The notes below the pieces were generated by a model, which was given only the letters and a program-made list of their open reading frames with translations, was not told the DNA's origin and made no database searches. A DNA stretch of 64,000 nt from Candidatus Bathyarchaeia archaeon (GTDB lineage Archaea; Thermoproteota; Bathyarchaeia; 40CM-2-53-6): NCBI GenBank assembly GCA_050013255.1, contig JBEKFP010000001.1:320001-384000 (forward strand), given 5' to 3'. The stretch's first letter is position 1, and each line of letters opens with the position of its first letter. Below are positions 1 to 64,000 of the stretch, piece by piece. Both the position numbers and the translations under genes were made by a program.

Positions 1-527
1 ATGAGGTTGAGGACTTGTGTTGCAATTATGGGCGCCAAATTTGCGGTCGGTTCATCGAACATCATTACGTTTGGTTCCCTTATGAGTGCTAAGGCCATTG
101 CGAGCATCTGCCGCTCTCCGCCACTAAGGCTAAGCGCCTTAGTGTTCGTGTAAGCTGAAAGCTGTGGAAAGAGCTGGAAGATCCTCTTTAGCCTCGTCCG
201 GTAGTCATCTTGGTTAATCGTGTACCCCGCGAGTCTCAGGTTCTCCGTTATGGTAAGGTTCGTGAATACGTTGTCAGTCTGGGGGAGGAAGGCGATACCA
301 CTCCTAGCTATTTTATGGGAGGCCAGGCCTGTGATCTCCTGCCCGTTATGCTTTATCGTTCCCTCATAAACGGTCGTGAGGCCCGTGATCGTTTTCAGGA
401 GTGTGCTCTTTCCTGAGCCGTTCGGGCCGACGATGACTGTGACCTCTCTGGGTTTGGCGGTGAGTGTGACGCCGTTCAGAATTTGCAGTTTCCCGTAGCC
501 AGCGAAGATGTTTTCGACATTTAGCAA
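1..527 (-). CDS. livF: Branched-chain amino acid ABC transporter ATP-binding protein (partial, runs off window start)
   Basis: Manual translation from TTG at 527: MLNVENIFAGYGKLQILNGV...GPNGSGKSTLLK...LSGGERQMLAMA; directly follows livG. Confidence 0.9.
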   Translation of the reverse strand, partial: MLNVENIFAGYGKLQILNGVTLTAKPREVTVIVGPNGSGKSTLLKTITGLTTVYEGTIKHNGQEITGLASHKIARSGIAFLPQTDNVFTNLTITENLRLAGYTINQDDYRTRLKRIFQLFPQLSAYTNTKALSLSGGERQMLAMALALIREPNVMMFDEPTANLAPIIATQVLNL

Positions 528-530
528 TTT

Positions 531-1295
531 TCACGCGCCCAAGTATGCTTCGATTACTTTGGGATCGTTGATGACTTGTTGGGGCGGGCCGGCTGCAAGA
601 AGCTTACCGGAAGCCATCGCGTTCACGTAATCGACGTATTTGAGAGCGATGTCGAGCCTATGCTCGACAATGAAGAATGTTATTCCATATTGTTCCCTCA
701 GCCGAATGATTCTTGCGAATATTTCATGAGCTAAGGTTGGGTTTACTCCTGACACCGGCTCGTCGAGCAGGTACAGGTTGGCGTCACTCATCAGGGCTCT
801 CCCAATTTCCACTAGCTTCATTTGTCCACCGCTCAGGAGCGAAGCCGGCGTGTTCAATTGCTCGGACATCCCAAGCAATTCCAGTATTTTCGTCGCCTTC
901 TCAATAGCGTCTGTCTCGTGTTTTGCCCAAAGCCGTTTGACCATTGACTTCGCGAATGATTCTCCGGGGTGATTCTTCTCAGCGACAAGTAAGTTCTCAA
1001 GCACAGTTAGCTTGCCGAACATCGAGGGTATCTGAAAGGTCCTTGCGATGCCCGTTCCGTAAACCTGCTGAGGCGACCAACCCGTTATCTCGGTTGAGCC
1101 ATAGTAAATCTGCCCTTCGTCTGGTTTCTGGAAGCCCGTGATAACATTGATCAACGTAGTTTTTCCCGAACCGTTTGGCCCAATGAGGATGGTCACTGTC
1201 TTCTCGTCTACGTTGAGTGTCACTCCGTCTAAGGCGTGAAGATTACCGAATGATCTCTTTACATCCTTGACTTGCAGCAGGCTGCCCATTCTCAA
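531..1295 (-). CDS. livG: Branched-chain amino acid ABC transporter ATP-binding protein
   Basis: GPNGSGKT Walker A, LSGGQ signature, LLDEP, VEH, C-terminal VIEAYLG. Confidence 0.92.
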   Translation of the reverse strand: MRMGSLLQVKDVKRSFGNLHALDGVTLNVDEKTVTILIGPNGSGKTTLINVITGFQKPDEGQIYYGSTEITGWSPQQVYGTGIARTFQIPSMFGKLTVLENLLVAEKNHPGESFAKSMVKRLWAKHETDAIEKATKILELLGMSEQLNTPASLLSGGQMKLVEIGRALMSDANLYLLDEPVSGVNPTLAHEIFARIIRLREQYGITFFIVEHRLDIALKYVDYVNAMASGKLLAAGPPQQVINDPKVIEAYLGA

Positions 1296-1296
1296 C

Positions 1297-2325
1297 TCAC
1301 CTTTTTGCCTGGACGACTGAAGGTTCCCTCTGCCATGTTCTGACGATGCCTTCTGGCCTATAGATGAGAATGAGGATCGTTATGAGGCCAAGTAGGAGAT
1401 AATTCAGCCAGATTATGTTGAACGGCAGAATTCCAGCAAAGGCATACTTGTAGTAGAGGATTAGCTTGTCCAGAGCGACAAATATGAAGGTCCCCACCAG
1501 GGCCCCTCTGTTGCTTCCGATTCCACCGAGCAAGATCATAAGCCAAGGCAGAAACGTCCAGTCAAATCTCGCATAAGTGGGCGTTACGGCGCCGCTGTAC
1601 ATAACCCACAGGCTTCCAGCAATGCCGCACAACGTCGAGCCAATCAATATCGCGACTGTTCTGTATCGAGTGATGTCTTTACCCAGCGACCTCGCCACGA
1701 CCTCATTGTCCCGAATGGCTCTCAGAGTCCGTCCAAGAGGCGTTCTGATGAGATAACCGGCGTAGGCAAAGATTGCAATTGCAACCAGAAGGAGCACGAA
1801 GGTTCCCGCGTAGAACCTGTACTGCCCTGCCCACCCTAGGACGTCTGGTACGCTAACTCCAGGCGGCCCACCTATGAGAGGCTTGTACCCTATTCCTATG
1901 ACGTTGAGTATCTCTCCGAAAGCCAGAAGCGTGATTGCCAAGTAATCCTCCCTGAGTCTAACGGCAGGCGCTGAGGAAATCAGACCCATTGCCGCGCCCG
2001 CTACGCCTCCGACTATAAGGAACAAAACCAGAAATGCGATGGCTAAGAGAGGCTGCGATATCAGAATAGGATTGATAAGCGCTAACACTGAAACATTGTT
2101 GAAAATGGGACTCAAGTCCGTTCGTATACCGAGCAGACTCAAAGCGAGTCTTGTTGAGAGGCCACCTGTGAAGTAAGCCCCACCTGCGACTGCGAAGAGA
2201 ATGCCGAAATTAGGTATCCCGGTTATGCCCTCTTGCAAGTTCAGGCCTATGTTAATGATTAGATAGACCGCCAGCAATGCCAAAAGGTCTGCTGTGAATA
2301 GGATTAGTTGGTCCAGCGCTGACAC
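1297..2325 (-). CDS. livM: Branched-chain amino acid ABC transporter permease
   Basis: Multi-TM; RLREDYLAITLLAFGEI and GRTLRAIRDNE motifs. Confidence 0.9.
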   Translation of the reverse strand: MSALDQLILFTADLLALLAVYLIINIGLNLQEGITGIPNFGILFAVAGGAYFTGGLSTRLALSLLGIRTDLSPIFNNVSVLALINPILISQPLLAIAFLVLFLIVGGVAGAAMGLISSAPAVRLREDYLAITLLAFGEILNVIGIGYKPLIGGPPGVSVPDVLGWAGQYRFYAGTFVLLLVAIAIFAYAGYLIRTPLGRTLRAIRDNEVVARSLGKDITRYRTVAILIGSTLCGIAGSLWVMYSGAVTPTYARFDWTFLPWLMILLGGIGSNRGALVGTFIFVALDKLILYYKYAFAGILPFNIIWLNYLLLGLITILILIYRPEGIVRTWQREPSVVQAKR

Positions 2326-3245
2326 TAGTTACCCCTCCGAACGAGCAGGCCTGCGAGCCCTCGAGGCGCAACTATCAAGGTGGCTGAGAGCACTATGAGT
2401 GGGATAATGGGTTCGTAGAATGAAACCCAAGGGCCAACAATTGAGGCTAGCACCGAGGTGCCGACCACGTCGACCAAACCCAGCAGGAAGCCTCCCAATA
2501 CGGCGCCGTATATCTGCTCGAGGCCTCCAACTATGCTGGCGCAGAAAATGCTGGCCAGTAGGATTGTTCCGATGCCTGGGTTGATCTCAGTCCATAGCGG
2601 GATTAGGGATCCCGCAATTCCTGCGAGTCCTCCAGCGATGAACCAGGACACGGCTAACATCATGCTAACGTTGATTCCAATTGCTTCTGATAGAGAGGGG
2701 TTCTCCATCGACGCCCTCAACGCTATGCCCAACGTAGTAAAGTTCAGAAGTAGGTACATGGCTGCCGAGCAGAGGGCTAGCGTTCCAAGCGCTACAAAGA
2801 GTATCCCCGGTTCGCCCAAGAACTTGAAGTCTAATCCGCTTAACAGAACATTGCGGGAAGGAACCTTGTAAGCGGTGTTCAGGTAGTCAGCGTGTATGTT
2901 CGTGACACCTAGCATTATGATATCAAATGCTAGCGTTGCAATCATCAACATGACGGCCGATGAGTTCCTCCTCCTCATCGGTTCCAGAACCGCATAGAAC
3001 AGTAACAAACCCACAAGGCCTACCACAACGAAAGCAACTGGAACGCCAACATACGGGTTCGGACTTAGTATGATAGTTAGCGTGTATGTGACGTAGGCAC
3101 CGACCGTCACGAAGGATGCGTGTGCGAAGTTTGCAACCTTCGTCGTCCTGTATAGCAGAGTAACTCCCAGTGCCATAAGCGACAGAAGCGCTGAGTACGT
3201 GAGCCAGCTCACAATAGTCGGAAACAGGTCCATTTGCTCAGTCAC
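2325..3245 (-). CDS. livH: Branched-chain amino acid ABC transporter permease
   Basis: ALGVTLLYRTTKVANFAH and GIALRASMEN motifs; operon position. Confidence 0.9.
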   Translation of the reverse strand: MTEQMDLFPTIVSWLTYSALLSLMALGVTLLYRTTKVANFAHASFVTVGAYVTYTLTIILSPNPYVGVPVAFVVVGLVGLLLFYAVLEPMRRRNSSAVMLMIATLAFDIIMLGVTNIHADYLNTAYKVPSRNVLLSGLDFKFLGEPGILFVALGTLALCSAAMYLLLNFTTLGIALRASMENPSLSEAIGINVSMMLAVSWFIAGGLAGIAGSLIPLWTEINPGIGTILLASIFCASIVGGLEQIYGAVLGGFLLGLVDVVGTSVLASIVGPWVSFYEPIIPLIVLSATLIVAPRGLAGLLVRRGN

Positions 3246-3417
3246 CCCATGCCTAACCCGAGCTTCATGCCTTTTCCTAAGGCCACCTCTTAGGGGTCAC
3301 GCATTAACACCTTTCCTGCAATTAAGATGACTCAGGGTACACGTGTAATTTGCAGTGCCCCTCGGGAGTTCGTGCCGACATAACGCATGATTATCCCGAT
3401 CAGAGGCACATCCGTAA

Positions 3418-3445
3418 GAAAAAGATTAGAAAAAAAGTGGGGAGT
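3418..3445 (-). terminator. Oligo-T archaeal terminator after the binding-protein gene
   Basis: Minus-strand T-runs just downstream of the stop at 3453. Confidence 0.5.
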
Positions 3446-3452
3446 TGTGAGG

Positions 3453-4670
3453 TTAAAGTTGCATCAGCCATGTAACCTGTTGGTTTACTGATGAATAGGT
3501 GGCAACCCTTTGCCAATTGCTTTGAACCACGGCCCAGAACTCCATGTCCATGGTCACTCTGTCTCCAGCCGCGTTGAGTTCAGAGTTGCCTGTGGCACCC
3601 CAGTATGCTGCTGCTACCGTCGGAACTGCCGCTTTGATTGCGTCACTGTCGTATTTGCCAGCGTTGAGAATTGAGAGGGCCGCTATCCAAGCTGCGTCGT
3701 AGGTGGCCAGCGCGTATATGTCCGGTTCCTGCCCGATCGCAGATTGAACTTCTTTGTTCAGGGCCAGATGCTTAGAAGTCAGTGGCGCCATGAGCTGTAC
3801 GGATATTAGGTTCACCTTTGTCGCTATAGCGCCAGCGTTTTGGATGATGACCGTGTCCTGCGACAAAGTATCAGGGCCAAACCATGTTAGTGTGAGCAGC
3901 GGACTATTCCTGGTGTTGGCTTGGCTCAGCATGGTAGCAACGTCTTCCCACATGTTGGCGAAGATTGCAACAGGCTTCTTGGCGCTCAGGAGAGGGGCCA
4001 CTTGCTGTTCAAGTGCGTTGATTGTGACGGTGAAATCTGTCGTAGTTGGATAGGCGTAGGTTACGTCCGCGACTAAGTTTCCTCCGGCTGCTGTCCATGC
4101 GGCCTTGAACGCGTCATGAATAGAGAGGCTGTAAGTGTCCTCGGCCGAAACCATGGCAACGTTCATGAATCCTTTACTTTGAAGGGCAGCCGCGAGCGCG
4201 GCGCCTTCAGCTTCAGCCGCGGGTACGACCCGAATCTCGTAATCTCCAGGTGGAGCTACGGACTCTCTGGCAGCAGTTGAAGTACCATCGATCACGATTA
4301 TCTTATTGGTGTCGGCGAATGAGTCGATCGATTTCATAGCCCCGCTGGTCATTCCTCCTATGACAACTTTGCAACCTTGGGCATACAGGTCCTGTATTCG
4401 CTGTAGAGCTACGTCGGGCTTGGTCTCGAAGTCTTCATAGAAGAACTTGAAAGTTGTCGGAATACCCAAAGAAGTCACATAGGTGTTGATCTCACTTTCG
4501 GCAATTTTGACGGTCGCTTGAGCTCTCACGCCGTAACTCGAAAAGTCTCCAGTTAGACTTAGCAGAACGCCGATTGGAATCACCGATGGCAACGTGGACG
4601 TCAGCGGCGGTGGGGTTGGATGTAACGCGTAGCCAAGTCCGCCGCCAATCACAAGCATTACTAGCATCAA
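3453..4670 (-). CDS. ABC transporter substrate-binding protein, LivK/Peripla_BP_6 family (N-terminus uncertain)
   Basis: IPIGVLLSLTGD, YALATYDAAWI, GATG...GDR motifs; N-terminal hydrophobic anchor; the RBS-preceded ATG at 4713 is out of frame. Confidence 0.88.
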   Translation of the reverse strand: MMLVMLVIGGGLGYALHPTPPPLTSTLPSVIPIGVLLSLTGDFSSYGVRAQATVKIAESEINTYVTSLGIPTTFKFFYEDFETKPDVALQRIQDLYAQGCKVVIGGMTSGAMKSIDSFADTNKIIVIDGTSTAARESVAPPGDYEIRVVPAAEAEGAALAAALQSKGFMNVAMVSAEDTYSLSIHDAFKAAWTAAGGNLVADVTYAYPTTTDFTVTINALEQQVAPLLSAKKPVAIFANMWEDVATMLSQANTRNSPLLTLTWFGPDTLSQDTVIIQNAGAIATKVNLISVQLMAPLTSKHLALNKEVQSAIGQEPDIYALATYDAAWIAALSILNAGKYDSDAIKAAVPTVAAAYWGATGNSELNAAGDRVTMDMEFWAVVQSNWQRVATYSSVNQQVTWLMQL

Positions 4671-4896
4671 AGCAATGATGGGTGGCTTTAGAAATGCACT
4701 AGCCGTTTTTCATATCCTCCTCAAAAGGAAAATCGGAGGCGATTCAGCGTTTAAGATATGTGTACGTAGTATTTGTGAAGTATATGTTCTGGATTTTGAT
4801 GGCTAGTAAATTTCAGAAGGATTTTCTTGCCGAATAGCGGGCTGGAGCTGTTCCCCTTTTTCCGAAGGGTACAGCCTCGTCTCGATTCCGGCACAA

Positions 4897-6000
4897 TCAT
4901 TGGATTATGAGCAACGGCTTGCCTAACACGTCCGTCTTCGGCTTGATTCCGAGCCCCGGTTGGTTGCTCGCGGCCATGCGGCCGTTCACGCGTTGGGGTG
5001 CGCCGTCAGCGGTCCCCACGGTGACGTAGCTGTTAAAGTCGGTTGTACTGAAGAAAAACTCCGGGGGCGTACTGTGAGCTAGGTGCGCGATTGCCGCGGT
5101 CGTAATGTCTCCTCCCCAACTATCTTCAATAGTCATAGCTATGCCCAGCGAGACGCAGAGATCACGCGCTTGACGCGTTTTCGTAAGGCCGCCGAATTTG
5201 CTGATTTTGATATTCACCACGTCCATCGCCAAGTCAGCCTTGCCGCGCAATAACATGTCGACGCCATCAATCACCTCATCCAGTACAAACGGATGGTTCG
5301 TGTGGCGGCGAATGGAAAGACATTCTTCATAGGTCAAGCATGGTTGCTCGATGTAGACATCCGCATCTTGAATTGCGCGAATAACTCGCATGGCGTCGTG
5401 CATCAACCATCCCGTGTTCGCGTCCGCCACAAGACGGTCGCCCGGCTGAAGTTGCGCGGATACGGCTTGGATACGCTTGATGTCTACGTCTGGGTCGCCA
5501 CCGACCTTGAGTTGGAAGCGGCGATAACCTTCCTTGCGATATTGTGCCACCCGACTAGCCATCGTTTCAGGTGACTCTTGGGAGATGGCTCGGTAGAGCC
5601 CAAAATCTTCGCCGTAGCGCCCGCCCAGTAAGGTGCACACTGGTTGACCGGTGACTTGGCCGAGGATATCCCAGCAGGCGATGTCGATGGCAGACTTCAC
5701 GTAGGGATGCCCTTTGAGTGCAGCGTCCATTCGACGATTTAGGCGGGCGAGTTCGAGTGGGTTTTCGCCCAGTAGGTGCGGCCCCAATTCGGCGACGCCG
5801 GCGCGTACGCCGCTCGCGTACGCAGGCAGGTAGTACGGCCCAAGCGGGCACATCTCACCGTACCCTACGACACCGGTATCCGTCTCAACCCCGACAATCG
5901 TACTATCGAACACCGAAACGGATTTGCCGCCAGACCACTTGTAGCTGCCCTCCTTCAAGGGAAGGTCCACTTTCCAAGCTGATATTTTCTTAATCTTCAT
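4897..6000 (-). CDS. Enolase-superfamily enzyme, cis-3-hydroxy-L-proline dehydratase-like
   Basis: [35 protein letters not shown]; N-terminus [15 protein letters not shown] and LYRAISQ resemble, from memory, the characterised bacterial c3LHyp dehydratase subgroup. Confidence 0.75.
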
Positions 6001-6165
6001 GCCGCGACCTCATGAGCTAGCATGTTCAACCTCAGTTCTTTTCGTAAGCATGATAACACCATTGCATTCTGGCAGAGGCAATCAGGTCAACATCCTAAGG
6101 GCGATTTGGTGGCTGAGAGAAAACGGAAGGCCATTGATAGAGATTGGTGTGCAGCGAGCATCAAG

Positions 6166-6609
6166 TCACCATTTCTTGGTTTCTTCAGGTTCGAGTAGAA
6201 CGTTCTTCTGAGACTCAATTTTCTTCAACTGGTCATATGCTCTCTCAAACAATTCCTCATTCAGATTCCCCACAGTAAACCTCATAGTGTTTTCCAGGAA
6301 TTTCTGGATTTCAAATGGGCTCTTCAATTCATGTGTCATCCCCACCTCTATGTCCCCTGCCTTCACAACTCCAACGGTAACATTCCTTCCTTGAAATTTC
6401 ACTCCTAGCCTTTTCCTTCTTCCCCAAATCGCCCATGCCACAACCGAATCATCATGCGTTCTCGCGTAGGCAGCTAGAAGCCTCAAACAACTCAAATAAT
6501 CTTCTTGGACCGACACTCTCTGAGAATCAACGTTGAATTGGGTATTGTTGTCAGCGGTGTTCTTAGCCATCCAGTATAGTTCTACAGTTCGCTTGTACGC
6601 TTCCGACAT
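6166..6609 (-). CDS. Hypothetical protein
   Basis: 147-aa ORF with no competing long ORF; no recognised motif. Confidence 0.55.
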   Translation of the reverse strand: MSEAYKRTVELYWMAKNTADNNTQFNVDSQRVSVQEDYLSCLRLLAAYARTHDDSVVAWAIWGRRKRLGVKFQGRNVTVGVVKAGDIEVGMTHELKSPFEIQKFLENTMRFTVGNLNEELFERAYDQLKKIESQKNVLLEPEETKKW

Positions 6610-6745
6610 TGACTAGGAATTCTCCCTAAGCCTAGGTTAGGCAAGCCACACGCACTCGGCGGCAAGTCACAAAAATAAACAATTCTAAGGCTGAGTGCAG
6701 AGCTTTGGTTCAGAAGCTGTCTGCGAGGCTTCCACGCGACCTTTA

Positions 6746-7108
6746 CTAAAGGTATTTTCTGATTTCGGCTTCGACTTCCTCTGGTGCCACGACGTGTATT
6801 TTCGGCCCAGCTTCAGCTAGGAGTTTCTTGGCTTTATCGCGAGCTGGCGCTGGGACGATGAGTACGACTGGTATGTCCATAGTCTTGCATGCGAAAAGCA
6901 AGTCTGCCGGCCCCATGCGTTCCTGTTCAGCAGGCACGACCTTGTGCAAGTAGCCGACCACCACGTTAACCTCGCCCTTGCTAAGGTGGTTGACGTATTT
7001 GCCGTGCCCGTCCCATGTGTTGGCCACTGGTAATGTCTCAACGCCTTCAGCCGCAAGTTTCGATAAGAGGAGTGGATCAGTTCCTTCAAAATAACCGACT
7101 CTCGGCAA
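6746..7108 (-). CDS. Hypothetical protein (small alpha/beta fold)
   Basis: 120 aa; GGTGA RBS upstream; protein-like composition. Confidence 0.7.
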   Translation of the reverse strand: MPRVGYFEGTDPLLLSKLAAEGVETLPVANTWDGHGKYVNHLSKGEVNVVVGYLHKVVPAEQERMGPADLLFACKTMDIPVVLIVPAPARDKAKKLLAEAGPKIHVVAPEEVEAEIRKYL

Positions 7109-7185
7109 TTGTCTTCACCTTGACCAGTATTTTGTCCTAGCCAACGATAAAAGGTTACGAATGCTACGAATAGCGTGACCGCCCA

Positions 7186-7857
7186 ATGCACCAACCTAAG
7201 GCAATACTCTCTTGGTCTTCCGGCAAGGACAGCGCAATGGCGTTATACCGAACACTCGCCTCGAAACAATTCGAAGTGGTCTGCCTCCTAACCACGCTCA
7301 GCCAACCATTTCGCCGGGTTTCCATGCATGGCGTCAGGGAGGAACTTCTCGATAGGCAGGCAGGGTCCCTAGGGATACACCTGGAGAAGGTGCTGATCCC
7401 CTACCCCTGCCCGAACGCAGTCTACGAAGAAAAAATGCGGAACACCCTATCTCTGTGGAAGGAGAGAGGAGTTACACATGTCATATTCGGCGACTTGTTC
7501 CTTGAAGACATTCGCAGGTACCGGGAGGCGAACCTGTCGCAGCTCGACCTGACACCAGTCTTTCCAATCTGGGGAACGGACACAACAAGTCTTGCGCGTG
7601 AAATGTTGGAAGTTGGTTTCCGAGCGGTCCTAACTTGCGTTGACCCTAAGAAGCTCGATGGCAAATTTGCCGGCCGCCAATTCGACAGTTCCCTACTGGA
7701 AGACCTGCCACCGATGGTCGACCCTTGTGGCGAGAACGGTGAATTCCACACATTTGTTTATGATGGACCAATCTTCCGGGAATCGATCCCCGTAGAAATC
7801 GGTCAATCGGTTTTGCGAGATGGGTTCCAGTTTGCGGATGTATTGTTGAAGCGCTAA
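7186..7857 (+). CDS. Diphthamide synthase/MJ0570-related ATP pyrophosphatase family protein
   Basis: SWSSGKDS PP-loop, FGDLFL, DPCGENGEFHT. Confidence 0.88.
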   Translation: MHQPKAILSWSSGKDSAMALYRTLASKQFEVVCLLTTLSQPFRRVSMHGVREELLDRQAGSLGIHLEKVLIPYPCPNAVYEEKMRNTLSLWKERGVTHVIFGDLFLEDIRRYREANLSQLDLTPVFPIWGTDTTSLAREMLEVGFRAVLTCVDPKKLDGKFAGRQFDSSLLEDLPPMVDPCGENGEFHTFVYDGPIFRESIPVEIGQSVLRDGFQFADVLLKR

Positions 7858-8225
7858 CTTGGTTTGCCACCTGACCGTTTGCGCAAGTAGTAGACAGGAA
7901 TGAGAATTACGAGGGCCAATTGGAGGGCCGAACCAGCTAGAAATGTCAAGGATGCAAGTGAGAAACCCGCCATCACGAATGATTGGTGCTCTGGCTGAGG
8001 AACCGAGACCGCAAGCGTGAGAATCGAGAGAACGAAAGCGAGTGGGTACGCTATCCTATGCCCAGTCGCGGCAAGGGCGGCCACAAGGACGTAGGCTAAC
8101 CATCCGCCCAATACCGAGTAGAAAAGCCAAGCCGGTACGAGGCCGTATAGTTGGGGAAGTAGAAGAACGCCTAGGGCGACTGAGAGGAAAATGAGGAGGT
8201 TGATCGAACGCGTAATGGAGGGCAT
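7854..8225 (-). CDS. Hypothetical 4-TM membrane protein
   Basis: Four hydrophobic segments and a basic C-terminus. Confidence 0.7.
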   Translation of the reverse strand: MPSITRSINLLIFLSVALGVLLLPQLYGLVPAWLFYSVLGGWLAYVLVAALAATGHRIAYPLAFVLSILTLAVSVPQPEHQSFVMAGFSLASLTFLAGSALQLALVILIPVYYLRKRSGGKPS

Positions 8226-8318
8226 GGGGGCACCGTCGTTTCTGCGATGAACTTGGACAGATGATCGCCCCCATATGAAGTTGAAGAAAAATAGAGAGGA
8301 AGGAGGGCGAGAATGCTT

Positions 8319-8441
8319 CTAATGCTTCAGTTCATCGATTCTCTCAGTTACGCCTTTCAACTCACTCTCTAGGTTGCTCTTGTATTCTTCAAGCCATTCT
8401 AGCTTCTCTTCCTTCGTAAAGAACCTGCGTCCACCACACAT
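8319..8441 (-). CDS. Small coiled-coil protein, DUF5320-like (not in ORF track)
   Basis: MCGGRRFFTKEEKLEWLEEYKSNLESELKGVTERIDELKH (40 aa); AGGAGGTG RBS upstream, pyrimidine-rich tract downstream. Confidence 0.8.
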   Translation of the reverse strand: MCGGRRFFTKEEKLEWLEEYKSNLESELKGVTERIDELKH

Positions 8442-8558
8442 TACTTCAACACCTCCTTGATACGTCAACTCTCATGACTAGTGCGGGGCAGATTTAGCGA
8501 CTAAGCTCAGCCGTTTTCGGTCATACAGGGTCGACCGCTCGGAACACATTTCAGTGGT

Positions 8559-8864
8559 CTATTTCGAGGTTTGAATGGGCTTCCCACATTCTCGACAAAA
8601 ACTAGCAATGCTTGGGACGGACGCTCGACACGACGGGCATCGTTTTGTGCGTCCCCCGGATTGGGCCCCGGGGAGAAAATGTTTCCCTAGCTCAATGACG
8701 CTTCCAGCAATCATTGCGGAGCCGAAAGCTAGGCTGACCAGGTTCTCGACCACCCACCCACCACTTGGAACCCATGAAGTGAGTAGCTGGTAGAGGGTGA
8801 CCAGGCCTAGGATGAGGACTGCGAGCGACAAACCTATGGAGAGAAACAACTTCAAGGATGTCAT
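8559..8864 (-). CDS. Two-TM protein with C-terminal zinc ribbon
   Basis: Two hydrophobic helices, then CPSC...FCRECG. Confidence 0.8.
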   Translation of the reverse strand: MTSLKLFLSIGLSLAVLILGLVTLYQLLTSWVPSGGWVVENLVSLAFGSAMIAGSVIELGKHFLPGAQSGGRTKRCPSCRASVPSIASFCRECGKPIQTSK

Positions 8865-8960
8865 AATCCACTTTCCCCACGTTGAATTATTGCTTTTGCA
8901 TTCGACGTGGGGGAACGCAAAGCAGATAGCAGTCTACGTGCGCGTATTACCGAACGACCG

Positions 8961-10424
8961 ATGCGTTTCACCACAGGTGCCTTCTCGCGCATCGTATTCA
9001 TGCTAATGCTCTTAGCTCCGGTACTATTGATACTGCCTGCCGAATCTAATGCAAGCTTGGCGCCGTGCACCGGGCTGCAGTGTAAGCTTCAACCCTACAC
9101 AGAAATTCCGAGCCCAACGACAATCGCGACCTGTGACCCACTCGTCTATGTCGTACAGGAGGTTTATGATAAGGTCAAGATCACAGGATTCACAGTGGAC
9201 AAGGCAATTTATCGCCCGGGCGAATCATTGGCATACTCCGGACACGTGCAGGTTAGCGAGGACATACAATACGTGAATTGCTATGGGCAAAGCTACATGG
9301 GGAATCAAGAGGTCTCGCCTAGCCAATCAAAGGTGCAAGTTCAGCTTCTTGGCGGAAAGTTCGCGCTAACGCCCTCGTCAGACGGTTCTTTTAGTGGAAC
9401 TTATTCAATCCCATTTACCGAACCATCGGCTGACTACACTGCCATTGCAACGGCAACATTTGGAACTGCAACCGATAGCGCATCAGCCTCCTTCCGAGTT
9501 GAAGCATACCAACCAGTTCTAAGCATCACCTACGCGACGTCAGCCCTAGCGGCATTTCCGGGAGAAGGCATTATCCTCGTAGGCAACGGATGGATTCCAA
9601 ACATGCAGGTTACTGTTTACGTGGATGATAATTTCACAACCGCCTCAGATTCAACGGGCCACTTTGCCCTAACAATTCCCGTTCCATTAGAACAACCATA
9701 CCAAGAAGGCATGCACAACATCACGGTAACGCAAGCCAACCTTGTGATGGCGCAGAGCTTTTCGATTAGGTACCACCAACTCATCATAACCCTAAGCAAC
9801 TTAGCCCCCATCGCGCAGGGCGACGATTTTGCCGCTTCGGGAAATGTAACAGCAACCGAAACGGGGAAAGGTGTTGCTGGAGCTAATGTAACAATCCTCT
9901 TCATGGGCAAACAATTCAATGCCACCACAGACGATAAGGGCTACTTCAAAACGAATGCGATTGGGACAGACCCATCCATCAAACCCGGTTCGTATGACAT
10001 CGTAGCTAATGCCACCCGCCGCGGATTCAGGGCATCACAGAATGCAACGCAAGAGTTCAAGGTGATACCAAAGCTAAACCTCCCCGCGGTGACGGTTGCA
10101 GTTGCCTCAGGTGCAGCCGTTGGCGCAGCTTTGTCGTTAAGGGGAAAGCTCCAAAAGCCCTCATCGAAGGCGCCCTCCCTCGGGCCTGGAACAGGTTCAC
10201 AACCTTCTGTCGTGCCAGGTTCTGAGCAAGTTGTTTCCAAAATCGGCCCAGGGGGTCAGCCGAGCATCGGCCCCGGCCTGTCCAAGAGCACTCAGCTTGG
10301 ACAGAGGCAAATTCAACTAGGCCCGCTGCAAGGGCCACGAGCGTCTGAGTTTTGCATCCACTGCGGCTCGAGCATTACACGCGGATCTAAGAAATGTCCC
10401 GACTGCGGAATACGGCTAAGGTAG
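8961..10424 (+). CDS. Membrane-anchored surface protein: Ig-like/carboxypeptidase-regulatory-like domains, TM, cytoplasmic zinc ribbon
   Basis: Signal peptide (likely ATG 8961), beta-rich domains (GVAGANVTI...TTDDKGYF), TM, Pro/Gly/Ser linker, CIHCG...CPDCG. Confidence 0.8.
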   Translation: MRFTTGAFSRIVFMLMLLAPVLLILPAESNASLAPCTGLQCKLQPYTEIPSPTTIATCDPLVYVVQEVYDKVKITGFTVDKAIYRPGESLAYSGHVQVSEDIQYVNCYGQSYMGNQEVSPSQSKVQVQLLGGKFALTPSSDGSFSGTYSIPFTEPSADYTAIATATFGTATDSASASFRVEAYQPVLSITYATSALAAFPGEGIILVGNGWIPNMQVTVYVDDNFTTASDSTGHFALTIPVPLEQPYQEGMHNITVTQANLVMAQSFSIRYHQLIITLSNLAPIAQGDDFAASGNVTATETGKGVAGANVTILFMGKQFNATTDDKGYFKTNAIGTDPSIKPGSYDIVANATRRGFRASQNATQEFKVIPKLNLPAVTVAVASGAAVGAALSLRGKLQKPSSKAPSLGPGTGSQPSVVPGSEQVVSKIGPGGQPSIGPGLSKSTQLGQRQIQLGPLQGPRASEFCIHCGSSITRGSKKCPDCGIRLR

Positions 10425-10432
10425 ATGTAGCT

Positions 10433-11899
10433 ATGCCACTAGGAAGGCGCTTATGTTTTGTGACCTTATTTTTCGTTCTGCTTAGTCTCGCTGTTTTATG
10501 CTCGCCCGCACGTGCACAATCAGGCGCAACCTTTCAGTTCAACTCAATTAAGGTCACCGTGGACGTTGCCTCTCCAAGGCTCGCGCATGTAACCAGGGAG
10601 GTGTCGATACTTTTCCAATCGGGAAATTGGACCTACCTCGATTGGGGGCTATGGTACCAAGGAAAAACAGTGACGATGAGCAAGGTATTTGACAACGCAG
10701 GAAACTTGGGTTTTGTTTATCCTACGCCAGCCTCGCCATCTGACCAGCCTGTCCTGCGAATTCTCTTCCCCAAGACTTTCACGAGCGGCGAAGTTTACAA
10801 TTTCACCTACGCCTATGATGTTAGCTCGGACCAAGATTCATTCACCTGGAGCGAAACCCTCGACTCGTCTCAAATCCTCATCCAATCACTAACCGTGACA
10901 ATCAAACTCCCCATCGGTTACCGCACGACGGGTGCGCAACCAACTTCAGCTGCGGTAACTCAGGGACAGGACGGTAGGAACTCCGTAACCTGGACCGGAA
11001 CAAACCTGTCAGGGATACCATCTGTTGGGCTCGCACTGGGATTCAACGCGGAATCTACTCCTTCGGTATACAACCCGGCAAGCCTATTGCCATACGTTGG
11101 CGCGGTCGCAGCATTCGCCAGCCTTGGAGTGTATGGATTCAGAAGATTCCAAACTTCCAAGAAACGCCGCGTCGAACCAGAGGTAGTGCTGGAAAGTAAA
11201 GCGAAAGAGCTTGCTGCGCAAGCGCCCCGCGAAACAGTACCTACCGGCCTTCCGGTCCTGGACTATCTGCTGAAAGGCGGATTACCAATAGCAAGCGCGA
11301 CACTACTCACCTCTCCGGCCAGTGACGAACGGGAAAACATAATCCGCAGATTCCTAGAGGCTGGAGCCAAGATGGGAGGGCGGAACGTCTACTTGACGAG
11401 GGATTTCTCAAAGGCCACCGACCTACTGACCTCTTACCCCTCGAGCCTTTCGGCTGTAGTTACAAGGAGCGAGGACCTAGCGCAAAAGCTTCCAAACGTC
11501 CGCTTCAGCACAAAATTGGAAAACCTCACGGCCATCAATATCGACCTAATGACCCTCCTACAAGGCTCTTCGTCAGAGGCAGCTGCCGATTCCAAGCGGC
11601 TATGCATCGATGTTCTTGACGATATGCTGCTTATTCACAAGAGCCTGGTCACACGAAAGTGGCTGACGGAAACCCTCCGCAGGGTCAAGGCTCTCGGCTT
11701 TACAGTCTTAGCCACCCTGAACCCGCAAATTCACACGCCTTCGGACATTCAAGCCATCCTCGAAATGTTTGACGGTCACGTTGAACTCAGCGAGAGAGAA
11801 ATTGAAGGAAACATGAAGAGAGTTCTACACATTCGCAAAATGTTCCAATGGAGTTTTCTAGATACCGAAGCCGTCTTGGACAGAGAGAAGACGTTCTAG
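10433..11899 (+). CDS. Receptor-like protein: ectodomain, TM, degenerate KaiC/RAD55-like domain
   Basis: Signal peptide; TM LLPYVGAVAAFASLGVYGF; TGLPVLDYLLKGGLP, FDGHVEL and RVLHIRKM; Walker A replaced by SPASDERE. Confidence 0.8.
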   Translation: MPLGRRLCFVTLFFVLLSLAVLCSPARAQSGATFQFNSIKVTVDVASPRLAHVTREVSILFQSGNWTYLDWGLWYQGKTVTMSKVFDNAGNLGFVYPTPASPSDQPVLRILFPKTFTSGEVYNFTYAYDVSSDQDSFTWSETLDSSQILIQSLTVTIKLPIGYRTTGAQPTSAAVTQGQDGRNSVTWTGTNLSGIPSVGLALGFNAESTPSVYNPASLLPYVGAVAAFASLGVYGFRRFQTSKKRRVEPEVVLESKAKELAAQAPRETVPTGLPVLDYLLKGGLPIASATLLTSPASDERENIIRRFLEAGAKMGGRNVYLTRDFSKATDLLTSYPSSLSAVVTRSEDLAQKLPNVRFSTKLENLTAINIDLMTLLQGSSSEAAADSKRLCIDVLDDMLLIHKSLVTRKWLTETLRRVKALGFTVLATLNPQIHTPSDIQAILEMFDGHVELSEREIEGNMKRVLHIRKMFQWSFLDTEAVLDREKTF

Positions 11900-11940
11900 G
11901 GAACAGCACGTGCTTGAAATCGATAATCGCCGAGACGTGG

Positions 11941-12453
11941 TTATCGTGCTATTATGCGGGATTCCTTCAGAACGTCTCCGTGCCCACGCGTGAAATCCTC
12001 GCTACTTAGTTCCTTGGGGTTTACGAATTTTAGGTCAGAGAACCAGTCTGGCCGCTCCACCTTATCCTTCAATGTCCCCTCGTATACGAAGCAAAGGTCC
12101 CAATGGGCGGCTTCGGGGTCCTTCGGATCCTGAGAGAGATGGGACTGGACCTCCCGAAACGTTAGCTTACCGTGCGCCACTCCAACTTCCTGTGTAAGAA
12201 CTCGCATGGCGGCGTCTTCAGGCTTTTCTCCGTACTCCAAATGGGACGCAGGCAGGGTCCACTTGTTGGAGGAGGCGTATTTTGGCGCGAACATTTCGCC
12301 GACGTAGAACCTTTCGACCCACACTTCAGGTTTAGCCATCTTCCCAACAAGGATACCACCCTTTCCCCTCAGAACGAGGAAGACAGAAATGCACGCACCA
12401 CCCTTCGGCACATGCCCTTCCATGAACAGCGCTTTCTTGATCATTATGAGCAA
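11941..12453 (-). CDS. NUDIX hydrolase family protein
   Basis: Nudix-box-like LPASHLEYGEKPEDAAMRVLTQEVG. Confidence 0.8.
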   Translation of the reverse strand: MLIMIKKALFMEGHVPKGGACISVFLVLRGKGGILVGKMAKPEVWVERFYVGEMFAPKYASSNKWTLPASHLEYGEKPEDAAMRVLTQEVGVAHGKLTFREVQSHLSQDPKDPEAAHWDLCFVYEGTLKDKVERPDWFSDLKFVNPKELSSEDFTRGHGDVLKESRIIAR

Positions 12454-12516
12454 CGGCGCAAGGCTACGACCCGCTCACAATATAAGAATTGAACGCAAAC
12501 CTCCAAGACTGGAACC

Positions 12517-14211
12517 TTGACCTCCGCATTCTCGCTAGTCGTGGAAGCAAAACCCCACACCTCAGTTTACACGATGCACAAATATTTCGCGCGAAGGCCT
12601 TGGAACGTCTTCAACGAACTCATCTCACACTATTCCACGGCGGGTGATATTGTTCTAGACCCATTTTGTGGCGGCGGGGTCACAGTCGTTGAGTCCCTCA
12701 AACTTGGCAGGAAGACGGTCGGAGTTGACGCTAACCCGCTGGCCACGTACGTAACGGAAATGGAATGTAAACCCCTAAACCTGCATTTCTTCCAACAAGC
12801 GCTCCTCGACCTAAGTCAAAAGGTCGAATTGGAAATCTCGCAGCTTTATCGAACCAAATGTGCTAGATGCGGGTGTGAAGCGGTTGCCGATTGGATTGAA
12901 TGGGATGAGGCAACAGGACGAATACTTCGGCTAAAATACAATTGCCAGAAATGCGGGACAAGCGGCAAGAGAACACCTAAACCGCATGATCTCAAGCTTG
13001 CAAAACAAATCAACGAAAACTTTGCCCAAAACGTTAGACAGAGGAAGCTGTGGTACCCTAAGACTCGAATACCAAGCGGTGACAAAACTAACTCTCTCCT
13101 GAGTAAGAACATCAATTTCTTCCACGAACTATTCACGAAGAGAAATCTGCTTGGGCTCTCCATTCTTTTAGCTGAGATTAATCGGGTGGAGGACAGAGAG
13201 TGCAGGGATTTTCTGAAGTTTGCGTTCAGCAGTTCATTGAAGTGGGCAAGCAAGCAATCCCACCTTAGAGGGGAAATAGTTGAGGGCTGGGCCATGCACG
13301 CCTACTGGATATATCCGAAAAGCCTCGAAATCAACGTCTGGAACACTTTTCGAAGACGAGCACAGGCAGTCCTTCGTGGGAAGAAGTATAGCAATGAACA
13401 AATAGGAAAATTCTTCGCACCTGCAGGAAACTTCAACGAATTGGTCACCGGAAACGCTTCTTGCCTCGTCCTCAACCAGAACTCCACCAAACTTCCATTC
13501 CCCGAGAACTCCGTCGATACCATCGTTACAGATCCACCTTACGGTGGTAACGTGAACTATGCTGAACTCTCGGATTACTGGCATATCTGGCTGAGCGAAG
13601 GAAAAATCGTTGACAAGAGCAGCGAGGTGATAATCAACAAAACTCAGGGGAAGGGAGTTGAAGAGTATGAATCGCTTCTTTCCGCCGTGTTGAAAGAGTG
13701 CTACAGGGTTCTCAAACCAGGCCGTTGCCTCGTCTCCACTTTCAACAGTAGAGACATACGAGTTGTGGCAAGCTTCGTAACCGGAGCCGCGAAGGCTGGT
13801 TTCACGCTTCACCCTGACGGGCTACTTTACCAGGACCCCATTCGATCTTACACGACAACCTTTCACGCCATGCAAATCGGCGCCTTCGTCGGAGATTTCA
13901 TCTTCACCTTCGTCAAAGAGAAGACCCGTCACGTTGCCGATTCAGGGCGGAGTCTTGTTGGGTTGAAAGAAACTTTGGCCGCCTCGGTTGCAGGTGCGGT
14001 GGCTGGTGAGATAACTGAGCCGCAGCTAAGGGAACAAGCCTACAGGTCACTCATCCCATTTCTCGCTGCCAACGCCTGCGTTGACCCTGTAGCGTGTAAG
14101 GAAGCTATTGATTTCTTTGAGGCCAAAATGAAAGAACGTGAACAATACTTTGGCCAACTCAGAAAGAGAATCGCCGCGAAAAGAAAGCGAAAGTTCAGTC
14201 GGAGAGGATAG
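12517..14211 (+). CDS. Amino-type (N6-A/N4-C) DNA methyltransferase with zinc-binding insertion
   Basis: HKYFARRP, motif I DPFCGGG, CARC...CQKC insert, motif IV TDPPY, ECYRVLKPG. Confidence 0.85.
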   Translation: MTSAFSLVVEAKPHTSVYTMHKYFARRPWNVFNELISHYSTAGDIVLDPFCGGGVTVVESLKLGRKTVGVDANPLATYVTEMECKPLNLHFFQQALLDLSQKVELEISQLYRTKCARCGCEAVADWIEWDEATGRILRLKYNCQKCGTSGKRTPKPHDLKLAKQINENFAQNVRQRKLWYPKTRIPSGDKTNSLLSKNINFFHELFTKRNLLGLSILLAEINRVEDRECRDFLKFAFSSSLKWASKQSHLRGEIVEGWAMHAYWIYPKSLEINVWNTFRRRAQAVLRGKKYSNEQIGKFFAPAGNFNELVTGNASCLVLNQNSTKLPFPENSVDTIVTDPPYGGNVNYAELSDYWHIWLSEGKIVDKSSEVIINKTQGKGVEEYESLLSAVLKECYRVLKPGRCLVSTFNSRDIRVVASFVTGAAKAGFTLHPDGLLYQDPIRSYTTTFHAMQIGAFVGDFIFTFVKEKTRHVADSGRSLVGLKETLAASVAGAVAGEITEPQLREQAYRSLIPFLAANACVDPVACKEAIDFFEAKMKEREQYFGQLRKRIAAKRKRKFSRRG

Positions 14212-14221
14212 CTACGCATTC

Positions 14222-14632
14222 TCACGTGGGCGTCGCCATTGACTCGCCCTCTTCCTGCCGTGATGAATCATCACTCCCGTAATCCCATGATAGCACACGG
14301 TCGGGCTTTAGCATCATAACGACACGGTCAGGCTGCTTAGCGGCTTCGGCTAACCATTCTTTTGCATCCTCTTTCCCGTAACGGAAGGAGATTTTCTTCA
14401 ACCACTCGTCTCGATTCTCCTTGAGGGCTTGAGCGTTGCCGAACGCGCATACCGCCACATAGGGACGCATGTCCGTTGCGATACTCAAAGCGACAGCGGG
14501 GTTACGCGTGATATGTTGCCCCTTCAGGCGGCCGAGGCGTGTTGTGAAGTAGAATATTCCATTCTGGTACGCGTACCAGATTGGATTCACACGCGGCTTT
14601 CCTTTCTTTGAGGCCGTCGCCAGATGTGCCAT
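14222..14632 (-). CDS. Pyridoxamine 5'-phosphate oxidase-like (PPOX/F420-type) protein
   Basis: AHLAT...PRVNPIWY...K..I.RNPAVAL; likely N-terminal helix continues upstream without a start codon. Confidence 0.8.
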   Translation of the reverse strand: MAHLATASKKGKPRVNPIWYAYQNGIFYFTTRLGRLKGQHITRNPAVALSIATDMRPYVAVCAFGNAQALKENRDEWLKKISFRYGKEDAKEWLAEAAKQPDRVVMMLKPDRVLSWDYGSDDSSRQEEGESMATPT

Positions 14633-14695
14633 TCGTGGTGCTTGCAGGAACTTTTCGAGTTCGGCCTTGGATAATGGAAACTCTCTTCCCTCTGG

Positions 14696-15223
14696 CTAGT
14701 CTTGAAGTTTACCTGGTTCGAGGCGGCTGTCGTAATTGCTTAGGGAGGCAAGCTCGCTTAACGGTTTGCGGTTCTTCCGTTTTCCGGTGAGTTTCTTGGC
14801 TGGGTACCCAAACCCTACAACGACGCTAGGACTCAAGTCATTCGGAATCCCAAAGTCCTTCCGCAGGGTTTCGAGGTTCAACCCGGTGAACAGGCAGGAG
14901 CCAACGCCAGAATTCCACGCAGCGATTTGCATATCCTGAGCCGCCCTGCCCGCGTCGAGCATGTGGAACCCAAATTTCGGGTTCGTTAGGACGATAACCG
15001 CGAAGTTGGCTTGAGCAACCCAACCGCCCGTGGTGCTGTCTTCGGCCAGGCGTTTGAGATTATCACGCCCTTGAACTAGGATGAAGCGCCAGTGTTGATT
15101 GTTCATGCCGCTACCGGTGAGGCGGGCAGCTTCCAGCACCTTCAGCTTCACGTCGGCGGGAACGTTTCTAGGTTCGAATTCACGCACTTCCAGTTTGGTT
15201 GCAACGCATTCATACGCATCCAT
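14696..15223 (-). CDS. Nitroreductase family protein
   Basis: VREF...LEAARLTGSGMNNQHWRFILV, DAGRAAQDMQIAAW, GYP, RKPL. Confidence 0.9.
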   Translation of the reverse strand: MDAYECVATKLEVREFEPRNVPADVKLKVLEAARLTGSGMNNQHWRFILVQGRDNLKRLAEDSTTGGWVAQANFAVIVLTNPKFGFHMLDAGRAAQDMQIAAWNSGVGSCLFTGLNLETLRKDFGIPNDLSPSVVVGFGYPAKKLTGKRKNRKPLSELASLSNYDSRLEPGKLQD

Positions 15224-15275
15224 CTAACTCATCTCTCCCCTATTGGGACAAATCGAGAGATAAACATAGAATGCG

Positions 15276-16562
15276 TTAGCCAGGTTGAAGGGCATTCAAG
15301 CCTGCAAAGTGTGCCTTGCTGCCAAGCTCTCTCTCGATGCTAAGGAGCCTGTTGTATTTGTTAACTCGTTCACCTCGGCAAGGGGCCCCCGTCTTGATTT
15401 GCCCCGAGTTCAAGGCCACGGCGAGGTCTGAGATTGTTGTATCCCACGTTTCCCCTGACCTGTGGCTTACGACAACCCTGTAATGATTAGCAAACGCCAG
15501 CTTCGCGGCATCCAAGGCCTCGGTCAACGTGCCAATCTGGTTGACCTTCAACAAGAGCGCATTCGCGGCACCCTCATCGATCCCATTTTGAAATCGCGAA
15601 ACGTTAGTGACGAAGATGTCGTCGCCCACAATCTGAACCCGACTGCCCACCTTCCGAGTGAACTGCGCCGTATGGTCGAAATCCTCCTGCTCGAAGGGGT
15701 CTTCGATGTAGCGGATTGGGAAACGATCTATCAACTGTTCATAGAAATCTCCCAGTTGTTCCGGGGACAACTCCTTTCCATCGATCTGGTATGTTCCGTT
15801 CCGGTAGAATTCCGAGGAGGCAGCGTCAAACCCTAAGAAAACATCCTTTCCAGCGGCGTAGCCGGCTTCGGAGATGGCTTGCGATAGGATCTCTAGCGCC
15901 TCGAGGGTTCTGTTCAGTGGCGGCGCGAATCCGCCTTCATCGCCAACGTTGATTGCTAGTTTTCCATATTTGGATTCGATGACGTGTTTGAGTTTGTGGT
16001 AGATTTCTGTGCCAAAGCGTAGGGCTTCTGTGAAGCTCTTAGCCCCCGCGGGTAGGACCATGAATTCTTGGACTTTCAGTTCCGTCCCAGCATGCTTGCC
16101 ACCATTGATTACATTCATGGCCGGTACGGGTAGGGTTCTACCGTTTCCATCACTGAGATAGCCGTAGAGTGGTTTTCCCTCAAGCCGAGAGGCAAGCTTC
16201 GCCACAGCCAACGAGACGGCTAAGATGGCATTCGCGCCTAGCCGAGACTTGTTCGGAGTTCCGTCTAGGTCAATCATTACATGGTCAATGTTGAATTGTT
16301 GCCGTGGGTCGAGGCCTTTGAGCTTCGGGGCAATCACTTCCTCAATGTTCCTTACCGCTTTGAGCACGCCCAATCCTGAGTAACGCTTCTGATCCCCGTC
16401 CCGGAGCTCCAGGGCCTCGTGCGTTCCCGTCGAAGCGCCCGATGGCACTGCAGCCCTCTCGCAAATGTCATCAGAATAGGCGGCTGCTTCAACGGTTGGG
16501 TTTCCCCTTGAGTCTAGGATTTCCCGGCCGCTCACTTTCGTTATTTTGAACTGGCTGGGCAA
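15276..16562 (-). CDS. eno: Enolase
   Basis: REILDSRGNPTVE, VPSGASTG, GDEGGFAP, LLKVNQIGT, SHRSGET. Confidence 0.97.
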   Translation of the reverse strand: MPSQFKITKVSGREILDSRGNPTVEAAAYSDDICERAAVPSGASTGTHEALELRDGDQKRYSGLGVLKAVRNIEEVIAPKLKGLDPRQQFNIDHVMIDLDGTPNKSRLGANAILAVSLAVAKLASRLEGKPLYGYLSDGNGRTLPVPAMNVINGGKHAGTELKVQEFMVLPAGAKSFTEALRFGTEIYHKLKHVIESKYGKLAINVGDEGGFAPPLNRTLEALEILSQAISEAGYAAGKDVFLGFDAASSEFYRNGTYQIDGKELSPEQLGDFYEQLIDRFPIRYIEDPFEQEDFDHTAQFTRKVGSRVQIVGDDIFVTNVSRFQNGIDEGAANALLLKVNQIGTLTEALDAAKLAFANHYRVVVSHRSGETWDTTISDLAVALNSGQIKTGAPCRGERVNKYNRLLSIERELGSKAHFAGLNALQPG

Positions 16563-16674
16563 TTGCGAACATCAAGGCATGGAAAAACGTGCGTGACATA
16601 ACAATCTTTGCGAAGCAATAATACGCACAGAAGCAATACCCATGAGTGATTGTGAAGAGGTGTACCCGTAGGAC

Positions 16675-18600
16675 TTGCGCCCGATAATTTGCTTGTTTTT
16701 GTTTGTACTCTTGCTCTTGGTGTCCGTTCCATTATCAGCTGCCCGGACAAACCCGTCGGCTTCGACGACAGACAACCTGAACGGCGTAGTTATTTTGGCG
16801 TCGAATAATGGTTGGGCTGTTGGGAACGCGGGGACAACTGAACACTTCGATGGCTCGTCTTGGACTCTGGTTGCTTCAGGTACTGGCTTAGACCTTCTCG
16901 GAGTCTCATTTGGGCCCCCGTGGGCTCCCAACTCGGATTCAGGTTTCGCTGTAGGTGGAGACGGCGTGACGGCTGTCGCCCTTTACAGGAGTCCAGTCTC
17001 ATGGCAATTAGCAATGGCTGGGCTCTCGGGGCCGGACGCGCGGAAACTTGGGGCGGTCTTCTCGACCAGTTCGACTGACGCGTGGACCGTTGATTCTCTC
17101 TCAGGTGCCTTCTGGCATTGGTCTGGGACGGTGGGGTTGGGGGGTGGATGGAACGAAGTCTCCTCAGCGTCGTCCGGCCTCAATTCCATCTATATGGTCA
17201 GCGCATCAGAAGGCTGGGCGGTAGGCGTTGGCGGAATCATATACCACTATTCAGGTGGGGGATGGATGTCATCCTCCACTGTTGGAACAACGCTGAACTC
17301 CGTTTTCATGGTTAACCAAAACGAAGGATGGGCCGTTGGCAATAGCGGCACAATTGTCCACTACTCGTCGGGAACATGGTCAGGCCCCTTCTCACCCTCG
17401 CCCACGAACCAGAACCTCAAAGCAGTTTTCATGGTGAGTCAAACCGAAGGCTGGGCAGTGGGTGCTTCCGGAACCGTATTGCATTACTTGAACGGGGCTT
17501 GGTTGCTGGCCTCGAACCAGTTTGGGACAAGCCAAAATTTGAATGCAATCTCCTTCTTCGCGGGAAATGGTTGGGCAGTAGGTGACTTTGGAACAATCGT
17601 GCCTTTGAGCGCTCAAGGGCTTCCCCAAGGCATTCCTGGGTCGACTTTTCAGTCCGTCTACCTTTCGAACGGTGGCGACGGGTGGATAGTCGGGTGCTCC
17701 ACTGCAGGTTGCGGATTTAGTGCCGGCGACCTCACGCTGCTCCATTGGAACGGCAACTCATACACTCGAGGCAGTGCGTCCGCGACCCCGACGGACCTTT
17801 ACTCAGTCTCCATGGTGAGCCCCTCCGAGGGGTGGGCTGTTGGCGGCTCGGGCAGCAGCCCCGAGATACTACATTACAATGGCGGAACATGGATGCAAAC
17901 CCCCGCGCCGCCCGTTAACGGGATCCTACGCTCAGTGTTCATGGTTGACGGGAGTAACGGTTGGGCGGTTGGAGATAACGGCGCAATCCTCCGGTATTCA
18001 GGTTCATGGGGATCAGTCTCCGCTCCCACAACGAACACGTTGCGGAGTATCTTCATGGTTAGCGCTGGTGATGGGTGGGCTGTGGGTGACGGAGGGACGA
18101 TAATTCGATCCCAGAACGGCCAATGGGTCCTTTACGCCAGCCCAACAAGCGCGTCTTTGAATTCGGTCTTTTTCCTGGACTCTAGCCACGGATGGGCGGT
18201 GGGATCCGGGGGCACGATCCTCTACTACAATGGTGTAGTGTGGAGCCCCGTTGCCGCGGGAGTTTCAGCAAAGCTGAACTCCGTAGCACAGGTGAACCCG
18301 CAGGAAGCTTGGGCCGTGGGAGATTCTGCGACAATCCTGCATTGGAATGGAATAAGCTGGTACCAAGTTTCGCCTTCCCCTCCAATCTCCGGCAACCCCA
18401 ACTTGAATTCCATCTTCATCTCGTCGAATGGTTTCGGCCTAATCGTGGGCGCACCCCAAGCCCCAGGCAGCCAAGGAACCATCCTGCGGCTTTCAGCACT
18501 GAGCCCAGTGCCGGAACTACTTAACCCACAACTCATACTTGCAGCAATAATCGGAATGGCGCTGCTCATAAGCCCAATCAGGCGCCGAAGACCCAAATGA
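16675..18600 (+). CDS. Secreted double beta-propeller repeat protein (YCF48-like) with PEF-CTERM-like tail
   Basis: Signal peptide; 14 repeats of L.SV.MV...EGWAVG..G.I.HY.G..W; C-terminal PVPEL, TM and RRRRPK. Confidence 0.8.
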   Translation: MRPIICLFLFVLLLLVSVPLSAARTNPSASTTDNLNGVVILASNNGWAVGNAGTTEHFDGSSWTLVASGTGLDLLGVSFGPPWAPNSDSGFAVGGDGVTAVALYRSPVSWQLAMAGLSGPDARKLGAVFSTSSTDAWTVDSLSGAFWHWSGTVGLGGGWNEVSSASSGLNSIYMVSASEGWAVGVGGIIYHYSGGGWMSSSTVGTTLNSVFMVNQNEGWAVGNSGTIVHYSSGTWSGPFSPSPTNQNLKAVFMVSQTEGWAVGASGTVLHYLNGAWLLASNQFGTSQNLNAISFFAGNGWAVGDFGTIVPLSAQGLPQGIPGSTFQSVYLSNGGDGWIVGCSTAGCGFSAGDLTLLHWNGNSYTRGSASATPTDLYSVSMVSPSEGWAVGGSGSSPEILHYNGGTWMQTPAPPVNGILRSVFMVDGSNGWAVGDNGAILRYSGSWGSVSAPTTNTLRSIFMVSAGDGWAVGDGGTIIRSQNGQWVLYASPTSASLNSVFFLDSSHGWAVGSGGTILYYNGVVWSPVAAGVSAKLNSVAQVNPQEAWAVGDSATILHWNGISWYQVSPSPPISGNPNLNSIFISSNGFGLIVGAPQAPGSQGTILRLSALSPVPELLNPQLILAAIIGMALLISPIRRRRPK

Positions 18601-18680
18601 CACTAACTACGCCCCCGATAATTCACACACAATTTTCTCTTAAGGAAACGTCCCAGTTGGGATGGGTCAGGGATTAATCG

Positions 18681-19424
18681 ATGAGACGTTGGATACGAAA
18701 ATTACTGATTTCAGCCCTGCTCGTATTCCCAGTCATCTTCATCGCACTGACTTACCTCGAAGATCTTACCGAGACCGGTTCGGAAGGTCCAGTCGGGGGA
18801 ATCATCTCTTCGATGTTGAACCTTCCACAACTTGTGATTAACCTAGCTACGGCGGGGGGCTACGCGGGCATCTTCTCCCTCATGTTGCTGGAAGCCGCCG
18901 CTTTCCCGGTCCCCAGCGAAATAATTCTCCCACTAGCTGGGTACCTGGTTTCGCGAGGAACATTGCAGTTCTGGCTGGTTGTTGCGTACAGCACAGCCGC
19001 TGCAATCATAGGCTCATTCATCGACTACTTCCTAGGCTGGAAACTTGGCAGCCCGTTTCTAAGCGGACATGCAAGGTTACCCTACATCGATGCAAGGCAC
19101 CTGCAGAGAACCCGCGTTTGGTTCGAGAGGTACGGACCTATAGCGGTTGTATTATTGCGGTTGGTCCCCGCGGCGCGAGTCTTGATTTCGTTTCCAGCAG
19201 GCGCATACAGAATGAGTAAGTGGAAGTTCGCACTCTACACTACCGCGGGCTGCCTGCCTTGGAACATAACGCTCGTCTACTTGGGATGGTGGCTTGGGTC
19301 CTCGTGGGAAGAGGTCGTGGCAGCCTTCAGATACATCAATCTCGTCGTTTACGTTCTCCTAATTCTTCTCGCGATTTGGGTTGGCTGGAGGCTGACGGCG
19401 AAGAGCACGAAGCCCTACCGCTGA
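18681..19424 (+). CDS. DedA family membrane protein
   Basis: LEAAAFPVPSEIILPLAGYL, WFERYG, RLVP..R.LISFPAG. Confidence 0.9.
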   Translation: MRRWIRKLLISALLVFPVIFIALTYLEDLTETGSEGPVGGIISSMLNLPQLVINLATAGGYAGIFSLMLLEAAAFPVPSEIILPLAGYLVSRGTLQFWLVVAYSTAAAIIGSFIDYFLGWKLGSPFLSGHARLPYIDARHLQRTRVWFERYGPIAVVLLRLVPAARVLISFPAGAYRMSKWKFALYTTAGCLPWNITLVYLGWWLGSSWEEVVAAFRYINLVVYVLLILLAIWVGWRLTAKSTKPYR

Positions 19425-19432
19425 TTCATGCA

Positions 19433-19849
19433 TTAGTTTTCTTTTAAGGCTCTGTGAAGCTGATCCACCCGACGCTTCGTCACCCAGTCCTTGTGATGCC
19501 GGAAGCCGCCCCCGAAAGTTTTCGGGATATGCAACAATTCGTGGATCAAGGTTTTCTCTTTTTCTTCGTAGGGTAATGAGTCGTATTGCTCAGACAAGAC
19601 TTCAACTGCATAGTAAGCTGGTTCGCTCAAGGCTTGTTGCCAAATGCGTGGCAACGAGTGGACGCGAGCTATGACATGGCCTGCCTTTGACCCGTAGCTT
19701 CGGTAGCAGTAAACCCGGTTCTTCGGAATATGCGCGAAACCTAGCTTGTCTATGATGCCCCCTAGCATCTCGGAGACGTCGGATGCACGTTCGTAACGAA
19801 ATTGCATGGGCACTCGAGGGGTGCACGTATCTAAAATGTGATTGGCCAA
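19433..19849 (-). CDS. Putative metallopeptidase (HExxH)
   Basis: KTLIHELLHIP...RHH; true start may be ATG 19807. Confidence 0.8.
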   Translation of the reverse strand: MANHILDTCTPRVPMQFRYERASDVSEMLGGIIDKLGFAHIPKNRVYCYRSYGSKAGHVIARVHSLPRIWQQALSEPAYYAVEVLSEQYDSLPYEEKEKTLIHELLHIPKTFGGGFRHHKDWVTKRRVDQLHRALKEN

Positions 19850-19877
19850 GTTCTTTGAAATGATAGCCGAGTAGCGT

Positions 19878-20402
19878 TTAGGTTTTTGACTTAATCAGCG
19901 CGAGAGCCGTTTCCACCGCTTTCTGCGGAGTATTCTCTCCGAGTATCCGTTCGACCTTGCGATCATCGATGTAAGTGTCCACTAGCCGGTCAGCCATTCC
20001 CCCAGTACCTTTCAAGGCGATGATCGGTATCCCCTTCTGGTAGGCCGCTGCCACTTCGATCATAGTTCCCGCCCCACCGCCAACGATTATGATTGCATCC
20101 GCAGAGTAAGAGGTCACGAAATCCCTGGCGAAACCTATCCCAGTCGCAATTACGGCGTCGCAGAATTCGTTCGCCGCCCCTTTATCATCTTGAGGTACAA
20201 TGCCAATCACGAAGCCCCCACCGTCCTTAGCGCCGTGGCTAGCTGCCTCCATCACCCCGCCCAGCCCGCCGCTGATTAGAAGCGCGCCGCGCCTTGCAAC
20301 CTCCAACCCCACTTGGTAGGCCGCTTGGTATGCTGTCTCAGTGCAATGCTCTTTTGCGAATCCGATGACAAGGATTTGTACACGTCTGGGCATCCGGACC
20401 AC
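19878..20402 (-). CDS. TIGR00725/LOG-family Rossmann-fold nucleotide-binding protein
   Basis: GGLGGVMEAAS, IATGIGFAR, GGGAGTMIE. Confidence 0.88.
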   Translation of the reverse strand: MVRMPRRVQILVIGFAKEHCTETAYQAAYQVGLEVARRGALLISGGLGGVMEAASHGAKDGGGFVIGIVPQDDKGAANEFCDAVIATGIGFARDFVTSYSADAIIIVGGGAGTMIEVAAAYQKGIPIIALKGTGGMADRLVDTYIDDRKVERILGENTPQKAVETALALIKSKT

Positions 20403-20418
20403 TTGGCGAGTTCTGGAG

Positions 20419-21009
20419 CTACGGTATTGGCTCCGCTTCGATCCTTCTCCGTATCTCCGCCACTAATGTTTTCACTGATGCAAGTTGGATTTGGTCGAGT
20501 TTCGAGAGGATGTCTTCTACGATTAGCGCCTTTCGCACATGTACGTTTCCCAGCAAATACTCTTCGTAGGCCCAGAGAAGTGCCTCAATTTTGTCGGCGG
20601 CTTTCACAATGTTTACCTCAGTTAGGGAAGTTTCTCGACTCGCCCTGCGCAAACGAACGTACTCGTGGGCAAGGCTCGGCGGCAGGCTTCCCATCAAGTT
20701 CTCGAACCATTCAAGGGCACGGTTATCCAATTTCTCCGCGAAAGGCGCATCCTGGTGCTTGAAGGGGTGGTGAATGTCGCCGGTTCGGGCCTCCTCGGCA
20801 TCGTGCAAGAGCGCCATTCTAAGCAACCGCTCCACGTCAACTTTAGTGCCCTTCTCCTTTTCGAGGTCTGCTAGAACCATAGCGTACAAGGCCGTGAAGT
20901 AGGAATGTTGCGCCACATCTTCGCGGAAATGGCACTTGTAAACGCTGAACCTTCCCACCGTCATTAGCGACCTGATGGCTAGTAGGAAATCGAGGACTTC
21001 CGGTTTCAA
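20419..21009 (-). CDS. HD-domain 5'-deoxynucleotidase, YfbR-like
   Basis: EDVAQHSY, ALLHDAEEARTGDI, VKAADKIE. Confidence 0.85.
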   Translation of the reverse strand: MKPEVLDFLLAIRSLMTVGRFSVYKCHFREDVAQHSYFTALYAMVLADLEKEKGTKVDVERLLRMALLHDAEEARTGDIHHPFKHQDAPFAEKLDNRALEWFENLMGSLPPSLAHEYVRLRRASRETSLTEVNIVKAADKIEALLWAYEEYLLGNVHVRKALIVEDILSKLDQIQLASVKTLVAEIRRRIEAEPIP

Positions 21010-21048
21010 CAGTGTCCCTCAAGTCTAGGAAGAATCGTCTGGCGTATT

Positions 21049-21588
21049 CTATCTTTCTACGTGCCTCAAGCTTTTCTCCAGCGTAAGCGAGTTCAGCCGC
21101 TGGACTTCAGGAATGGCATAGTACTTGGTCAGAATTTCCTGCGGGTTACTCGATTCTCTGTACCCCTGCTTCTTGTAGAAGGAAATTGCCCAAGACGCCT
21201 TGGTGTAAGTCCCGATTATGATTCTAGTGGCCCTGTTCGAATTCGCTATGGTGTCTTCAATGCGAGTTTGCAAGAGGGTGCCGATGCCTCTCCCCTGCGA
21301 TTCAGGACGGGTGTAAGCATGCCTGATGAGCGCTACGTCTTCAACGAATTCGTACCCCATTACCCCGAGAACGCGGCCTTTTTCCTCGTATGCAAGGAAG
21401 GAGACGCTCTCTATTTCCCGTTGCAACTCATCCAGTGTCATCTGCGGGTCATGGTAAACGTGAGGCGGCAAGACAGGTTCGTACGCCTTCGCCGCCTCAT
21501 TGATGATTCTGTAGATTACCTCAAGGTCACGGGGGGAACATTCTCTTATGGTTCCACGAAGAGAGGACAACTCAATCAGGGGCTTCAA
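21049..21588 (-). CDS. GNAT family N-acetyltransferase
   Basis: Acetyl-CoA motif QGRGIG and AISFYKKQGY. Confidence 0.88.
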   Translation of the reverse strand: MKPLIELSSLRGTIRECSPRDLEVIYRIINEAAKAYEPVLPPHVYHDPQMTLDELQREIESVSFLAYEEKGRVLGVMGYEFVEDVALIRHAYTRPESQGRGIGTLLQTRIEDTIANSNRATRIIIGTYTKASWAISFYKKQGYRESSNPQEILTKYYAIPEVQRLNSLTLEKSLRHVER

Positions 21589-21936
21589 TTAGCTAGGAGT
21601 GTCTGAGACTGAAACGCCTCATTTTGGCGTCCCTCAACTATAAGCCGTTCAGTCTCAAAATAGGACCTCGAGTAGGGCTAAACCCCCCTTACCCGTCTTA
21701 TTAGGCCCAGGGCTTTCCCCCCGTATTCGTGCGAATTTAAGGGGAAATACGCTTCTGTAGCCGCCTAATAGACGCTCGAACATGTGAAATTCACCGCCTC
21801 AACTCATTCGGGGTACGCACGTGGTAGTGTCCAATTGAAAAATTGAGTCTCGTTCTTGAGAGAGAAACGAAGCCAGAACGCGATTCGCACGTCTTGGCTC
21901 AGGATAAGGGTCGCCTAACTATCTGGAGGTGATTGT

Positions 21937-22179
21937 ATGGCTAGAACGAGTATGCTCACACAAAAGTCGGTCGTTGCTGACGATACTCTCTCGATGCTTA
22001 CCGGCCAACCAAGGGGTGCTCTTTTGAGTTACACCGAACTTACCAAGATGATGCACCAGTACATCAGAACGAAACAACTAAGGCTCAAAGCTTGCCCGAG
22101 TTGCAACGCTCCAATCCCAGGCTACGCGACCTTCTGTGACAAGTGCGGTAAGGACGTAACACCAGCACCGATCCAGTAA
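21937..22179 (+). CDS. SWIB/MDM2-like domain fused to zinc ribbon (80 aa)
   Basis: GGAGGTGA RBS; LSMLTG...LSYTELTKMMHQYIRTKQL resembles the SWIB core; CPSC...FCDKCG; oligo-T tract downstream. Confidence 0.65.
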   Translation: MARTSMLTQKSVVADDTLSMLTGQPRGALLSYTELTKMMHQYIRTKQLRLKACPSCNAPIPGYATFCDKCGKDVTPAPIQ

Positions 22180-22204
22180 ACTCTGAAAAGTAGCGCAAGT
22201 ATAC

Positions 22205-22233
22205 CTTTTTTTCCTTTTTTTGTTTCTTTTTTT
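22205..22233 (+). terminator. Oligo-T terminator
   Basis: Three long T-runs starting about 25 bp after the stop at 22179. Confidence 0.7.
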
Positions 22234-22243
22234 GGCCTCTGAT

Positions 22244-23950
22244 TTAGAGGAGCTGCTGTCTGTCCAACATGAGTTCGCTCTCTGAGTAGTCGCGGCCGTA
22301 CATTTTCTTGACAATTAAGAACCTTCTTGATCGCTCTTGGAGCGCCCGTTCGTAGATTTCAATAACCCCATCAAAGACGCCTATGATTGTCTGAACGTCT
22401 TCCTTTGGAGCAATCGACGGATCGAGCGTGGCCAAGACTGTGAAACCGTTTGCCTTGCGTTTGGATACGAAATCGGACAGCCACTTTCGAGTTGTTAGCG
22501 CTTTGTTACGCAGAAGGAGGTCTGAGAGTAAATCGATGACGATGAGCTTGCCTGGCTCGTTCTTGATTTTAGATTCGATAATTTCATTTGAGGTTATGCT
22601 GAGGCCACTTAGGTCACCGACATCAGGTATCTTGAAGAGGTTCCCATGGCCGGACGCTATTCTGTCTGCTAATGGGTTCATGGCATAGAAGTTCTGTCCG
22701 AATCTTGTGGTAAAGTCCCGCGTTCTAGCCGTGTCATTTGACAAGTAGAAAGTCGACCTCCCAGCAGTAAGGCTTGCCTCAATCATCTTCCGAATGAGCA
22801 AGTCTCTCTCATCATACGATTGGGAGACGATCAACACAGCGTGACCTTCCGGGAGACCACCCGCCAACATGCCGTCAAGAGCCTTGTGTCCGGTCGAGAT
22901 GCTCGGCTCGGAAGAAGGCTTTGGACGCACAATATCCTTGGTCATCCCAGATTTAACTTGAGGTTCCATTATCGCCGTCGCCGAAGTTGTTTTTCTCTTT
23001 CTCGCGACAACAGCAATCGACGCGACCATGACAATGGCGACCAGCCCCCCGATTAATCCATACATACCAAATGGGACTTGGGCCAAGAGCGCAGGCTGGC
23101 CCACGACGGTCGTGCTCCGGCTTGCATTAGACGAACTACTTGATGCACTGCTAGTGCTGGTTGTGGAAGGTATTGCCATCGGAAATGTCAACAGGGTAAG
23201 GGTGACGGAACGGTAGTAATCCCAAGGGCAACCAGAACTGAAGCTCCCTGGTCCCGCGCAGAACTCCATAAACATCAAACCATCAACCCCAGAGACGCCG
23301 TATGTTCCTCCGACTGTTAGACTCCAATGGTCTGGATAGCCGGATTTCAAGAGAGCCCTAAATTCATAGGTCAGTGAATCGCCAACGGCCGCTCCGGCAG
23401 CCTCGACGACATGATATTGGGTCGCTCCATGGTCACGGACCAACTTTTGTGTGGTGGGGTCGCGGTAGGCTTCACTAGCTCCGGAACCTATGCCCCATGG
23501 CCAGAGGTAATTTGCGTAGAAGTACGGACTATAGCCGTTGGCACTCCAATAATATTCGAAATCAGGACTGACATCATTCAGGTTCGACAAGGCCGAAGAC
23601 CAATGTGTCTGAACCAGAAAATAGAGCCATGTATCGTCGTGTTTGAGTCGGACGGCTAAGTTCAGCGTGCTCACCGGTGCTTGGCCACAGCCTGAAGTAC
23701 ACTGGAGGGTGAGAGTAGTTTCCGGAGCATCTGACCATTCATCGCCGTAAACAGCCCCGTTCAATGTAACACTCTTGGTTAGTACTGGAACTTGGATCGG
23801 TACGACCGTCCCAACAATAGTTTGAGCTGGCGCACTGGCATTTGCAAAGGGGATGACGGAGCCAAGCAAGATTACTATGAACAGGGCGGCTCCGATACAT
23901 ATTCTCAAACTATTTTCCGACACGAATCTAACCGGTCGACGTTGAATCAT
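22244..23950 (-). CDS. Receptor-like protein: DOMON/CBM9-like ectodomain, Ser/Thr stalk, TM, degenerate KaiC/RAD55-like domain
   Basis: Signal peptide; VTLNG...EWSDA...LKHDDTWLYFLV; TM; TGHKALDGMLAGGLPEG, FDGVIEI, RFLIVKKM; Walker A replaced by SQSYDERD. Confidence 0.8.
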   Translation of the reverse strand: MIQRRPVRFVSENSLRICIGAALFIVILLGSVIPFANASAPAQTIVGTVVPIQVPVLTKSVTLNGAVYGDEWSDAPETTLTLQCTSGCGQAPVSTLNLAVRLKHDDTWLYFLVQTHWSSALSNLNDVSPDFEYYWSANGYSPYFYANYLWPWGIGSGASEAYRDPTTQKLVRDHGATQYHVVEAAGAAVGDSLTYEFRALLKSGYPDHWSLTVGGTYGVSGVDGLMFMEFCAGPGSFSSGCPWDYYRSVTLTLLTFPMAIPSTTSTSSASSSSSNASRSTTVVGQPALLAQVPFGMYGLIGGLVAIVMVASIAVVARKRKTTSATAIMEPQVKSGMTKDIVRPKPSSEPSISTGHKALDGMLAGGLPEGHAVLIVSQSYDERDLLIRKMIEASLTAGRSTFYLSNDTARTRDFTTRFGQNFYAMNPLADRIASGHGNLFKIPDVGDLSGLSITSNEIIESKIKNEPGKLIVIDLLSDLLLRNKALTTRKWLSDFVSKRKANGFTVLATLDPSIAPKEDVQTIIGVFDGVIEIYERALQERSRRFLIVKKMYGRDYSESELMLDRQQLL

Positions 23951-24123
23951 TACGATAAGCCTTTTCCCAGAGGAAACTGCTTGAGCATGGCAATTTAACG
24001 GTTTTGAGTGTTCGCAACGAACAGGGTGGCCTAGAACGCATCCTTCTTGTGTGGGTCTAATTGTGCGTACTCATGCTGAGGTGCGGCGAGTTCTGCTAGG
24101 GAACCTCCACTGAGACCCGTAAG

Positions 24124-24291
24124 TCAAGAATCTGAAGGCATTCTAGGGCGCTTGCCTGCCCCGTTGCAGGTCGGGCATTTCTGAAAGCGCCCAATGTCGT
24201 CCTTGCCGATTATCCAGGTTCCGCAACTACCCAAACATTTTAGGCATATGTCAGCGTCCGGTTTCTTGACTGAGAGTTCAGCAGATGGCAT
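24124..24291 (-). CDS. Small DnaJ-type zinc-finger-like protein (55 aa)
   Basis: GGTGA RBS before ATG 24291; CLKCLGSCG...CPTCNGAG. Confidence 0.6.
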   Translation of the reverse strand: MPSAELSVKKPDADICLKCLGSCGTWIIGKDDIGRFQKCPTCNGAGKRPRMPSDS

Positions 24292-24463
24292 ACTATCACC
24301 TTGGTCAATCGACGGGATTAAGCTGTGAGGCGTGGGAATTGTCGGCTGAGTTCTACGAAAGTAAGTCATGCTTCAAATTCTAATGCCCGCCCCATTGGAC
24401 CCACACACACGAAATTGACCGACGACCGAAATCCACAACTGGAAGTTCACTATAGACAATTCT

Positions 24464-25171
24464 GTGAACGCTGTGCCACGGATTCCGTTAATCGAGGATT
24501 TGACCGCTGGACCTATTCCGGCCGGTTCTTTTCTCGTGGTGGAATATGATGCCGCGTCGCAATGGTACAATGCGTCCCTAACCATCGCAGCTGAATGGCT
24601 AAGAACTGGAGGGCCGCTTGCGTACTATGTGGATACTCAGGCTCCTGACAGGATTCGCTCACGGCTAAGACAGTTAGGAGTGAACACAGATGCTCTCGAA
24701 AAAGGTGACCTTCTCAGGATTATTGACTGGTACACGGTCACGCTAGGTCAGAAATCTCAGGAAAAGTTCGCTTATGATTCGCTGAAAGTCGCGGATCTAA
24801 GCATCTGGTTTTCAAAGTTCCTGAAGGGCCCGCCCGAGGGCGCTTGGTTGAATATCGTGGACAACTATTCAACTTTGGCAAGGTTTAACGATGAGAAAGC
24901 TTGGGTCGAATTCGCGCTCACCCGAGCCATTCCAGCCGTTCTCCCGGGAGGACAAGTAGGAATCATAGGAATCATCAGAGGCGTCCATAGCGAATGGGCC
25001 ATCAAGCAGCTGGAAGCAGCCGTTGAAGGCGTACTCGACTTCAAACTTGAGGAAATAGGAGACGAGACAAGGAACCTCATTCGAGTTAGGAATATGCGGA
25101 ACGTAAGCTTTGACGCACGATGGCATCGTTTGAAAACTGCTGAGAACTTCGAAGTCACCCTAGAGAAGTAG
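24464..25171 (+). CDS. Stand-alone RAD55/KaiC-like protein lacking canonical Walker A
   Basis: IPLIEDLTAGPIPAGS, LRIIDWY, IVDN, GVHSE, EGVLDFK, IRVRNMR. Confidence 0.8.
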   Translation: MNAVPRIPLIEDLTAGPIPAGSFLVVEYDAASQWYNASLTIAAEWLRTGGPLAYYVDTQAPDRIRSRLRQLGVNTDALEKGDLLRIIDWYTVTLGQKSQEKFAYDSLKVADLSIWFSKFLKGPPEGAWLNIVDNYSTLARFNDEKAWVEFALTRAIPAVLPGGQVGIIGIIRGVHSEWAIKQLEAAVEGVLDFKLEEIGDETRNLIRVRNMRNVSFDARWHRLKTAENFEVTLEK

Positions 25172-25192
25172 GAAAGAGCTTGGGAGACTTGG

Positions 25193-25339
25193 TTATGGCG
25201 TATTCTTCTTTGGCGAACCGATACCGGTTTGGATTGTGTAGCTATTTTTCGAGTCAAACTCCACCAAGAAATTTGATCCCGGAGGGACCGTTCCGCTGAG
25301 TAGATCCTGGATTATTGGAATGCGGGGCAAATTGGCCAC
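25193..25339 (-). pseudogene. N-terminal fragment of a RAD55/KaiC-like paralogue
   Basis: Manual translation MANLPRIPIIQDLLSGTVPPGSNFLVEFDS... aligns with MNAVPRIPLIEDLTAGPIPAGSFLVVEYD of 24464; similarity ends after about 30 aa. Confidence 0.75.
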
Positions 25340-25483
25340 GTGGAGTTATCATGCAACAGGAGTTTGTAGCTTTTGTTTTCGTTTGTGTGAGTCTAATGGC
25401 GCGCAAACACACTACAAGATCCTCCTCGATTTCGGAATGAATTTTGCTAGCGCGTAGACAATCAATTCGCGTGTGGTTTTCAT

Positions 25484-26845
25484 TTGGTCAACAAACGCAC
25501 GGTCCGTATCACGTTTGCAGCCGTAATGGTTTTGATTGCACTCATTGGAGGAATCTTCTGGCAGAACCGCACTCTCGGTTGGAGCCACGAGAATCAAATC
25601 ACACAGGGTTCGGGAGATTCGAGGCTTGTCGATTTGACAACGGACCCTTCTGGTAATACGTTGCATTTGGTATGGGAAGACACCCGCGATAATAGTACTC
25701 AAGTTTACTACAAGCGCAGCGTCGATGATGGAGTAACTTGGGGTCCGGATATCAGACTGAGCAACTTGACAGCTGGAACCGTCGAGCCTGAGCCACGCAT
25801 AGGAACAGTTGGGAATACGGTTCTCGTATTCTTCTCGAACAAGACACATACCGGTGAGCACATATTCTATGTCTCCAGCGTCGACGGGGGGAACTATTTC
25901 TCGCCCCCAGCCCAATTAACCAATGACATAGGCGATCAATCCCATGCGGCCGTAGCGCTCGTTGGGTCCACGATTCATTTTGTCTACCAAGATCAGCTCA
26001 ACAATGGAGACGAACGCATCTTCTACACCAAGAGCTCCGACAAAGGCTTGACGTGGCAAGATCAAGTCGCATTAACAAACACACCTGAGGCACAAGATCA
26101 CTATCCGGCAATCGCGGCGGTGAATAATCGAGTGTTTGTAGCATGGTGTAGATATTATCAATACGATGAGGCCATTTACGCCAAAGCGAGCTTTGATTCA
26201 GGCGCGAACTGGAAACCTGACGTTCAGGTCTCAGAATACGCGCCACCATCATTCCAGGAATTTCCGGCCATCGGCTCGAACGGCACACAAGTGCACGTGG
26301 CATGGGACAGCCAAGGCATACAGTATTCGCAAAGCGAGGACTCAGGCATCACATGGTTTAATCCCATCCCCATCACGAACACCACCCGACAGTATCTCGC
26401 GCCACGGATTTCCGTTGTCAACTCTCATATCCAAATCGTGTCGGCAGCGATTTCCACAGTCGGGGCGCCTCCACGCATTAAGGTAGACTCCGATGTGTAT
26501 TACGTAAGCAGCTCAGACGGTGGTAAGAGCTGGATAAAACCACTCTCTCTTACAACGCACGAATTCGGAAGATTATCACTAGCACCCGTAATATGGAGCC
26601 AGGGAGACGTAACCTTCGTAGCTTGGGAGGACAATAGAAATGGCCGATTATCCATATTCTTCCTCTCCAACCCAGACTTTTCAGTATTGCGTGGTTTCGA
26701 GTGGCAACTGTTTGGTTTAACAGCAATCGCACTCGTCGTTACGATTATCGTCTACGTTGGTTTAGAAATCTGGATTCGCAGAACTGCGAGTCGTGGTAAG
26801 GTTCGTAGGCGGCGCTCGCGCCGCAAGAGCCAACAATCTAGTTGA
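25484..26845 (+). CDS. Membrane-anchored BNR/Asp-box (sialidase-like) beta-propeller protein
   Basis: Six S.D.G..W-type Asp-boxes; N- and C-terminal TM segments; basic tail. Confidence 0.85.
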   Translation: MVNKRTVRITFAAVMVLIALIGGIFWQNRTLGWSHENQITQGSGDSRLVDLTTDPSGNTLHLVWEDTRDNSTQVYYKRSVDDGVTWGPDIRLSNLTAGTVEPEPRIGTVGNTVLVFFSNKTHTGEHIFYVSSVDGGNYFSPPAQLTNDIGDQSHAAVALVGSTIHFVYQDQLNNGDERIFYTKSSDKGLTWQDQVALTNTPEAQDHYPAIAAVNNRVFVAWCRYYQYDEAIYAKASFDSGANWKPDVQVSEYAPPSFQEFPAIGSNGTQVHVAWDSQGIQYSQSEDSGITWFNPIPITNTTRQYLAPRISVVNSHIQIVSAAISTVGAPPRIKVDSDVYYVSSSDGGKSWIKPLSLTTHEFGRLSLAPVIWSQGDVTFVAWEDNRNGRLSIFFLSNPDFSVLRGFEWQLFGLTAIALVVTIIVYVGLEIWIRRTASRGKVRRRRSRRKSQQSS

Positions 26846-26872
26846 CGATGGTTTCGCTAGGTTTCCGGCAGA

Positions 26873-29413
26873 TCATTCGCTTAATGTGGCGAGCGCTTTC
26901 AACCGGATTGCCTCAACCTTTCTGTAAACCTTCGAGGGTTTCGCTACCTGGCCCTCAACTCTTAGCAAATCTTCCACTTTAACTCCGAATAGTTTCTGGT
27001 TCTCCTGAAGGTAGGGCAAGACCAAGTTCCAGTCAGCGCTCTCGACGGAGGTTAATTGGCCCCCGTTCAATTGATCCAGCCCAACCTTCCTGGATGGGTC
27101 TCTTACGTAGATTGCCCCACCTGAGGCGAGGGAGAAGAGGTTGCCGCCGGGGTATGGAGTCTCAAGCTCACGAATTCGGCCATCATCTCCTAACCCTATT
27201 CCGTTAACGACTATGAAGCCGCCCCCATTGAGGGGGTCGCCAGCCATGAAAGACTCGGCTAGGTAGTCGAGGCAAGTGCCGTTTATGACGACACGCGGGC
27301 GGCCAACGGCGTTGATGAGTGGCCGGCCGGCCGCGTTGCCTAGGACGTAGACGTCGCCGCCTTTGGCAGCGTACATGAAGGTCTGGCCAACATCCCCGAA
27401 GATAACCAGTTTCCCGGACTTCATGATCTGGGCAACTTGGTCTTGGGCTGAGGTGTGGACGTAGATTTCGGCGCCATCAAGCCCCGAACCCAAATAATCG
27501 CCGGGGTTCCCGAAGACATCGATTCGAAAGCCTTCCGAATGCTCACCCAACCCCGCACCGCAGAACCGCTGCCCACGCCAATCAAAAGACATCACACGCT
27601 TCCAACCTTGCTTATAGGCGGCTACAATCATGGCTGAAGCCGAACCTTCACCTTCCGAATCGAAACCTGAAACGTCAAGCAACAGTGTCCCCTCACTTTT
27701 GGTGGGGGACCGCAGCGAATTCCTGTTTGCTGAATTGACCAAGACCCAACCTGAATTGTGTGTGTCGGAGAGTTGCGGAAATTCTCTAAGTATTTTGAAG
27801 AGCGATGATTCCACCTTTGCGCGGATTCTTCCCTCCTTGGCGTATGGAACCAGGTGAAGACAATCTAACAGCCAGGTCAGAACTTCTACACTCTTCACTT
27901 TCTCGTTGTACCCGTTCTTCGCCGCGTTCTCTAGGTTCACGCAGAGGGCTTCGATGGATTTTGCGCCCGCTCGAGCATCAGCTAGCAGTTCCCTGAAATT
28001 GCCTGGAACCAATCTCAAAGCATCATCTAGAATTTCATTTGCTGGCCTCTTGGCTGGGACGGAAACTTCGCGCCCGAATTTGTCAGTGCATTTTAGTTGA
28101 GGTGTTCCGGAGGATCTGTCAACGGTGAAGATGAAAGCGCCCCCATCCGTGTAGCTTCCACCTCTTGCATTCCAGTAAAGGTCGGCTTTGGCTGCGTATC
28201 GAGAATCCTCGCCAGCGAGGCTCTTGAGGCAGGCGTCGATTGCTTGGCGTTCGGAAGCGATCAGGCCGATCTTGACTGGACCATCTTGTAATGCGAATAC
28301 TTGGGGTCGAAGCATTGACGTGTCGGTTATGCCCAATAGGTGCAGCTTGCTGCTGTTCTCTTCGCTTCGGCCGACTATGAAGAACCATGGCCCATCAGGT
28401 GAACCGTGAATATGTGCGGTTTGAATCTCCCGATAGAGAGACCTCTTGTCTTCGGGAAGCATGTAGAAGTCACGTTCGGTTGTCGGCGCCATCGCCTCAA
28501 TCAAAACCTCAATCGGATAACCGTACACTCTCCTCCAAAGATCGAAGAGGTAGACTGCGACCTCCGTGTCGGTCAAGAAGAGCGGGTAGATTTTTCGTTG
28601 AGCAAGGTATTCAGCGATTGAGTGGTAGTTCGAGAAGTCGCCGTTGTGCACTAGTGCCTCGTGGAGGCCGACGAAGGGATGTGCGCCGCCGGGATGCCAA
28701 ACCTTCCCCTTTGTGGGATACCGGTGGTGCCCGATCCAGACGTGTGCCTTGAAATCCTCCAACCTATAGTACCGTATGACTTGGTCTCCCCACCCAACAA
28801 TCTTCAGGACCATCATGTCCTTTCCATGCGAAAGCACGAACGCCTTCTTCTCACCGAGAGATGCGTAGAATTTCTTATTCAGAGCGTAACTGTTCTGGAA
28901 GATGAATTCGTCCTCGGCGAGTTGGCGGTCCACAATGCCGCTCTCATTCATGAATTGGCCGAGAACACCTTCCTTCACCCGGCAGAAATAGCGGCGAACG
29001 GCTGGAGGTTTCACCTGTAAGCCTGGTATACTCTTGTGGTCGGGTACGGCCCCAAGCCATTTGGCTGAGTCGACCCTCAGATTCGGCAGGATGAATTCAT
29101 TCTCGACCGCGCTGCTAGCTGAAGGGTCAAGGTATGCGATTTGGATTAGGTAGTTTTCGCGAAGAATTTCTTCTGATACTCCGAGCTGTTCTGGTGAGAG
29201 GCCTAGGGCTGCGATTCCTCCGCCCTTTCCGTTTCCGCGGTTCTTCATTTGGAGAAGCGCTTGGAGGAAGTGTTTGCCAGCGATTGGTTCTGAGCAGGCA
29301 GCGCCAACTACGCCGCACCCGCCTTCAGCCTCTAGCTTTCGGCTGAGGCTCATCCCCTCAACTAGCCTTGCACGGGATTGGATGATTCTCGCGGCTGAAT
29401 GCATTCTGCTCAC
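26873..29413 (-). CDS. Glutamate synthase-like subunit: Ntn glutamine amidotransferase domain fused to GXGXG beta-helix domain
   Basis: EAEGG/CGVVG propeptide junction, HRYPT, GAHPF, HNGD, TDTEV; C-terminal G..G..F repeats. Confidence 0.85.
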   Translation of the reverse strand: MSRMHSAARIIQSRARLVEGMSLSRKLEAEGGCGVVGAACSEPIAGKHFLQALLQMKNRGNGKGGGIAALGLSPEQLGVSEEILRENYLIQIAYLDPSASSAVENEFILPNLRVDSAKWLGAVPDHKSIPGLQVKPPAVRRYFCRVKEGVLGQFMNESGIVDRQLAEDEFIFQNSYALNKKFYASLGEKKAFVLSHGKDMMVLKIVGWGDQVIRYYRLEDFKAHVWIGHHRYPTKGKVWHPGGAHPFVGLHEALVHNGDFSNYHSIAEYLAQRKIYPLFLTDTEVAVYLFDLWRRVYGYPIEVLIEAMAPTTERDFYMLPEDKRSLYREIQTAHIHGSPDGPWFFIVGRSEENSSKLHLLGITDTSMLRPQVFALQDGPVKIGLIASERQAIDACLKSLAGEDSRYAAKADLYWNARGGSYTDGGAFIFTVDRSSGTPQLKCTDKFGREVSVPAKRPANEILDDALRLVPGNFRELLADARAGAKSIEALCVNLENAAKNGYNEKVKSVEVLTWLLDCLHLVPYAKEGRIRAKVESSLFKILREFPQLSDTHNSGWVLVNSANRNSLRSPTKSEGTLLLDVSGFDSEGEGSASAMIVAAYKQGWKRVMSFDWRGQRFCGAGLGEHSEGFRIDVFGNPGDYLGSGLDGAEIYVHTSAQDQVAQIMKSGKLVIFGDVGQTFMYAAKGGDVYVLGNAAGRPLINAVGRPRVVINGTCLDYLAESFMAGDPLNGGGFIVVNGIGLGDDGRIRELETPYPGGNLFSLASGGAIYVRDPSRKVGLDQLNGGQLTSVESADWNLVLPYLQENQKLFGVKVEDLLRVEGQVAKPSKVYRKVEAIRLKALATLSE

Positions 29414-30672
29414 CTGTACACCAGCAGGTCGGTTCTTCCCTTGAGTTCCTTAATCGAGCGGAGGCCGAGGCTTGCTAGGATGGTTTTCCACTGCTCGGCC
29501 CATGAAGTGTAGAGGTTGATGATTCTTTGAGCGCCCCATTGTGGGTCAATGAGTAAAGTAAGTTCAGGGTCGGTTGTTGTGATTCCGACTTGGCAGCCCC
29601 TTCCGCGCTCGCAGTTGCCGCAGTGCGTGCATCCAACTGCAACAGCTTCAGCCGTCCCAATCACGCAGCCGTCAGCGCCGAGGGCGATGGCTTTGGCTAC
29701 ATCGTATGCGGTTCTTATTCCGCCACTCGCCATCACTGTCACCTCGTCCCTGACTCCTTCTGCGGTTAGGTAGCGGTGAACCTTCGGAATCGCATACTCT
29801 ATCGGCATGGCAATGTTCTTCTTGGCGATCTCTGGGGCTGCGCCCGTCCCGCCGTAGCCGCCGTCGATGTGCAGGATGTTCGCGTTTGCGTAGTAGCTGC
29901 CAATGGCGACCATGTCAACGTCGACTGGAGTCGAAACCTTCACGGATACCAAGCAGTGGGGATTGACGGCGCGAATCCAGTCGACATGTTTCTTGTGGTC
30001 TTCGACCGAGTAGACGCTGTGAAATGGAAATGGGGAATAGAGTGAGGTGAAGGGTAGTGATTCTCTCATGCTGGCGACTTCTGAGGTCACCTTGTCCGCG
30101 AGCAGGTGGCCCCCCAGGCCGGGTTTCGCCCCCTGCGCATACTTCAACTCCACAATCCTCGCTGCTTGAATCGTATCCTCGCGCACCCCGAACATTCCGG
30201 TCGCGACTTGCGTGATCACGGAATCCTTGTACTCCATGAGTTGCGGTGGGTATCCCCCTTCACCAGTGGAGGTGAAAGTGTTCAGCCGCCTTGCGGCAAT
30301 GGCCCTGGCAAGCATGAAGTTGAGGCTGACCGAACCGAAGGACATGCCGGCGCCGTAGATTGGGATTGGGATTGTAATCTTGGGGCCGAAGCTGCGGCGG
30401 TTCAATTCTATGGATAAGTCGTAGTCTTCGTCTTCCATGCTTGCGCTGTCTTGGATGTTCTTGAAATCCAGCCGGTCGAAGCCTCCGCCTGATTTTCCTA
30501 CCTTGTACTCAAGTTGGGTGGGAGGCTTGCCTGTCGTGGCTTGGTGGTAGGTTGCGAATATCAGGTCCGAGGTCCAGCGCTTGTTTCCGAGCCCGCCTGG
30601 GATGCCGTGTTCAAGGGTTGGCAGGACTTTGAGCCCGTGGTGGATTAGTTCAATGTGCTTCTGAACGATCAT
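29410..30672 (-). CDS. Glutamate synthase FMN-binding subunit (GltB2-like)
   Basis: MSFGS, TGEGG, ELKYAQGAKPGLGGHL, IDGGYGGTGAA, ASGGIR, CTHCGNC...C cluster; likely ATG 30672. Confidence 0.88.
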   Translation of the reverse strand: MIVQKHIELIHHGLKVLPTLEHGIPGGLGNKRWTSDLIFATYHQATTGKPPTQLEYKVGKSGGGFDRLDFKNIQDSASMEDEDYDLSIELNRRSFGPKITIPIPIYGAGMSFGSVSLNFMLARAIAARRLNTFTSTGEGGYPPQLMEYKDSVITQVATGMFGVREDTIQAARIVELKYAQGAKPGLGGHLLADKVTSEVASMRESLPFTSLYSPFPFHSVYSVEDHKKHVDWIRAVNPHCLVSVKVSTPVDVDMVAIGSYYANANILHIDGGYGGTGAAPEIAKKNIAMPIEYAIPKVHRYLTAEGVRDEVTVMASGGIRTAYDVAKAIALGADGCVIGTAEAVAVGCTHCGNCERGRGCQVGITTTDPELTLLIDPQWGAQRIINLYTSWAEQWKTILASLGLRSIKELKGRTDLLVYR

Positions 30673-30673
30673 T

Positions 30674-32170
30674 TCATGTTCCGTGCGTGATATCGGCAAA
30701 CGCCTCCTTTTCCAAATCCTCGTTGAACATCGCCCGGCCCACGTCACCCCGCAACCGTCTAACGTCTCGCATTCCCATCGCGCTCAAGATCTCGATGAGC
30801 TGGTCGTGCCACGAAACGAGCAGGTTGACCAAACGCTGCTCCCCCCACCTCGTGTCGAATTTCTCCGGCGCGATGCGGCCAGTTTCAGGTGACTTGCACT
30901 CGCCCAAGAATTGGGCTTGAAGGGCGATGAGCGCGGTTGTATCGATGGCTACGAGGTCGGCACCACAAATTATTGCCTTGGGGACGTGTTCAGCGAGTGT
31001 AATTCCTCCGCTCACGATTATTGTAACGTCGTCCCGGAGAGATTCCTTCACAAGCTTCCGATGGACGGAACGGATTAGATCCCCCACATACCTTGGGTTC
31101 TCCTTGCCCCATCCTCGACCGTGGTAATCTGCATAGAGATGAATTATGTCCACACCGACCTGAACCAAGTCTAGGGCTGTTTCATCTGAATTGTCTGAGA
31201 GTGGGACACGAACTGAAACGGGCGCTTTAGGGTTAGTTTTCCTAATTCTATCAATCGCCTCGGGCTCGTATTTCGTTAGCTCGATGGCTTGCGCGGCAAG
31301 TATCGAATAGCCGTGTTGGTAGGTGTTTGCTGGTGATATCATGGGGATTAATCGTTGCGGCTGTGGGCCTGGGAGTTGCTGAACCTGGCTTGGATGTGCG
31401 ATGAATAGAGTTCCTGTTTTTGCAGCGGCCCCGGCGATTGATTGCAGTATTGATTGGTCGTTTAGGTTTGGTGGCAGGTTGTCGAAGATTATTGGTAGTG
31501 CGATTTCGACGGTGCTGGTTGAGTGGCTGGGTTTCTGGTTGAAGAAGTCTAGAAAGCGCTGTTTCCTTCCTACGTCGACTATGGTGGAGATGTATTCCCT
31601 GCCGTAGACGCCGTCGCGTGTGGGCCGGACTATTTCTGACATGTCGGTCCACATCGAGTCCCAGCCTGGGCCGGCGAAGGCTCCTTTGTACCCCATCCCC
31701 TTGATGGGAATCTTTCCCGTCTCAGCCTCGTACGAGACCGTAGCTATTGGTGACCCGCTCGAGGTAGCGGGGTCCTCAGGAACCCAGTAGGAGTCTGCGA
31801 ATTTGTAGAATTCCGGGTTACGGTCGACCGTGCAGAAGTTTGGGTACTCCTGAACGCACCGCATGCACCCCGTACATTTTTCCCTGATGGGGTGAAAGCC
31901 ACCGAACCGGCTGCCGAATACTCCGTAAATGCATGGCCTAGTCATTAGGGCGGCGCGGTACTCTTTTCGCCTCAACTTGAAACCGTAGTCGAAGACCTCT
32001 CGAAGCAACAAGCTAGCGAGGCCGACTTTGCCCACTCTCGGATAGAAGGGATGGGGCTGTTTCCGTCGTGGTAGTGCAGGTTTGGCCTCAATTTTGTAGC
32101 GCACGTATATGCCCGGTTTTTTTCCCTGCAAAGCCGAGTCTACGTTTATGCTACTCGCCTGCTCCTGCAA
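30674..32170 (-). CDS. Ferredoxin-fused, divergent glutamate synthase FMN-domain paralogue
   Basis: CTGCMRCVQEYP, DSMWTDMSEIVRPTRDG, VSGGI..AEHVPKAIICGAD, MGMRDVRRLRG. Confidence 0.8.
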   Translation of the reverse strand: MQEQASSINVDSALQGKKPGIYVRYKIEAKPALPRRKQPHPFYPRVGKVGLASLLLREVFDYGFKLRRKEYRAALMTRPCIYGVFGSRFGGFHPIREKCTGCMRCVQEYPNFCTVDRNPEFYKFADSYWVPEDPATSSGSPIATVSYEAETGKIPIKGMGYKGAFAGPGWDSMWTDMSEIVRPTRDGVYGREYISTIVDVGRKQRFLDFFNQKPSHSTSTVEIALPIIFDNLPPNLNDQSILQSIAGAAAKTGTLFIAHPSQVQQLPGPQPQRLIPMISPANTYQHGYSILAAQAIELTKYEPEAIDRIRKTNPKAPVSVRVPLSDNSDETALDLVQVGVDIIHLYADYHGRGWGKENPRYVGDLIRSVHRKLVKESLRDDVTIIVSGGITLAEHVPKAIICGADLVAIDTTALIALQAQFLGECKSPETGRIAPEKFDTRWGEQRLVNLLVSWHDQLIEILSAMGMRDVRRLRGDVGRAMFNEDLEKEAFADITHGT

Positions 32171-32218
32171 ATCTCGCGCTCCATCGCTGCAACGAACTAT
32201 AGAACCGCAAGGAATGCG

Positions 32219-32240
32219 CTGAACAAATATATCTGTTCAG
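32219..32240. promoter_or_regulatory. Palindromic operator overlapping a TATA-like element
   Basis: CTGAACA-AATATATC-TGTTCAG between the glutamate synthase cluster and the divergent Lrp gene. Confidence 0.55.
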
Positions 32241-32312
32241 GGAAAATCAATAGACAAATGTACCTCAAATGGACGTATTTGGAGATGAACGTGCAATAAA
32301 TAGGTGTGAAAT

Positions 32313-32774
32313 TTGTCTTCTGCTGAACGTTTGCACATCGATGATGTTGACCGAAAGATTCTGAGTGAACTTCTTCGTGATTGCAGGCGGTCTTACAGGT
32401 CGCTCGCTCGTCGGGCGGGCGTATCTGTTGGGACCGTTCTCAGCCGCATCCGTAAGCTGGAAAAAGCGGGGGTCATTAGAGGCTATTCGGCCCTGCTCGA
32501 CCATGAGAAGCTTGGTTACCAGCTCACCGTCGTGGCAGAAATCACTGTATTGAAGGGGAAGTTGCTTGAGATGGAGGAAGCGATTGGAAAGCTACCCAAT
32601 ACTTGCGCCGTCTACGACGTTACGGGGCTTACGGATGCTCTTGTGATAGCGAAGTTCCATACTCGAGAAGAGTTGAGTAAGTTCACCAAGAACCTTCTAG
32701 GCATGCCCTTCGTGGATCGAACCAACACCCACGTTGTCTTGACAACGGTTAAGGAAGATTTACGGCTTCTGTAG
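32313..32774 (+). CDS. Lrp/AsnC family transcriptional regulator
   Basis: DDVDRKILSEL...SYRSLA...RIRKLEKAGVIRGY HTH; VYDVTG RAM domain. Confidence 0.93.
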   Translation: MSSAERLHIDDVDRKILSELLRDCRRSYRSLARRAGVSVGTVLSRIRKLEKAGVIRGYSALLDHEKLGYQLTVVAEITVLKGKLLEMEEAIGKLPNTCAVYDVTGLTDALVIAKFHTREELSKFTKNLLGMPFVDRTNTHVVLTTVKEDLRLL

Positions 32775-32796
32775 CGTTGACGGGTCGTCTAGGAAA

Positions 32797-33798
32797 TTGG
32801 CTTACGCGTCGAGGCAGTCGAGCTACCTAGTCGGCACCATAGGAGTCTTTCTCCAAGTCCTCGGCCTGTGGGGCAGGTACTCAAATACTCAGGTCGGAAC
32901 GAATGAAGCTTCGTGGAACATAGCTCACCTCACGCTCTATGCGGGGTTTGCCATATCGGTTCTGGTAATTTGGCGAGGCCTCCGGGTTCCCAGTATGCAA
33001 CCCGCCACCACTGTCCCGATTCGATTCGTGAATGTGGCCGGACTAAAGTTGGCGGGCGCAGGATCAGTACTTGAGATCGTCGCTCTTGTCGGGTATGAGA
33101 TTATTCATCGCCTTTCCTCCAGCGAATCGTACATTGCGTTGGCGCTTTCGCTTTTGGCGGTTGGCTTGTTGACCGCAACGCTTGGGATGGTCATTGGACT
33201 GACAATCGAGTATGGGTTGATCAGGCGCGAAATAATCGCCGCTTCGACGTTGAAGCGATGGCTGACGCTCATTTCGATTATCTTGATGTTCACCTCAATC
33301 TGGTTGACGGCCGCTGGGTTTTTCTTCTATTTGGCGACGGCGTTCCGAACTACACTCGTCAACTTGTTAGCCGCCACCTTCCTCGCGCTTATTGCCCCGC
33401 TTGTTCTGGTCCCCGCCAAGAGGGTGTTACCGAAATTTGGCGCCGCCATTTCGATCGGTGTCGTGTTCAATGTGGTGGTTTACTTCTTCGTCGTAGTAGT
33501 GGCGCAGGCTCCGGTCTATGTTCCGTGGGGCTTGCTTTCTCTGGCCTTGTTTGATGTTCTGATCTTAGGTTTGAAACGAGTGATGAGCATGACAAGGGCT
33601 GGGCTTGTCTCGTCGGTGGTAATCGGAGTGCTTTTTTGGGTTACTTACCTTCCGTTCACTTTGTACTTGTTTTCTTGGTCGTCTTCACCGCAGCCCCCGC
33701 TAGTCGCGGTGGTTCTGGGTAGCCTCACGGGAGCAATGCTCGGGAACTCGACGTATGCGGGGCTTACTTCAGTTGTGCTCGGTGACGTCACGGGTTGA
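32797..33798 (+). CDS. Polytopic membrane protein
   Basis: About 10 hydrophobic segments. Confidence 0.75.
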   Translation: MAYASRQSSYLVGTIGVFLQVLGLWGRYSNTQVGTNEASWNIAHLTLYAGFAISVLVIWRGLRVPSMQPATTVPIRFVNVAGLKLAGAGSVLEIVALVGYEIIHRLSSSESYIALALSLLAVGLLTATLGMVIGLTIEYGLIRREIIAASTLKRWLTLISIILMFTSIWLTAAGFFFYLATAFRTTLVNLLAATFLALIAPLVLVPAKRVLPKFGAAISIGVVFNVVVYFFVVVVAQAPVYVPWGLLSLALFDVLILGLKRVMSMTRAGLVSSVVIGVLFWVTYLPFTLYLFSWSSSPQPPLVAVVLGSLTGAMLGNSTYAGLTSVVLGDVTG

Positions 33799-33805
33799 CG
33801 AGCTT

Positions 33806-34477
33806 CTACTTTCCCTTGTTTACGTAAATCCCAGCTGCGACGTCCAAGCTGAGGGGGTACGAGTTTGACCCTACCTTAACCAGCATCGGGCCCTTGAATG
33901 GGGCCTTCTCCTCAACCTTTACCTCAACACCCGGAAGCATTCCTAGGTTGGCGAGGTAGCGGAGCAGTTCAGTGTTCTCGTCGGGGATCCCGCTTACGAC
34001 ACCCTGTTGGCCTGCGCTAAGGTTGGATAATGCTTCGCTTTTTGATGGTGATAGGTACCCTTTCTCATCTGGGATTGGATTCCCGTGCGGGCAGGTTGCT
34101 GGATTACCAAGCGTTTTTTCAATGGAGGTGGCTAGGTTGTCGCTTATGGCGTGTTCAAGTTTGCAGGCTTCATCGTGCGATTCAGTCCAATCGTAATGCA
34201 AGACATCCGTTAGTAATCTCTCCGCGAGCCTGTGCCTTCTGAAGACTGAGAGGGCGATGCTTTTTCCGTGTCCCGTTAACTTGACACCCTTGTACGGTTC
34301 TCGTTCAACGAGGCCTTTTCCTTCCAGAACTTCCAGGGTGTTCGTTACGCTTCCAGGCGTAATGTTGAGTATTTTGGCGATGTCTCCGGTTCGTGCGGCT
34401 CCCGTCTTCGCTTCCAGGTTATAGATGGTTTTCAGGTACATTTCTGGGGCAACTGAGAATTCGTGACTCAAAGACAA
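33806..34477 (-). CDS. DtxR/MntR metal-dependent regulator with FeoA-like C-terminal domain
   Basis: EMYLKTIY, RRHRLAERLL, EACKLEH, CPHGNPIP. Confidence 0.92.
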   Translation of the reverse strand: MSLSHEFSVAPEMYLKTIYNLEAKTGAARTGDIAKILNITPGSVTNTLEVLEGKGLVEREPYKGVKLTGHGKSIALSVFRRHRLAERLLTDVLHYDWTESHDEACKLEHAISDNLATSIEKTLGNPATCPHGNPIPDEKGYLSPSKSEALSNLSAGQQGVVSGIPDENTELLRYLANLGMLPGVEVKVEEKAPFKGPMLVKVGSNSYPLSLDVAAGIYVNKGK

Positions 34478-34596
34478 AACCTAACTTGACTTTTGTTCCT
34501 CGAATTCGTAAATAAGGTTCCTCGAAGAAAGAATCTTGGCATTTAGTATAAGTGCTGTATAAGCGGATAAACCGACTCTAAATACGGTACGAACAT

Positions 34597-35250
34597 ATGG
34601 GTGGACAGTCCATGGCCGGTAAGAAGCCTAGCAGGAAGCCTTTCGGAAGGGATGGCCCGCCGAAAGGGTATCCAAAGGACCAAGCCGTTTACGCTGACCC
34701 TGAGAACTGGCGGTACCCCCTACATACCCCCTGGCACGCGAAAGCGGCACGCCGCTATTTTGACGATTATTCAAACCGGAGCAAGTATGCCAAGGAAGAG
34801 CAGGCTTACATCGATTCGCGGATCAACCAAGCTTTGGAGAAATTCGGAAAATCAGCTTCATCAACAAGCAAAAGATGCCCACCACCGAAAGTACCTTCCC
34901 GCAAGGCCGAAGAGTTATCACTAGACCAACTCCTTCGATTGTTCTTGGGAGCAGCGCGGCTCCAGCGTGCCAAGGAGATTGATGATTCGCTTGTCTCAGT
35001 TTCTGATTTGACACCCGACCATGTTGGAGGCAAGGTCAAGGACTACATAGTCGAGATAGACCTCAAGAAACAAACGATTCTACATAACTGCGAGGACTGG
35101 AGGAAGAATTTGGATTCAAAGAACATGTGCAAACACCTCGGCAAGTTTCTACTAACATTGGACGAAAAGAGGGCGACGGACTTGCTGAGGGAGGTGTTGG
35201 TCGACAAGGATCATTGGGCATTCACTGCGCCGGCGACCGCATCTGCTTGA
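34597..35250 (+). CDS. DUF6582-like domain fused to SWIM-like zinc finger
   Basis: YADPENWRYPLHTPWHAKAARRYF; C-terminal HNC...CKH. Confidence 0.6.
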   Translation: MGGQSMAGKKPSRKPFGRDGPPKGYPKDQAVYADPENWRYPLHTPWHAKAARRYFDDYSNRSKYAKEEQAYIDSRINQALEKFGKSASSTSKRCPPPKVPSRKAEELSLDQLLRLFLGAARLQRAKEIDDSLVSVSDLTPDHVGGKVKDYIVEIDLKKQTILHNCEDWRKNLDSKNMCKHLGKFLLTLDEKRATDLLREVLVDKDHWAFTAPATASA

Positions 35251-35253
35251 GTA

Positions 35254-36516
35254 TTAGCGCGCTAGCCTCTTCAACATCTTCAAGATTTCATGACCGTGCT
35301 TAATCGTTCCCATGCTGCCTTTCTTTCCATAAATTTCTGTGAAGCGCATTGAACCGTCTGATTTGACATTCAACCCTGTTACGAGGATTGGCACTGGGTC
35401 ATCGCTATGCCCCTTTTTGATGCATGGGGTAGAATGGTCTGCTGTGACGCATAACAATTTCGAGCCCAGTTCAAGTCCCGCGAAGAAACCTGCGTCAATA
35501 TCTTCAATCGACTTCGTCTTTCCATCGAAGTCGCCGTCATGCCCAGGTTCATCAGGGCCTTTGAGATGTACGTAGACTAGGTCGTATTTGGCGGCGAGTT
35601 CTAAGGCCTTCTGTGCTCGTTGAGAGTAACCTTCAAGCGACCGGTCTGGTAGGAATACTTCCGCGTCCATTCCAATCACTTTCGCGATTCCAAGTTCAAC
35701 GGGCATATCGGCAACCATCACCGACCTCAACCCGAATTTCTCTTTTAGCGTCTTGACTTCAGGCGTCTTAGTTCCAGCGTCACGCATTAACAGAAAGTTC
35801 GCTGGGCGGTCTCCGCGATCCCTTCGTCGAAGGTTGACTGGGTGGTCCCTTAGGGCTTCGTGTACTTGAGCCGCGAATTGGTTTAGGAGTTGTGCTGTCT
35901 GTGCGGCGGTTTTCGTTTTGTTCAGCGGAACACATTTGGGAATGGGGGTTGGAAGCGTGATGCCGGATAGTGCAATCGTAACGTTACCTTTGCGAGTGTA
36001 GGCTGGGTCGAGGTTAGAGATAGAACCTGAAAAATCCATTCGACCTCTGCGGAAGACTAGGACACAGCGATGCCCAATGGTTGCCTTAAGCTCGAAATCA
36101 GCTAGAGCCCTCAGTTTCGAGTCTTTGTTGACTGCTTCTACAAGCTCCCGCGCCTCATCGGTGGAGACGTTTCTTCCCGCGCGTCTGTCTGTTATCTGTC
36201 CGTCTTGTACGGTGGCGAAGTTGCACCGCAAGGCCAGGTCTCCGTCCTTGAACTCCATCCCTGAGCCTAGCGCTTCGACAACGCCCCTTGAAAGGTCGAG
36301 TTTGGAGGGGTCGTAGCTGAGTAATGAGAAAACGCCCGCATCACTCTCCGGCGCAATCCCCCGTTTCACCGTGTAAACGGTCCCCATCATTCCCTTCGCA
36401 GTGAACTTGTCGAGGTGAGGAGTTGCCGCCACTTCAAGGGGTGTTTTGTTTCCGCGTTCTGGGAAGGGTAGGTCACCCACACCGTCCAGGATGACGTAGA
36501 TTATTGTGTTACGCAA
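35254..36516 (-). CDS. apgM: 2,3-bisphosphoglycerate-independent phosphoglycerate mutase, archaeal type
   Basis: LDGVGD, TPLE, PESD, RGVVEALG, HLKGPDEPGH, TADHSTP. Confidence 0.92.
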   Translation of the reverse strand: MRNTIIYVILDGVGDLPFPERGNKTPLEVAATPHLDKFTAKGMMGTVYTVKRGIAPESDAGVFSLLSYDPSKLDLSRGVVEALGSGMEFKDGDLALRCNFATVQDGQITDRRAGRNVSTDEARELVEAVNKDSKLRALADFELKATIGHRCVLVFRRGRMDFSGSISNLDPAYTRKGNVTIALSGITLPTPIPKCVPLNKTKTAAQTAQLLNQFAAQVHEALRDHPVNLRRRDRGDRPANFLLMRDAGTKTPEVKTLKEKFGLRSVMVADMPVELGIAKVIGMDAEVFLPDRSLEGYSQRAQKALELAAKYDLVYVHLKGPDEPGHDGDFDGKTKSIEDIDAGFFAGLELGSKLLCVTADHSTPCIKKGHSDDPVPILVTGLNVKSDGSMRFTEIYGKKGSMGTIKHGHEILKMLKRLAR

Positions 36517-36586
36517 GTCTGGGACACTTAGCCGGTATCGTTACGTCCTCAATATATTAGAGCTGGGAGCTGCATGTCGTGACGAA

Positions 36587-38020
36587 GTGTTCCCAGTGGA
36601 TTCTGAGAAAACGAAGACCAAGATTGTTTGCACCATCGGCCCGTCAACGTCTTCGAAGGCTATGCTGCGACGATTAACTCGTGCGGGAATGAATGTTGCT
36701 AGGCTGAACCTATCACATGGGACGTTAGACGAGCACGCTGCCCGAATTCGATCGATTCGCACGGTTTCGAGGGAGTTGAAGACTTCGCTCGGAATATTAC
36801 TTGACCTGCCGGGGCCAAAGATTAGGGTTGGCAAGATATTCCCGGAGCCCGTGGAGCTACGGGAAGGTGGACAACTCACCCTCACGTCGAGGAGGATCAT
36901 CGGCAATCAAAAGATAGTATCGATTAGCTATCCATCAATCCTGAAGCAGCTTAGGAAAGGCGACCGAGTTTTCCTTGAAGACGGCATAGTCGAACTCACC
37001 GTCATTCAGGCAGGCAAGGATCAAGCCACCTGCCGCATTGTGAGGGGGGGTCACATCTCCTCAGGAAAGGGCGTCAATTTACCGGGGAAAAAGTTGAGGC
37101 TTGGCGCCCTGACAAAGCAGGACATATCCCTCCTCAGATTCGCCGTTGAAAATGGGGTGGATTTCGTCGCCTTATCATTCGTAACAACTGCTGCTGAAGT
37201 TGCCAAAGCCAGACGACTTGTCAAAGATGCTGGATCCAAGGCGTGGATCATAGCGAAAATCGAAAAGCGGCAAGCGGTCGAGAATTTTGATGAAATTGTG
37301 AAGAAGGCACATGGGGTAATGGTCGCTCGGGGAGACCTTGGCGTCGAGATGGAGATTGAGGAGATCCCTACTCTTCAAAAGGAAATAATTACGAAAGCTA
37401 ACGCAGCGGGAAAACCTGTGGTTACAGCCACCCAAATGCTGGAATCCATGGTCAATAACCCCGTACCAACACGCGCGGAAGTAACTGACATCGCGAACGC
37501 AATAATCGACGGAACAGACGCGATTATGCTTTCAGAGGAAACTGCGGTCGGAAACTATCCCGTTGAGGCCGTGAACGTGATGAAACGAGTTGCTTCCGCC
37601 ACGGAAAAAAACCTGCCCTACAGTACCCTTCTCGACAGTAGGCGCGAGCACCTGAGACCGATCGTTCAAGATTTGATCAGTTACTCGGCTTGCGTAGTTG
37701 CATACCGAGTGGGTGCAGGTTGCATAGTGGCCCACACAAGAACCGGCCTCACGGCGCACAGAGTGTCAAAGTTTCGGTCACCGGTCCCCATCATTGCGCT
37801 GACCTACAACGTCCCAGTAATGAACAGGCTTTCGCTGCTTTGGGGCGTGTACCCCTACCGCGTGAAGAAACTCTCGACCACGGCCGAGATATTCTCCGCA
37901 GCAAAGGTCGCAGCAAAGCATAGCGGAACAGTTAACGAGAACGGCAAGATTGTTGTTGTTTGCGGAGACCCATCCACGCCAGGGGGAACTACAGACCTGC
38001 TTCGAATCCAGACGGTCTAG
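36587..38020 (+). CDS. pyk: Pyruvate kinase
   Basis: KTKIVCTIGP, RLNLSHG, DLPGPKIR, AKIE, MVARGDLGVE, ATQMLESM; start GTG 36587 or 36596. Confidence 0.96.
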   Translation: MFPVDSEKTKTKIVCTIGPSTSSKAMLRRLTRAGMNVARLNLSHGTLDEHAARIRSIRTVSRELKTSLGILLDLPGPKIRVGKIFPEPVELREGGQLTLTSRRIIGNQKIVSISYPSILKQLRKGDRVFLEDGIVELTVIQAGKDQATCRIVRGGHISSGKGVNLPGKKLRLGALTKQDISLLRFAVENGVDFVALSFVTTAAEVAKARRLVKDAGSKAWIIAKIEKRQAVENFDEIVKKAHGVMVARGDLGVEMEIEEIPTLQKEIITKANAAGKPVVTATQMLESMVNNPVPTRAEVTDIANAIIDGTDAIMLSEETAVGNYPVEAVNVMKRVASATEKNLPYSTLLDSRREHLRPIVQDLISYSACVVAYRVGAGCIVAHTRTGLTAHRVSKFRSPVPIIALTYNVPVMNRLSLLWGVYPYRVKKLSTTAEIFSAAKVAAKHSGTVNENGKIVVVCGDPSTPGGTTDLLRIQTV

Positions 38021-38140
38021 GGGCCTACCTTGGTTACGCGCGTAACCGAACGGTCTTTCTTGAGTTCTTGAAGTCTTTGCCCAAGAACTCCAGCTTGACT
38101 TTAATTCATTGGACATAGTCTTGATGGTAAGCGAACGAGT

Positions 38141-38341
38141 TTGCCTTCGAACCATTTGAAGCCTGAGGAGAAGGTGAGTGTGGCAGTTGGGATGGTGGAT
38201 TTGGTTACGCAGATTTGTATTGACAACATTAGAGAAGAGAAGCCCCGTATTTCAGATGCGAAGCTGATTCTCATCCTCCGCCGTAGATTTCGAGCAGGCA
38301 GGTTTATTCCGAGGCCGCCGCCAAATCTTAGTGAGAAATAA
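38141..38341 (+). CDS. Small hypothetical protein
   Basis: 66-aa helical ORF in the gap before the radical SAM gene. Confidence 0.5.
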   Translation: MPSNHLKPEEKVSVAVGMVDLVTQICIDNIREEKPRISDAKLILILRRRFRAGRFIPRPPPNLSEK

Positions 38342-38393
38342 TTCAGATGAATTTCGATTCACGCAGGCGTTCGGGTAGGATGGGGCGGGAACC

Positions 38394-40529
38394 TTGACTG
38401 TAGGCAAGGAGGCAACACTCTACCAGCAGCTCCCTGGCGGCAGGGTTAGGTGCACGGCCTGCGCCAGATACTGCAACATCCCTGAAGGAAAGATAGGCCT
38501 CTGCGGAATCCGCGGAAACACCAACGGAAAACTCTGGCTCTACGTCTACGGCAAAATAATCGCCGGCCACATCGACCCAATCGAAAAGAAACCCGTAACC
38601 CACTACATGCCAGGAAGCAAGATCTTCTCAATCGCAACAACCGGATGCAATTGGCTCTGCCATCCCGCGGGCACACAAATCCTGTTGGCAAACGGGAGGA
38701 AGAGGAACGTTGAGGACTTGTTGCCTGGTGACAGCCTATGGTCCTATGACATTGAGGATGGAATGAAGATTACTCCTGATGTAGTCACACATCTTGGGCG
38801 CCGCCGGGCTCGCCTGTGGGAAGTGCGCTATGGCTCGCATGGACACGGCAGGCTGGTAATTACAAAAGAACACCCCATTCTCACAAAGAGGGGGTGGAAG
38901 ACCGTTGAAGAACTTCGCTCCGGAGACAAGATTCTGAAAGTTTGGTATCAAAATACTCAAGCATGGAAACGCCATAGGGCGGCATCGATCGGCACCGCCG
39001 AGTTTACTTGCGGAAAATGTGGAACCGAAGTGAAGGGGCTCGACGAATGGAACCGCCATCGTGGCGAATGTTATACTCGCGAACTTGAGATCAGCCCCGA
39101 AGTTCGAGCGCGATGTAGCGATAGAATGAAACTCAACAACCCGATGAAGGACCCCAAGATCGCAGCACGTGTTGTGCAGACTAGCCGGGAAAAGTTTCGA
39201 ACAGATCCCAACCATTATTGGCACAAGAATAGGGAGAGGCTTCGGATCTGGTTGCATCGCCATCCCTCTGTTAGTCAGCTGCGATTGTATGAATTATTGG
39301 AGGAGCTGGGCGTCAAGTACGAGAAAGAATACAAGATTCATCCGGAGAAGGGGATACCTGGATCACAGACCCACTATCTGGCAGATGCGGCATTTCCTGA
39401 TATCAACCTTGACGTGGAAGTCGACGGATGGTGGCACTACCACAACGAACAGGTTCAAGAGCGAGACAGAATCAGGGACAAGACACTTCGGGCTAATGGC
39501 TGGACCGTGCTGAGGATCTCAGGGAGTTACGTGTACAATCATCCCCAAGAAGTAAAGGCACTCATAGCAGAAAACCTGCAGCAACCAGTTCTTACAAATA
39601 AACGCGAATGGGTGACTGTCAAAGAGGTCGCACCCACATCAAAGTTCGAGCAGGTCTACAGTTTCGAATGCATTCCCAAGCACAATTACGTCGCAGACGG
39701 CATTGTCTGCCACAATTGTTCTTACTGCCAGAACAGTGACATTAGTCAACGACGCAAAATCGAGGGATTGGACGCGTCTCCGGAAACGGTTGTGGAGATG
39801 ACGAAGCGTTACCGTTGTGAAGGGTTGGCGTATACTTACAATGAGCCGTCCATCTTCATCGAGTTCGCCCATGATATTGGTGTCCAAGCGCGGAAGGCGG
39901 GGCTGATTAACATATTCGTCTCAAACGGGTACGATACTCCTGACACGGTAGGTTTGATGCGGGATTTCTTGGATTGTATCACGGTGGATTTCAAGGGGAG
40001 CGGCGAGACAGCGTTCGTGCGCAAGTATATCGCCATCGCGAACGCGGACCCAATCTTTCAGACTCTGCTAGAGATTCGTGATAGGACTAAGGTTCACATT
40101 GAGATCACGGATCTAATCGTCCCAGAGGTTGGAGACGACCTGGGGGCAGCGAAGAAACTTTCTTCTTGGGTGTATGATAACCTGGGCCCTGATACGCCGA
40201 TTCACTTCCTCCGATTCCACCCCGACTACAAGATGATGAACCTACCACCGACGCCGGTCAAAACATTAGAGAAGCATCACGCAGTCGCCAAGGAGGTGGG
40301 ATTGAACTACGCCTACCTTGGCAACGTGCCAGGCCACCCGCTAGAACACACATACTGCCCAGAGTGCAAGGCCGTAGTTGTGGAACGCCTCGGTTTCGAC
40401 ATCACAGGCTGGCATCTCGATAATCAAAACCGTTGCACTAACTGCGGAAACGAAATTCCAATCGTAGGCCGCTTAAGTAAATCAGTAAACGAAGAACGAT
40501 TCATCCCCATAATAATGGGGACCACATAA
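38394..40529 (+). CDS. AmmeMemoRadiSam-type radical SAM enzyme, intein-containing
   Basis: CTACARYC, DPIEKKP..H, GCNWL[intein]CSYCQNSDISQ, YTYNEP, HFLRFHPDY, Y.GNVPG..EHTYCP. Confidence 0.92.
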   Translation: MTVGKEATLYQQLPGGRVRCTACARYCNIPEGKIGLCGIRGNTNGKLWLYVYGKIIAGHIDPIEKKPVTHYMPGSKIFSIATTGCNWLCHPAGTQILLANGRKRNVEDLLPGDSLWSYDIEDGMKITPDVVTHLGRRRARLWEVRYGSHGHGRLVITKEHPILTKRGWKTVEELRSGDKILKVWYQNTQAWKRHRAASIGTAEFTCGKCGTEVKGLDEWNRHRGECYTRELEISPEVRARCSDRMKLNNPMKDPKIAARVVQTSREKFRTDPNHYWHKNRERLRIWLHRHPSVSQLRLYELLEELGVKYEKEYKIHPEKGIPGSQTHYLADAAFPDINLDVEVDGWWHYHNEQVQERDRIRDKTLRANGWTVLRISGSYVYNHPQEVKALIAENLQQPVLTNKREWVTVKEVAPTSKFEQVYSFECIPKHNYVADGIVCHNCSYCQNSDISQRRKIEGLDASPETVVEMTKRYRCEGLAYTYNEPSIFIEFAHDIGVQARKAGLINIFVSNGYDTPDTVGLMRDFLDCITVDFKGSGETAFVRKYIAIANADPIFQTLLEIRDRTKVHIEITDLIVPEVGDDLGAAKKLSSWVYDNLGPDTPIHFLRFHPDYKMMNLPPTPVKTLEKHHAVAKEVGLNYAYLGNVPGHPLEHTYCPECKAVVVERLGFDITGWHLDNQNRCTNCGNEIPIVGRLSKSVNEERFIPIIMGTT
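38658..39716 (+). mobile_element. Intein (353 aa) with zinc finger and Vsr/DUF559-like endonuclease
   Basis: N-terminal CHPAGTQILL, block B ITKEHPILT, C-terminal HNYVADGIVCHN followed by +1 Cys; internal ADAAF..VEVDGWWH...RDRIRD..LRANGWTVLRI. Confidence 0.92.
40089..40517 (+). repeat. Left copy of 429-bp imperfect direct repeat (3' end of radical SAM gene)
   Basis: Colinear without indels with 60809-61237; about 59 mismatches by manual count. Confidence 0.95.
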
Positions 40530-40881
40530 CCAAGAGCAAGTTCTCTCGCATCATATTATGATACTCTCAACCTGTCGCAGTCCTTACGAGGTAGACGGAC
40601 CCGCGCTTACGTGAAAGATGGCGGGGCCAAAGGGAACATACGTTCGAATGGCTGTTCCCAGTTGCAGCCTCATAGCATGTACACAAAATGGGCGTCACAT
40701 TGCAAAGGTTGTTGAATCGGTTATTGTGAAACTTCCGCGAACATAGTTTCATAGTCCTTCTCACCGCTCACAAGAACAGGTGAGAAGACGCTTTCTTATC
40801 GGACCGAGAGAATCGCTCGAACTGCGAATAAGTAGCCATCTTTATCTTGTTATCTCACGAACCCGAAGCCGTGTTCTTGAG

Positions 40882-42072
40882 ATGCCGCCTCCGAAGTTTC
40901 TCGATTTTCCCGAAGCCGAATATCGGCGGAGATATGAACGAATCAGAGAGATTATGACTGAGAGACAGATCGATGCCATCCTGCTTACAGCGAAAGAGAA
41001 CCTCATTTACTTCACAGGCTATCGGACTGTCCTCTATGACGGTAGCAAGTTCAACTCGTTCATCTGCATCCTTTCACGCGACCAGCCTCCCGTAATGCTA
41101 TCGCCCGCTATGGAGAGATTCGCCATGGAGCAGACAAGTTGGATTCCGGATGTGCGTCACTGGGGAATGTACTTCAACCCTCACGCTCCAGATGCCATCT
41201 CTCTAATCACAAAAACTCTCAAGGAACTGAAGCTGGACAAAGGGACCCTAGGCATGGAGCTAGGAGTGGCTCAAAGGATAGGCATGTCTGTCAACGACTT
41301 CGAACGGCTGAAGCAGAACATTCCTAGATCAAGAATCATAGATGCCTCTGAAAGTTTATGGAAAGTGAGGAGCGTAAAGTCACCCGAAGAGATCGATAGA
41401 ATTCGGCGGGCTACCGAGATAACGGAGAAAGGGATCGTGGCCGGTTGGAAAACTCTGAGGGAGGGCATTTCCGAGAGAGAAGTAGCGAGAGCCATCCAGA
41501 GAACAATGATCGAAGAGGATGCCGACAAACTAGCGTTCATCGTCACTAGGTCGGGGTTCGCGCGAATGAACATGGTAAACCCTCCCTTCTCAGACTACAA
41601 ATTGCAGAGGGGCGACATAATGATCCTAGACCTCGGAGCCATCTATAGGGACTACTGGTCCGATATGACTCGAAGCGCGTCCATTGGCCCCGTCAGCGAG
41701 GACGCGAGGAAAGTGTACAATGTCTTGTTAGAGGCACAGAAGTCGGCGTTCGCAGAAATAAAGGGCGGTGCCCGGGTCAAGGATGTTGTTGAGGCGGCTA
41801 ATGGAATAATACGAAAAGCTGGATACGAGAAGTGGATGTTGAGCGGCATCGGCCATGGTTTAGGCCTTGAGGTGCACGAGATGCCGCGCTTGACGGCTGT
41901 CGACGAGACTCTTCTGGAGCCGGGTATGGTAATAACAATAGAGCCGTCGCTATACCCGCTTGTCTATACGGGAACCATAGGGAACTTCCTTGTAGAGGAT
42001 ATTGCTGTCGTAACAAAGAACGGGTGCGACATGTTGACTAGAATGGACAGAGAGATTTACGAGGCGACCTAA
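40882..42072 (+). CDS. M24 family Xaa-Pro peptidase
   Basis: Metal ligands LDLG, SDMTR, GHGLG, TIEP, VED; likely ATG 40882. Confidence 0.9.
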   Translation: MPPPKFLDFPEAEYRRRYERIREIMTERQIDAILLTAKENLIYFTGYRTVLYDGSKFNSFICILSRDQPPVMLSPAMERFAMEQTSWIPDVRHWGMYFNPHAPDAISLITKTLKELKLDKGTLGMELGVAQRIGMSVNDFERLKQNIPRSRIIDASESLWKVRSVKSPEEIDRIRRATEITEKGIVAGWKTLREGISEREVARAIQRTMIEEDADKLAFIVTRSGFARMNMVNPPFSDYKLQRGDIMILDLGAIYRDYWSDMTRSASIGPVSEDARKVYNVLLEAQKSAFAEIKGGARVKDVVEAANGIIRKAGYEKWMLSGIGHGLGLEVHEMPRLTAVDETLLEPGMVITIEPSLYPLVYTGTIGNFLVEDIAVVTKNGCDMLTRMDREIYEAT

Positions 42073-42152
42073 ACGGATTTATTCAAATGCATTCTCGGAA
42101 GCGTTTTTCACATCGGTTGTCGGCCTAGAGACGGACCAGACGGAGAAATAGG

Positions 42153-43190
42153 TTGAGAATATACGAATACGTCCTTCGACGTCTAGCCTTAATGATATTC
42201 GTCTTGTTCGGAGTGAGCGCCATAGTCTTCTACATGGCCCGAGGTTTCCCTTCAGCTTTCGCTCCATGGGCCCAGTATGTATCTGAGAAATTGAAACCAG
42301 GTCAGCTTGAAGCGATAATAAAGGCGCATGGGTTCGACCAACCACTCTACATTCAGTACTGGTATTGGCTCCAGGATGTGTTTCATGGAGACTGGGGATA
42401 TTCGAACTGGGCGAACGGACTCCCGACGTACTATGTCTTTGTCTCGCGCTTTCCGTTCACGGTCGAATTGACCATAGCGGCTACAATCTTTACCGTGGCC
42501 CTCGGGATACCGCTTGGAATACTCTCCGCGGTGAAGAACAACACAGCGATTGACCACGTAGCACGAATAATCGCTCTCACTGGTTATTCAGTTCCCTCCT
42601 ACTGGTTCGCTTACATTTTGCAACTGGTATTCTTCTACTACTTCTACACATGGGGGTTACCGAACCTTCCGAGTGGCGGCGTCATTAGTCAAGGTCTTGC
42701 AGGAACAGTGCCTACGATAACAGGACTCCCAATCTTAGATGGTTTACTTGCGGGTAACCTCACGTATACTGTGGATGCGCTCGCACATGTGATATTGCCA
42801 GCTTTCAACCTCAGCTTCATCAGCCTCGGTTATCTCGCTCGAATAGTTAGGGCAAGTATGCTTGACGTTCTCAGACAAGACTACATTACTATGGCTAGGT
42901 CCAAAGGCCTACCCGAACGCATAGTCATCTACAGGCATGCGCTCAGGAATGCGCTTATCCCCGCCATGACTTTGACGGGAATCTTCGTTGCAGGGTTATT
43001 GGGCGGCGCGATAATTACGGAAACGGTCTTCTCATGGCCGGGCGTTGGGAACGTTTCCCTACGCGCAGTGTTTCTTGGTGATAGCAACTTTCTGCTTCTA
43101 TACTGTCTAGTAACTGCTTTGATAATCGTCGTTACAAATCTTGTCGTTGACGTCTTGTACCTCTTCATCGACCCTAGAATAAAGTACTAG
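42153..43190 (+). CDS. dppB: Di/oligopeptide ABC permease
   Basis: DQPLYIQY, QDYITMARSKGL, HALRNALIP, IDPRIKY. Confidence 0.9.
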   Translation: MRIYEYVLRRLALMIFVLFGVSAIVFYMARGFPSAFAPWAQYVSEKLKPGQLEAIIKAHGFDQPLYIQYWYWLQDVFHGDWGYSNWANGLPTYYVFVSRFPFTVELTIAATIFTVALGIPLGILSAVKNNTAIDHVARIIALTGYSVPSYWFAYILQLVFFYYFYTWGLPNLPSGGVISQGLAGTVPTITGLPILDGLLAGNLTYTVDALAHVILPAFNLSFISLGYLARIVRASMLDVLRQDYITMARSKGLPERIVIYRHALRNALIPAMTLTGIFVAGLLGGAIITETVFSWPGVGNVSLRAVFLGDSNFLLLYCLVTALIIVVTNLVVDVLYLFIDPRIKY

Positions 43191-43199
43191 GTAGACAGC

Positions 43200-44141
43200 A
43201 TGAACGAGAAAGCTGACCGGGCTCACGGCACGGAGAGCGAAACGCAGGCACGGATCGCTGAGCTAAAGTACTCTCTCCATCAGATGCGGCAGAATCCACT
43301 AGTCCTCGCTGGATTAATACTCGTCGTCTTCTTCACCGCCGTGGCTGCAGTCGCGACGTTATTGGTCAGTAACGATGAAGCCTTCATGTTCGACTTCGGA
43401 CAGAGCTATTGTTGGAGTAACGCTGTCTTCTCTTGGACACAACTAGAAGCGACGTGTCCCCCGGGGACGAATTTCATACTAGGGACTGACGGTTTCGGAA
43501 GAGACCTCCTCAGAATGATCATACTCTCAATCCCCCTGGATCTCAAGATCGCATTCCTGATAGTCGCAGCGGCGTCTGCGTTCGGAGTGGCCTTAGGTGC
43601 AATTGCCGCATGGATCGGCGGAAAATTCGATGAGGCAATTCTGAGGATAACTGATGTTTTCTTCGCATTTCCAGGACTTGTTCTTGCCTTAGTGTTCGCC
43701 GCTTTGTTCGGTCGAACAGTTCAAACTTTGACTCTGGCCGTTCTTCTCGTATGGTGGCCAACATATGTTCGATTGACGCGGGGGCAAGTGCTCGTTGAGA
43801 AAGAAAAAACCTATGCTGAAGCACTCAAATCCATTGGAGTAAGTCCAGCAAGAATAGTTCTCTTTCACATTATACCAAACGCGATATATCCCATAATTGT
43901 TCAGATGACCTTGGACATCGGCGGCGTGATCCTCACTTTTTCTGCACTAATCTTCTTGGGCTTTTCCCCCAGCCCGGCGTTGCCAGAATTAGGAAATCTT
44001 GCCGCTGACGGGATCAATCACGTGTTTACAGCACCCTGGTTAATAGTCTTCCCGGGACTCACGATCCTGCTCATTGCACTCGCGTTTAACCTAATGGGAG
44101 ATGGATTGAGGGACATTCTTGATCCGCGGTTGAGAAGGTAA
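43200..44141 (+). CDS. dppC: Di/oligopeptide ABC permease
   Basis: LGTDGFGRD, HIIPN, GDGLRDILDPR. Confidence 0.9.
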   Translation: MNEKADRAHGTESETQARIAELKYSLHQMRQNPLVLAGLILVVFFTAVAAVATLLVSNDEAFMFDFGQSYCWSNAVFSWTQLEATCPPGTNFILGTDGFGRDLLRMIILSIPLDLKIAFLIVAAASAFGVALGAIAAWIGGKFDEAILRITDVFFAFPGLVLALVFAALFGRTVQTLTLAVLLVWWPTYVRLTRGQVLVEKEKTYAEALKSIGVSPARIVLFHIIPNAIYPIIVQMTLDIGGVILTFSALIFLGFSPSPALPELGNLAADGINHVFTAPWLIVFPGLTILLIALAFNLMGDGLRDILDPRLRR

Positions 44142-44145
44142 AGGA

Positions 44146-45243
44146 ATGGCACACGAAGATCGCGGGCCCATACTTGAAATCAAAGACCTTACGGTGAACT
44201 TCAAGACATACCGCGGAGAGGTTAAAGCTCTTGACAGAGTAGGCTTAGCTCTCTATAGGCACGAGGTTCTCGCTCTGGTCGGCGAGTCGGGATGCGGCAA
44301 ATCAGTTACCGCTCTCGCAATACTCGGACTCCTCCCCCGGAACGCTTTCATCCTGTTCGGTCAAGTATTCTTCAAAGGAACGGATCTCCTCAAGGAATCC
44401 ATTGAACAGAAAAGAGAGGTACGCGCTGAAGGAATCGCTGCCATATTCCAAGATCCCGTGACGTTCCTGAACCCTGTGTTAACTATTGGTGTTCAGCTAA
44501 AGGAATCGTTCCTAGTGCAGAAGCACCTAGGGTACGCCAACTTGCAAACTGGGGAAGAAAACAAGTCACCCGGGGGTGAAATCAGAGAGTTTCTCATGAG
44601 AAGGGACAGCCCCGGAACAGAGGCGCAACGTGAAGGAATATCTGGAAGAGAGAAGGAGAAGATTGCCAAAGAGCTTTCCTCAAAGATTCTTGACTTAGTT
44701 CGCCTCCCAGACCCGGAACGCATCCTGACACAGTACCCTCATGAGCTTTCAGGCGGGATGCGGCAAAGATGCATGATAGCCATGGCCTTGGCGCGGCGCC
44801 CGTCGATATTCATTGCAGACGAGATCACAACTGCCCTTGACGTTACAGTCCAGGCACAAATCCTTGCTTTGCTCAAAGAACTTCGCGACTCGATTGACGC
44901 GTCAACCCTGCTCATTACTCACGACCTGTCGGTAGCCGCTGAGACCGCTGATAGGGTCGCTGTTATGTATGCCGGGAATGTTGCAGAAGTGGCGACTACG
45001 AAGCAACTCTTCAGAAACCCGCTACACCCCTACACACAACTCTTGATGAAGTGCATTCCCGATATCAGAAAACTGGTCGTTCGACTGGAATCAATTCAAG
45101 GTAACGTTCCCGACTTAATCGATCCTCCCACTGGGTGCAGGTTCCATCCACGTTGCCCCTTTGCTATGGAGATCTGCCGGAAAGAAAAACCTGCCCTCAA
45201 AAGCATGGGTGACGGGCACCTCGTTCACTGCCACCTTTATTGA
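44146..45243 (+). CDS. dppD: Di/oligopeptide ABC ATP-binding protein
   Basis: GESGCGKS, YPHELSGGMRQR, HPYT, GCRFHPRC. Confidence 0.92.
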   Translation: MAHEDRGPILEIKDLTVNFKTYRGEVKALDRVGLALYRHEVLALVGESGCGKSVTALAILGLLPRNAFILFGQVFFKGTDLLKESIEQKREVRAEGIAAIFQDPVTFLNPVLTIGVQLKESFLVQKHLGYANLQTGEENKSPGGEIREFLMRRDSPGTEAQREGISGREKEKIAKELSSKILDLVRLPDPERILTQYPHELSGGMRQRCMIAMALARRPSIFIADEITTALDVTVQAQILALLKELRDSIDASTLLITHDLSVAAETADRVAVMYAGNVAEVATTKQLFRNPLHPYTQLLMKCIPDIRKLVVRLESIQGNVPDLIDPPTGCRFHPRCPFAMEICRKEKPALKSMGDGHLVHCHLY

Positions 45244-45252
45244 GGAAGAAAC

Positions 45253-46293
45253 TTGGCAGAAGAAATTCTAGTCGTCGACGACCTCAGGAAGTGGTTTCCA
45301 ATCAGAGCAGGCTTTCTTCAAAAGACCGTAGGACACGTAAAAGCTGTCGATGGTGTCAGCCTCCAGATGCGTAGGGGCGAAACATACGGTCTAGTAGGTG
45401 AATCCGGCTCAGGAAAAACAACTCTCGGCAAAAGCATCCTACGTCTTATCGAGCCGACAGGAGGAACGGTTCTCTTTGATGGCTTCGACGTGACGAAGGC
45501 TAAGAAAAAAGAACTCAAGAAACTTCGAAGCCGCATGCAAATGATCTTTCAAGACCCATACGCGTCACTCGACCCCCGGCAAACAGTAGGTTCTACACTG
45601 AGCGAGGCCATGCGAACGCACGGATTGGTTCGATCCAGGAGCGATGCAATCACGCGTGCCAAGGAGCTTCTACGCCGAGTTGGAATGAACGAAGAACACA
45701 TGTTCCGTTTTCCCCACGAGTTTAGTGGCGGCCAAAGACAGAGAATAGCTGTTGCACGAGCATTGGCCGTTGATCCAGATTTTATAGTGCTCGACGAACC
45801 CACCTCATTTTTGGACGTCTCGGTACAGGCTCAGGTTCTTGATTTGCTTAAGGACCTGCAGAATGAACTGAACCTCAGCTACGTGTTCATCTCACACAAT
45901 CTAAGCGTCGTCCAGTACATGAGCAATCGAGTTGGGGTAATGTATCTCGGTGGCCTCGTAGAGGATGGGGAACGCGACCTCATCTACAAGTCGCCCGAAC
46001 ATCCCTACAGTTACTATCTGATGGCAGCTATTCCCATACCCGACCCAGAATTCAAGAGAGTTCCGAAACTCCTGAGCGGTGACGTACCAAGCCCAGTCAA
46101 TATTCCCCCGGGCTGTCGGTTCAATCCGCGTTGCCCCTATGCAACTGATAAATGCCGTGCCGGAGAGGTGCCATTTTACGCTGGGTCAGGCAGTTATCGT
46201 AGGGTGGCTTGCCATTATGAGATTGATTTCGAAAAGGGAACGCAAACGGTGAGAACGATATCTCTGGGTCAGACGGATGCCGGCATCCAATGA
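45253..46293 (+). CDS. dppF: Di/oligopeptide ABC ATP-binding protein
   Basis: GESGSGKT, FQDPYASL, FPHEFSGGQRQR, GCRFNPRC. Confidence 0.92.
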   Translation: MAEEILVVDDLRKWFPIRAGFLQKTVGHVKAVDGVSLQMRRGETYGLVGESGSGKTTLGKSILRLIEPTGGTVLFDGFDVTKAKKKELKKLRSRMQMIFQDPYASLDPRQTVGSTLSEAMRTHGLVRSRSDAITRAKELLRRVGMNEEHMFRFPHEFSGGQRQRIAVARALAVDPDFIVLDEPTSFLDVSVQAQVLDLLKDLQNELNLSYVFISHNLSVVQYMSNRVGVMYLGGLVEDGERDLIYKSPEHPYSYYLMAAIPIPDPEFKRVPKLLSGDVPSPVNIPPGCRFNPRCPYATDKCRAGEVPFYAGSGSYRRVACHYEIDFEKGTQTVRTISLGQTDAGIQ

Positions 46294-46313
46294 TAAAGGA
46301 GTTGCAGTGGCTT

Positions 46314-46466
46314 ATGTCACGTGAGGAATACGATACAAAAGAGAGTGTTCATTTAGACTGGCGTGACTACGTCGCGATCATAATCGCGTCTTTTGAGACG
46401 ACACTTCTACCCATTCTTGTTGTAATCGCTGTGCTGATTCTCCTTGCACTTCTTCTGAGACGATAG
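46314..46466 (+). CDS. Small membrane protein (50 aa) ending the dpp operon (not in ORF track)
   Basis: MSREEYDTKESVHLDWRDYVAIIIASFETTLLPILVVIAVLILLALLLRR. Confidence 0.65.
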   Translation: MSREEYDTKESVHLDWRDYVAIIIASFETTLLPILVVIAVLILLALLLRR

Positions 46467-46535
46467 GGAGAGCGCTAGAATCGGTTCTTTCTGTGCCACA
46501 AATGTTGACAACGAGCTGGCCGAGGCTCCCGGAGA

Positions 46536-47753
46536 CTAAACCAGTTCCAGTTCCTTCTCGGTCTTGGTCAAGTTTTCCGCGCCCTTCGGCGTGATCAAGA
46601 CTGTGTCTTCGAATCTTACTCCGCCGTAGCCTGGGAGGTAAACTCCCGGCTCCACGGTCACCACATTTCGGTTCTCGAATCCTTTGTGGTTACCGAATGT
46701 TAGGTACGGACGTTCACCGATCGTGAGGCCTACCCCGTGTCCAAGCGTGTGAGTCATGCCTGAGGGCAAATTCGTCGCTTTGCCTCCGTAGAGGTCACGC
46801 ACAGTCCGGTAACCATGGCGCTCAATGATATCACACGCCTTGTTCATTGCTTGTTCCCCGGTTATTCCTTCGCGAAGATAATCTGAAGTCTCCGTCTGAG
46901 CTTCATGGACCGCCTCATAGATGCGCCTAGCTTTGGCGTCGGCGCGGCCTATGACGAAGGACCTTGTCATGTCACACCAATAGGAAGTTCCGGCTTGCGG
47001 GAAAATGTCGAAGATTATTAGCTTACCTTCCTTCAGTTTCTGTGTTGGAATGCCCATATTATGAACCGGAATTGCCGAGGCGCCTTGAGCAAAGATAGTG
47101 CCCTCCGGATCGCTGAGATGTTCCGCGAGAAGCCTCTGGGAGATTAACGACTTAACTGCTCCTATCGTCGCAGGTTTGCCGCCAAGGTTGAGACCGCCGC
47201 GTTTCCGCTTCATGTTTCTCATGACATCGAGTATGAACTCGACGACTCTACATGTGCTTCTGGCGACGCGACGCAATTCCTGAATCTCTTCGTCGCTCTT
47301 TGTCTCGCGTAGGGACTCGATTAGGCTTTGTGAAATGTCGCCCGTAACCTTGAAGCCCATACTCCTCAATTGATCTGCTATGCCAATTCCTGCGGTCAGA
47401 TCGTTACGCCCGGCAAGAACGACGCTGCCCTTGATTTCGTTGTCCGAGAGAATCTTAGCCAGCAACTGCGGGATGGCCTGAGCAGGACCATACTTCATGG
47501 TAAGTTCTTCCATGCCAAAATCGGTATAGGTATAGTAATTCCTCAATCTGCCATAATTCCTAGCAAGCTCGATGTCGAAATCCTTCACAATCAAAAAGGG
47601 TTCTTTGGAACGGCGTTTGAAAAAGTAGCCTCCTCTAGGCACAGCGCCCCCTATAACGTATGTCAGATCTGGATTTCCTAGTGTACTGTCCCCATAAACC
47701 AACACAGCTTCTATGTCCCGCTTCCCCATCTCTTCGTCCAATTTCTCAAACAT
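46536..47753 (-). CDS. M24 family Xaa-Pro peptidase
   Basis: IFDIF, CDMTR, HTLGHGVG, TVEPGVY, RFED. Confidence 0.9.
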   Translation of the reverse strand: MFEKLDEEMGKRDIEAVLVYGDSTLGNPDLTYVIGGAVPRGGYFFKRRSKEPFLIVKDFDIELARNYGRLRNYYTYTDFGMEELTMKYGPAQAIPQLLAKILSDNEIKGSVVLAGRNDLTAGIGIADQLRSMGFKVTGDISQSLIESLRETKSDEEIQELRRVARSTCRVVEFILDVMRNMKRKRGGLNLGGKPATIGAVKSLISQRLLAEHLSDPEGTIFAQGASAIPVHNMGIPTQKLKEGKLIIFDIFPQAGTSYWCDMTRSFVIGRADAKARRIYEAVHEAQTETSDYLREGITGEQAMNKACDIIERHGYRTVRDLYGGKATNLPSGMTHTLGHGVGLTIGERPYLTFGNHKGFENRNVVTVEPGVYLPGYGGVRFEDTVLITPKGAENLTKTEKELELV

Positions 47754-47985
47754 CGATGATCATCTAGAATCATTCTTCACTTAGAGAGTCGCGCCCTGCG
47801 CGTTCCTCTACACACCTTGTGTCAATGAAATAGATTAGGCAGTTAGTTGTCGGAGCTGAACGGCGGCCTCAATTCAAATTAGAGAGCACTCAGAGAAGAT
47901 ATACTGATTGGAGATTCCTATCTGATTCCTACTTTTGGTTATCTTAGAACACTCTTATTGAAGCTAAGAGTGAGTTGCGTGAAAA

Positions 47986-49227
47986 GTGAAATTCACATTG
48001 AAGGCGGTCAAGGCCGGGCTTCTCATAGATGGAAGTGGAAGGGAACCAATCAAGAACGGCGTAGTGCTAATTGATGGACAGAAGATCACTGAAGTGGGTC
48101 CCTCGTCTAAAGTGAATATTCCTGCACAAGCGGAGTTGTTAGATGGTTCGGACAAAGTTGTCATGCCTGGGATGTTTGACTGCCACTGCCATACGACCGT
48201 GAGCACTCTAGATCTCATGAAAAGGATATTCACCACCAAGACGATGGATATTCTGAAAGCTGCGGATATACTGAAACGCACACTTCATGCCGGAATTACT
48301 ACGGTGCGAGACGCTGGCGGTCATGATGATGTTGGTTTTCGTCAAGCAGTGGAGACGGGCATCGTAGAGGGGCCGAGGCTCGTTCTCTCTGGTGCGATTG
48401 CCCAGACGGGCGGACACCTGGATGGATACTTCCCTCGAGGCATCGAGCTGCCATTCTCCGCGGGGTACGTGGTAGGACCGGAGATGGCAGACGGAGTGCC
48501 TGGAGTTCAGGCTGCGGCGCGTCGAATTCTGCGTAAAGGATTCGATTTCATCAAGGTATGCACGAGTGGAGGAATTGCTTCACCTACTGACTTACCGCAG
48601 TATACCGAATGGACTATCGAGGAGCTGAAGGCAATTGTGTACGAAGCATCTGCCCGTGAAAAGGCGGTTATGGCTCACGCTGAAGGCACTCAAGGGATAA
48701 AGAACGCTATTCTTGCCGGTGTGTGGTCCGTTGAGCATGGTAGTATGATGGACGCCGAAGCGATCAAGATGCTCGTCGACACCGGAACTTACCTCGTTCC
48801 TACTCTTCTAATCATGGATAGACTCGCTAACGAAGGAAGAACCTTTGGCCTTAATGACATTGCTATGGCGAAGGTCGAAGCGATCAGTAGAGTGCACTTT
48901 GAGAATTTCCGCAAGGCTGCCAAAGCAGGCGTCAAAATCGCAACGGGCACCGATATCATCCACGATTCATTACATGGCACGAATGCCCGAGAGCTAGAAC
49001 TTATGGTCCGTTATGGCTTTACGCCGATGCAGGCTATCGTTGCTGCGACGAAAAATTCTGCCGAGGTGTGCCGTGTGAGCGATAAGGTCGGCGTGCTAGA
49101 GCCTGGAAAACTGGCAGACATTCTGGTAGTAGATGGAAATCCCCTTGAGGACATTGCGGTCTTACAGGATAAGGCCCGGCTGAAACTTGTTATGAAAGCT
49201 GGGGAAGCCTACGTCAATAAATTGTGA
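47986..49227 (+). CDS. Amidohydrolase family protein (Xaa-Pro dipeptidase-like subgroup)
   Basis: DCHCH, AGITTVRD, IKVCTSGG, AHAEG, VEHG, GTD, GKLADILVVDGNPL. Confidence 0.88.
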   Translation: MKFTLKAVKAGLLIDGSGREPIKNGVVLIDGQKITEVGPSSKVNIPAQAELLDGSDKVVMPGMFDCHCHTTVSTLDLMKRIFTTKTMDILKAADILKRTLHAGITTVRDAGGHDDVGFRQAVETGIVEGPRLVLSGAIAQTGGHLDGYFPRGIELPFSAGYVVGPEMADGVPGVQAAARRILRKGFDFIKVCTSGGIASPTDLPQYTEWTIEELKAIVYEASAREKAVMAHAEGTQGIKNAILAGVWSVEHGSMMDAEAIKMLVDTGTYLVPTLLIMDRLANEGRTFGLNDIAMAKVEAISRVHFENFRKAAKAGVKIATGTDIIHDSLHGTNARELELMVRYGFTPMQAIVAATKNSAEVCRVSDKVGVLEPGKLADILVVDGNPLEDIAVLQDKARLKLVMKAGEAYVNKL

Positions 49228-49316
49228 AATTCATCAGCCGGATATCTTGCTTACCGTACTTCCATTGTCTCTTTCCCAACTCAACTTCTAAGCCATAGTA
49301 GTTACGTGGAAGACTA

Positions 49317-51401
49317 TTGTCAAAACGAGGAAGAATGCTCGACCAGGTCCTAGCGGAAGTTTCGCTAGAAGCCTCAGGAGCGAATGCGAAGCAAAGTGTC
49401 GAGCAAATATGCAAATACCATAGGATACAGTCCAGCCCAGGTATTCACGATGCGGCAAAATGCTGCTTGGATATCTTTCGCATGCATGATCTCGATGGAA
49501 GAATCCTGAGCTACCCGGCAGACGGAAAGACTCCCTACGGAACGGTACCTGCGCAGAAGGAATGGTCGATATTCGATGCTGAGCTCAGAATCATCGAACC
49601 CAAGGCGTTCTCAAAGACACTTTGCAGTTTCAATGAAAATAAGCTGTCGATAGTACAAAGAAGCTGCTCAACACCTCAAGACGGAGTCGCGTGTGAGCTC
49701 GTCGCTCTTGAGAGCGGAGAGGAGGCCCGTGAATACAGGGGTCTGGATCTTCGGGAAAAAATCGTTCTGGCCTCTGGAGACATTGAGAGAGTTCACTCCC
49801 TTGCAGTTCAAGAGCACGGAGCGATAGGAATCGTAACGGACCGAATTACCCCGATCCCACCGATCAGAAAGAGAACTGATCTTTCTGAGACACGGCAATA
49901 TGCGAGCTTCTGGTGGTATGAGCACCAAAGGCGATGCTTCGGTTTCGTTATCACCCCTAGACAAGGAGACGAATTAAGAAAACTGGTCAGCAGTCAACGA
50001 ATGAAGAACCCAGTCAAGCTTTTCGCCAAAGTCAATGCACACTTCCAAAACGGAAGAACGGAGAACGTAACTGCCGTGATCGACGGCAAGACAACTGAGG
50101 AGGTACTTCTTGTCGCCCACCTGTGTCACCCACAGCCCTCTGCAAACGATAATGCCTCAGGCTGCGGAACGGCCATTGAAGTTGCACGAACTCTGAGGAA
50201 GCTAATCAAAGAAAAGCGCCTGCCAAAACCTAGGCGGAGAATAAGATTTTTGTTAGGCCCAGAAATGACCGGGACCCGCACCTTCTTGGCCAGCAAGCCG
50301 TCGTCTAGAATCGTGGCCGCTATCAACTTGGATATGGTAGGCGAAGACCAAGACATTTGCAAGAGCTCAATGCTCATAGAGTCTCCTCCGAAATCAACAC
50401 CCACATACGGTGTTGACTTACTGGAAAACATCCTTGAACACATGTCCGCCGAAGCAGGAAACCTGTACGGAACATCGCGTTTCGCTCTCTTCAGACATGC
50501 AGTAGTCTCATTCTCCGGGGGAAGCGACCACGAAATTCTCTCCGACCCCACAATTGGAATCCCATGCCCAATGCTCACACAGTGGCCTGACAAATACTAT
50601 CACACATCTGACGACACAATCGATAAAGTGGATCCAAAGATGCTAGAGCGGGCCGCCATCCTTACAGCAACATACGCATATTTCATCGCAAACTCAAGCC
50701 TGCAGGAAGCAATTTGGTTAGCACATGAATCATTCGCACGCTTCAAGAGAACACTAACCCTTTCCCTCCAAGCGAAACTCACCAAGTTCTTGGACAATCA
50801 CACAACCTCGACCATGGAAAACGTTGAAGGCCAAGTAGAAGAGTTCATCAATTATTTGGGCAAATACTCGAACTACATGGCTTCGACACATGCGGAGTCA
50901 ACCAAAGCGATAATGGGACTTGTTGAGAAAAGGCATAGCAAGGAATTCTCACGCGATTTAGCCCATCTGGAATCGGAGACACATGCTTTTGCAGAGAAAG
51001 AAAAACAAGAAACAATTGTCGCGCTTCGACACCTGATTCCGAAACCTGGGAGCTCGCGGAAATCATCAACCGGGAGACCTAGAATTTCACTCTATGAAAA
51101 GAGCGCGATGAAGACCGTTCCTAAACGGCTTTTCCCTGGACCAATCGAATTCTGGTCATTCAGATTTCTGATGACCAGACTTCCGAAAAAGTATTGGGAG
51201 GATCTTTGGGCTCTCAAGAAGAGGTTGAGAGCACACCAAACTGAAGTTCTGCCTGCCCTCGCTGTCTACTTGGTCGATGGGAGAAGAACCCTAAAGGAGA
51301 TATCAGACTTGGTTTACTTTGAGACCGGCAAGCACGCCTTGGAAGAACTCGTGAGCATTTTCAGGCTCTTGGAGAAAGCGAAGCTAATGGAACGTGTCTA
51401 A
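49317..51401 (+). CDS. DUF4910/M28 aminopeptidase-like protein
   Basis: AHLCHP..ANDNASG, PEMTG, NLDMVG, GSDH, YHTSDD; C-terminal DGRRTL.EI. Confidence 0.85.
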   Translation: MSKRGRMLDQVLAEVSLEASGANAKQSVEQICKYHRIQSSPGIHDAAKCCLDIFRMHDLDGRILSYPADGKTPYGTVPAQKEWSIFDAELRIIEPKAFSKTLCSFNENKLSIVQRSCSTPQDGVACELVALESGEEAREYRGLDLREKIVLASGDIERVHSLAVQEHGAIGIVTDRITPIPPIRKRTDLSETRQYASFWWYEHQRRCFGFVITPRQGDELRKLVSSQRMKNPVKLFAKVNAHFQNGRTENVTAVIDGKTTEEVLLVAHLCHPQPSANDNASGCGTAIEVARTLRKLIKEKRLPKPRRRIRFLLGPEMTGTRTFLASKPSSRIVAAINLDMVGEDQDICKSSMLIESPPKSTPTYGVDLLENILEHMSAEAGNLYGTSRFALFRHAVVSFSGGSDHEILSDPTIGIPCPMLTQWPDKYYHTSDDTIDKVDPKMLERAAILTATYAYFIANSSLQEAIWLAHESFARFKRTLTLSLQAKLTKFLDNHTTSTMENVEGQVEEFINYLGKYSNYMASTHAESTKAIMGLVEKRHSKEFSRDLAHLESETHAFAEKEKQETIVALRHLIPKPGSSRKSSTGRPRISLYEKSAMKTVPKRLFPGPIEFWSFRFLMTRLPKKYWEDLWALKKRLRAHQTEVLPALAVYLVDGRRTLKEISDLVYFETGKHALEELVSIFRLLEKAKLMERV

Positions 51402-51526
51402 TGCGGTCACCTTTTTTCTATCTCAGTCATTCATTAACGATTCAAGCAATCGTCATACTCAGTTTGAGAACAAGGCGCATACTAGTCTTGACTGAAAAAA
51501 GGGGGAAAGGAGAAATGTTTTCGAGT

Positions 51527-53557
51527 TTACGAGGTCTTGTAGGAGTAGCAGGCGATATAGTATGTGTCGAGCGCCGGGTTGTAGTAGTACCCTTGCAGGA
51601 AGGATGACCTGACAGCAAATCGCAGGGGATAGAAGAGCAGGAGATACATTACCTGTTCGTTGGCGAAGGTTTCCATCTGATTGTTGATTTTGACAAGTGC
51701 TTGCGTGTCGCCGCGATGGTCGGCATCAACAGCTTCTTTGTAGAGTTGGTTTAGGGTCGTGTAGTTGTTTTGAGCATTGGTTGTATACCAACCAGTCGCC
51801 GGAAACGCTGGGGCTAGCCAATCTATCACATGGTTGTAGTCTGCAATCCACCCACCCCAGTACAGATAGATCTGATGCTTCCCAGCCAGGGTGTATTCTG
51901 TGCCATGAGGGACGGGAACGACCGTGAGTGTCAGGCCGAGCTTATCTCTTATGGAGATACGGTTTATGTTCCCTGCAATTGTGGACAATATCCTTTGGTC
52001 AAGTACGTCAGCAGCGGAAATGTACATTTCGATGGTTTGCGGGTTATTGGAGCCGAATGAATTGTCGATTGTTCCAACGGGATATGGGTGACCGTTAAAG
52101 TCTACGAAGTTCGTCAGGGGAGTCTTCTGAGCGTCGAGAAGCAACTGCTCTACCTTAGCTAGATCGTAGCTGTAGATTGGTTGGACCGATGGATCCCACG
52201 AACCTGCTGGGAAGTTTCCGGGAGAGATTGCCTCGTTAGCGACTTGTCCCAGTTTGTTGTTAATGTTAATGTTGGCGTCTGTGAGGTTGACAGCATCTGA
52301 TAAAGCGAGTCGGAACCTGATGTCCGCGAATGGCTGAAACTTCCGAATCTGGCCTGCCGTGTCGGTTACGTTCGTTTCGAAATTGAACCAAGTAGTCGCA
52401 GTTGGCAGGAAGGGCCCATAGACCGTGACGCCTGGGACCGCTGAGACAAGAACTCCGTTGTTCAACCATTGGTCTCTGTCGGCTATCGAGTAAATGTCTG
52501 ATGAGGTCACTTGTATACCAGTCGCCTTGCCGGCCTTTAGATCAAGGATTCGCGTCGATAGGTCAGGAACGTAGAGGTAGTCAACAGTCTGTAACGACAT
52601 TGATATTGATGGGCCTTTCCAGTTCTTTGGTCCACCCCAGTAGGTCGGGTTCGCCTTCAGAACTACCTCGTAGGTTGTTGGATTCACGCTATCGATATAG
52701 TAAGGTCCCGTGCCCGCCTTTGCCCCTTTGTCCGGCAGATTGAGGTAGTTCATCGCTACCTCTCCATGCCCTGCTATGTGATTGAAGTAAGCCGTGTAGT
52801 CGATGTCGTCGGGACCGCAGGCAGTCGTCTTACATGCAGAGGCGAAGTCATGTGAAACAACGAACGAAGGCGACACTATGTCTGCAGCCGATTCAAACGA
52901 AATCAACAATTCGAATTGGGTCGTTGGATTCTTGATGTTCACATTGAAAGTATAAGGGTCGATGACTTGAATGAAGTTCTGGTTAAGAACCGTCTGCACC
53001 CAAGTGGGGTCGTAGGACGGACTGCCACCTGTACCACTGAATAGTGAACTGTCAAGCAGCTGCTCAATAATCCACGCTGCTTGGGTTCCGTGACTTCCTG
53101 TGCCTGAAGTACCATCCATGATCAGAAGCCTATTGAAGGTGAACCAAACAGCCTTGGCGTTGAAGGGCGTGCCGTCTTGGAAGGTTATGCCCTGTCTTAG
53201 CTTGAACTGGTACTGGGTAGGCCCAAGCTTCTGATAACTGTCAGCCAGCCATGGGATTATTTCTGTGGTGCTGTTCGCATTGTACCAGAGCAATTTCTCA
53301 TAGACGTTGCTCAGGATGTCTGCGTCAGTGATGTAGTATGAAACGGCCGGGTCAAGCCACTGAAACGAGTTTCCTGATTCGAAAACATATGTGTTGGATT
53401 TCACAAAGTCCGGAACTTGAACACTCGGACCAGTTGGACCAGTCGGAACAGGTGCACGTGTGTTATAATAGTAGACCGCCCCGATCAGCCCTGCAAAGAG
53501 AACGATTACTATCAGAGCTAGTGCAGATGTGGTTTTTGAAATAGCTTTCGTGTTCAT
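51527..53557 (-). CDS. Family 5 (peptide) ABC substrate-binding protein with class III signal peptide
   Basis: KA/IS plus hydrophobic N-terminus; LDPA, VYEKL, F.DGTPFNA, GTGPY. Confidence 0.9.
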   Translation of the reverse strand: MNTKAISKTTSALALIVIVLFAGLIGAVYYYNTRAPVPTGPTGPSVQVPDFVKSNTYVFESGNSFQWLDPAVSYYITDADILSNVYEKLLWYNANSTTEIIPWLADSYQKLGPTQYQFKLRQGITFQDGTPFNAKAVWFTFNRLLIMDGTSGTGSHGTQAAWIIEQLLDSSLFSGTGGSPSYDPTWVQTVLNQNFIQVIDPYTFNVNIKNPTTQFELLISFESAADIVSPSFVVSHDFASACKTTACGPDDIDYTAYFNHIAGHGEVAMNYLNLPDKGAKAGTGPYYIDSVNPTTYEVVLKANPTYWGGPKNWKGPSISMSLQTVDYLYVPDLSTRILDLKAGKATGIQVTSSDIYSIADRDQWLNNGVLVSAVPGVTVYGPFLPTATTWFNFETNVTDTAGQIRKFQPFADIRFRLALSDAVNLTDANININNKLGQVANEAISPGNFPAGSWDPSVQPIYSYDLAKVEQLLLDAQKTPLTNFVDFNGHPYPVGTIDNSFGSNNPQTIEMYISAADVLDQRILSTIAGNINRISIRDKLGLTLTVVPVPHGTEYTLAGKHQIYLYWGGWIADYNHVIDWLAPAFPATGWYTTNAQNNYTTLNQLYKEAVDADHRGDTQALVKINNQMETFANEQVMYLLLFYPLRFAVRSSFLQGYYYNPALDTYYIACYSYKTS

Positions 53558-53780
53558 TTAGAAATTCTCCTAGGGTTGCAACGAAGAACCAGCTATTGTA
53601 ATTTTGCATTGTACACTACATACAACACTTAGCGTGCGTGCTACCCCACTACTAGTACTTGCTAGCCAACTAGTAGTTCGATTAGCCGACCAGCTCCACG
53701 AATAGTGCCGTCCGCTAGCCGAAATTAGCGCATTCATTCAATGAAGATGCTACTGAGGACGTAATCTTCGCTGAGCTGTC

Positions 53781-54944
53781 TTACAACTGAAACAGTTTTC
53801 TATCAAAATTGGTCAAGAACTCAGTTTTTCGAGACCCTACCAGGACCATGTCCTCTACACGTAGATAGTATTCACCGGCGCGCCAGATCTTGGGTTCCAA
53901 GGCTAAGACCATGTTCGCGTGGAGGGATTCTTTGTATGAGGGGTTTAGCCAAGGAAGCTCATGACATTCGACACCAATATTGTGACCGACCTCCTGCGTC
54001 GTGAGACGTGCACGCAAAGTGTCCCCGTACCCAAGCCTATCCATAGTTTTCTCATAGGTTGGATACACATCGCACACTCTCATGCTCCCATCATGCATTT
54101 TCTCCACTGTCTCAATTAGCCCCTGGTGCAACGCTCCGTATCCTTTCTCCGCATCCTCATTTGCGGAGCCAAAGTAGAAACTCCTCCCATAATCAGAGCA
54201 GTACCCATCCATTACGAAACCGAAATCAAAGGCGACCGAAGTACCTGGTTCCAATCCCTTCTCCTTTGGGTATGTGCAAGCATTCGTATAGTAGCCGGGC
54301 GGCAATTTCTCAGAACCAGACTTCACGAAACCTGCTAAGAACGGAAAGGAAACGTGAGTAGCCCCTAACTGTCGACCTAGGAATTCTGTTTCTAGTTGGA
54401 GTTCTCCCTGAGTGACTCCGCGCTTAACTTTGGGAAGGAGGTTCTCCATTACCTTATCAGTGAGATTAGCAACTTTTCGGAGTCGATCAATCTCTCCAGG
54501 GTCTTTGATCATTCTAAGATTGTCCATCAAGGATTCTGCTCTGTGAAAGCTGGCGCCTTTTGCGTACTTCGAGAGTTCTGCTACTGTAGACCCCCAAACA
54601 TGGTCACCCAATCCCACTCGATTTGTTTTGATATCCAAGTCGGAGAGTACGGCGGCAACCAACTTGCCATAATCCCCCTCCCTCTTCAACACTCTGACGT
54701 CTTTGATGGTAGTTTTCTGAGATTGCTCTGAAAATACTTCATCCAAGGTTAAGATCGGTGAGCCTTCTCTCGCTACGAATACGTTGTTGGCTGGACTTTC
54801 GAAATCAATTCCGCTACGCCAATCAATCAAGAGCCCCGTCAGATATTGAAAGTTTTGACACGAGCCGTAGACAACGATGTCAAGGCCTTCTTCTGCCATC
54901 TTTTTCTGAAGGCCAGTTACTCTTCTGTTGAAGTCTAAGCTCAT
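53781..54944 (-). CDS. M24 family Xaa-Pro peptidase
   Basis: AFDFG, SDYGR, GHNIG, ALEP, RVED. Confidence 0.88.
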   Translation of the reverse strand: MSLDFNRRVTGLQKKMAEEGLDIVVYGSCQNFQYLTGLLIDWRSGIDFESPANNVFVAREGSPILTLDEVFSEQSQKTTIKDVRVLKREGDYGKLVAAVLSDLDIKTNRVGLGDHVWGSTVAELSKYAKGASFHRAESLMDNLRMIKDPGEIDRLRKVANLTDKVMENLLPKVKRGVTQGELQLETEFLGRQLGATHVSFPFLAGFVKSGSEKLPPGYYTNACTYPKEKGLEPGTSVAFDFGFVMDGYCSDYGRSFYFGSANEDAEKGYGALHQGLIETVEKMHDGSMRVCDVYPTYEKTMDRLGYGDTLRARLTTQEVGHNIGVECHELPWLNPSYKESLHANMVLALEPKIWRAGEYYLRVEDMVLVGSRKTEFLTNFDRKLFQL

Positions 54945-55126
54945 AGCCTACCTACGCGCCCCTCATTCAGATGAGCTAAGAACTTTCCGAATATATTCTG
55001 CCGGGCTGATTTTCTATCAGAATTATGACCGAGAGGCGTTGCCAATCCGAGTTTTGGCACCGGCTTGAACACACAAACTGGGACACCGTTCGACTTGAAC
55101 TTGAATACCGCTCCGCCTCACCGCGC

Positions 55127-56098
55127 CTACAGTTTGATTTCAATCCCGGCACTTTCGCGTAGAGCGGATTTGTAAATCGTATTAGCAGCGGCCACATCTT
55201 CCACGGCGATGCCGACAGACTTGAACAACGTTATCTGTTGAGCATTTGTTCGTCCAGCTTTCTTACCAGCAATTACCTCTCCGATTTCCCCGCTAATTTC
55301 ATCTACCTTGTAACTGCCTCTCGACATAGCTTCAATCAGGTCGCCGGACTCTTTAGTCGCTTGTTCAATCGAATCCACGAAGACCTTAGACCTTCGAAAC
55401 AATGCTACGTCAAGTTCTCGTCGAGAGGGCATGTTGGACCCGATTGCATTAATGTGCGTCCCCGGGTTTACCGCAGAGGCATCGAAGAGAGCCTGATTTG
55501 AGGTTGTAGCAGTTATTAGAACATCAACATTCTGCACAACCTCATCGGGGGATGAGGCAACCTCAAGGGCCACCTTGAATCGGTCGAGAGCTATTCTGCG
55601 CGCCTTCTCCGCTTGCTCGCTCTTCACATCGTATACGTACCCGCTCTGAATTCTGAGAACATGGCTGATTGCCTCAAGCTGTCCGAGTCCCTGCACACCG
55701 GCCCCCAGCAATCCTAAGTTCCTTGAGTCTTTACGAGCCAAGTACTTCGTGGCCACCGCAGATGCTGCACCAGTTCTAAGTTGAGTAAGCCGGTTAGCAC
55801 TCATCACGCATAACAGAGATCCATCTTGGTCGAATAGCATTACGACAAAATAGGTTCCTTCAGGCGTTCTCTTACCTGCGCTTCCTGTGAGTACCTTCAA
55901 GCCAGCCGTATTCAATTCTGGTAACGCAGCGAGCATGACGCGAAGCGTACCGGGTGTTCCGGGACGGTCCATCTGGTATCTCGGCGGCATTAATGTCGTC
56001 TTTTCACTGTATTGTTTGAGCGCCATCTCAACATCAGCAATTATCGAGTCTAAACTGGCGAGTTTTGATACGGCCTTCTCGTCTAGTATTAGGACCAA
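55127..56098 (-). CDS. Ornithine cyclodeaminase/mu-crystallin family protein
   Basis: LTQLRTGAAS, GAGVQG, HINAIGS, FKSVGIAVEDVAAA. Confidence 0.9.
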   Translation of the reverse strand: MVLILDEKAVSKLASLDSIIADVEMALKQYSEKTTLMPPRYQMDRPGTPGTLRVMLAALPELNTAGLKVLTGSAGKRTPEGTYFVVMLFDQDGSLLCVMSANRLTQLRTGAASAVATKYLARKDSRNLGLLGAGVQGLGQLEAISHVLRIQSGYVYDVKSEQAEKARRIALDRFKVALEVASSPDEVVQNVDVLITATTSNQALFDASAVNPGTHINAIGSNMPSRRELDVALFRRSKVFVDSIEQATKESGDLIEAMSRGSYKVDEISGEIGEVIAGKKAGRTNAQQITLFKSVGIAVEDVAAANTIYKSALRESAGIEIKL

Positions 56099-56221
56099 CC
56101 TGGATCCCTAAACCGGACGCTTAGCCAAGGGCTCCGTCCTTTAACGCTTTGGGCTCTCGAAATCAACGGAAGCAATTATTAGCTGACGCCGTTAAGGCGA
56201 AAAACCTGAAGGGTACCATGC

Positions 56222-57160
56222 ATGGTCGCGAAACTGCACGGTATGTGCGCCATCTTGGCGACGCCATTCGATTCTCAAAAGAAGATTGATGAGAAAAGCC
56301 TCAGGTCGTTAATTGATTTTGAACTAAAGGCAGGCGTCCATGGCGTTACCATCCTGGGCCTTCTGGGGGAAGTGTTACGATTGTCTGATGTTGAGAGAAG
56401 TGAAATCACAAGGATAGTACTAGATGAAGTTCGCGGACGTGTCCCCGTGGTGTCCGGAACAGGCGCGTCGGGTACGGATCTCGCAATAATGTACAGCAAA
56501 GAAGCGGAAAAACTTGGCGTCGACGCCGTTATGATTGCCCCACCTAGGTTAGCCAAACAGAATGATGATGCACTCGTCAATTATTACAATGAGATTGCAA
56601 AAGAAATCAACATCCCAATAGTTGTCCAAGACGAACCAATGACATACGCTGTTCACATGTCACCCAAGCTGATCGCTCGTTTCTCCGAGATTGGGGGAGT
56701 TGACTACATCAAATTGGAAGACCCGCCAACGCCAATCAAAATATCTCAAATTCGAAGCTTAACCGATGACCGTTTAGGAATTTTCGGAGGCCTTGGTGGA
56801 CTATACGCGTTTGAAGAGCTTTCGAGAGGGGCCGTTGGCGTTATGACTGGTTTCGCCTACCCCGAAGTCCTCGCGAGCGTCTGCGAAGCCTTTTCGAGAG
56901 GAAAACGCGAAGTTGCACGCGACTTATTCTACCGCGCTCTCCCGTTGATTAGGTACGAAGCTCAACCAATGGTTAGCCTTGCAATCAGAAAGGAGATCTT
57001 CAGAAGACGCGGCTCAATCAAAGACTCAATAATGCGTGAACCAGCAACTAAACTGGACCAAGAAAGTTTCAAAGAAATTGATGAACTATTGGCTGGAATT
57101 AACATAGACGAGCTACTGGCAACATCCAAGAAAGTAGCAACCGGTAAAACCACCGCTTAA
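56222..57160 (+). CDS. Dihydrodipicolinate synthase (DapA) family lyase
   Basis: ATPFD, LGLLGE, VVQDEP, Schiff-base YIKLED. Confidence 0.88.
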   Translation: MVAKLHGMCAILATPFDSQKKIDEKSLRSLIDFELKAGVHGVTILGLLGEVLRLSDVERSEITRIVLDEVRGRVPVVSGTGASGTDLAIMYSKEAEKLGVDAVMIAPPRLAKQNDDALVNYYNEIAKEINIPIVVQDEPMTYAVHMSPKLIARFSEIGGVDYIKLEDPPTPIKISQIRSLTDDRLGIFGGLGGLYAFEELSRGAVGVMTGFAYPEVLASVCEAFSRGKREVARDLFYRALPLIRYEAQPMVSLAIRKEIFRRRGSIKDSIMREPATKLDQESFKEIDELLAGINIDELLATSKKVATGKTTA

Positions 57161-57292
57161 GGGCTGAAGCCTCTCAGTTGATGTGTGGCTCTGAACAAGC
57201 CTCGTGCATACCCACCGAACAGAGGCTGTGCAAGACGACGCGTTTTCGTTTTAACGAAAGGCAATTTACATTCACAGCACAAGCATTAGCCT

Positions 57293-58396
57293 ATGCAAAT
57301 TACGAAAGTTCAAGCATATCCTGTCCGCGTGCCGATGCGACAGTTCAGTGACGCATATTCCGATTATCCGATGGGACAATTTGTGCTCGTCGAAATCGAG
57401 ACTGACCAAGGGACGGTTGGCTTCGGTGAGGCTCCCTGCACAGTCACTGTGGGGTTCTACGGAGAAACATTGGAGACGGTAACTGCAGCGATTCGGAATT
57501 ACCTTGGACCAAGGTTGTTGGGGGAGGATCCGCTCAACATACGCAAGGCTACTTCACTCATGAATTCCATCCATGGAGCTGCATTCATCGCTAAGACGGG
57601 CATCGATACAGCGCTCTATGATTTAGCGGGCAAAGCCCTCGAAGTTCCTGCAAGTACCTTGCTAGGTGGCAGACAAAGAAACAGCATAGAGGCTGCGTCT
57701 GAGATAGCGATAGTTAATCCCGAAGAAATGGTTCGAGAAGCCCGCCGCCTCATTGAGTTGGGTTTCAAAGTCATCAAAGTCAAGGCCGGCAGAAATGTCG
57801 ATGATGAGGTCAAGGGGATCAAAGCGATTCGGAACGCGGCAGGCTCAGACATCGAACTGAGAGTCGACCCAAACGGAGGGTGGTCACGCCTCGACACTCT
57901 CCGAGCCCTCAAGGTCCTTGCGCGTGAGGAAATCAGTTACATTGAACAACCGCTTCCGGGCTGGGATCTGGAAGGCCTTGCATGGCTACGGAAAGCAACG
58001 GGTGTCCCCGTAATGGTTGACGAGAGCGTCTGGACTCCACAGGACGTGATTAAGATCGCAAGAGCAGAAGCCGCGGACATAATCAACATTAAGATCACTA
58101 AGGCTGGCGGCTTGAAGAACTCTCTGGCTATCTACACGACCGCAGAAGCGGTGGGCATCCCGTGCATCGTTGGAACCGAACTCGAATCATGCGTCGCAGT
58201 CGCGGCGAAACTGCAGCTCGCGGCTTCATTGGAAAACCTGCCTTATGCCTGTGAATTTACGGAATTGGCTTTTCAGAGAATGGCCATAAAGGAATCTCTG
58301 CAGCTCCAAAATGGTACCCTGAAGGTTCCGACAAGCCCAGGCCTGGGTATGACTCCAGATAGGCAATTGATAGACCAGAACACTGTTTCTCTGTAA
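57293..58396 (+). CDS. Enolase-superfamily (MLE subgroup) racemase/epimerase
   Basis: IKVKAG, DPNGG, IEQP, VDES, NIKITKAGG, PGLG. Confidence 0.85.
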   Translation: MQITKVQAYPVRVPMRQFSDAYSDYPMGQFVLVEIETDQGTVGFGEAPCTVTVGFYGETLETVTAAIRNYLGPRLLGEDPLNIRKATSLMNSIHGAAFIAKTGIDTALYDLAGKALEVPASTLLGGRQRNSIEAASEIAIVNPEEMVREARRLIELGFKVIKVKAGRNVDDEVKGIKAIRNAAGSDIELRVDPNGGWSRLDTLRALKVLAREEISYIEQPLPGWDLEGLAWLRKATGVPVMVDESVWTPQDVIKIARAEAADIINIKITKAGGLKNSLAIYTTAEAVGIPCIVGTELESCVAVAAKLQLAASLENLPYACEFTELAFQRMAIKESLQLQNGTLKVPTSPGLGMTPDRQLIDQNTVSL

Positions 58397-58445
58397 CTGA
58401 GAAGTAAGCTACCAATTCGCGTGGTCTTTTTGTTGTTAGTTTCCT

Positions 58446-58583
58446 ACGGACGGATTACTCATTGTCCCGCCATTTTACAGTAAGCCGGGATTTGAGGAAA
58501 TCTACCAATACTACTCGGCCATTTCGAAGGCCGTTAACATTCCGACCAAGGAGGATTCATCCAATGTGACCTTGAAACCGTAA
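58446..58583 (+). pseudogene. Internal fragment of a second DapA-family gene
   Basis: Manual translation TDGLLIVPPFYSKPGFEEIYQYYSAISKAVNIP; in-frame TAG at 58437 and no start codon. Confidence 0.75.
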
Positions 58584-58839
58584 TACTACCCTACATAGAC
58601 CATGACACTAGGGTTGTTTCTTATCAGCGAGAATTCTCTAGGCGACGGTTCTTTGAGAAGCGATCCGAATTATCATTGAATAGCACTGCCGTGTGTTGTA
58701 TCAACAGAACAATACATGTAATCTTCAAACTCCGAAAGATCTAGACAACTGTGAAAGGTTCATCCGTAGACATTCTGGAAACGAGTTCGTTGCCTCGTCG
58801 TTCGGCAGCTTTATACAGACACCAAAAATAATCTGAGTT

Positions 58840-60801
58840 ATGGCTAGACTGCCTACTGATGGTCTGCCTGTGGCTATTACTCCGGAAGATATCCTAACGA
58901 AGAAGGTCATTACTGACGCACAGATTTCATCCAATGGGAACTCCATCGCTTTTGTTGTGGGAGATTGTTTCAAGGAAAAAATTGGGAAAGCAAAATCGAA
59001 CATTTGGTTAGCTGATGTCGGTTCGGGGACCTTGCGTCAATTCACTAGAGGGGCTGGGACCGACAACTTTCCAAGATGGTCACCCGACGGGACGAAGCTT
59101 GCTTTTCTGTCAGATAGGTCCGAGAACCGCCTGGTTCAGGTCTACCTGATAGACCGAGAAGGAGGTGAAGCGCTGCAGCTGACTGACATTAGAGGTGAGA
59201 TAACTGACTTTGCATGGTCTCCTTCAGGCAAGGAGATAGCGTTTCTGATGTATGACCCAGAGACGGAGGAAGATAGGGTGAGGATGGAAAAGTCTGGAGG
59301 CGCAATTGAATTCGAGAAGTTTCACAAATTCTGCAGAATCTGGACGGTACACATCCAAAATAAGTCTCTTAGGAAGGTCACGGAAGATCATCAGGTCTGG
59401 GAATTTTGCTGGTGTCCGGATGGCAGTTGCTTTGCTGCCATTGTGGCAGATGAACCCTACGAATGGTCGTGGCATATAGCACGCTTGGCTGTAATACCCA
59501 TCAATACAGGCGAACCCCGCGTTCTGTATGATGCGAAACCGAAGCAGCTGGGGGGGCTGTTGTGGTCACAAGACGGGCGGTCGATCTATTTCTTGTCAGC
59601 TACATTGAGTGACAGGCCGCTCGTAGGCGGTGACTTATTCAGGATATCTGCGTCTGGTAGTGAAAGGAAACCGACAAATCTTACGAATGACAATCTGGGT
59701 TCAGTTCACTATGCGAAATGGAATGCAACGGACAGACTAATTGTTCTTAGCGTAAACAATGCGAAGACGATATTCACGTTAGTGAACCTTTCAGGGCCAA
59801 AGCAAGTAGAGTTTACTACATTGTACGAGGGAGAAGTAGGGGTAATTGGCGGATTGTTGTTCACTTCACAGCCAATGTTCTCTTGTGCGGACAACGGATT
59901 AATCGCAATAGTTAGGGAAGATCTGTACTCGCCGCAGGAAATCTGGTATGGCAAAATGTCGGAGGCAAGCATTTTTTGGAAACAGCTTACGGATTTCAAC
60001 AAGCCGTTGAAGAAGTACTCGAACATTTGCGCGGAAATGGTCGAATGGAAGTCTTTTGATGGTCTGAATATTCAGGGATTTCTCTACTATCCTCCCAGGC
60101 AACAAAATGAACCTCTTCCACTTGTTGTTCATGAGCATGGAGGACCATCGTTCGGTTACGGTTGCAGATTCGAAATGGAAGCGCGATATTATGCTTCTCA
60201 TGGATATGCTGTTCTCTTGCCTAATCCGCGAGGGAGTATGGGAAGAGGAGTCAAGTTCCTAGAGATGAACAGAGGCAACATAGAAGGCAAGGACTTCAAA
60301 GATATCATGGCAGGAGTGGATTATTGCATAGAACAGCAATGGGCCGATCCAAAGAACCTCTTTGTTTATGGAGGAAGCTACGGTGGCTACCTCGTAGCTT
60401 GGACGGTTTCACAAACTCAGAGGTTCAATGCCGCTGTAATGGACTTCGGAATATGTAATTTACTAAGCTGCCACGGAGGCGAATGGAACACGTATTGGGA
60501 AGTATTTCAATTCGACATTGATCCCTACAACCAATCAGACTTGTTCAACAAGAAATCTCCAATCTATTACGCACGAAATGTAAAAACTCCGACTTTGATA
60601 ATACATGGAAAAGAAGACCCATGTGTCCCAGTAGAACAAGGGCACGAATTCTTTCGAGCTCTCAAAGAGCTAGGCATACAGACCGAGCTGATTGTTTATC
60701 CGCGAGAGGGGCATGGATATCAAGAGAGGGTCCACATGATCGATTCCTTCCAACGACACCTAAACTGGTTCAACGAGCACATGAAACATCACGAGTCATA
60801 A
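58840..60801 (+). CDS. S9 family peptidase (acylaminoacyl/prolyl oligopeptidase-like)
   Basis: WSPDG propeller repeats, HGGP, PNPRGS, GGSYGG, HGKED, REGH. Confidence 0.92.
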   Translation: MARLPTDGLPVAITPEDILTKKVITDAQISSNGNSIAFVVGDCFKEKIGKAKSNIWLADVGSGTLRQFTRGAGTDNFPRWSPDGTKLAFLSDRSENRLVQVYLIDREGGEALQLTDIRGEITDFAWSPSGKEIAFLMYDPETEEDRVRMEKSGGAIEFEKFHKFCRIWTVHIQNKSLRKVTEDHQVWEFCWCPDGSCFAAIVADEPYEWSWHIARLAVIPINTGEPRVLYDAKPKQLGGLLWSQDGRSIYFLSATLSDRPLVGGDLFRISASGSERKPTNLTNDNLGSVHYAKWNATDRLIVLSVNNAKTIFTLVNLSGPKQVEFTTLYEGEVGVIGGLLFTSQPMFSCADNGLIAIVREDLYSPQEIWYGKMSEASIFWKQLTDFNKPLKKYSNICAEMVEWKSFDGLNIQGFLYYPPRQQNEPLPLVVHEHGGPSFGYGCRFEMEARYYASHGYAVLLPNPRGSMGRGVKFLEMNRGNIEGKDFKDIMAGVDYCIEQQWADPKNLFVYGGSYGGYLVAWTVSQTQRFNAAVMDFGICNLLSCHGGEWNTYWEVFQFDIDPYNQSDLFNKKSPIYYARNVKTPTLIIHGKEDPCVPVEQGHEFFRALKELGIQTELIVYPREGHGYQERVHMIDSFQRHLNWFNEHMKHHES

Positions 60802-60808
60802 CCCCGTA

Positions 60809-61240
60809 AAGGTTCACATTGAAATCACGGACCTAATCGCCCCAGAGGTTGGGGACGAATTGGGGGCTGCGAAGAGGCTGTCTTCTTGGGTGTATGATAA
60901 CCTGGGACCTGATACGCCAATTCACTTCCTACGCTTCCACCCAGACTACAAAATGATGAACCTCCCACCAACACCAGTCAAAACATTAGAGAAGCACCAC
61001 GCAATCGCCAATGGGGTTGGGCTGAATTACGTGTACTTAGGGAACGTGCCGGGGCACCCGCTAGAACACACCTACTGCCCAGAGTGCAAGGCCATAGTTG
61101 TGGAACGCCTCGGTTTCGACATAACAGGCTGGCACCTCGACAAGCAAAACCGCTGCTCAAACTGTGGAAACGAAATCCCCATCGTGGGCCAATTGAGCAA
61201 GTCAATAAATGAAGAACGCTTCGTGCCCATAATCATGTAA
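60809..61240 (+). pseudogene. 5'-truncated duplicate of the radical SAM gene 3' end (right repeat copy)
   Basis: Starts abruptly at KVHIEITDL just after the S9 peptidase stop; lacks the CxxxCxxC region. Confidence 0.9.
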
Positions 61241-61263
61241 GGGTATGTTGGTGGGATTCCGGT

Positions 61264-61515
61264 TTGGCAAAGTCAGTTAGAGTGGAAGAAAGAACGTACC
61301 GAAGGCTCTCTCAGGCTTCCGGCCGACTACAGGTGATGCTCGGGAGACCAGTTTCTCTCGACGAGGCGATTTGGTACCTGCTGAATGGTGTGAAGGAGGA
61401 GGGCAGGATAAGTGACCTAGCCGGGAGCTGGGACATGTCGGAATCTGAAGCGAGAGAGATCGAAAGGGTGTTGCGGGATGGATGGAAATGTTGGAAGCTT
61501 CCTCAGCCTGCTTAG
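61264..61515 (+). CDS. Archaeal VapB-like antitoxin
   Basis: KSVRVEERTYRRL...SLDEAI..LL N-terminus; ISDLAGSW.MS..EA. Confidence 0.7.
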   Translation: MAKSVRVEERTYRRLSQASGRLQVMLGRPVSLDEAIWYLLNGVKEEGRISDLAGSWDMSESEAREIERVLRDGWKCWKLPQPA

Positions 61516-61553
61516 ACACGCCTTCCTGCTGGCAAAACGTTAACTATTTATGA
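61488..61553 (+). pseudogene. Possible VapC (PIN) N-terminal stub
   Basis: Overlaps the antitoxin end; MLEASSACLDT followed by unrelated sequence and a stop. Confidence 0.45.
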
Positions 61554-61586
61554 TTATGCACCTAAGTACATAGTATTATGCACCTA
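61553..61586 (+). promoter_or_regulatory. Tandem 12-bp repeat ATTATGCACCTA (22-bp period) over the MNT start
   Basis: Copies at 61553-61564 and 61575-61586; TATA-like TATTTAT just upstream. Confidence 0.6.
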
Positions 61587-62195
61587 GAACCATTATCGAA
61601 GACATCAGTGGAAATACTGGCTTATCTTAGCTCGAAACTTCGAGAGAGCTTCACGGTGCGGCAGATTGCAGGCGGGATAGGTCGGGACTACAGGATAACA
61701 TACGTAATGACAATGCGCCTTGCCCAGCAGAAATACATCATTGCTGAGAAGCGCAGGCCTGTCACACACTGCAGGCTGAACCTTAAGGGCAACTCCGCGC
61801 TGCTGGCCTACATCGAAGCTATTCGTGCGGACCGGTTTCTTGCAAAACACCGCGATATCGAAGTAATTGCAAAAGGTCTGTGTGAAAAGATTGCTTCGCC
61901 GTTCTTTACCATGATACTTTTCGGCTCCAACGTAAAGGGGACTACGTCCAAGAGGTCTGACTTGGATGTTTTATCTGTAATTCAGAACAAGGAGATGGAA
62001 AAGGAAGTTTCGTCCGCAGTCGGCTCAGTCGCACGGACCAGCCCAATCGGCATACATGATGTGATTCTGACGAGCGGGGAGTTTGCCCAGCTGTTGAGGG
62101 AGAAGAAGCCGAACGTGGCGTGGGAAGCGGTAGACAACAGGATAGTGCCATATGGAGCGGAGCCGCTTTTCAAGATTCTGGAGGATGTCATGTGA
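61578..62195 (+). CDS. wHTH-fused minimal nucleotidyltransferase (MNT)
   Basis: N-terminal FTVRQIA..I HTH; ILFGS.VKG...RSDLDVL. Confidence 0.85.
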   Translation: MHLEPLSKTSVEILAYLSSKLRESFTVRQIAGGIGRDYRITYVMTMRLAQQKYIIAEKRRPVTHCRLNLKGNSALLAYIEAIRADRFLAKHRDIEVIAKGLCEKIASPFFTMILFGSNVKGTTSKRSDLDVLSVIQNKEMEKEVSSAVGSVARTSPIGIHDVILTSGEFAQLLREKKPNVAWEAVDNRIVPYGAEPLFKILEDVM

Positions 62196-62803
62196 TAGAA
62201 AAAGAAAGAATCGACGAAGCGAAGCGGAACGTGAAGCAGTATATCGATGAGGGTTTGCTGAAGATCAAGGACCAAGACGCGCAGAAGTTCGTCAGCTTCT
62301 TCATGAAGAACGCGGAATCATCGTTACAGACGGCGTCGATTCTGCAAGAGATTTCTGATGAAGAGGCTCTCAAGAACACGCTCAGAGTGGGCAGTGATTT
62401 CGAGTCCTACCTGTGGGTTATTGTCTCCTCCTACTATTCGATGTTCTATGCAGCGACAGCCCTCCTTGCCAGCCAGGGCATCAGGCTGACAGGGCAGATT
62501 GTCCACAAGGTTACGGGAGACGCGCTCATACACTTCTTTGTCTCGAATGAGAAACTGGGCAGACTGCTCGAACAATACGAGGAGGCAAAGGACGTCGGTC
62601 TGCAGCTGATAGGGAGGGAGGAGCTGATGAAGAGCATGCAGAAGAAAGCCAACGAGCTCATCGTGGCGTACGAGACTGAGAGGAAGAAGAGAAGCAAGTT
62701 CCAGTACGATATCGGCGTTCAGGCGAAGAGGGGTTACGCGCAAACTTCCCTCGACAGAGCCAAGGAATTCGTGTTTGAGATAAGCAAGATACTGAAGTCC
62801 TAG
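62192..62803 (+). CDS. HEPN domain protein
   Basis: GTG overlapping the MNT stop; SYYSMFYAATALL, VHK, RSKFQY, AKEFV. Confidence 0.8.
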   Translation: MIEKERIDEAKRNVKQYIDEGLLKIKDQDAQKFVSFFMKNAESSLQTASILQEISDEEALKNTLRVGSDFESYLWVIVSSYYSMFYAATALLASQGIRLTGQIVHKVTGDALIHFFVSNEKLGRLLEQYEEAKDVGLQLIGREELMKSMQKKANELIVAYETERKKRSKFQYDIGVQAKRGYAQTSLDRAKEFVFEISKILKS

Positions 62804-63010
62804 TGCATAACATTATGCAGATAGATACATAACCACCGAAGTGCCGGTGTGATAGCGAAAGCGGTTCCTAGGATTACCCCGGCAGCGAAGGCGATAGAGA
62901 AGCCGAATACAGTGAAGAAGACCAAGCCGACGATGATGAGTAAGATAACGATGATCACGAGAAAGACGAGGAATGGAGTTGTCCGAAGAAACCAAAGACC
63001 AGATCACAGC
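62801..63010 (-). pseudogene. Degraded membrane-protein fragment
   Basis: Minus-strand PFLVFLVIIVILLIIVGLVFFTVFGFSIAFAAGVILGTAFAITP preceded by an in-frame TGA. Confidence 0.4.
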
Positions 63011-63247
63011 ATATTTGACCCAGCAACGACGAGTAGTAAAGAGTCGCTATGGCGGAAAGATCTACCGGCCCCACCAGCCCGCGAATCACAGAAATTGTAG
63101 CGATAGCACGCCTGAATCGATGAAAATGAGTTGAACCCCGCCATAAAGGGGGTTAACATCCCGGCGGGATCGGACGAACGCCGCTATCAACTTGACATGA
63201 CTTTCCAGTTTGTCCAAGTTCGAAGCTCGTGGTCACGATTATTCTTC

Positions 63248-64000
63248 TCAGGACACTGGCTTCCAGACGAGACCGAGCTGGTCAGCGTAGGCGTACGCTT
63301 CTCCTATTTCCTGCGTGCTGGGGCAGCGAGCGATCTCTCGGTATTTCTCGGGTTCCCTGAGAACGAAGTGTTCGGGCCTGTATTGACTCATTACGTTGAC
63401 TAATGCGCGTGGGCAATTTTCTGCTACCCAGCCGAGAATGGGTTTGGTGCAGCATTCTACATGGCCGGGCATAACAAGGTGCCTGACTATCATATCGCCA
63501 TTTTCGTGGGCTATGGCGTGGTTTCGAGAAACTACCTCGAAGTATCTGACGATTCGCGAGTATTTGAGGGCGCAACGGTCGTTGCCCCACTTGAAGTCGG
63601 GCAGCCAAATATCCACCACATCCGCCAAGATTTGCATGGCTTCCCGGGTCAGGTACATGTTGCTGTTCCATAGGATTGGCACATTTACGGAAGTGAGGTT
63701 CAGGGCTTCTAGGATTATGTGAAGGTTCGGCGTGGGTTCGCCCCCAACGAAATTGATATTCGCCGCCCCCTCACCCCTCAACGACCTGATTATCAGGGAG
63801 AGGTTTCCAGGTGAGACGGGCGCCCCTGCGTCCGGGTCTTGGGAGATATCCCAGTTCTGACACATCACGCATCGAAATGTGCATGACGTGAAGAAGATTG
63901 TTCCTGAGCCATGCCGATCCACTAACGGCGGTTCCTCTCCGAAATGCCGGAAGAACGTTGCAACCCTGGCCGTGCTACCTAGGTGGCAAGCGCCTTCCCT
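63248..64000 (-). CDS. Radical SAM protein, PflX-like (partial, starts beyond window)
   Basis: HFGEEPPL, GSGTIFFTSCTFRCVMCQNWDISQ, GGEPTP, LPDFKWG, VRHLVMPG, MSQYRP. Confidence 0.9.
   Translation of the reverse strand, partial: REGACHLGSTARVATFFRHFGEEPPLVDRHGSGTIFFTSCTFRCVMCQNWDISQDPDAGAPVSPGNLSLIIRSLRGEGAANINFVGGEPTPNLHIILEALNLTSVNVPILWNSNMYLTREAMQILADVVDIWLPDFKWGNDRCALKYSRIVRYFEVVSRNHAIAHENGDMIVRHLVMPGHVECCTKPILGWVAENCPRALVNVMSQYRPEHFVLREPEKYREIARCPSTQEIGEAYAYADQLGLVWKPVS

Follow-up and report, generated by a model that had tools for sequence, protein, structure and literature searches.

A diverged duplicate of a radical-SAM gene end brackets peptide-degradation genes in a Bathyarchaeia archaeon and suggests serial 3'-end displacement

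The window, a stretch of 64,000 nt from contig JBEKFP010000001.1 of a peat Candidatus Bathyarchaeia archaeon (genome G000), carries a pyruvate kinase (PK) gene at 36506–38020 (+; Pfam PK/PK_C). It is followed by a live AmmeMemoRadiSam-type radical-SAM gene, here called rSAM (38394–40529, +, 711 aa; Pfam Intein_splicing, MTES_1575, DUF559 and Radical_SAM). An intein with a DUF559/MTES_1575 nuclease domain interrupts the CxxxCxxC motif of this gene at about 38659–39716. The intein-free allele P0001 belongs to the AmmeMemoRadiSam family, with a TIGR04337 score of 329 bits vs a cut-off of 220, and the exact 711-aa intein-bearing protein is present on 13 independent contigs. The PK gene forms part of a conserved left flank common to all genus relatives, being colinear upstream of rSAM in G001–G018 and in metagenome contigs; likewise, every relative examined shows a colinear g420-PK-rSAM flank. 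Across 22 genus genomes this left flank is conserved and the downstream DNA is variable, differing in nearly every genome. In G016 and G013 the rSAM gene abuts genes that sit 66 kb off in G000, so that the hypervariable region to the right of rSAM measures 0 kb there and about 66 kb here. A terminase gene and defence genes were observed farther along this region.

The 3' end of rSAM occurs twice. The left copy (L; 40089–40517, +) is the end of the live gene, covering gene nt 1696–2124 or, without the intein, rSAM nt 638–1066. The right copy (R; 60809–61240, +) is a 5'-truncated remnant of 143 codons plus a stop, from which the radical-SAM core is absent. As the first-pass annotation had described, 40089–40517 and 60809–61237 are colinear; realignment at an offset of 20,720 nt gave no indels and 59 mismatches over 429 nt (86.2% identity), with 46, 8 and 5 mismatches at codon positions 3, 1 and 2, respectively, in the frame of the gene at 38394–40529. 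A search within the 2.46-Mb genome matched L to R with a BLAST E-value of 1e-144. The edges are sharp, with only 4–12 of 30 nt matching in the adjoining 30-nt windows at the same offset. R stays in frame over its 143 codons up to its own stop (61238–61240) and does begin mid-gene directly after the S9 peptidase gene, 8 nt past the stop at 60799–60801. In L, the ancestral stop is gone (TGA to GGG) and reading continues for three more codons. The 30 nt that follow the ancestral gene end (40518–40547, +) match the sequence after the rSAM gene of relative G018 at 23 of 30 positions, the ancestral TGA being GGG here.

Downstream of R lies an 83-aa vapB-like ORF (61264–61515, +), for which a Pfam search gave no match of its own. 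It is 94% identical at the nucleotide level to the ORF next downstream of live rSAM on contigs L063 and L067, where a PIN-domain vapC comes next, and is probably the native neighbour of the gene that gave R. The place of vapC in L063 is occupied in G000 by an MNT-like nucleotidyltransferase gene and a 203-aa ORF (61578–62803, +). This pair was called on 8 contigs; the first member has a weak Pfam NTP_transf_2 match (E 1.6e-4) and the second has no Pfam or NCBIfam match. A second, paralogous radical-SAM gene, rSAM2 (385 aa, −; Pfam Radical_SAM/Fer4_12), spans 63248–64000 and runs on to 64405 past the window, its product being 26% identical to the rSAM core. It is colinear in L063 and in the sister species G014, and in G018 a 99-nt 3' remnant of rSAM2 is located 37 nt after the live rSAM gene. 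Judging from these gene orders, rSAM2 was presumably the ancestral convergent neighbour of rSAM. The empty site predicted by the first-pass annotation, a radical-SAM gene followed directly by vapB, was found on 7 contigs (L063–L067 and others) of another Bathyarchaeia population, which carry a live intein-free rSAM, vapB, vapC and rSAM2. R and the genes from vapB to rSAM2 are colinear with this arrangement on L063–L067. Compared with G000, the empty-site contigs are 94% identical over R, 94% over vapB and 90–91% over rSAM2, and only 82.5% over the upstream flank.

All 14 ORFs between the copies have a metabolic or transport Pfam assignment, leaving none unassigned. The first cargo block (40780–54944, both strands; Pfam and NCBIfam) encodes an M24 Xaa-Pro peptidase, two Opp/Dpp permeases, two ATPases, an M24 protein (−), an amidohydrolase-type Xaa-Pro dipeptidase, an M28 peptidase, an SBP_bac_5 protein (−) and a further M24 protein (−). 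It is absent from G014, relative to which the stretch specific to G000 is 40530–55093. The second block (55127–60801, both strands; Pfam) is common to G000 and G014 at 93–94% nucleotide identity and encodes an ornithine cyclodeaminase/mu-crystallin family protein (OCD, −), a DHDPS-family protein, an MR/MLE enolase-superfamily protein and an S9 prolyl-oligopeptidase-family peptidase. Overall, the cargo looks specialised for proline-containing peptides. Its second block has a dS to G014 of 0.10–0.17 vs 0.20–0.42 for flank genes and, with a dS of 1.13 between the live rSAM alleles, three age classes lie within 25 kb.

The 20.7 kb had at first been taken for one foreign island. This does not hold, because the 14.5 kb of the first block always adjoins the intein-bearing rSAM allele (13 contigs), because S9 is a separate cassette in other contexts, and because the k-mer composition is native-like, island tetranucleotide distance and GC being within the normal range of the genome. 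In addition, G014 shares the joint between S9 and the fragment with just OCD-DHDPS-MR/MLE-S9 between the copies (5.4 kb). The absence of an integrase or transposase among the 14 ORFs between L and R was upheld in the Pfam search. Over the whole genome, PF00589 matches occur on contigs C2 and C3 only, with none on C1, and PF16795 has none. Island ORFs contain no transposase or Cas1 domain (Pfam), the boundary zones have no direct or inverted repeat of at least 9 nt in common as a transposon or casposon hallmark, and the island ends have neither a terminal inverted repeat nor a target-site duplication.

A diverged replacement and a displaced original of a gene 3' end are a hallmark of integrative elements that insert into a protein-coding gene and supply it with a new 3' end, such as phage 21 and e14 in icd. 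Here, as in icd, a diverged replacement terminates the live gene, a fragment with the original 3' end persists on the distal side of the insert, and the copies differ mostly at synonymous positions. A site-specific recombinase could therefore have inserted an element of this kind and have been lost since, with the cargo remodelled; the terminase and defence genes farther along the variable region would fit such an element as well. We consider this unlikely. Neither PF00589 nor PF16795 is matched anywhere on contig C1, all 14 cargo ORFs are metabolic, and the composition is native-like, unlike that of the icd elements. From their left edges, L and R are identical over the first 14 nt only, the longest identical runs (28, 26 and 21 nt) being internal. 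The element-proximal edges of the two copies have no identical att core in common, which is weak evidence since an old event could erase the core. Also unlike the icd case, cargo size varies among lineages that share one joint, and the two proposed rounds start at different coordinates (nt 638 and nt 463). Finally, the joint lies 8 nt past an intact S9 cassette that is also present in unrelated contexts. Still, an ancient integrase could have been lost through cargo turnover, which counts against the reading preferred below.

The joint itself (60802–60810, +) was delimited by comparison with S9 in L058, L060 and L062 and with the live gene. On those three contigs S9 runs into different DNA, and homology to G000 ends 7–9 nt past the S9 stop. 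The DNA downstream of S9 and rSAM nt 638 overlap by 2 nt (AA), a microhomology that is compatible with illegitimate joining but weak as evidence of it. G000, G014/L057 and L061 have exactly this joint in common. The primary donor arrangement, a live rSAM and OCD to S9 followed by the native downstream DNA of S9, was not found, a further point against the reading preferred below.

Because related populations co-exist in the metagenome from which the sequence comes, and contig L084 passes from G014-type into G000-type sequence, a chimera of two strains joined via the shared gene end was considered. However, the junction of L with the M24 gene recurs on 13 contigs and that of S9, R and vapB on at least 22, from different samples and assemblers. 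One 251-kb contig holds both junctions with 20,446 nt between gene starts, exactly the spacing in the window, and a copy identity of 86% is too low for assembler collapse. An artefact is therefore hardly credible, and the two-strain chimera named in the first-pass annotation as a refutation fails. The recurrence of the junctions on independent contigs refutes an assembly chimera for practical purposes.

Between L and R, dS is 0.71, dN 0.046 and dN/dS 0.066, mainly the divergence of working alleles. The proposal that both ends evolved as working alleles stands in this respect; its second part, that R is not decaying, does not. On the R branch, 9 of 22 changes fall on codon positions 1 and 2, vs 4 of 28 polarised changes on the L branch (the other 24 being at third positions), and R is evolving under relaxed constraint. 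Moreover, the fragment is shortened to 95 nt in G014, and in metagenome contig L061 it measures 300 nt with indels. R is nearest to the live allele of another lineage and not to L, in agreement with the initial suggestion that a foreign lineage was involved rather than a local duplicate. Compared with the live L063 gene, R is 94.0% identical overall and 97.4% over the last 351 nt. The match is a mosaic, with 17 mismatches in nt 1–78 and 9 in nt 79–429 (8 of these 9 at third codon positions). The first 78 nt of the L063 gene are G004C5-like, and the mosaic is equally readable as a recombinant L063 gene, which counts against the preferred reading.

A local origin, with R as what a 5' deletion left of another full-length paralogue or of a tandem duplicate, could draw on the 2–4 rSAM paralogues of order-level relatives and on the two full copies of the locus in G004. 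Each G004 copy, however, has the whole upstream flank (identities of 83.6% and 80.9%), which looks like two binned strains. The right flank of R is exactly the flank of the single-copy live gene in L063, and a tandem duplication would place OCD, not vapB, after the second copy. Together with the closeness of R to the allele of another lineage, this makes a local origin very improbable.

R is best explained as the 3' end, now displaced, of the radical-SAM allele that formerly resided here, the incoming DNA having brought its own rSAM copy and peptide-degradation genes and having been spliced in by the cell's recombination, not by an integrase. For the locus as a whole we give about an even chance to serial 3'-end displacement, in which an illegitimate joint (2-nt microhomology) arose once and ordinary homologous recombination then spread the cassette, each of the two rSAM repeats providing one homology arm. 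DNA of a related lineage, consisting of a complete rSAM gene and then OCD-DHDPS-MR/MLE-S9, would first have paired with the resident via the PK-rSAM flank. Its right end, lacking homology, would have undergone illegitimate joining to nt 638 of the resident gene (numbered without the intein), with deletion of the resident 5' part, leaving R beside its native neighbours vapB and then rSAM2. Such an event would amount to homology-facilitated illegitimate recombination (HFIR). The mosaic patterns suggest that the cassette of gene 3' end, cargo and fragment could then move by host homologous recombination alone, both direct rSAM repeats pairing with the one rSAM gene that a naive recipient has. The donor would contribute the joint and the start of the fragment, and the recipient the remainder of the fragment and the downstream flank. 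Later, the G000 lineage may have exchanged its live allele for the intein-bearing one, thereby gaining the 14.5 kb of peptide-uptake and peptidase genes.

The same architecture without an integrase would also result from a Campbell-type event, in which a donor fragment from mid-rSAM to the end of S9 is circularised by end-joining (the joint of S9 with nt 638) and inserts or excises by a single crossover in the 432-nt rSAM segment. This accounts for one joint inherited in three lineages and for cargo younger than the flanks, and its prediction of a donor-derived proximal and a recipient-derived distal fragment fits the break in R at about nt 78–99 relative to L063. Nevertheless, neither a circular form nor an excision product came to light, recombination of a linear cassette through two repeats yields the same product, so that the mosaic does not discriminate, and the initial circularisation still requires an illegitimate joint. 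We regard it as rather unlikely.

Two features of HFIR are present at the locus, namely a one-sided conserved anchor with variable DNA on the other side, and a same-orientation, 5'-truncated remnant that lies after the live copy and has, on its right, a flank matching that of a live gene elsewhere. According to Kirchberger (2017; PMC5361080), sequential displacement of the HFIR type is proposed to leave orphaned gene ends in T6SS effector-immunity arrays and rhs loci; for C-terminal (3'-end) displacement arrays in rhs, cdi and T6SS effector-immunity loci, Jackson (2009) is cited there as well. As in these arrays, a conserved 5' gene region acts as recombination anchor, the incoming module carries its own gene end, the old end is displaced downstream as a same-orientation 5'-truncated orphan, repeated rounds give strings of orphans, and HFIR is proposed in place of an integrase. 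In contrast, the present locus involves a housekeeping radical-SAM enzyme with near-identical protein ends instead of a polymorphic, variable-tipped toxin, its cargo comprises 5–20 kb of peptide catabolism and defence genes instead of an immunity gene, and the host is an uncultured archaeon. Orphan retention also has no evident selective logic here, whereas the immunity gene is kept there. HFIR in naturally transformable bacteria, as summarised in the same paper (de Vries & Wackernagel 2002; Prudhomme 2002; Meier & Wackernagel 2003, as cited in PMC5361080), similarly involves a one-sided homologous anchor, a microhomology joint in the recipient some hundreds of nt from it, and loss of the recipient DNA in between. 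That work, as cited, is experimental and confined to bacteria, whereas the present case is read from sequence, with a microhomology of just 2 nt.

Bathyarchaeia are abundant, uncultured archaea. We know of no demonstration of DNA uptake or HFIR in this group, which counts against serial displacement. In its sequence, the locus records how metabolic and defence genes were added by the kilobase beside a conserved housekeeping gene without a dedicated mobile-element enzyme, and related populations show the empty-site, one-round and two-round states. The proline-peptide type of cargo is relevant to the acquisition of protein-degrading capacity by peat Bathyarchaeia. If the two repeats do act as homology arms, any island bounded by a duplicated end of a conserved gene would be movable by host recombination alone; such islands would be missed by integrase-based island finders, and truncated copies of conserved genes would be a cheap event marker in metagenome-assembled genomes.

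A second rSAM remnant is located 3.2 kb beyond R, past the window end and just upstream of rSAM2. It consists of rSAM nt 463–488 fused to nt 985–1019, and its left junction is common to G000, L063 and G014. It is older and more decayed than R, and may stem from an earlier round of the same process. Fragment starts differ between the two (nt 638 for R, nt 463 for the older remnant). Contig L095, however, holds an independent 606-nt orphan rSAM fragment starting at nt 461. It and the older remnant thus start at nt 461–463, within about 4 nt, with different left neighbours, a coincidence that two random joints would produce about 1–2% of the time. This hints at a hot spot or a specific site, which counts against random joints and favours the recombinase-inserted element considered above; R itself, starting at nt 638 and not nt 461, does not follow it.

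An engine for such a hot spot could be the intein, although we hold this to be rather improbable. When DNA of an intein-bearing strain enters, its homing endonuclease would cut intein-free alleles, and repair would copy the intein together with donor downstream DNA. The linkage of the intein allele with the 14.5 kb would follow from normal gap repair whose right-hand crossover fell in OCD, and the truncated remnants from mis-repair after right-end resection; if true, a selfish intein drives island transfer in archaea. The endonuclease, of the DUF559 type here and of the LAGLIDADG type in relatives, would always act at one site, the CxxxCxxC motif, and the remnant starts lie 197 and 372 nt 3' of this cut site.

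The duplicated gene end proposed in the first-pass annotation proved to be real. Its left copy (L, 40089-40517) is the 3' end of the gene at 38394-40529 and its right copy (R, 60809-61240) keeps 143 codons in frame, starting 8 nt past the stop codon of the S9 peptidase gene. L and R align colinearly, 20,720 nt apart, with zero indels and 59 mismatches in 429 nt (86.2% identity), of which 46, 8 and 5 fall at the third, first and second codon positions, respectively. Outside the edges of the copies, on both sides, identity at the same offset is at background (4-12 of 30 nt). The gene at 38394-40529 encodes a 711-aa radical SAM enzyme (rSAM), whose CxxxCxxC motif is split by an intein (38659-39716) with a DUF559/MTES_1575 (Vsr-like) nuclease domain. 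On TIGR04337, the model for the AmmeMemoRadiSam system radical SAM enzyme (cut-off 220), an intein-free allele reaches 329 bits. At 40518-40529, the ancestral stop TGA, as found in the related genome G018, is replaced by GGG in the live gene, making its ORF three codons longer than those of the relatives.

Between L and R, dS is 0.71 and dN 0.046, with a dN/dS of 0.066. Changes on both branches were polarised with six relatives. The L branch holds 28 changes, 24 of them at third positions, and the R branch 22 (13 third, 6 first, 3 second). Three of the R changes (V11A, E69G and I139V) hit sites invariant in the six polarising relatives, and dN/dS is about twice as high in R-containing pairs as in L-containing pairs. 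Maximum-likelihood analysis groups L and R in one clade with both alleles of the related genome G004 (support 100/99), and places the alleles of G014 (a sister species), G021 and G018 outside it. G004 itself carries two complete loci of g420, pyruvate kinase and rSAM (G004:C36 and G004:C5; L024 and L025), one intein-bearing and one intein-free. Their identities to the source genome differ (83.6% and 80.9%), so that most likely two strains were binned together in this MAG.

Queries with the DNA downstream of R and downstream of an older rSAM remnant gave partial, non-syntenic matches only among the 22 genus genomes, and the empty site was reached via the protein database. With R as query and longer proteins sought, P0001 was retrieved, a 355-aa intein-free live enzyme which is 95% identical to R. 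It lies on seven contigs, where the next genes are an 83-aa ORF, a vapC with a PIN domain, a partly deleted rSAM2 (the second, paralogous radical SAM gene past R) and a type I restriction system. The empty site predicted in the first-pass annotation, with rSAM directly followed by vapB, is thus present on these contigs as P0001 plus the 83-aa ORF. In the metagenome contig L063, nucleotide identity to the source genome is 82.5% in the upstream flank, 94.0% in the vapB region and 90-91% in rSAM2, with homology stopping at window position 64432; its rSAM gene is 86.0% identical to L and 94.0% to R. Based on this colinearity, the DNA to the right of R is what natively follows a live gene. The earlier reading of a foreign allele plus cargo holds.

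Thirteen contigs carry the exact L protein with the first M24 peptidase gene after it. The exact S9 protein, R, the 83-aa ORF, an MNT-like pair and rSAM2 occur in this order on 22 or more contigs, which stem from several samples and were built by several assemblers, and a single 251-kb contig carries both junctions, spaced as in the window. An assembly artefact is thereby ruled out. A separate contig (L084:1-9962, Ga0208037_1000085) is of the G014 type (98.6%) from the rSAM end to the MR/MLE gene and of the source-genome type from S9 on, with the switch located in a 200-nt indel (58488-58687); it may be a recombinant of natural origin, or else a chimera of assembly.

The 14 ORFs between L and R encode three M24 peptidases, an Opp/Dpp ABC transporter (two permeases, two ATPases and one binding protein), an amidohydrolase-type Xaa-Pro dipeptidase, an M28 peptidase, ornithine-cyclodeaminase-family (OCD), DHDPS-family and MR/MLE-family proteins and, adjoining R, the S9 peptidase. 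As claimed earlier, no integrase or transposase lies between the copies: no recombinase, transposase or Cas1 is present among these ORFs, and searches with PF00589 and PF16795 gave zero matches on contig C1. No tRNA or tmRNA target was found within the window, the following 52 kb or the loci of the relatives, nor were boundary repeats of at least 9 nt. In a MITE test against the rest of the genome, the intergenic pieces matched only themselves. A compositionally foreign island was rejected, with 5-kb tetranucleotide distances at the 36th-84th percentile of the genome and a GC content of 0.48-0.51, against 0.503 genome-wide. The S9 gene forms a 2.0-kb cassette with sharp borders (58805-60808). 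It recurs in three other contexts (L058, L060 and L062) at 89-93.5% nucleotide identity, in L060 between two inverted M24 peptidase genes.

The single 20.7-kb island of the first-pass annotation did not survive comparison with the sister species. In G014, an intein-free live gene is directly followed by OCD, DHDPS, MR/MLE and S9 (93-94% nucleotide identity to the source genome). Past S9, G014 has the identical 7-nt spacer and then the fragment's initial 95 nt. A third population (L061) carries S9 and 300 nt of the fragment with indels. In the source genome, a further 14.5 kb (40530-55093) separates the live gene from OCD. On every contig examined, this block accompanies the intein-bearing allele, and the intein-free G014-type allele has OCD directly next. 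In L058, L060 and L062, homology to the source genome ends 7-9 nt past the S9 stop, and the S9-rSAM joint shows a 2-nt AA overlap between their downstream DNA and the live gene. The primary donor arrangement, a live rSAM-OCD...S9 entering the native downstream DNA of S9, was not found; in L058, L060 and L062, the neighbour in that downstream DNA is of the M24b type. In L061, the decayed fragment is followed by an 81-nt piece (L061:795-875, Ga0187881_10024804) consisting of the last 28 nt of the MR/MLE gene and 53 nt downstream (58369-58449, 96%), which would be another gene-end remnant at an illegitimate joint.

Compared with G014, the flank genes of the source genome have a dS of 0.20-0.42. 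The four cargo genes that both genomes carry come to 0.10-0.17, and their live rSAM alleles to 1.13. R differs from the live L063 allele by 17 mismatches in nt 1-78 and by nine in nt 79-429, eight of these at third positions; the first 78 nt of the L063 gene match the allele on G004:C5 instead. Taken together, the tree, these age classes and the mosaic show the locus to be reticulate, with crossovers within the rSAM gene. A binned comparison of the G014 live allele with R for a crossover within the repeat gave a signal no greater than local conservation.

The source genome measures 2.46 Mb in three contigs, and the window covers C1:320001-384000. Among species representatives, the nearest is a Bathyarchaeia MAG recovered from SPRUCE peat. 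The genes g420, pyruvate kinase and rSAM are colinear in every genus genome examined, and the DNA downstream of rSAM is different in almost every one. In G016 and G013, rSAM directly abuts genes placed at C1:426,230 in the source genome; therefore, about 66 kb of the latter constitutes a variable region, with further peptide and proline catabolism genes and toxin-antitoxin pairs. Its remainder (C1:381241-426215, window 61241 to about 106 kb) contains the MNT-like pair, rSAM2, a TGT-like gene, a UPF0175 antitoxin fusion, type III restriction-modification, an orphan large terminase, a STAND NTPase, two S15 X-Pro dipeptidyl peptidases, a second Opp operon, a proline racemase and an M19 dipeptidase. 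In G018, the 30 nt past rSAM are homologous to the 30 nt past L, and a 99-nt piece left from the rSAM2 3' end comes next.

The older rSAM remnant (C1:384408-384466, plus strand; L053:408-466, window-equivalent 64408-64466) lies 2 nt upstream of the rSAM2 start codon. It starts at nt 463 of rSAM (intein-free numbering), and its left junction is common to the source genome, L063 (12687-12722) and G014 (L027:17029-17082). The remnant ends at nt 517 in G014 and nt 498 in L063, and in the source genome nt 463-488 are fused to nt 985-1019 (a 35-nt match just past the window end). The order is thus live gene, cargo, nt-638 remnant, older cargo and nt-463 remnant. L063 stands for the one-round state, and G016/G013 for the zero-round state. 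No primordial rSAM remnant was found beside the conserved right flank at C1:426,215.

Integrase-independent serial displacement of the rSAM 3' end is the best explanation, to which we give about an even chance. Recombination would be anchored on the conserved rSAM gene, as suggested by the one-sided conserved anchor, the truncated same-orientation remnants with native right flanks, the differing start points in two rounds, the joint with minimal microhomology, the lack of a recombinase and the native-like composition. Serial displacement would correspond to homology-facilitated illegitimate recombination, by which T6SS and rhs loci have been proposed to undergo sequential displacement (PMC5361080). 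Serial 3'-end displacement is known from bacterial polymorphic-toxin loci, whereas here it would act in an uncultured archaeon and on metabolic cargo. With the direct repeats in place, each of the two could find its partner in the one rSAM copy of a naive recipient, and the cassette might then be passed on by ordinary homologous recombination. Such spread would account for the same joint in three lineages, a cargo younger than its flanks and the mosaic R with its live-like distal part. Integration of a circular intermediate by a single crossover would give a product identical to that of such spread; we regard it as improbable.

Another possibility is that remnant starts are set by a site-specific process or a break hot spot. 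An independent 606-nt rSAM 3' fragment (L095:7944-8552; ENA ERZ27249770 k141_162945, also NCBI JBEKQF010000002.1, L103) spans nt 461-1066, is open for 183 aa and terminates a >18-kb island with defence and metabolic genes. Its start at nt 461 coincides with that of the older remnant and its left neighbour is different, which keeps this explanation alive beside serial displacement with its differing starts. The two remnant starts are 197 and 372 nt downstream of the intein homing site, which also falls within the block differing between the source genome and G014, a suggestive position. Relatives carry this intein, a LAGLIDADG intein or none at the same site; all inteins lie at aa 88-92, ruling out a second intein site near nt 461. 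Recurrent 187-aa C-terminal rSAM matches were rejected as a class of orphans. They are ORFs called from Met169 in genes that are frameshifted, interrupted by a stop or cut off at a contig end, and many database entries of 186-187 aa likewise start at this Met in broken or contig-end genes; L095 alone is a true orphan. An intein-bearing orthologue in a Thaumarchaeota MAG (L098:3414-5564, JACQFN010000001.1), for example, has an in-frame stop five codons before Met169 and is therefore called as two proteins of 524 and 187 aa.
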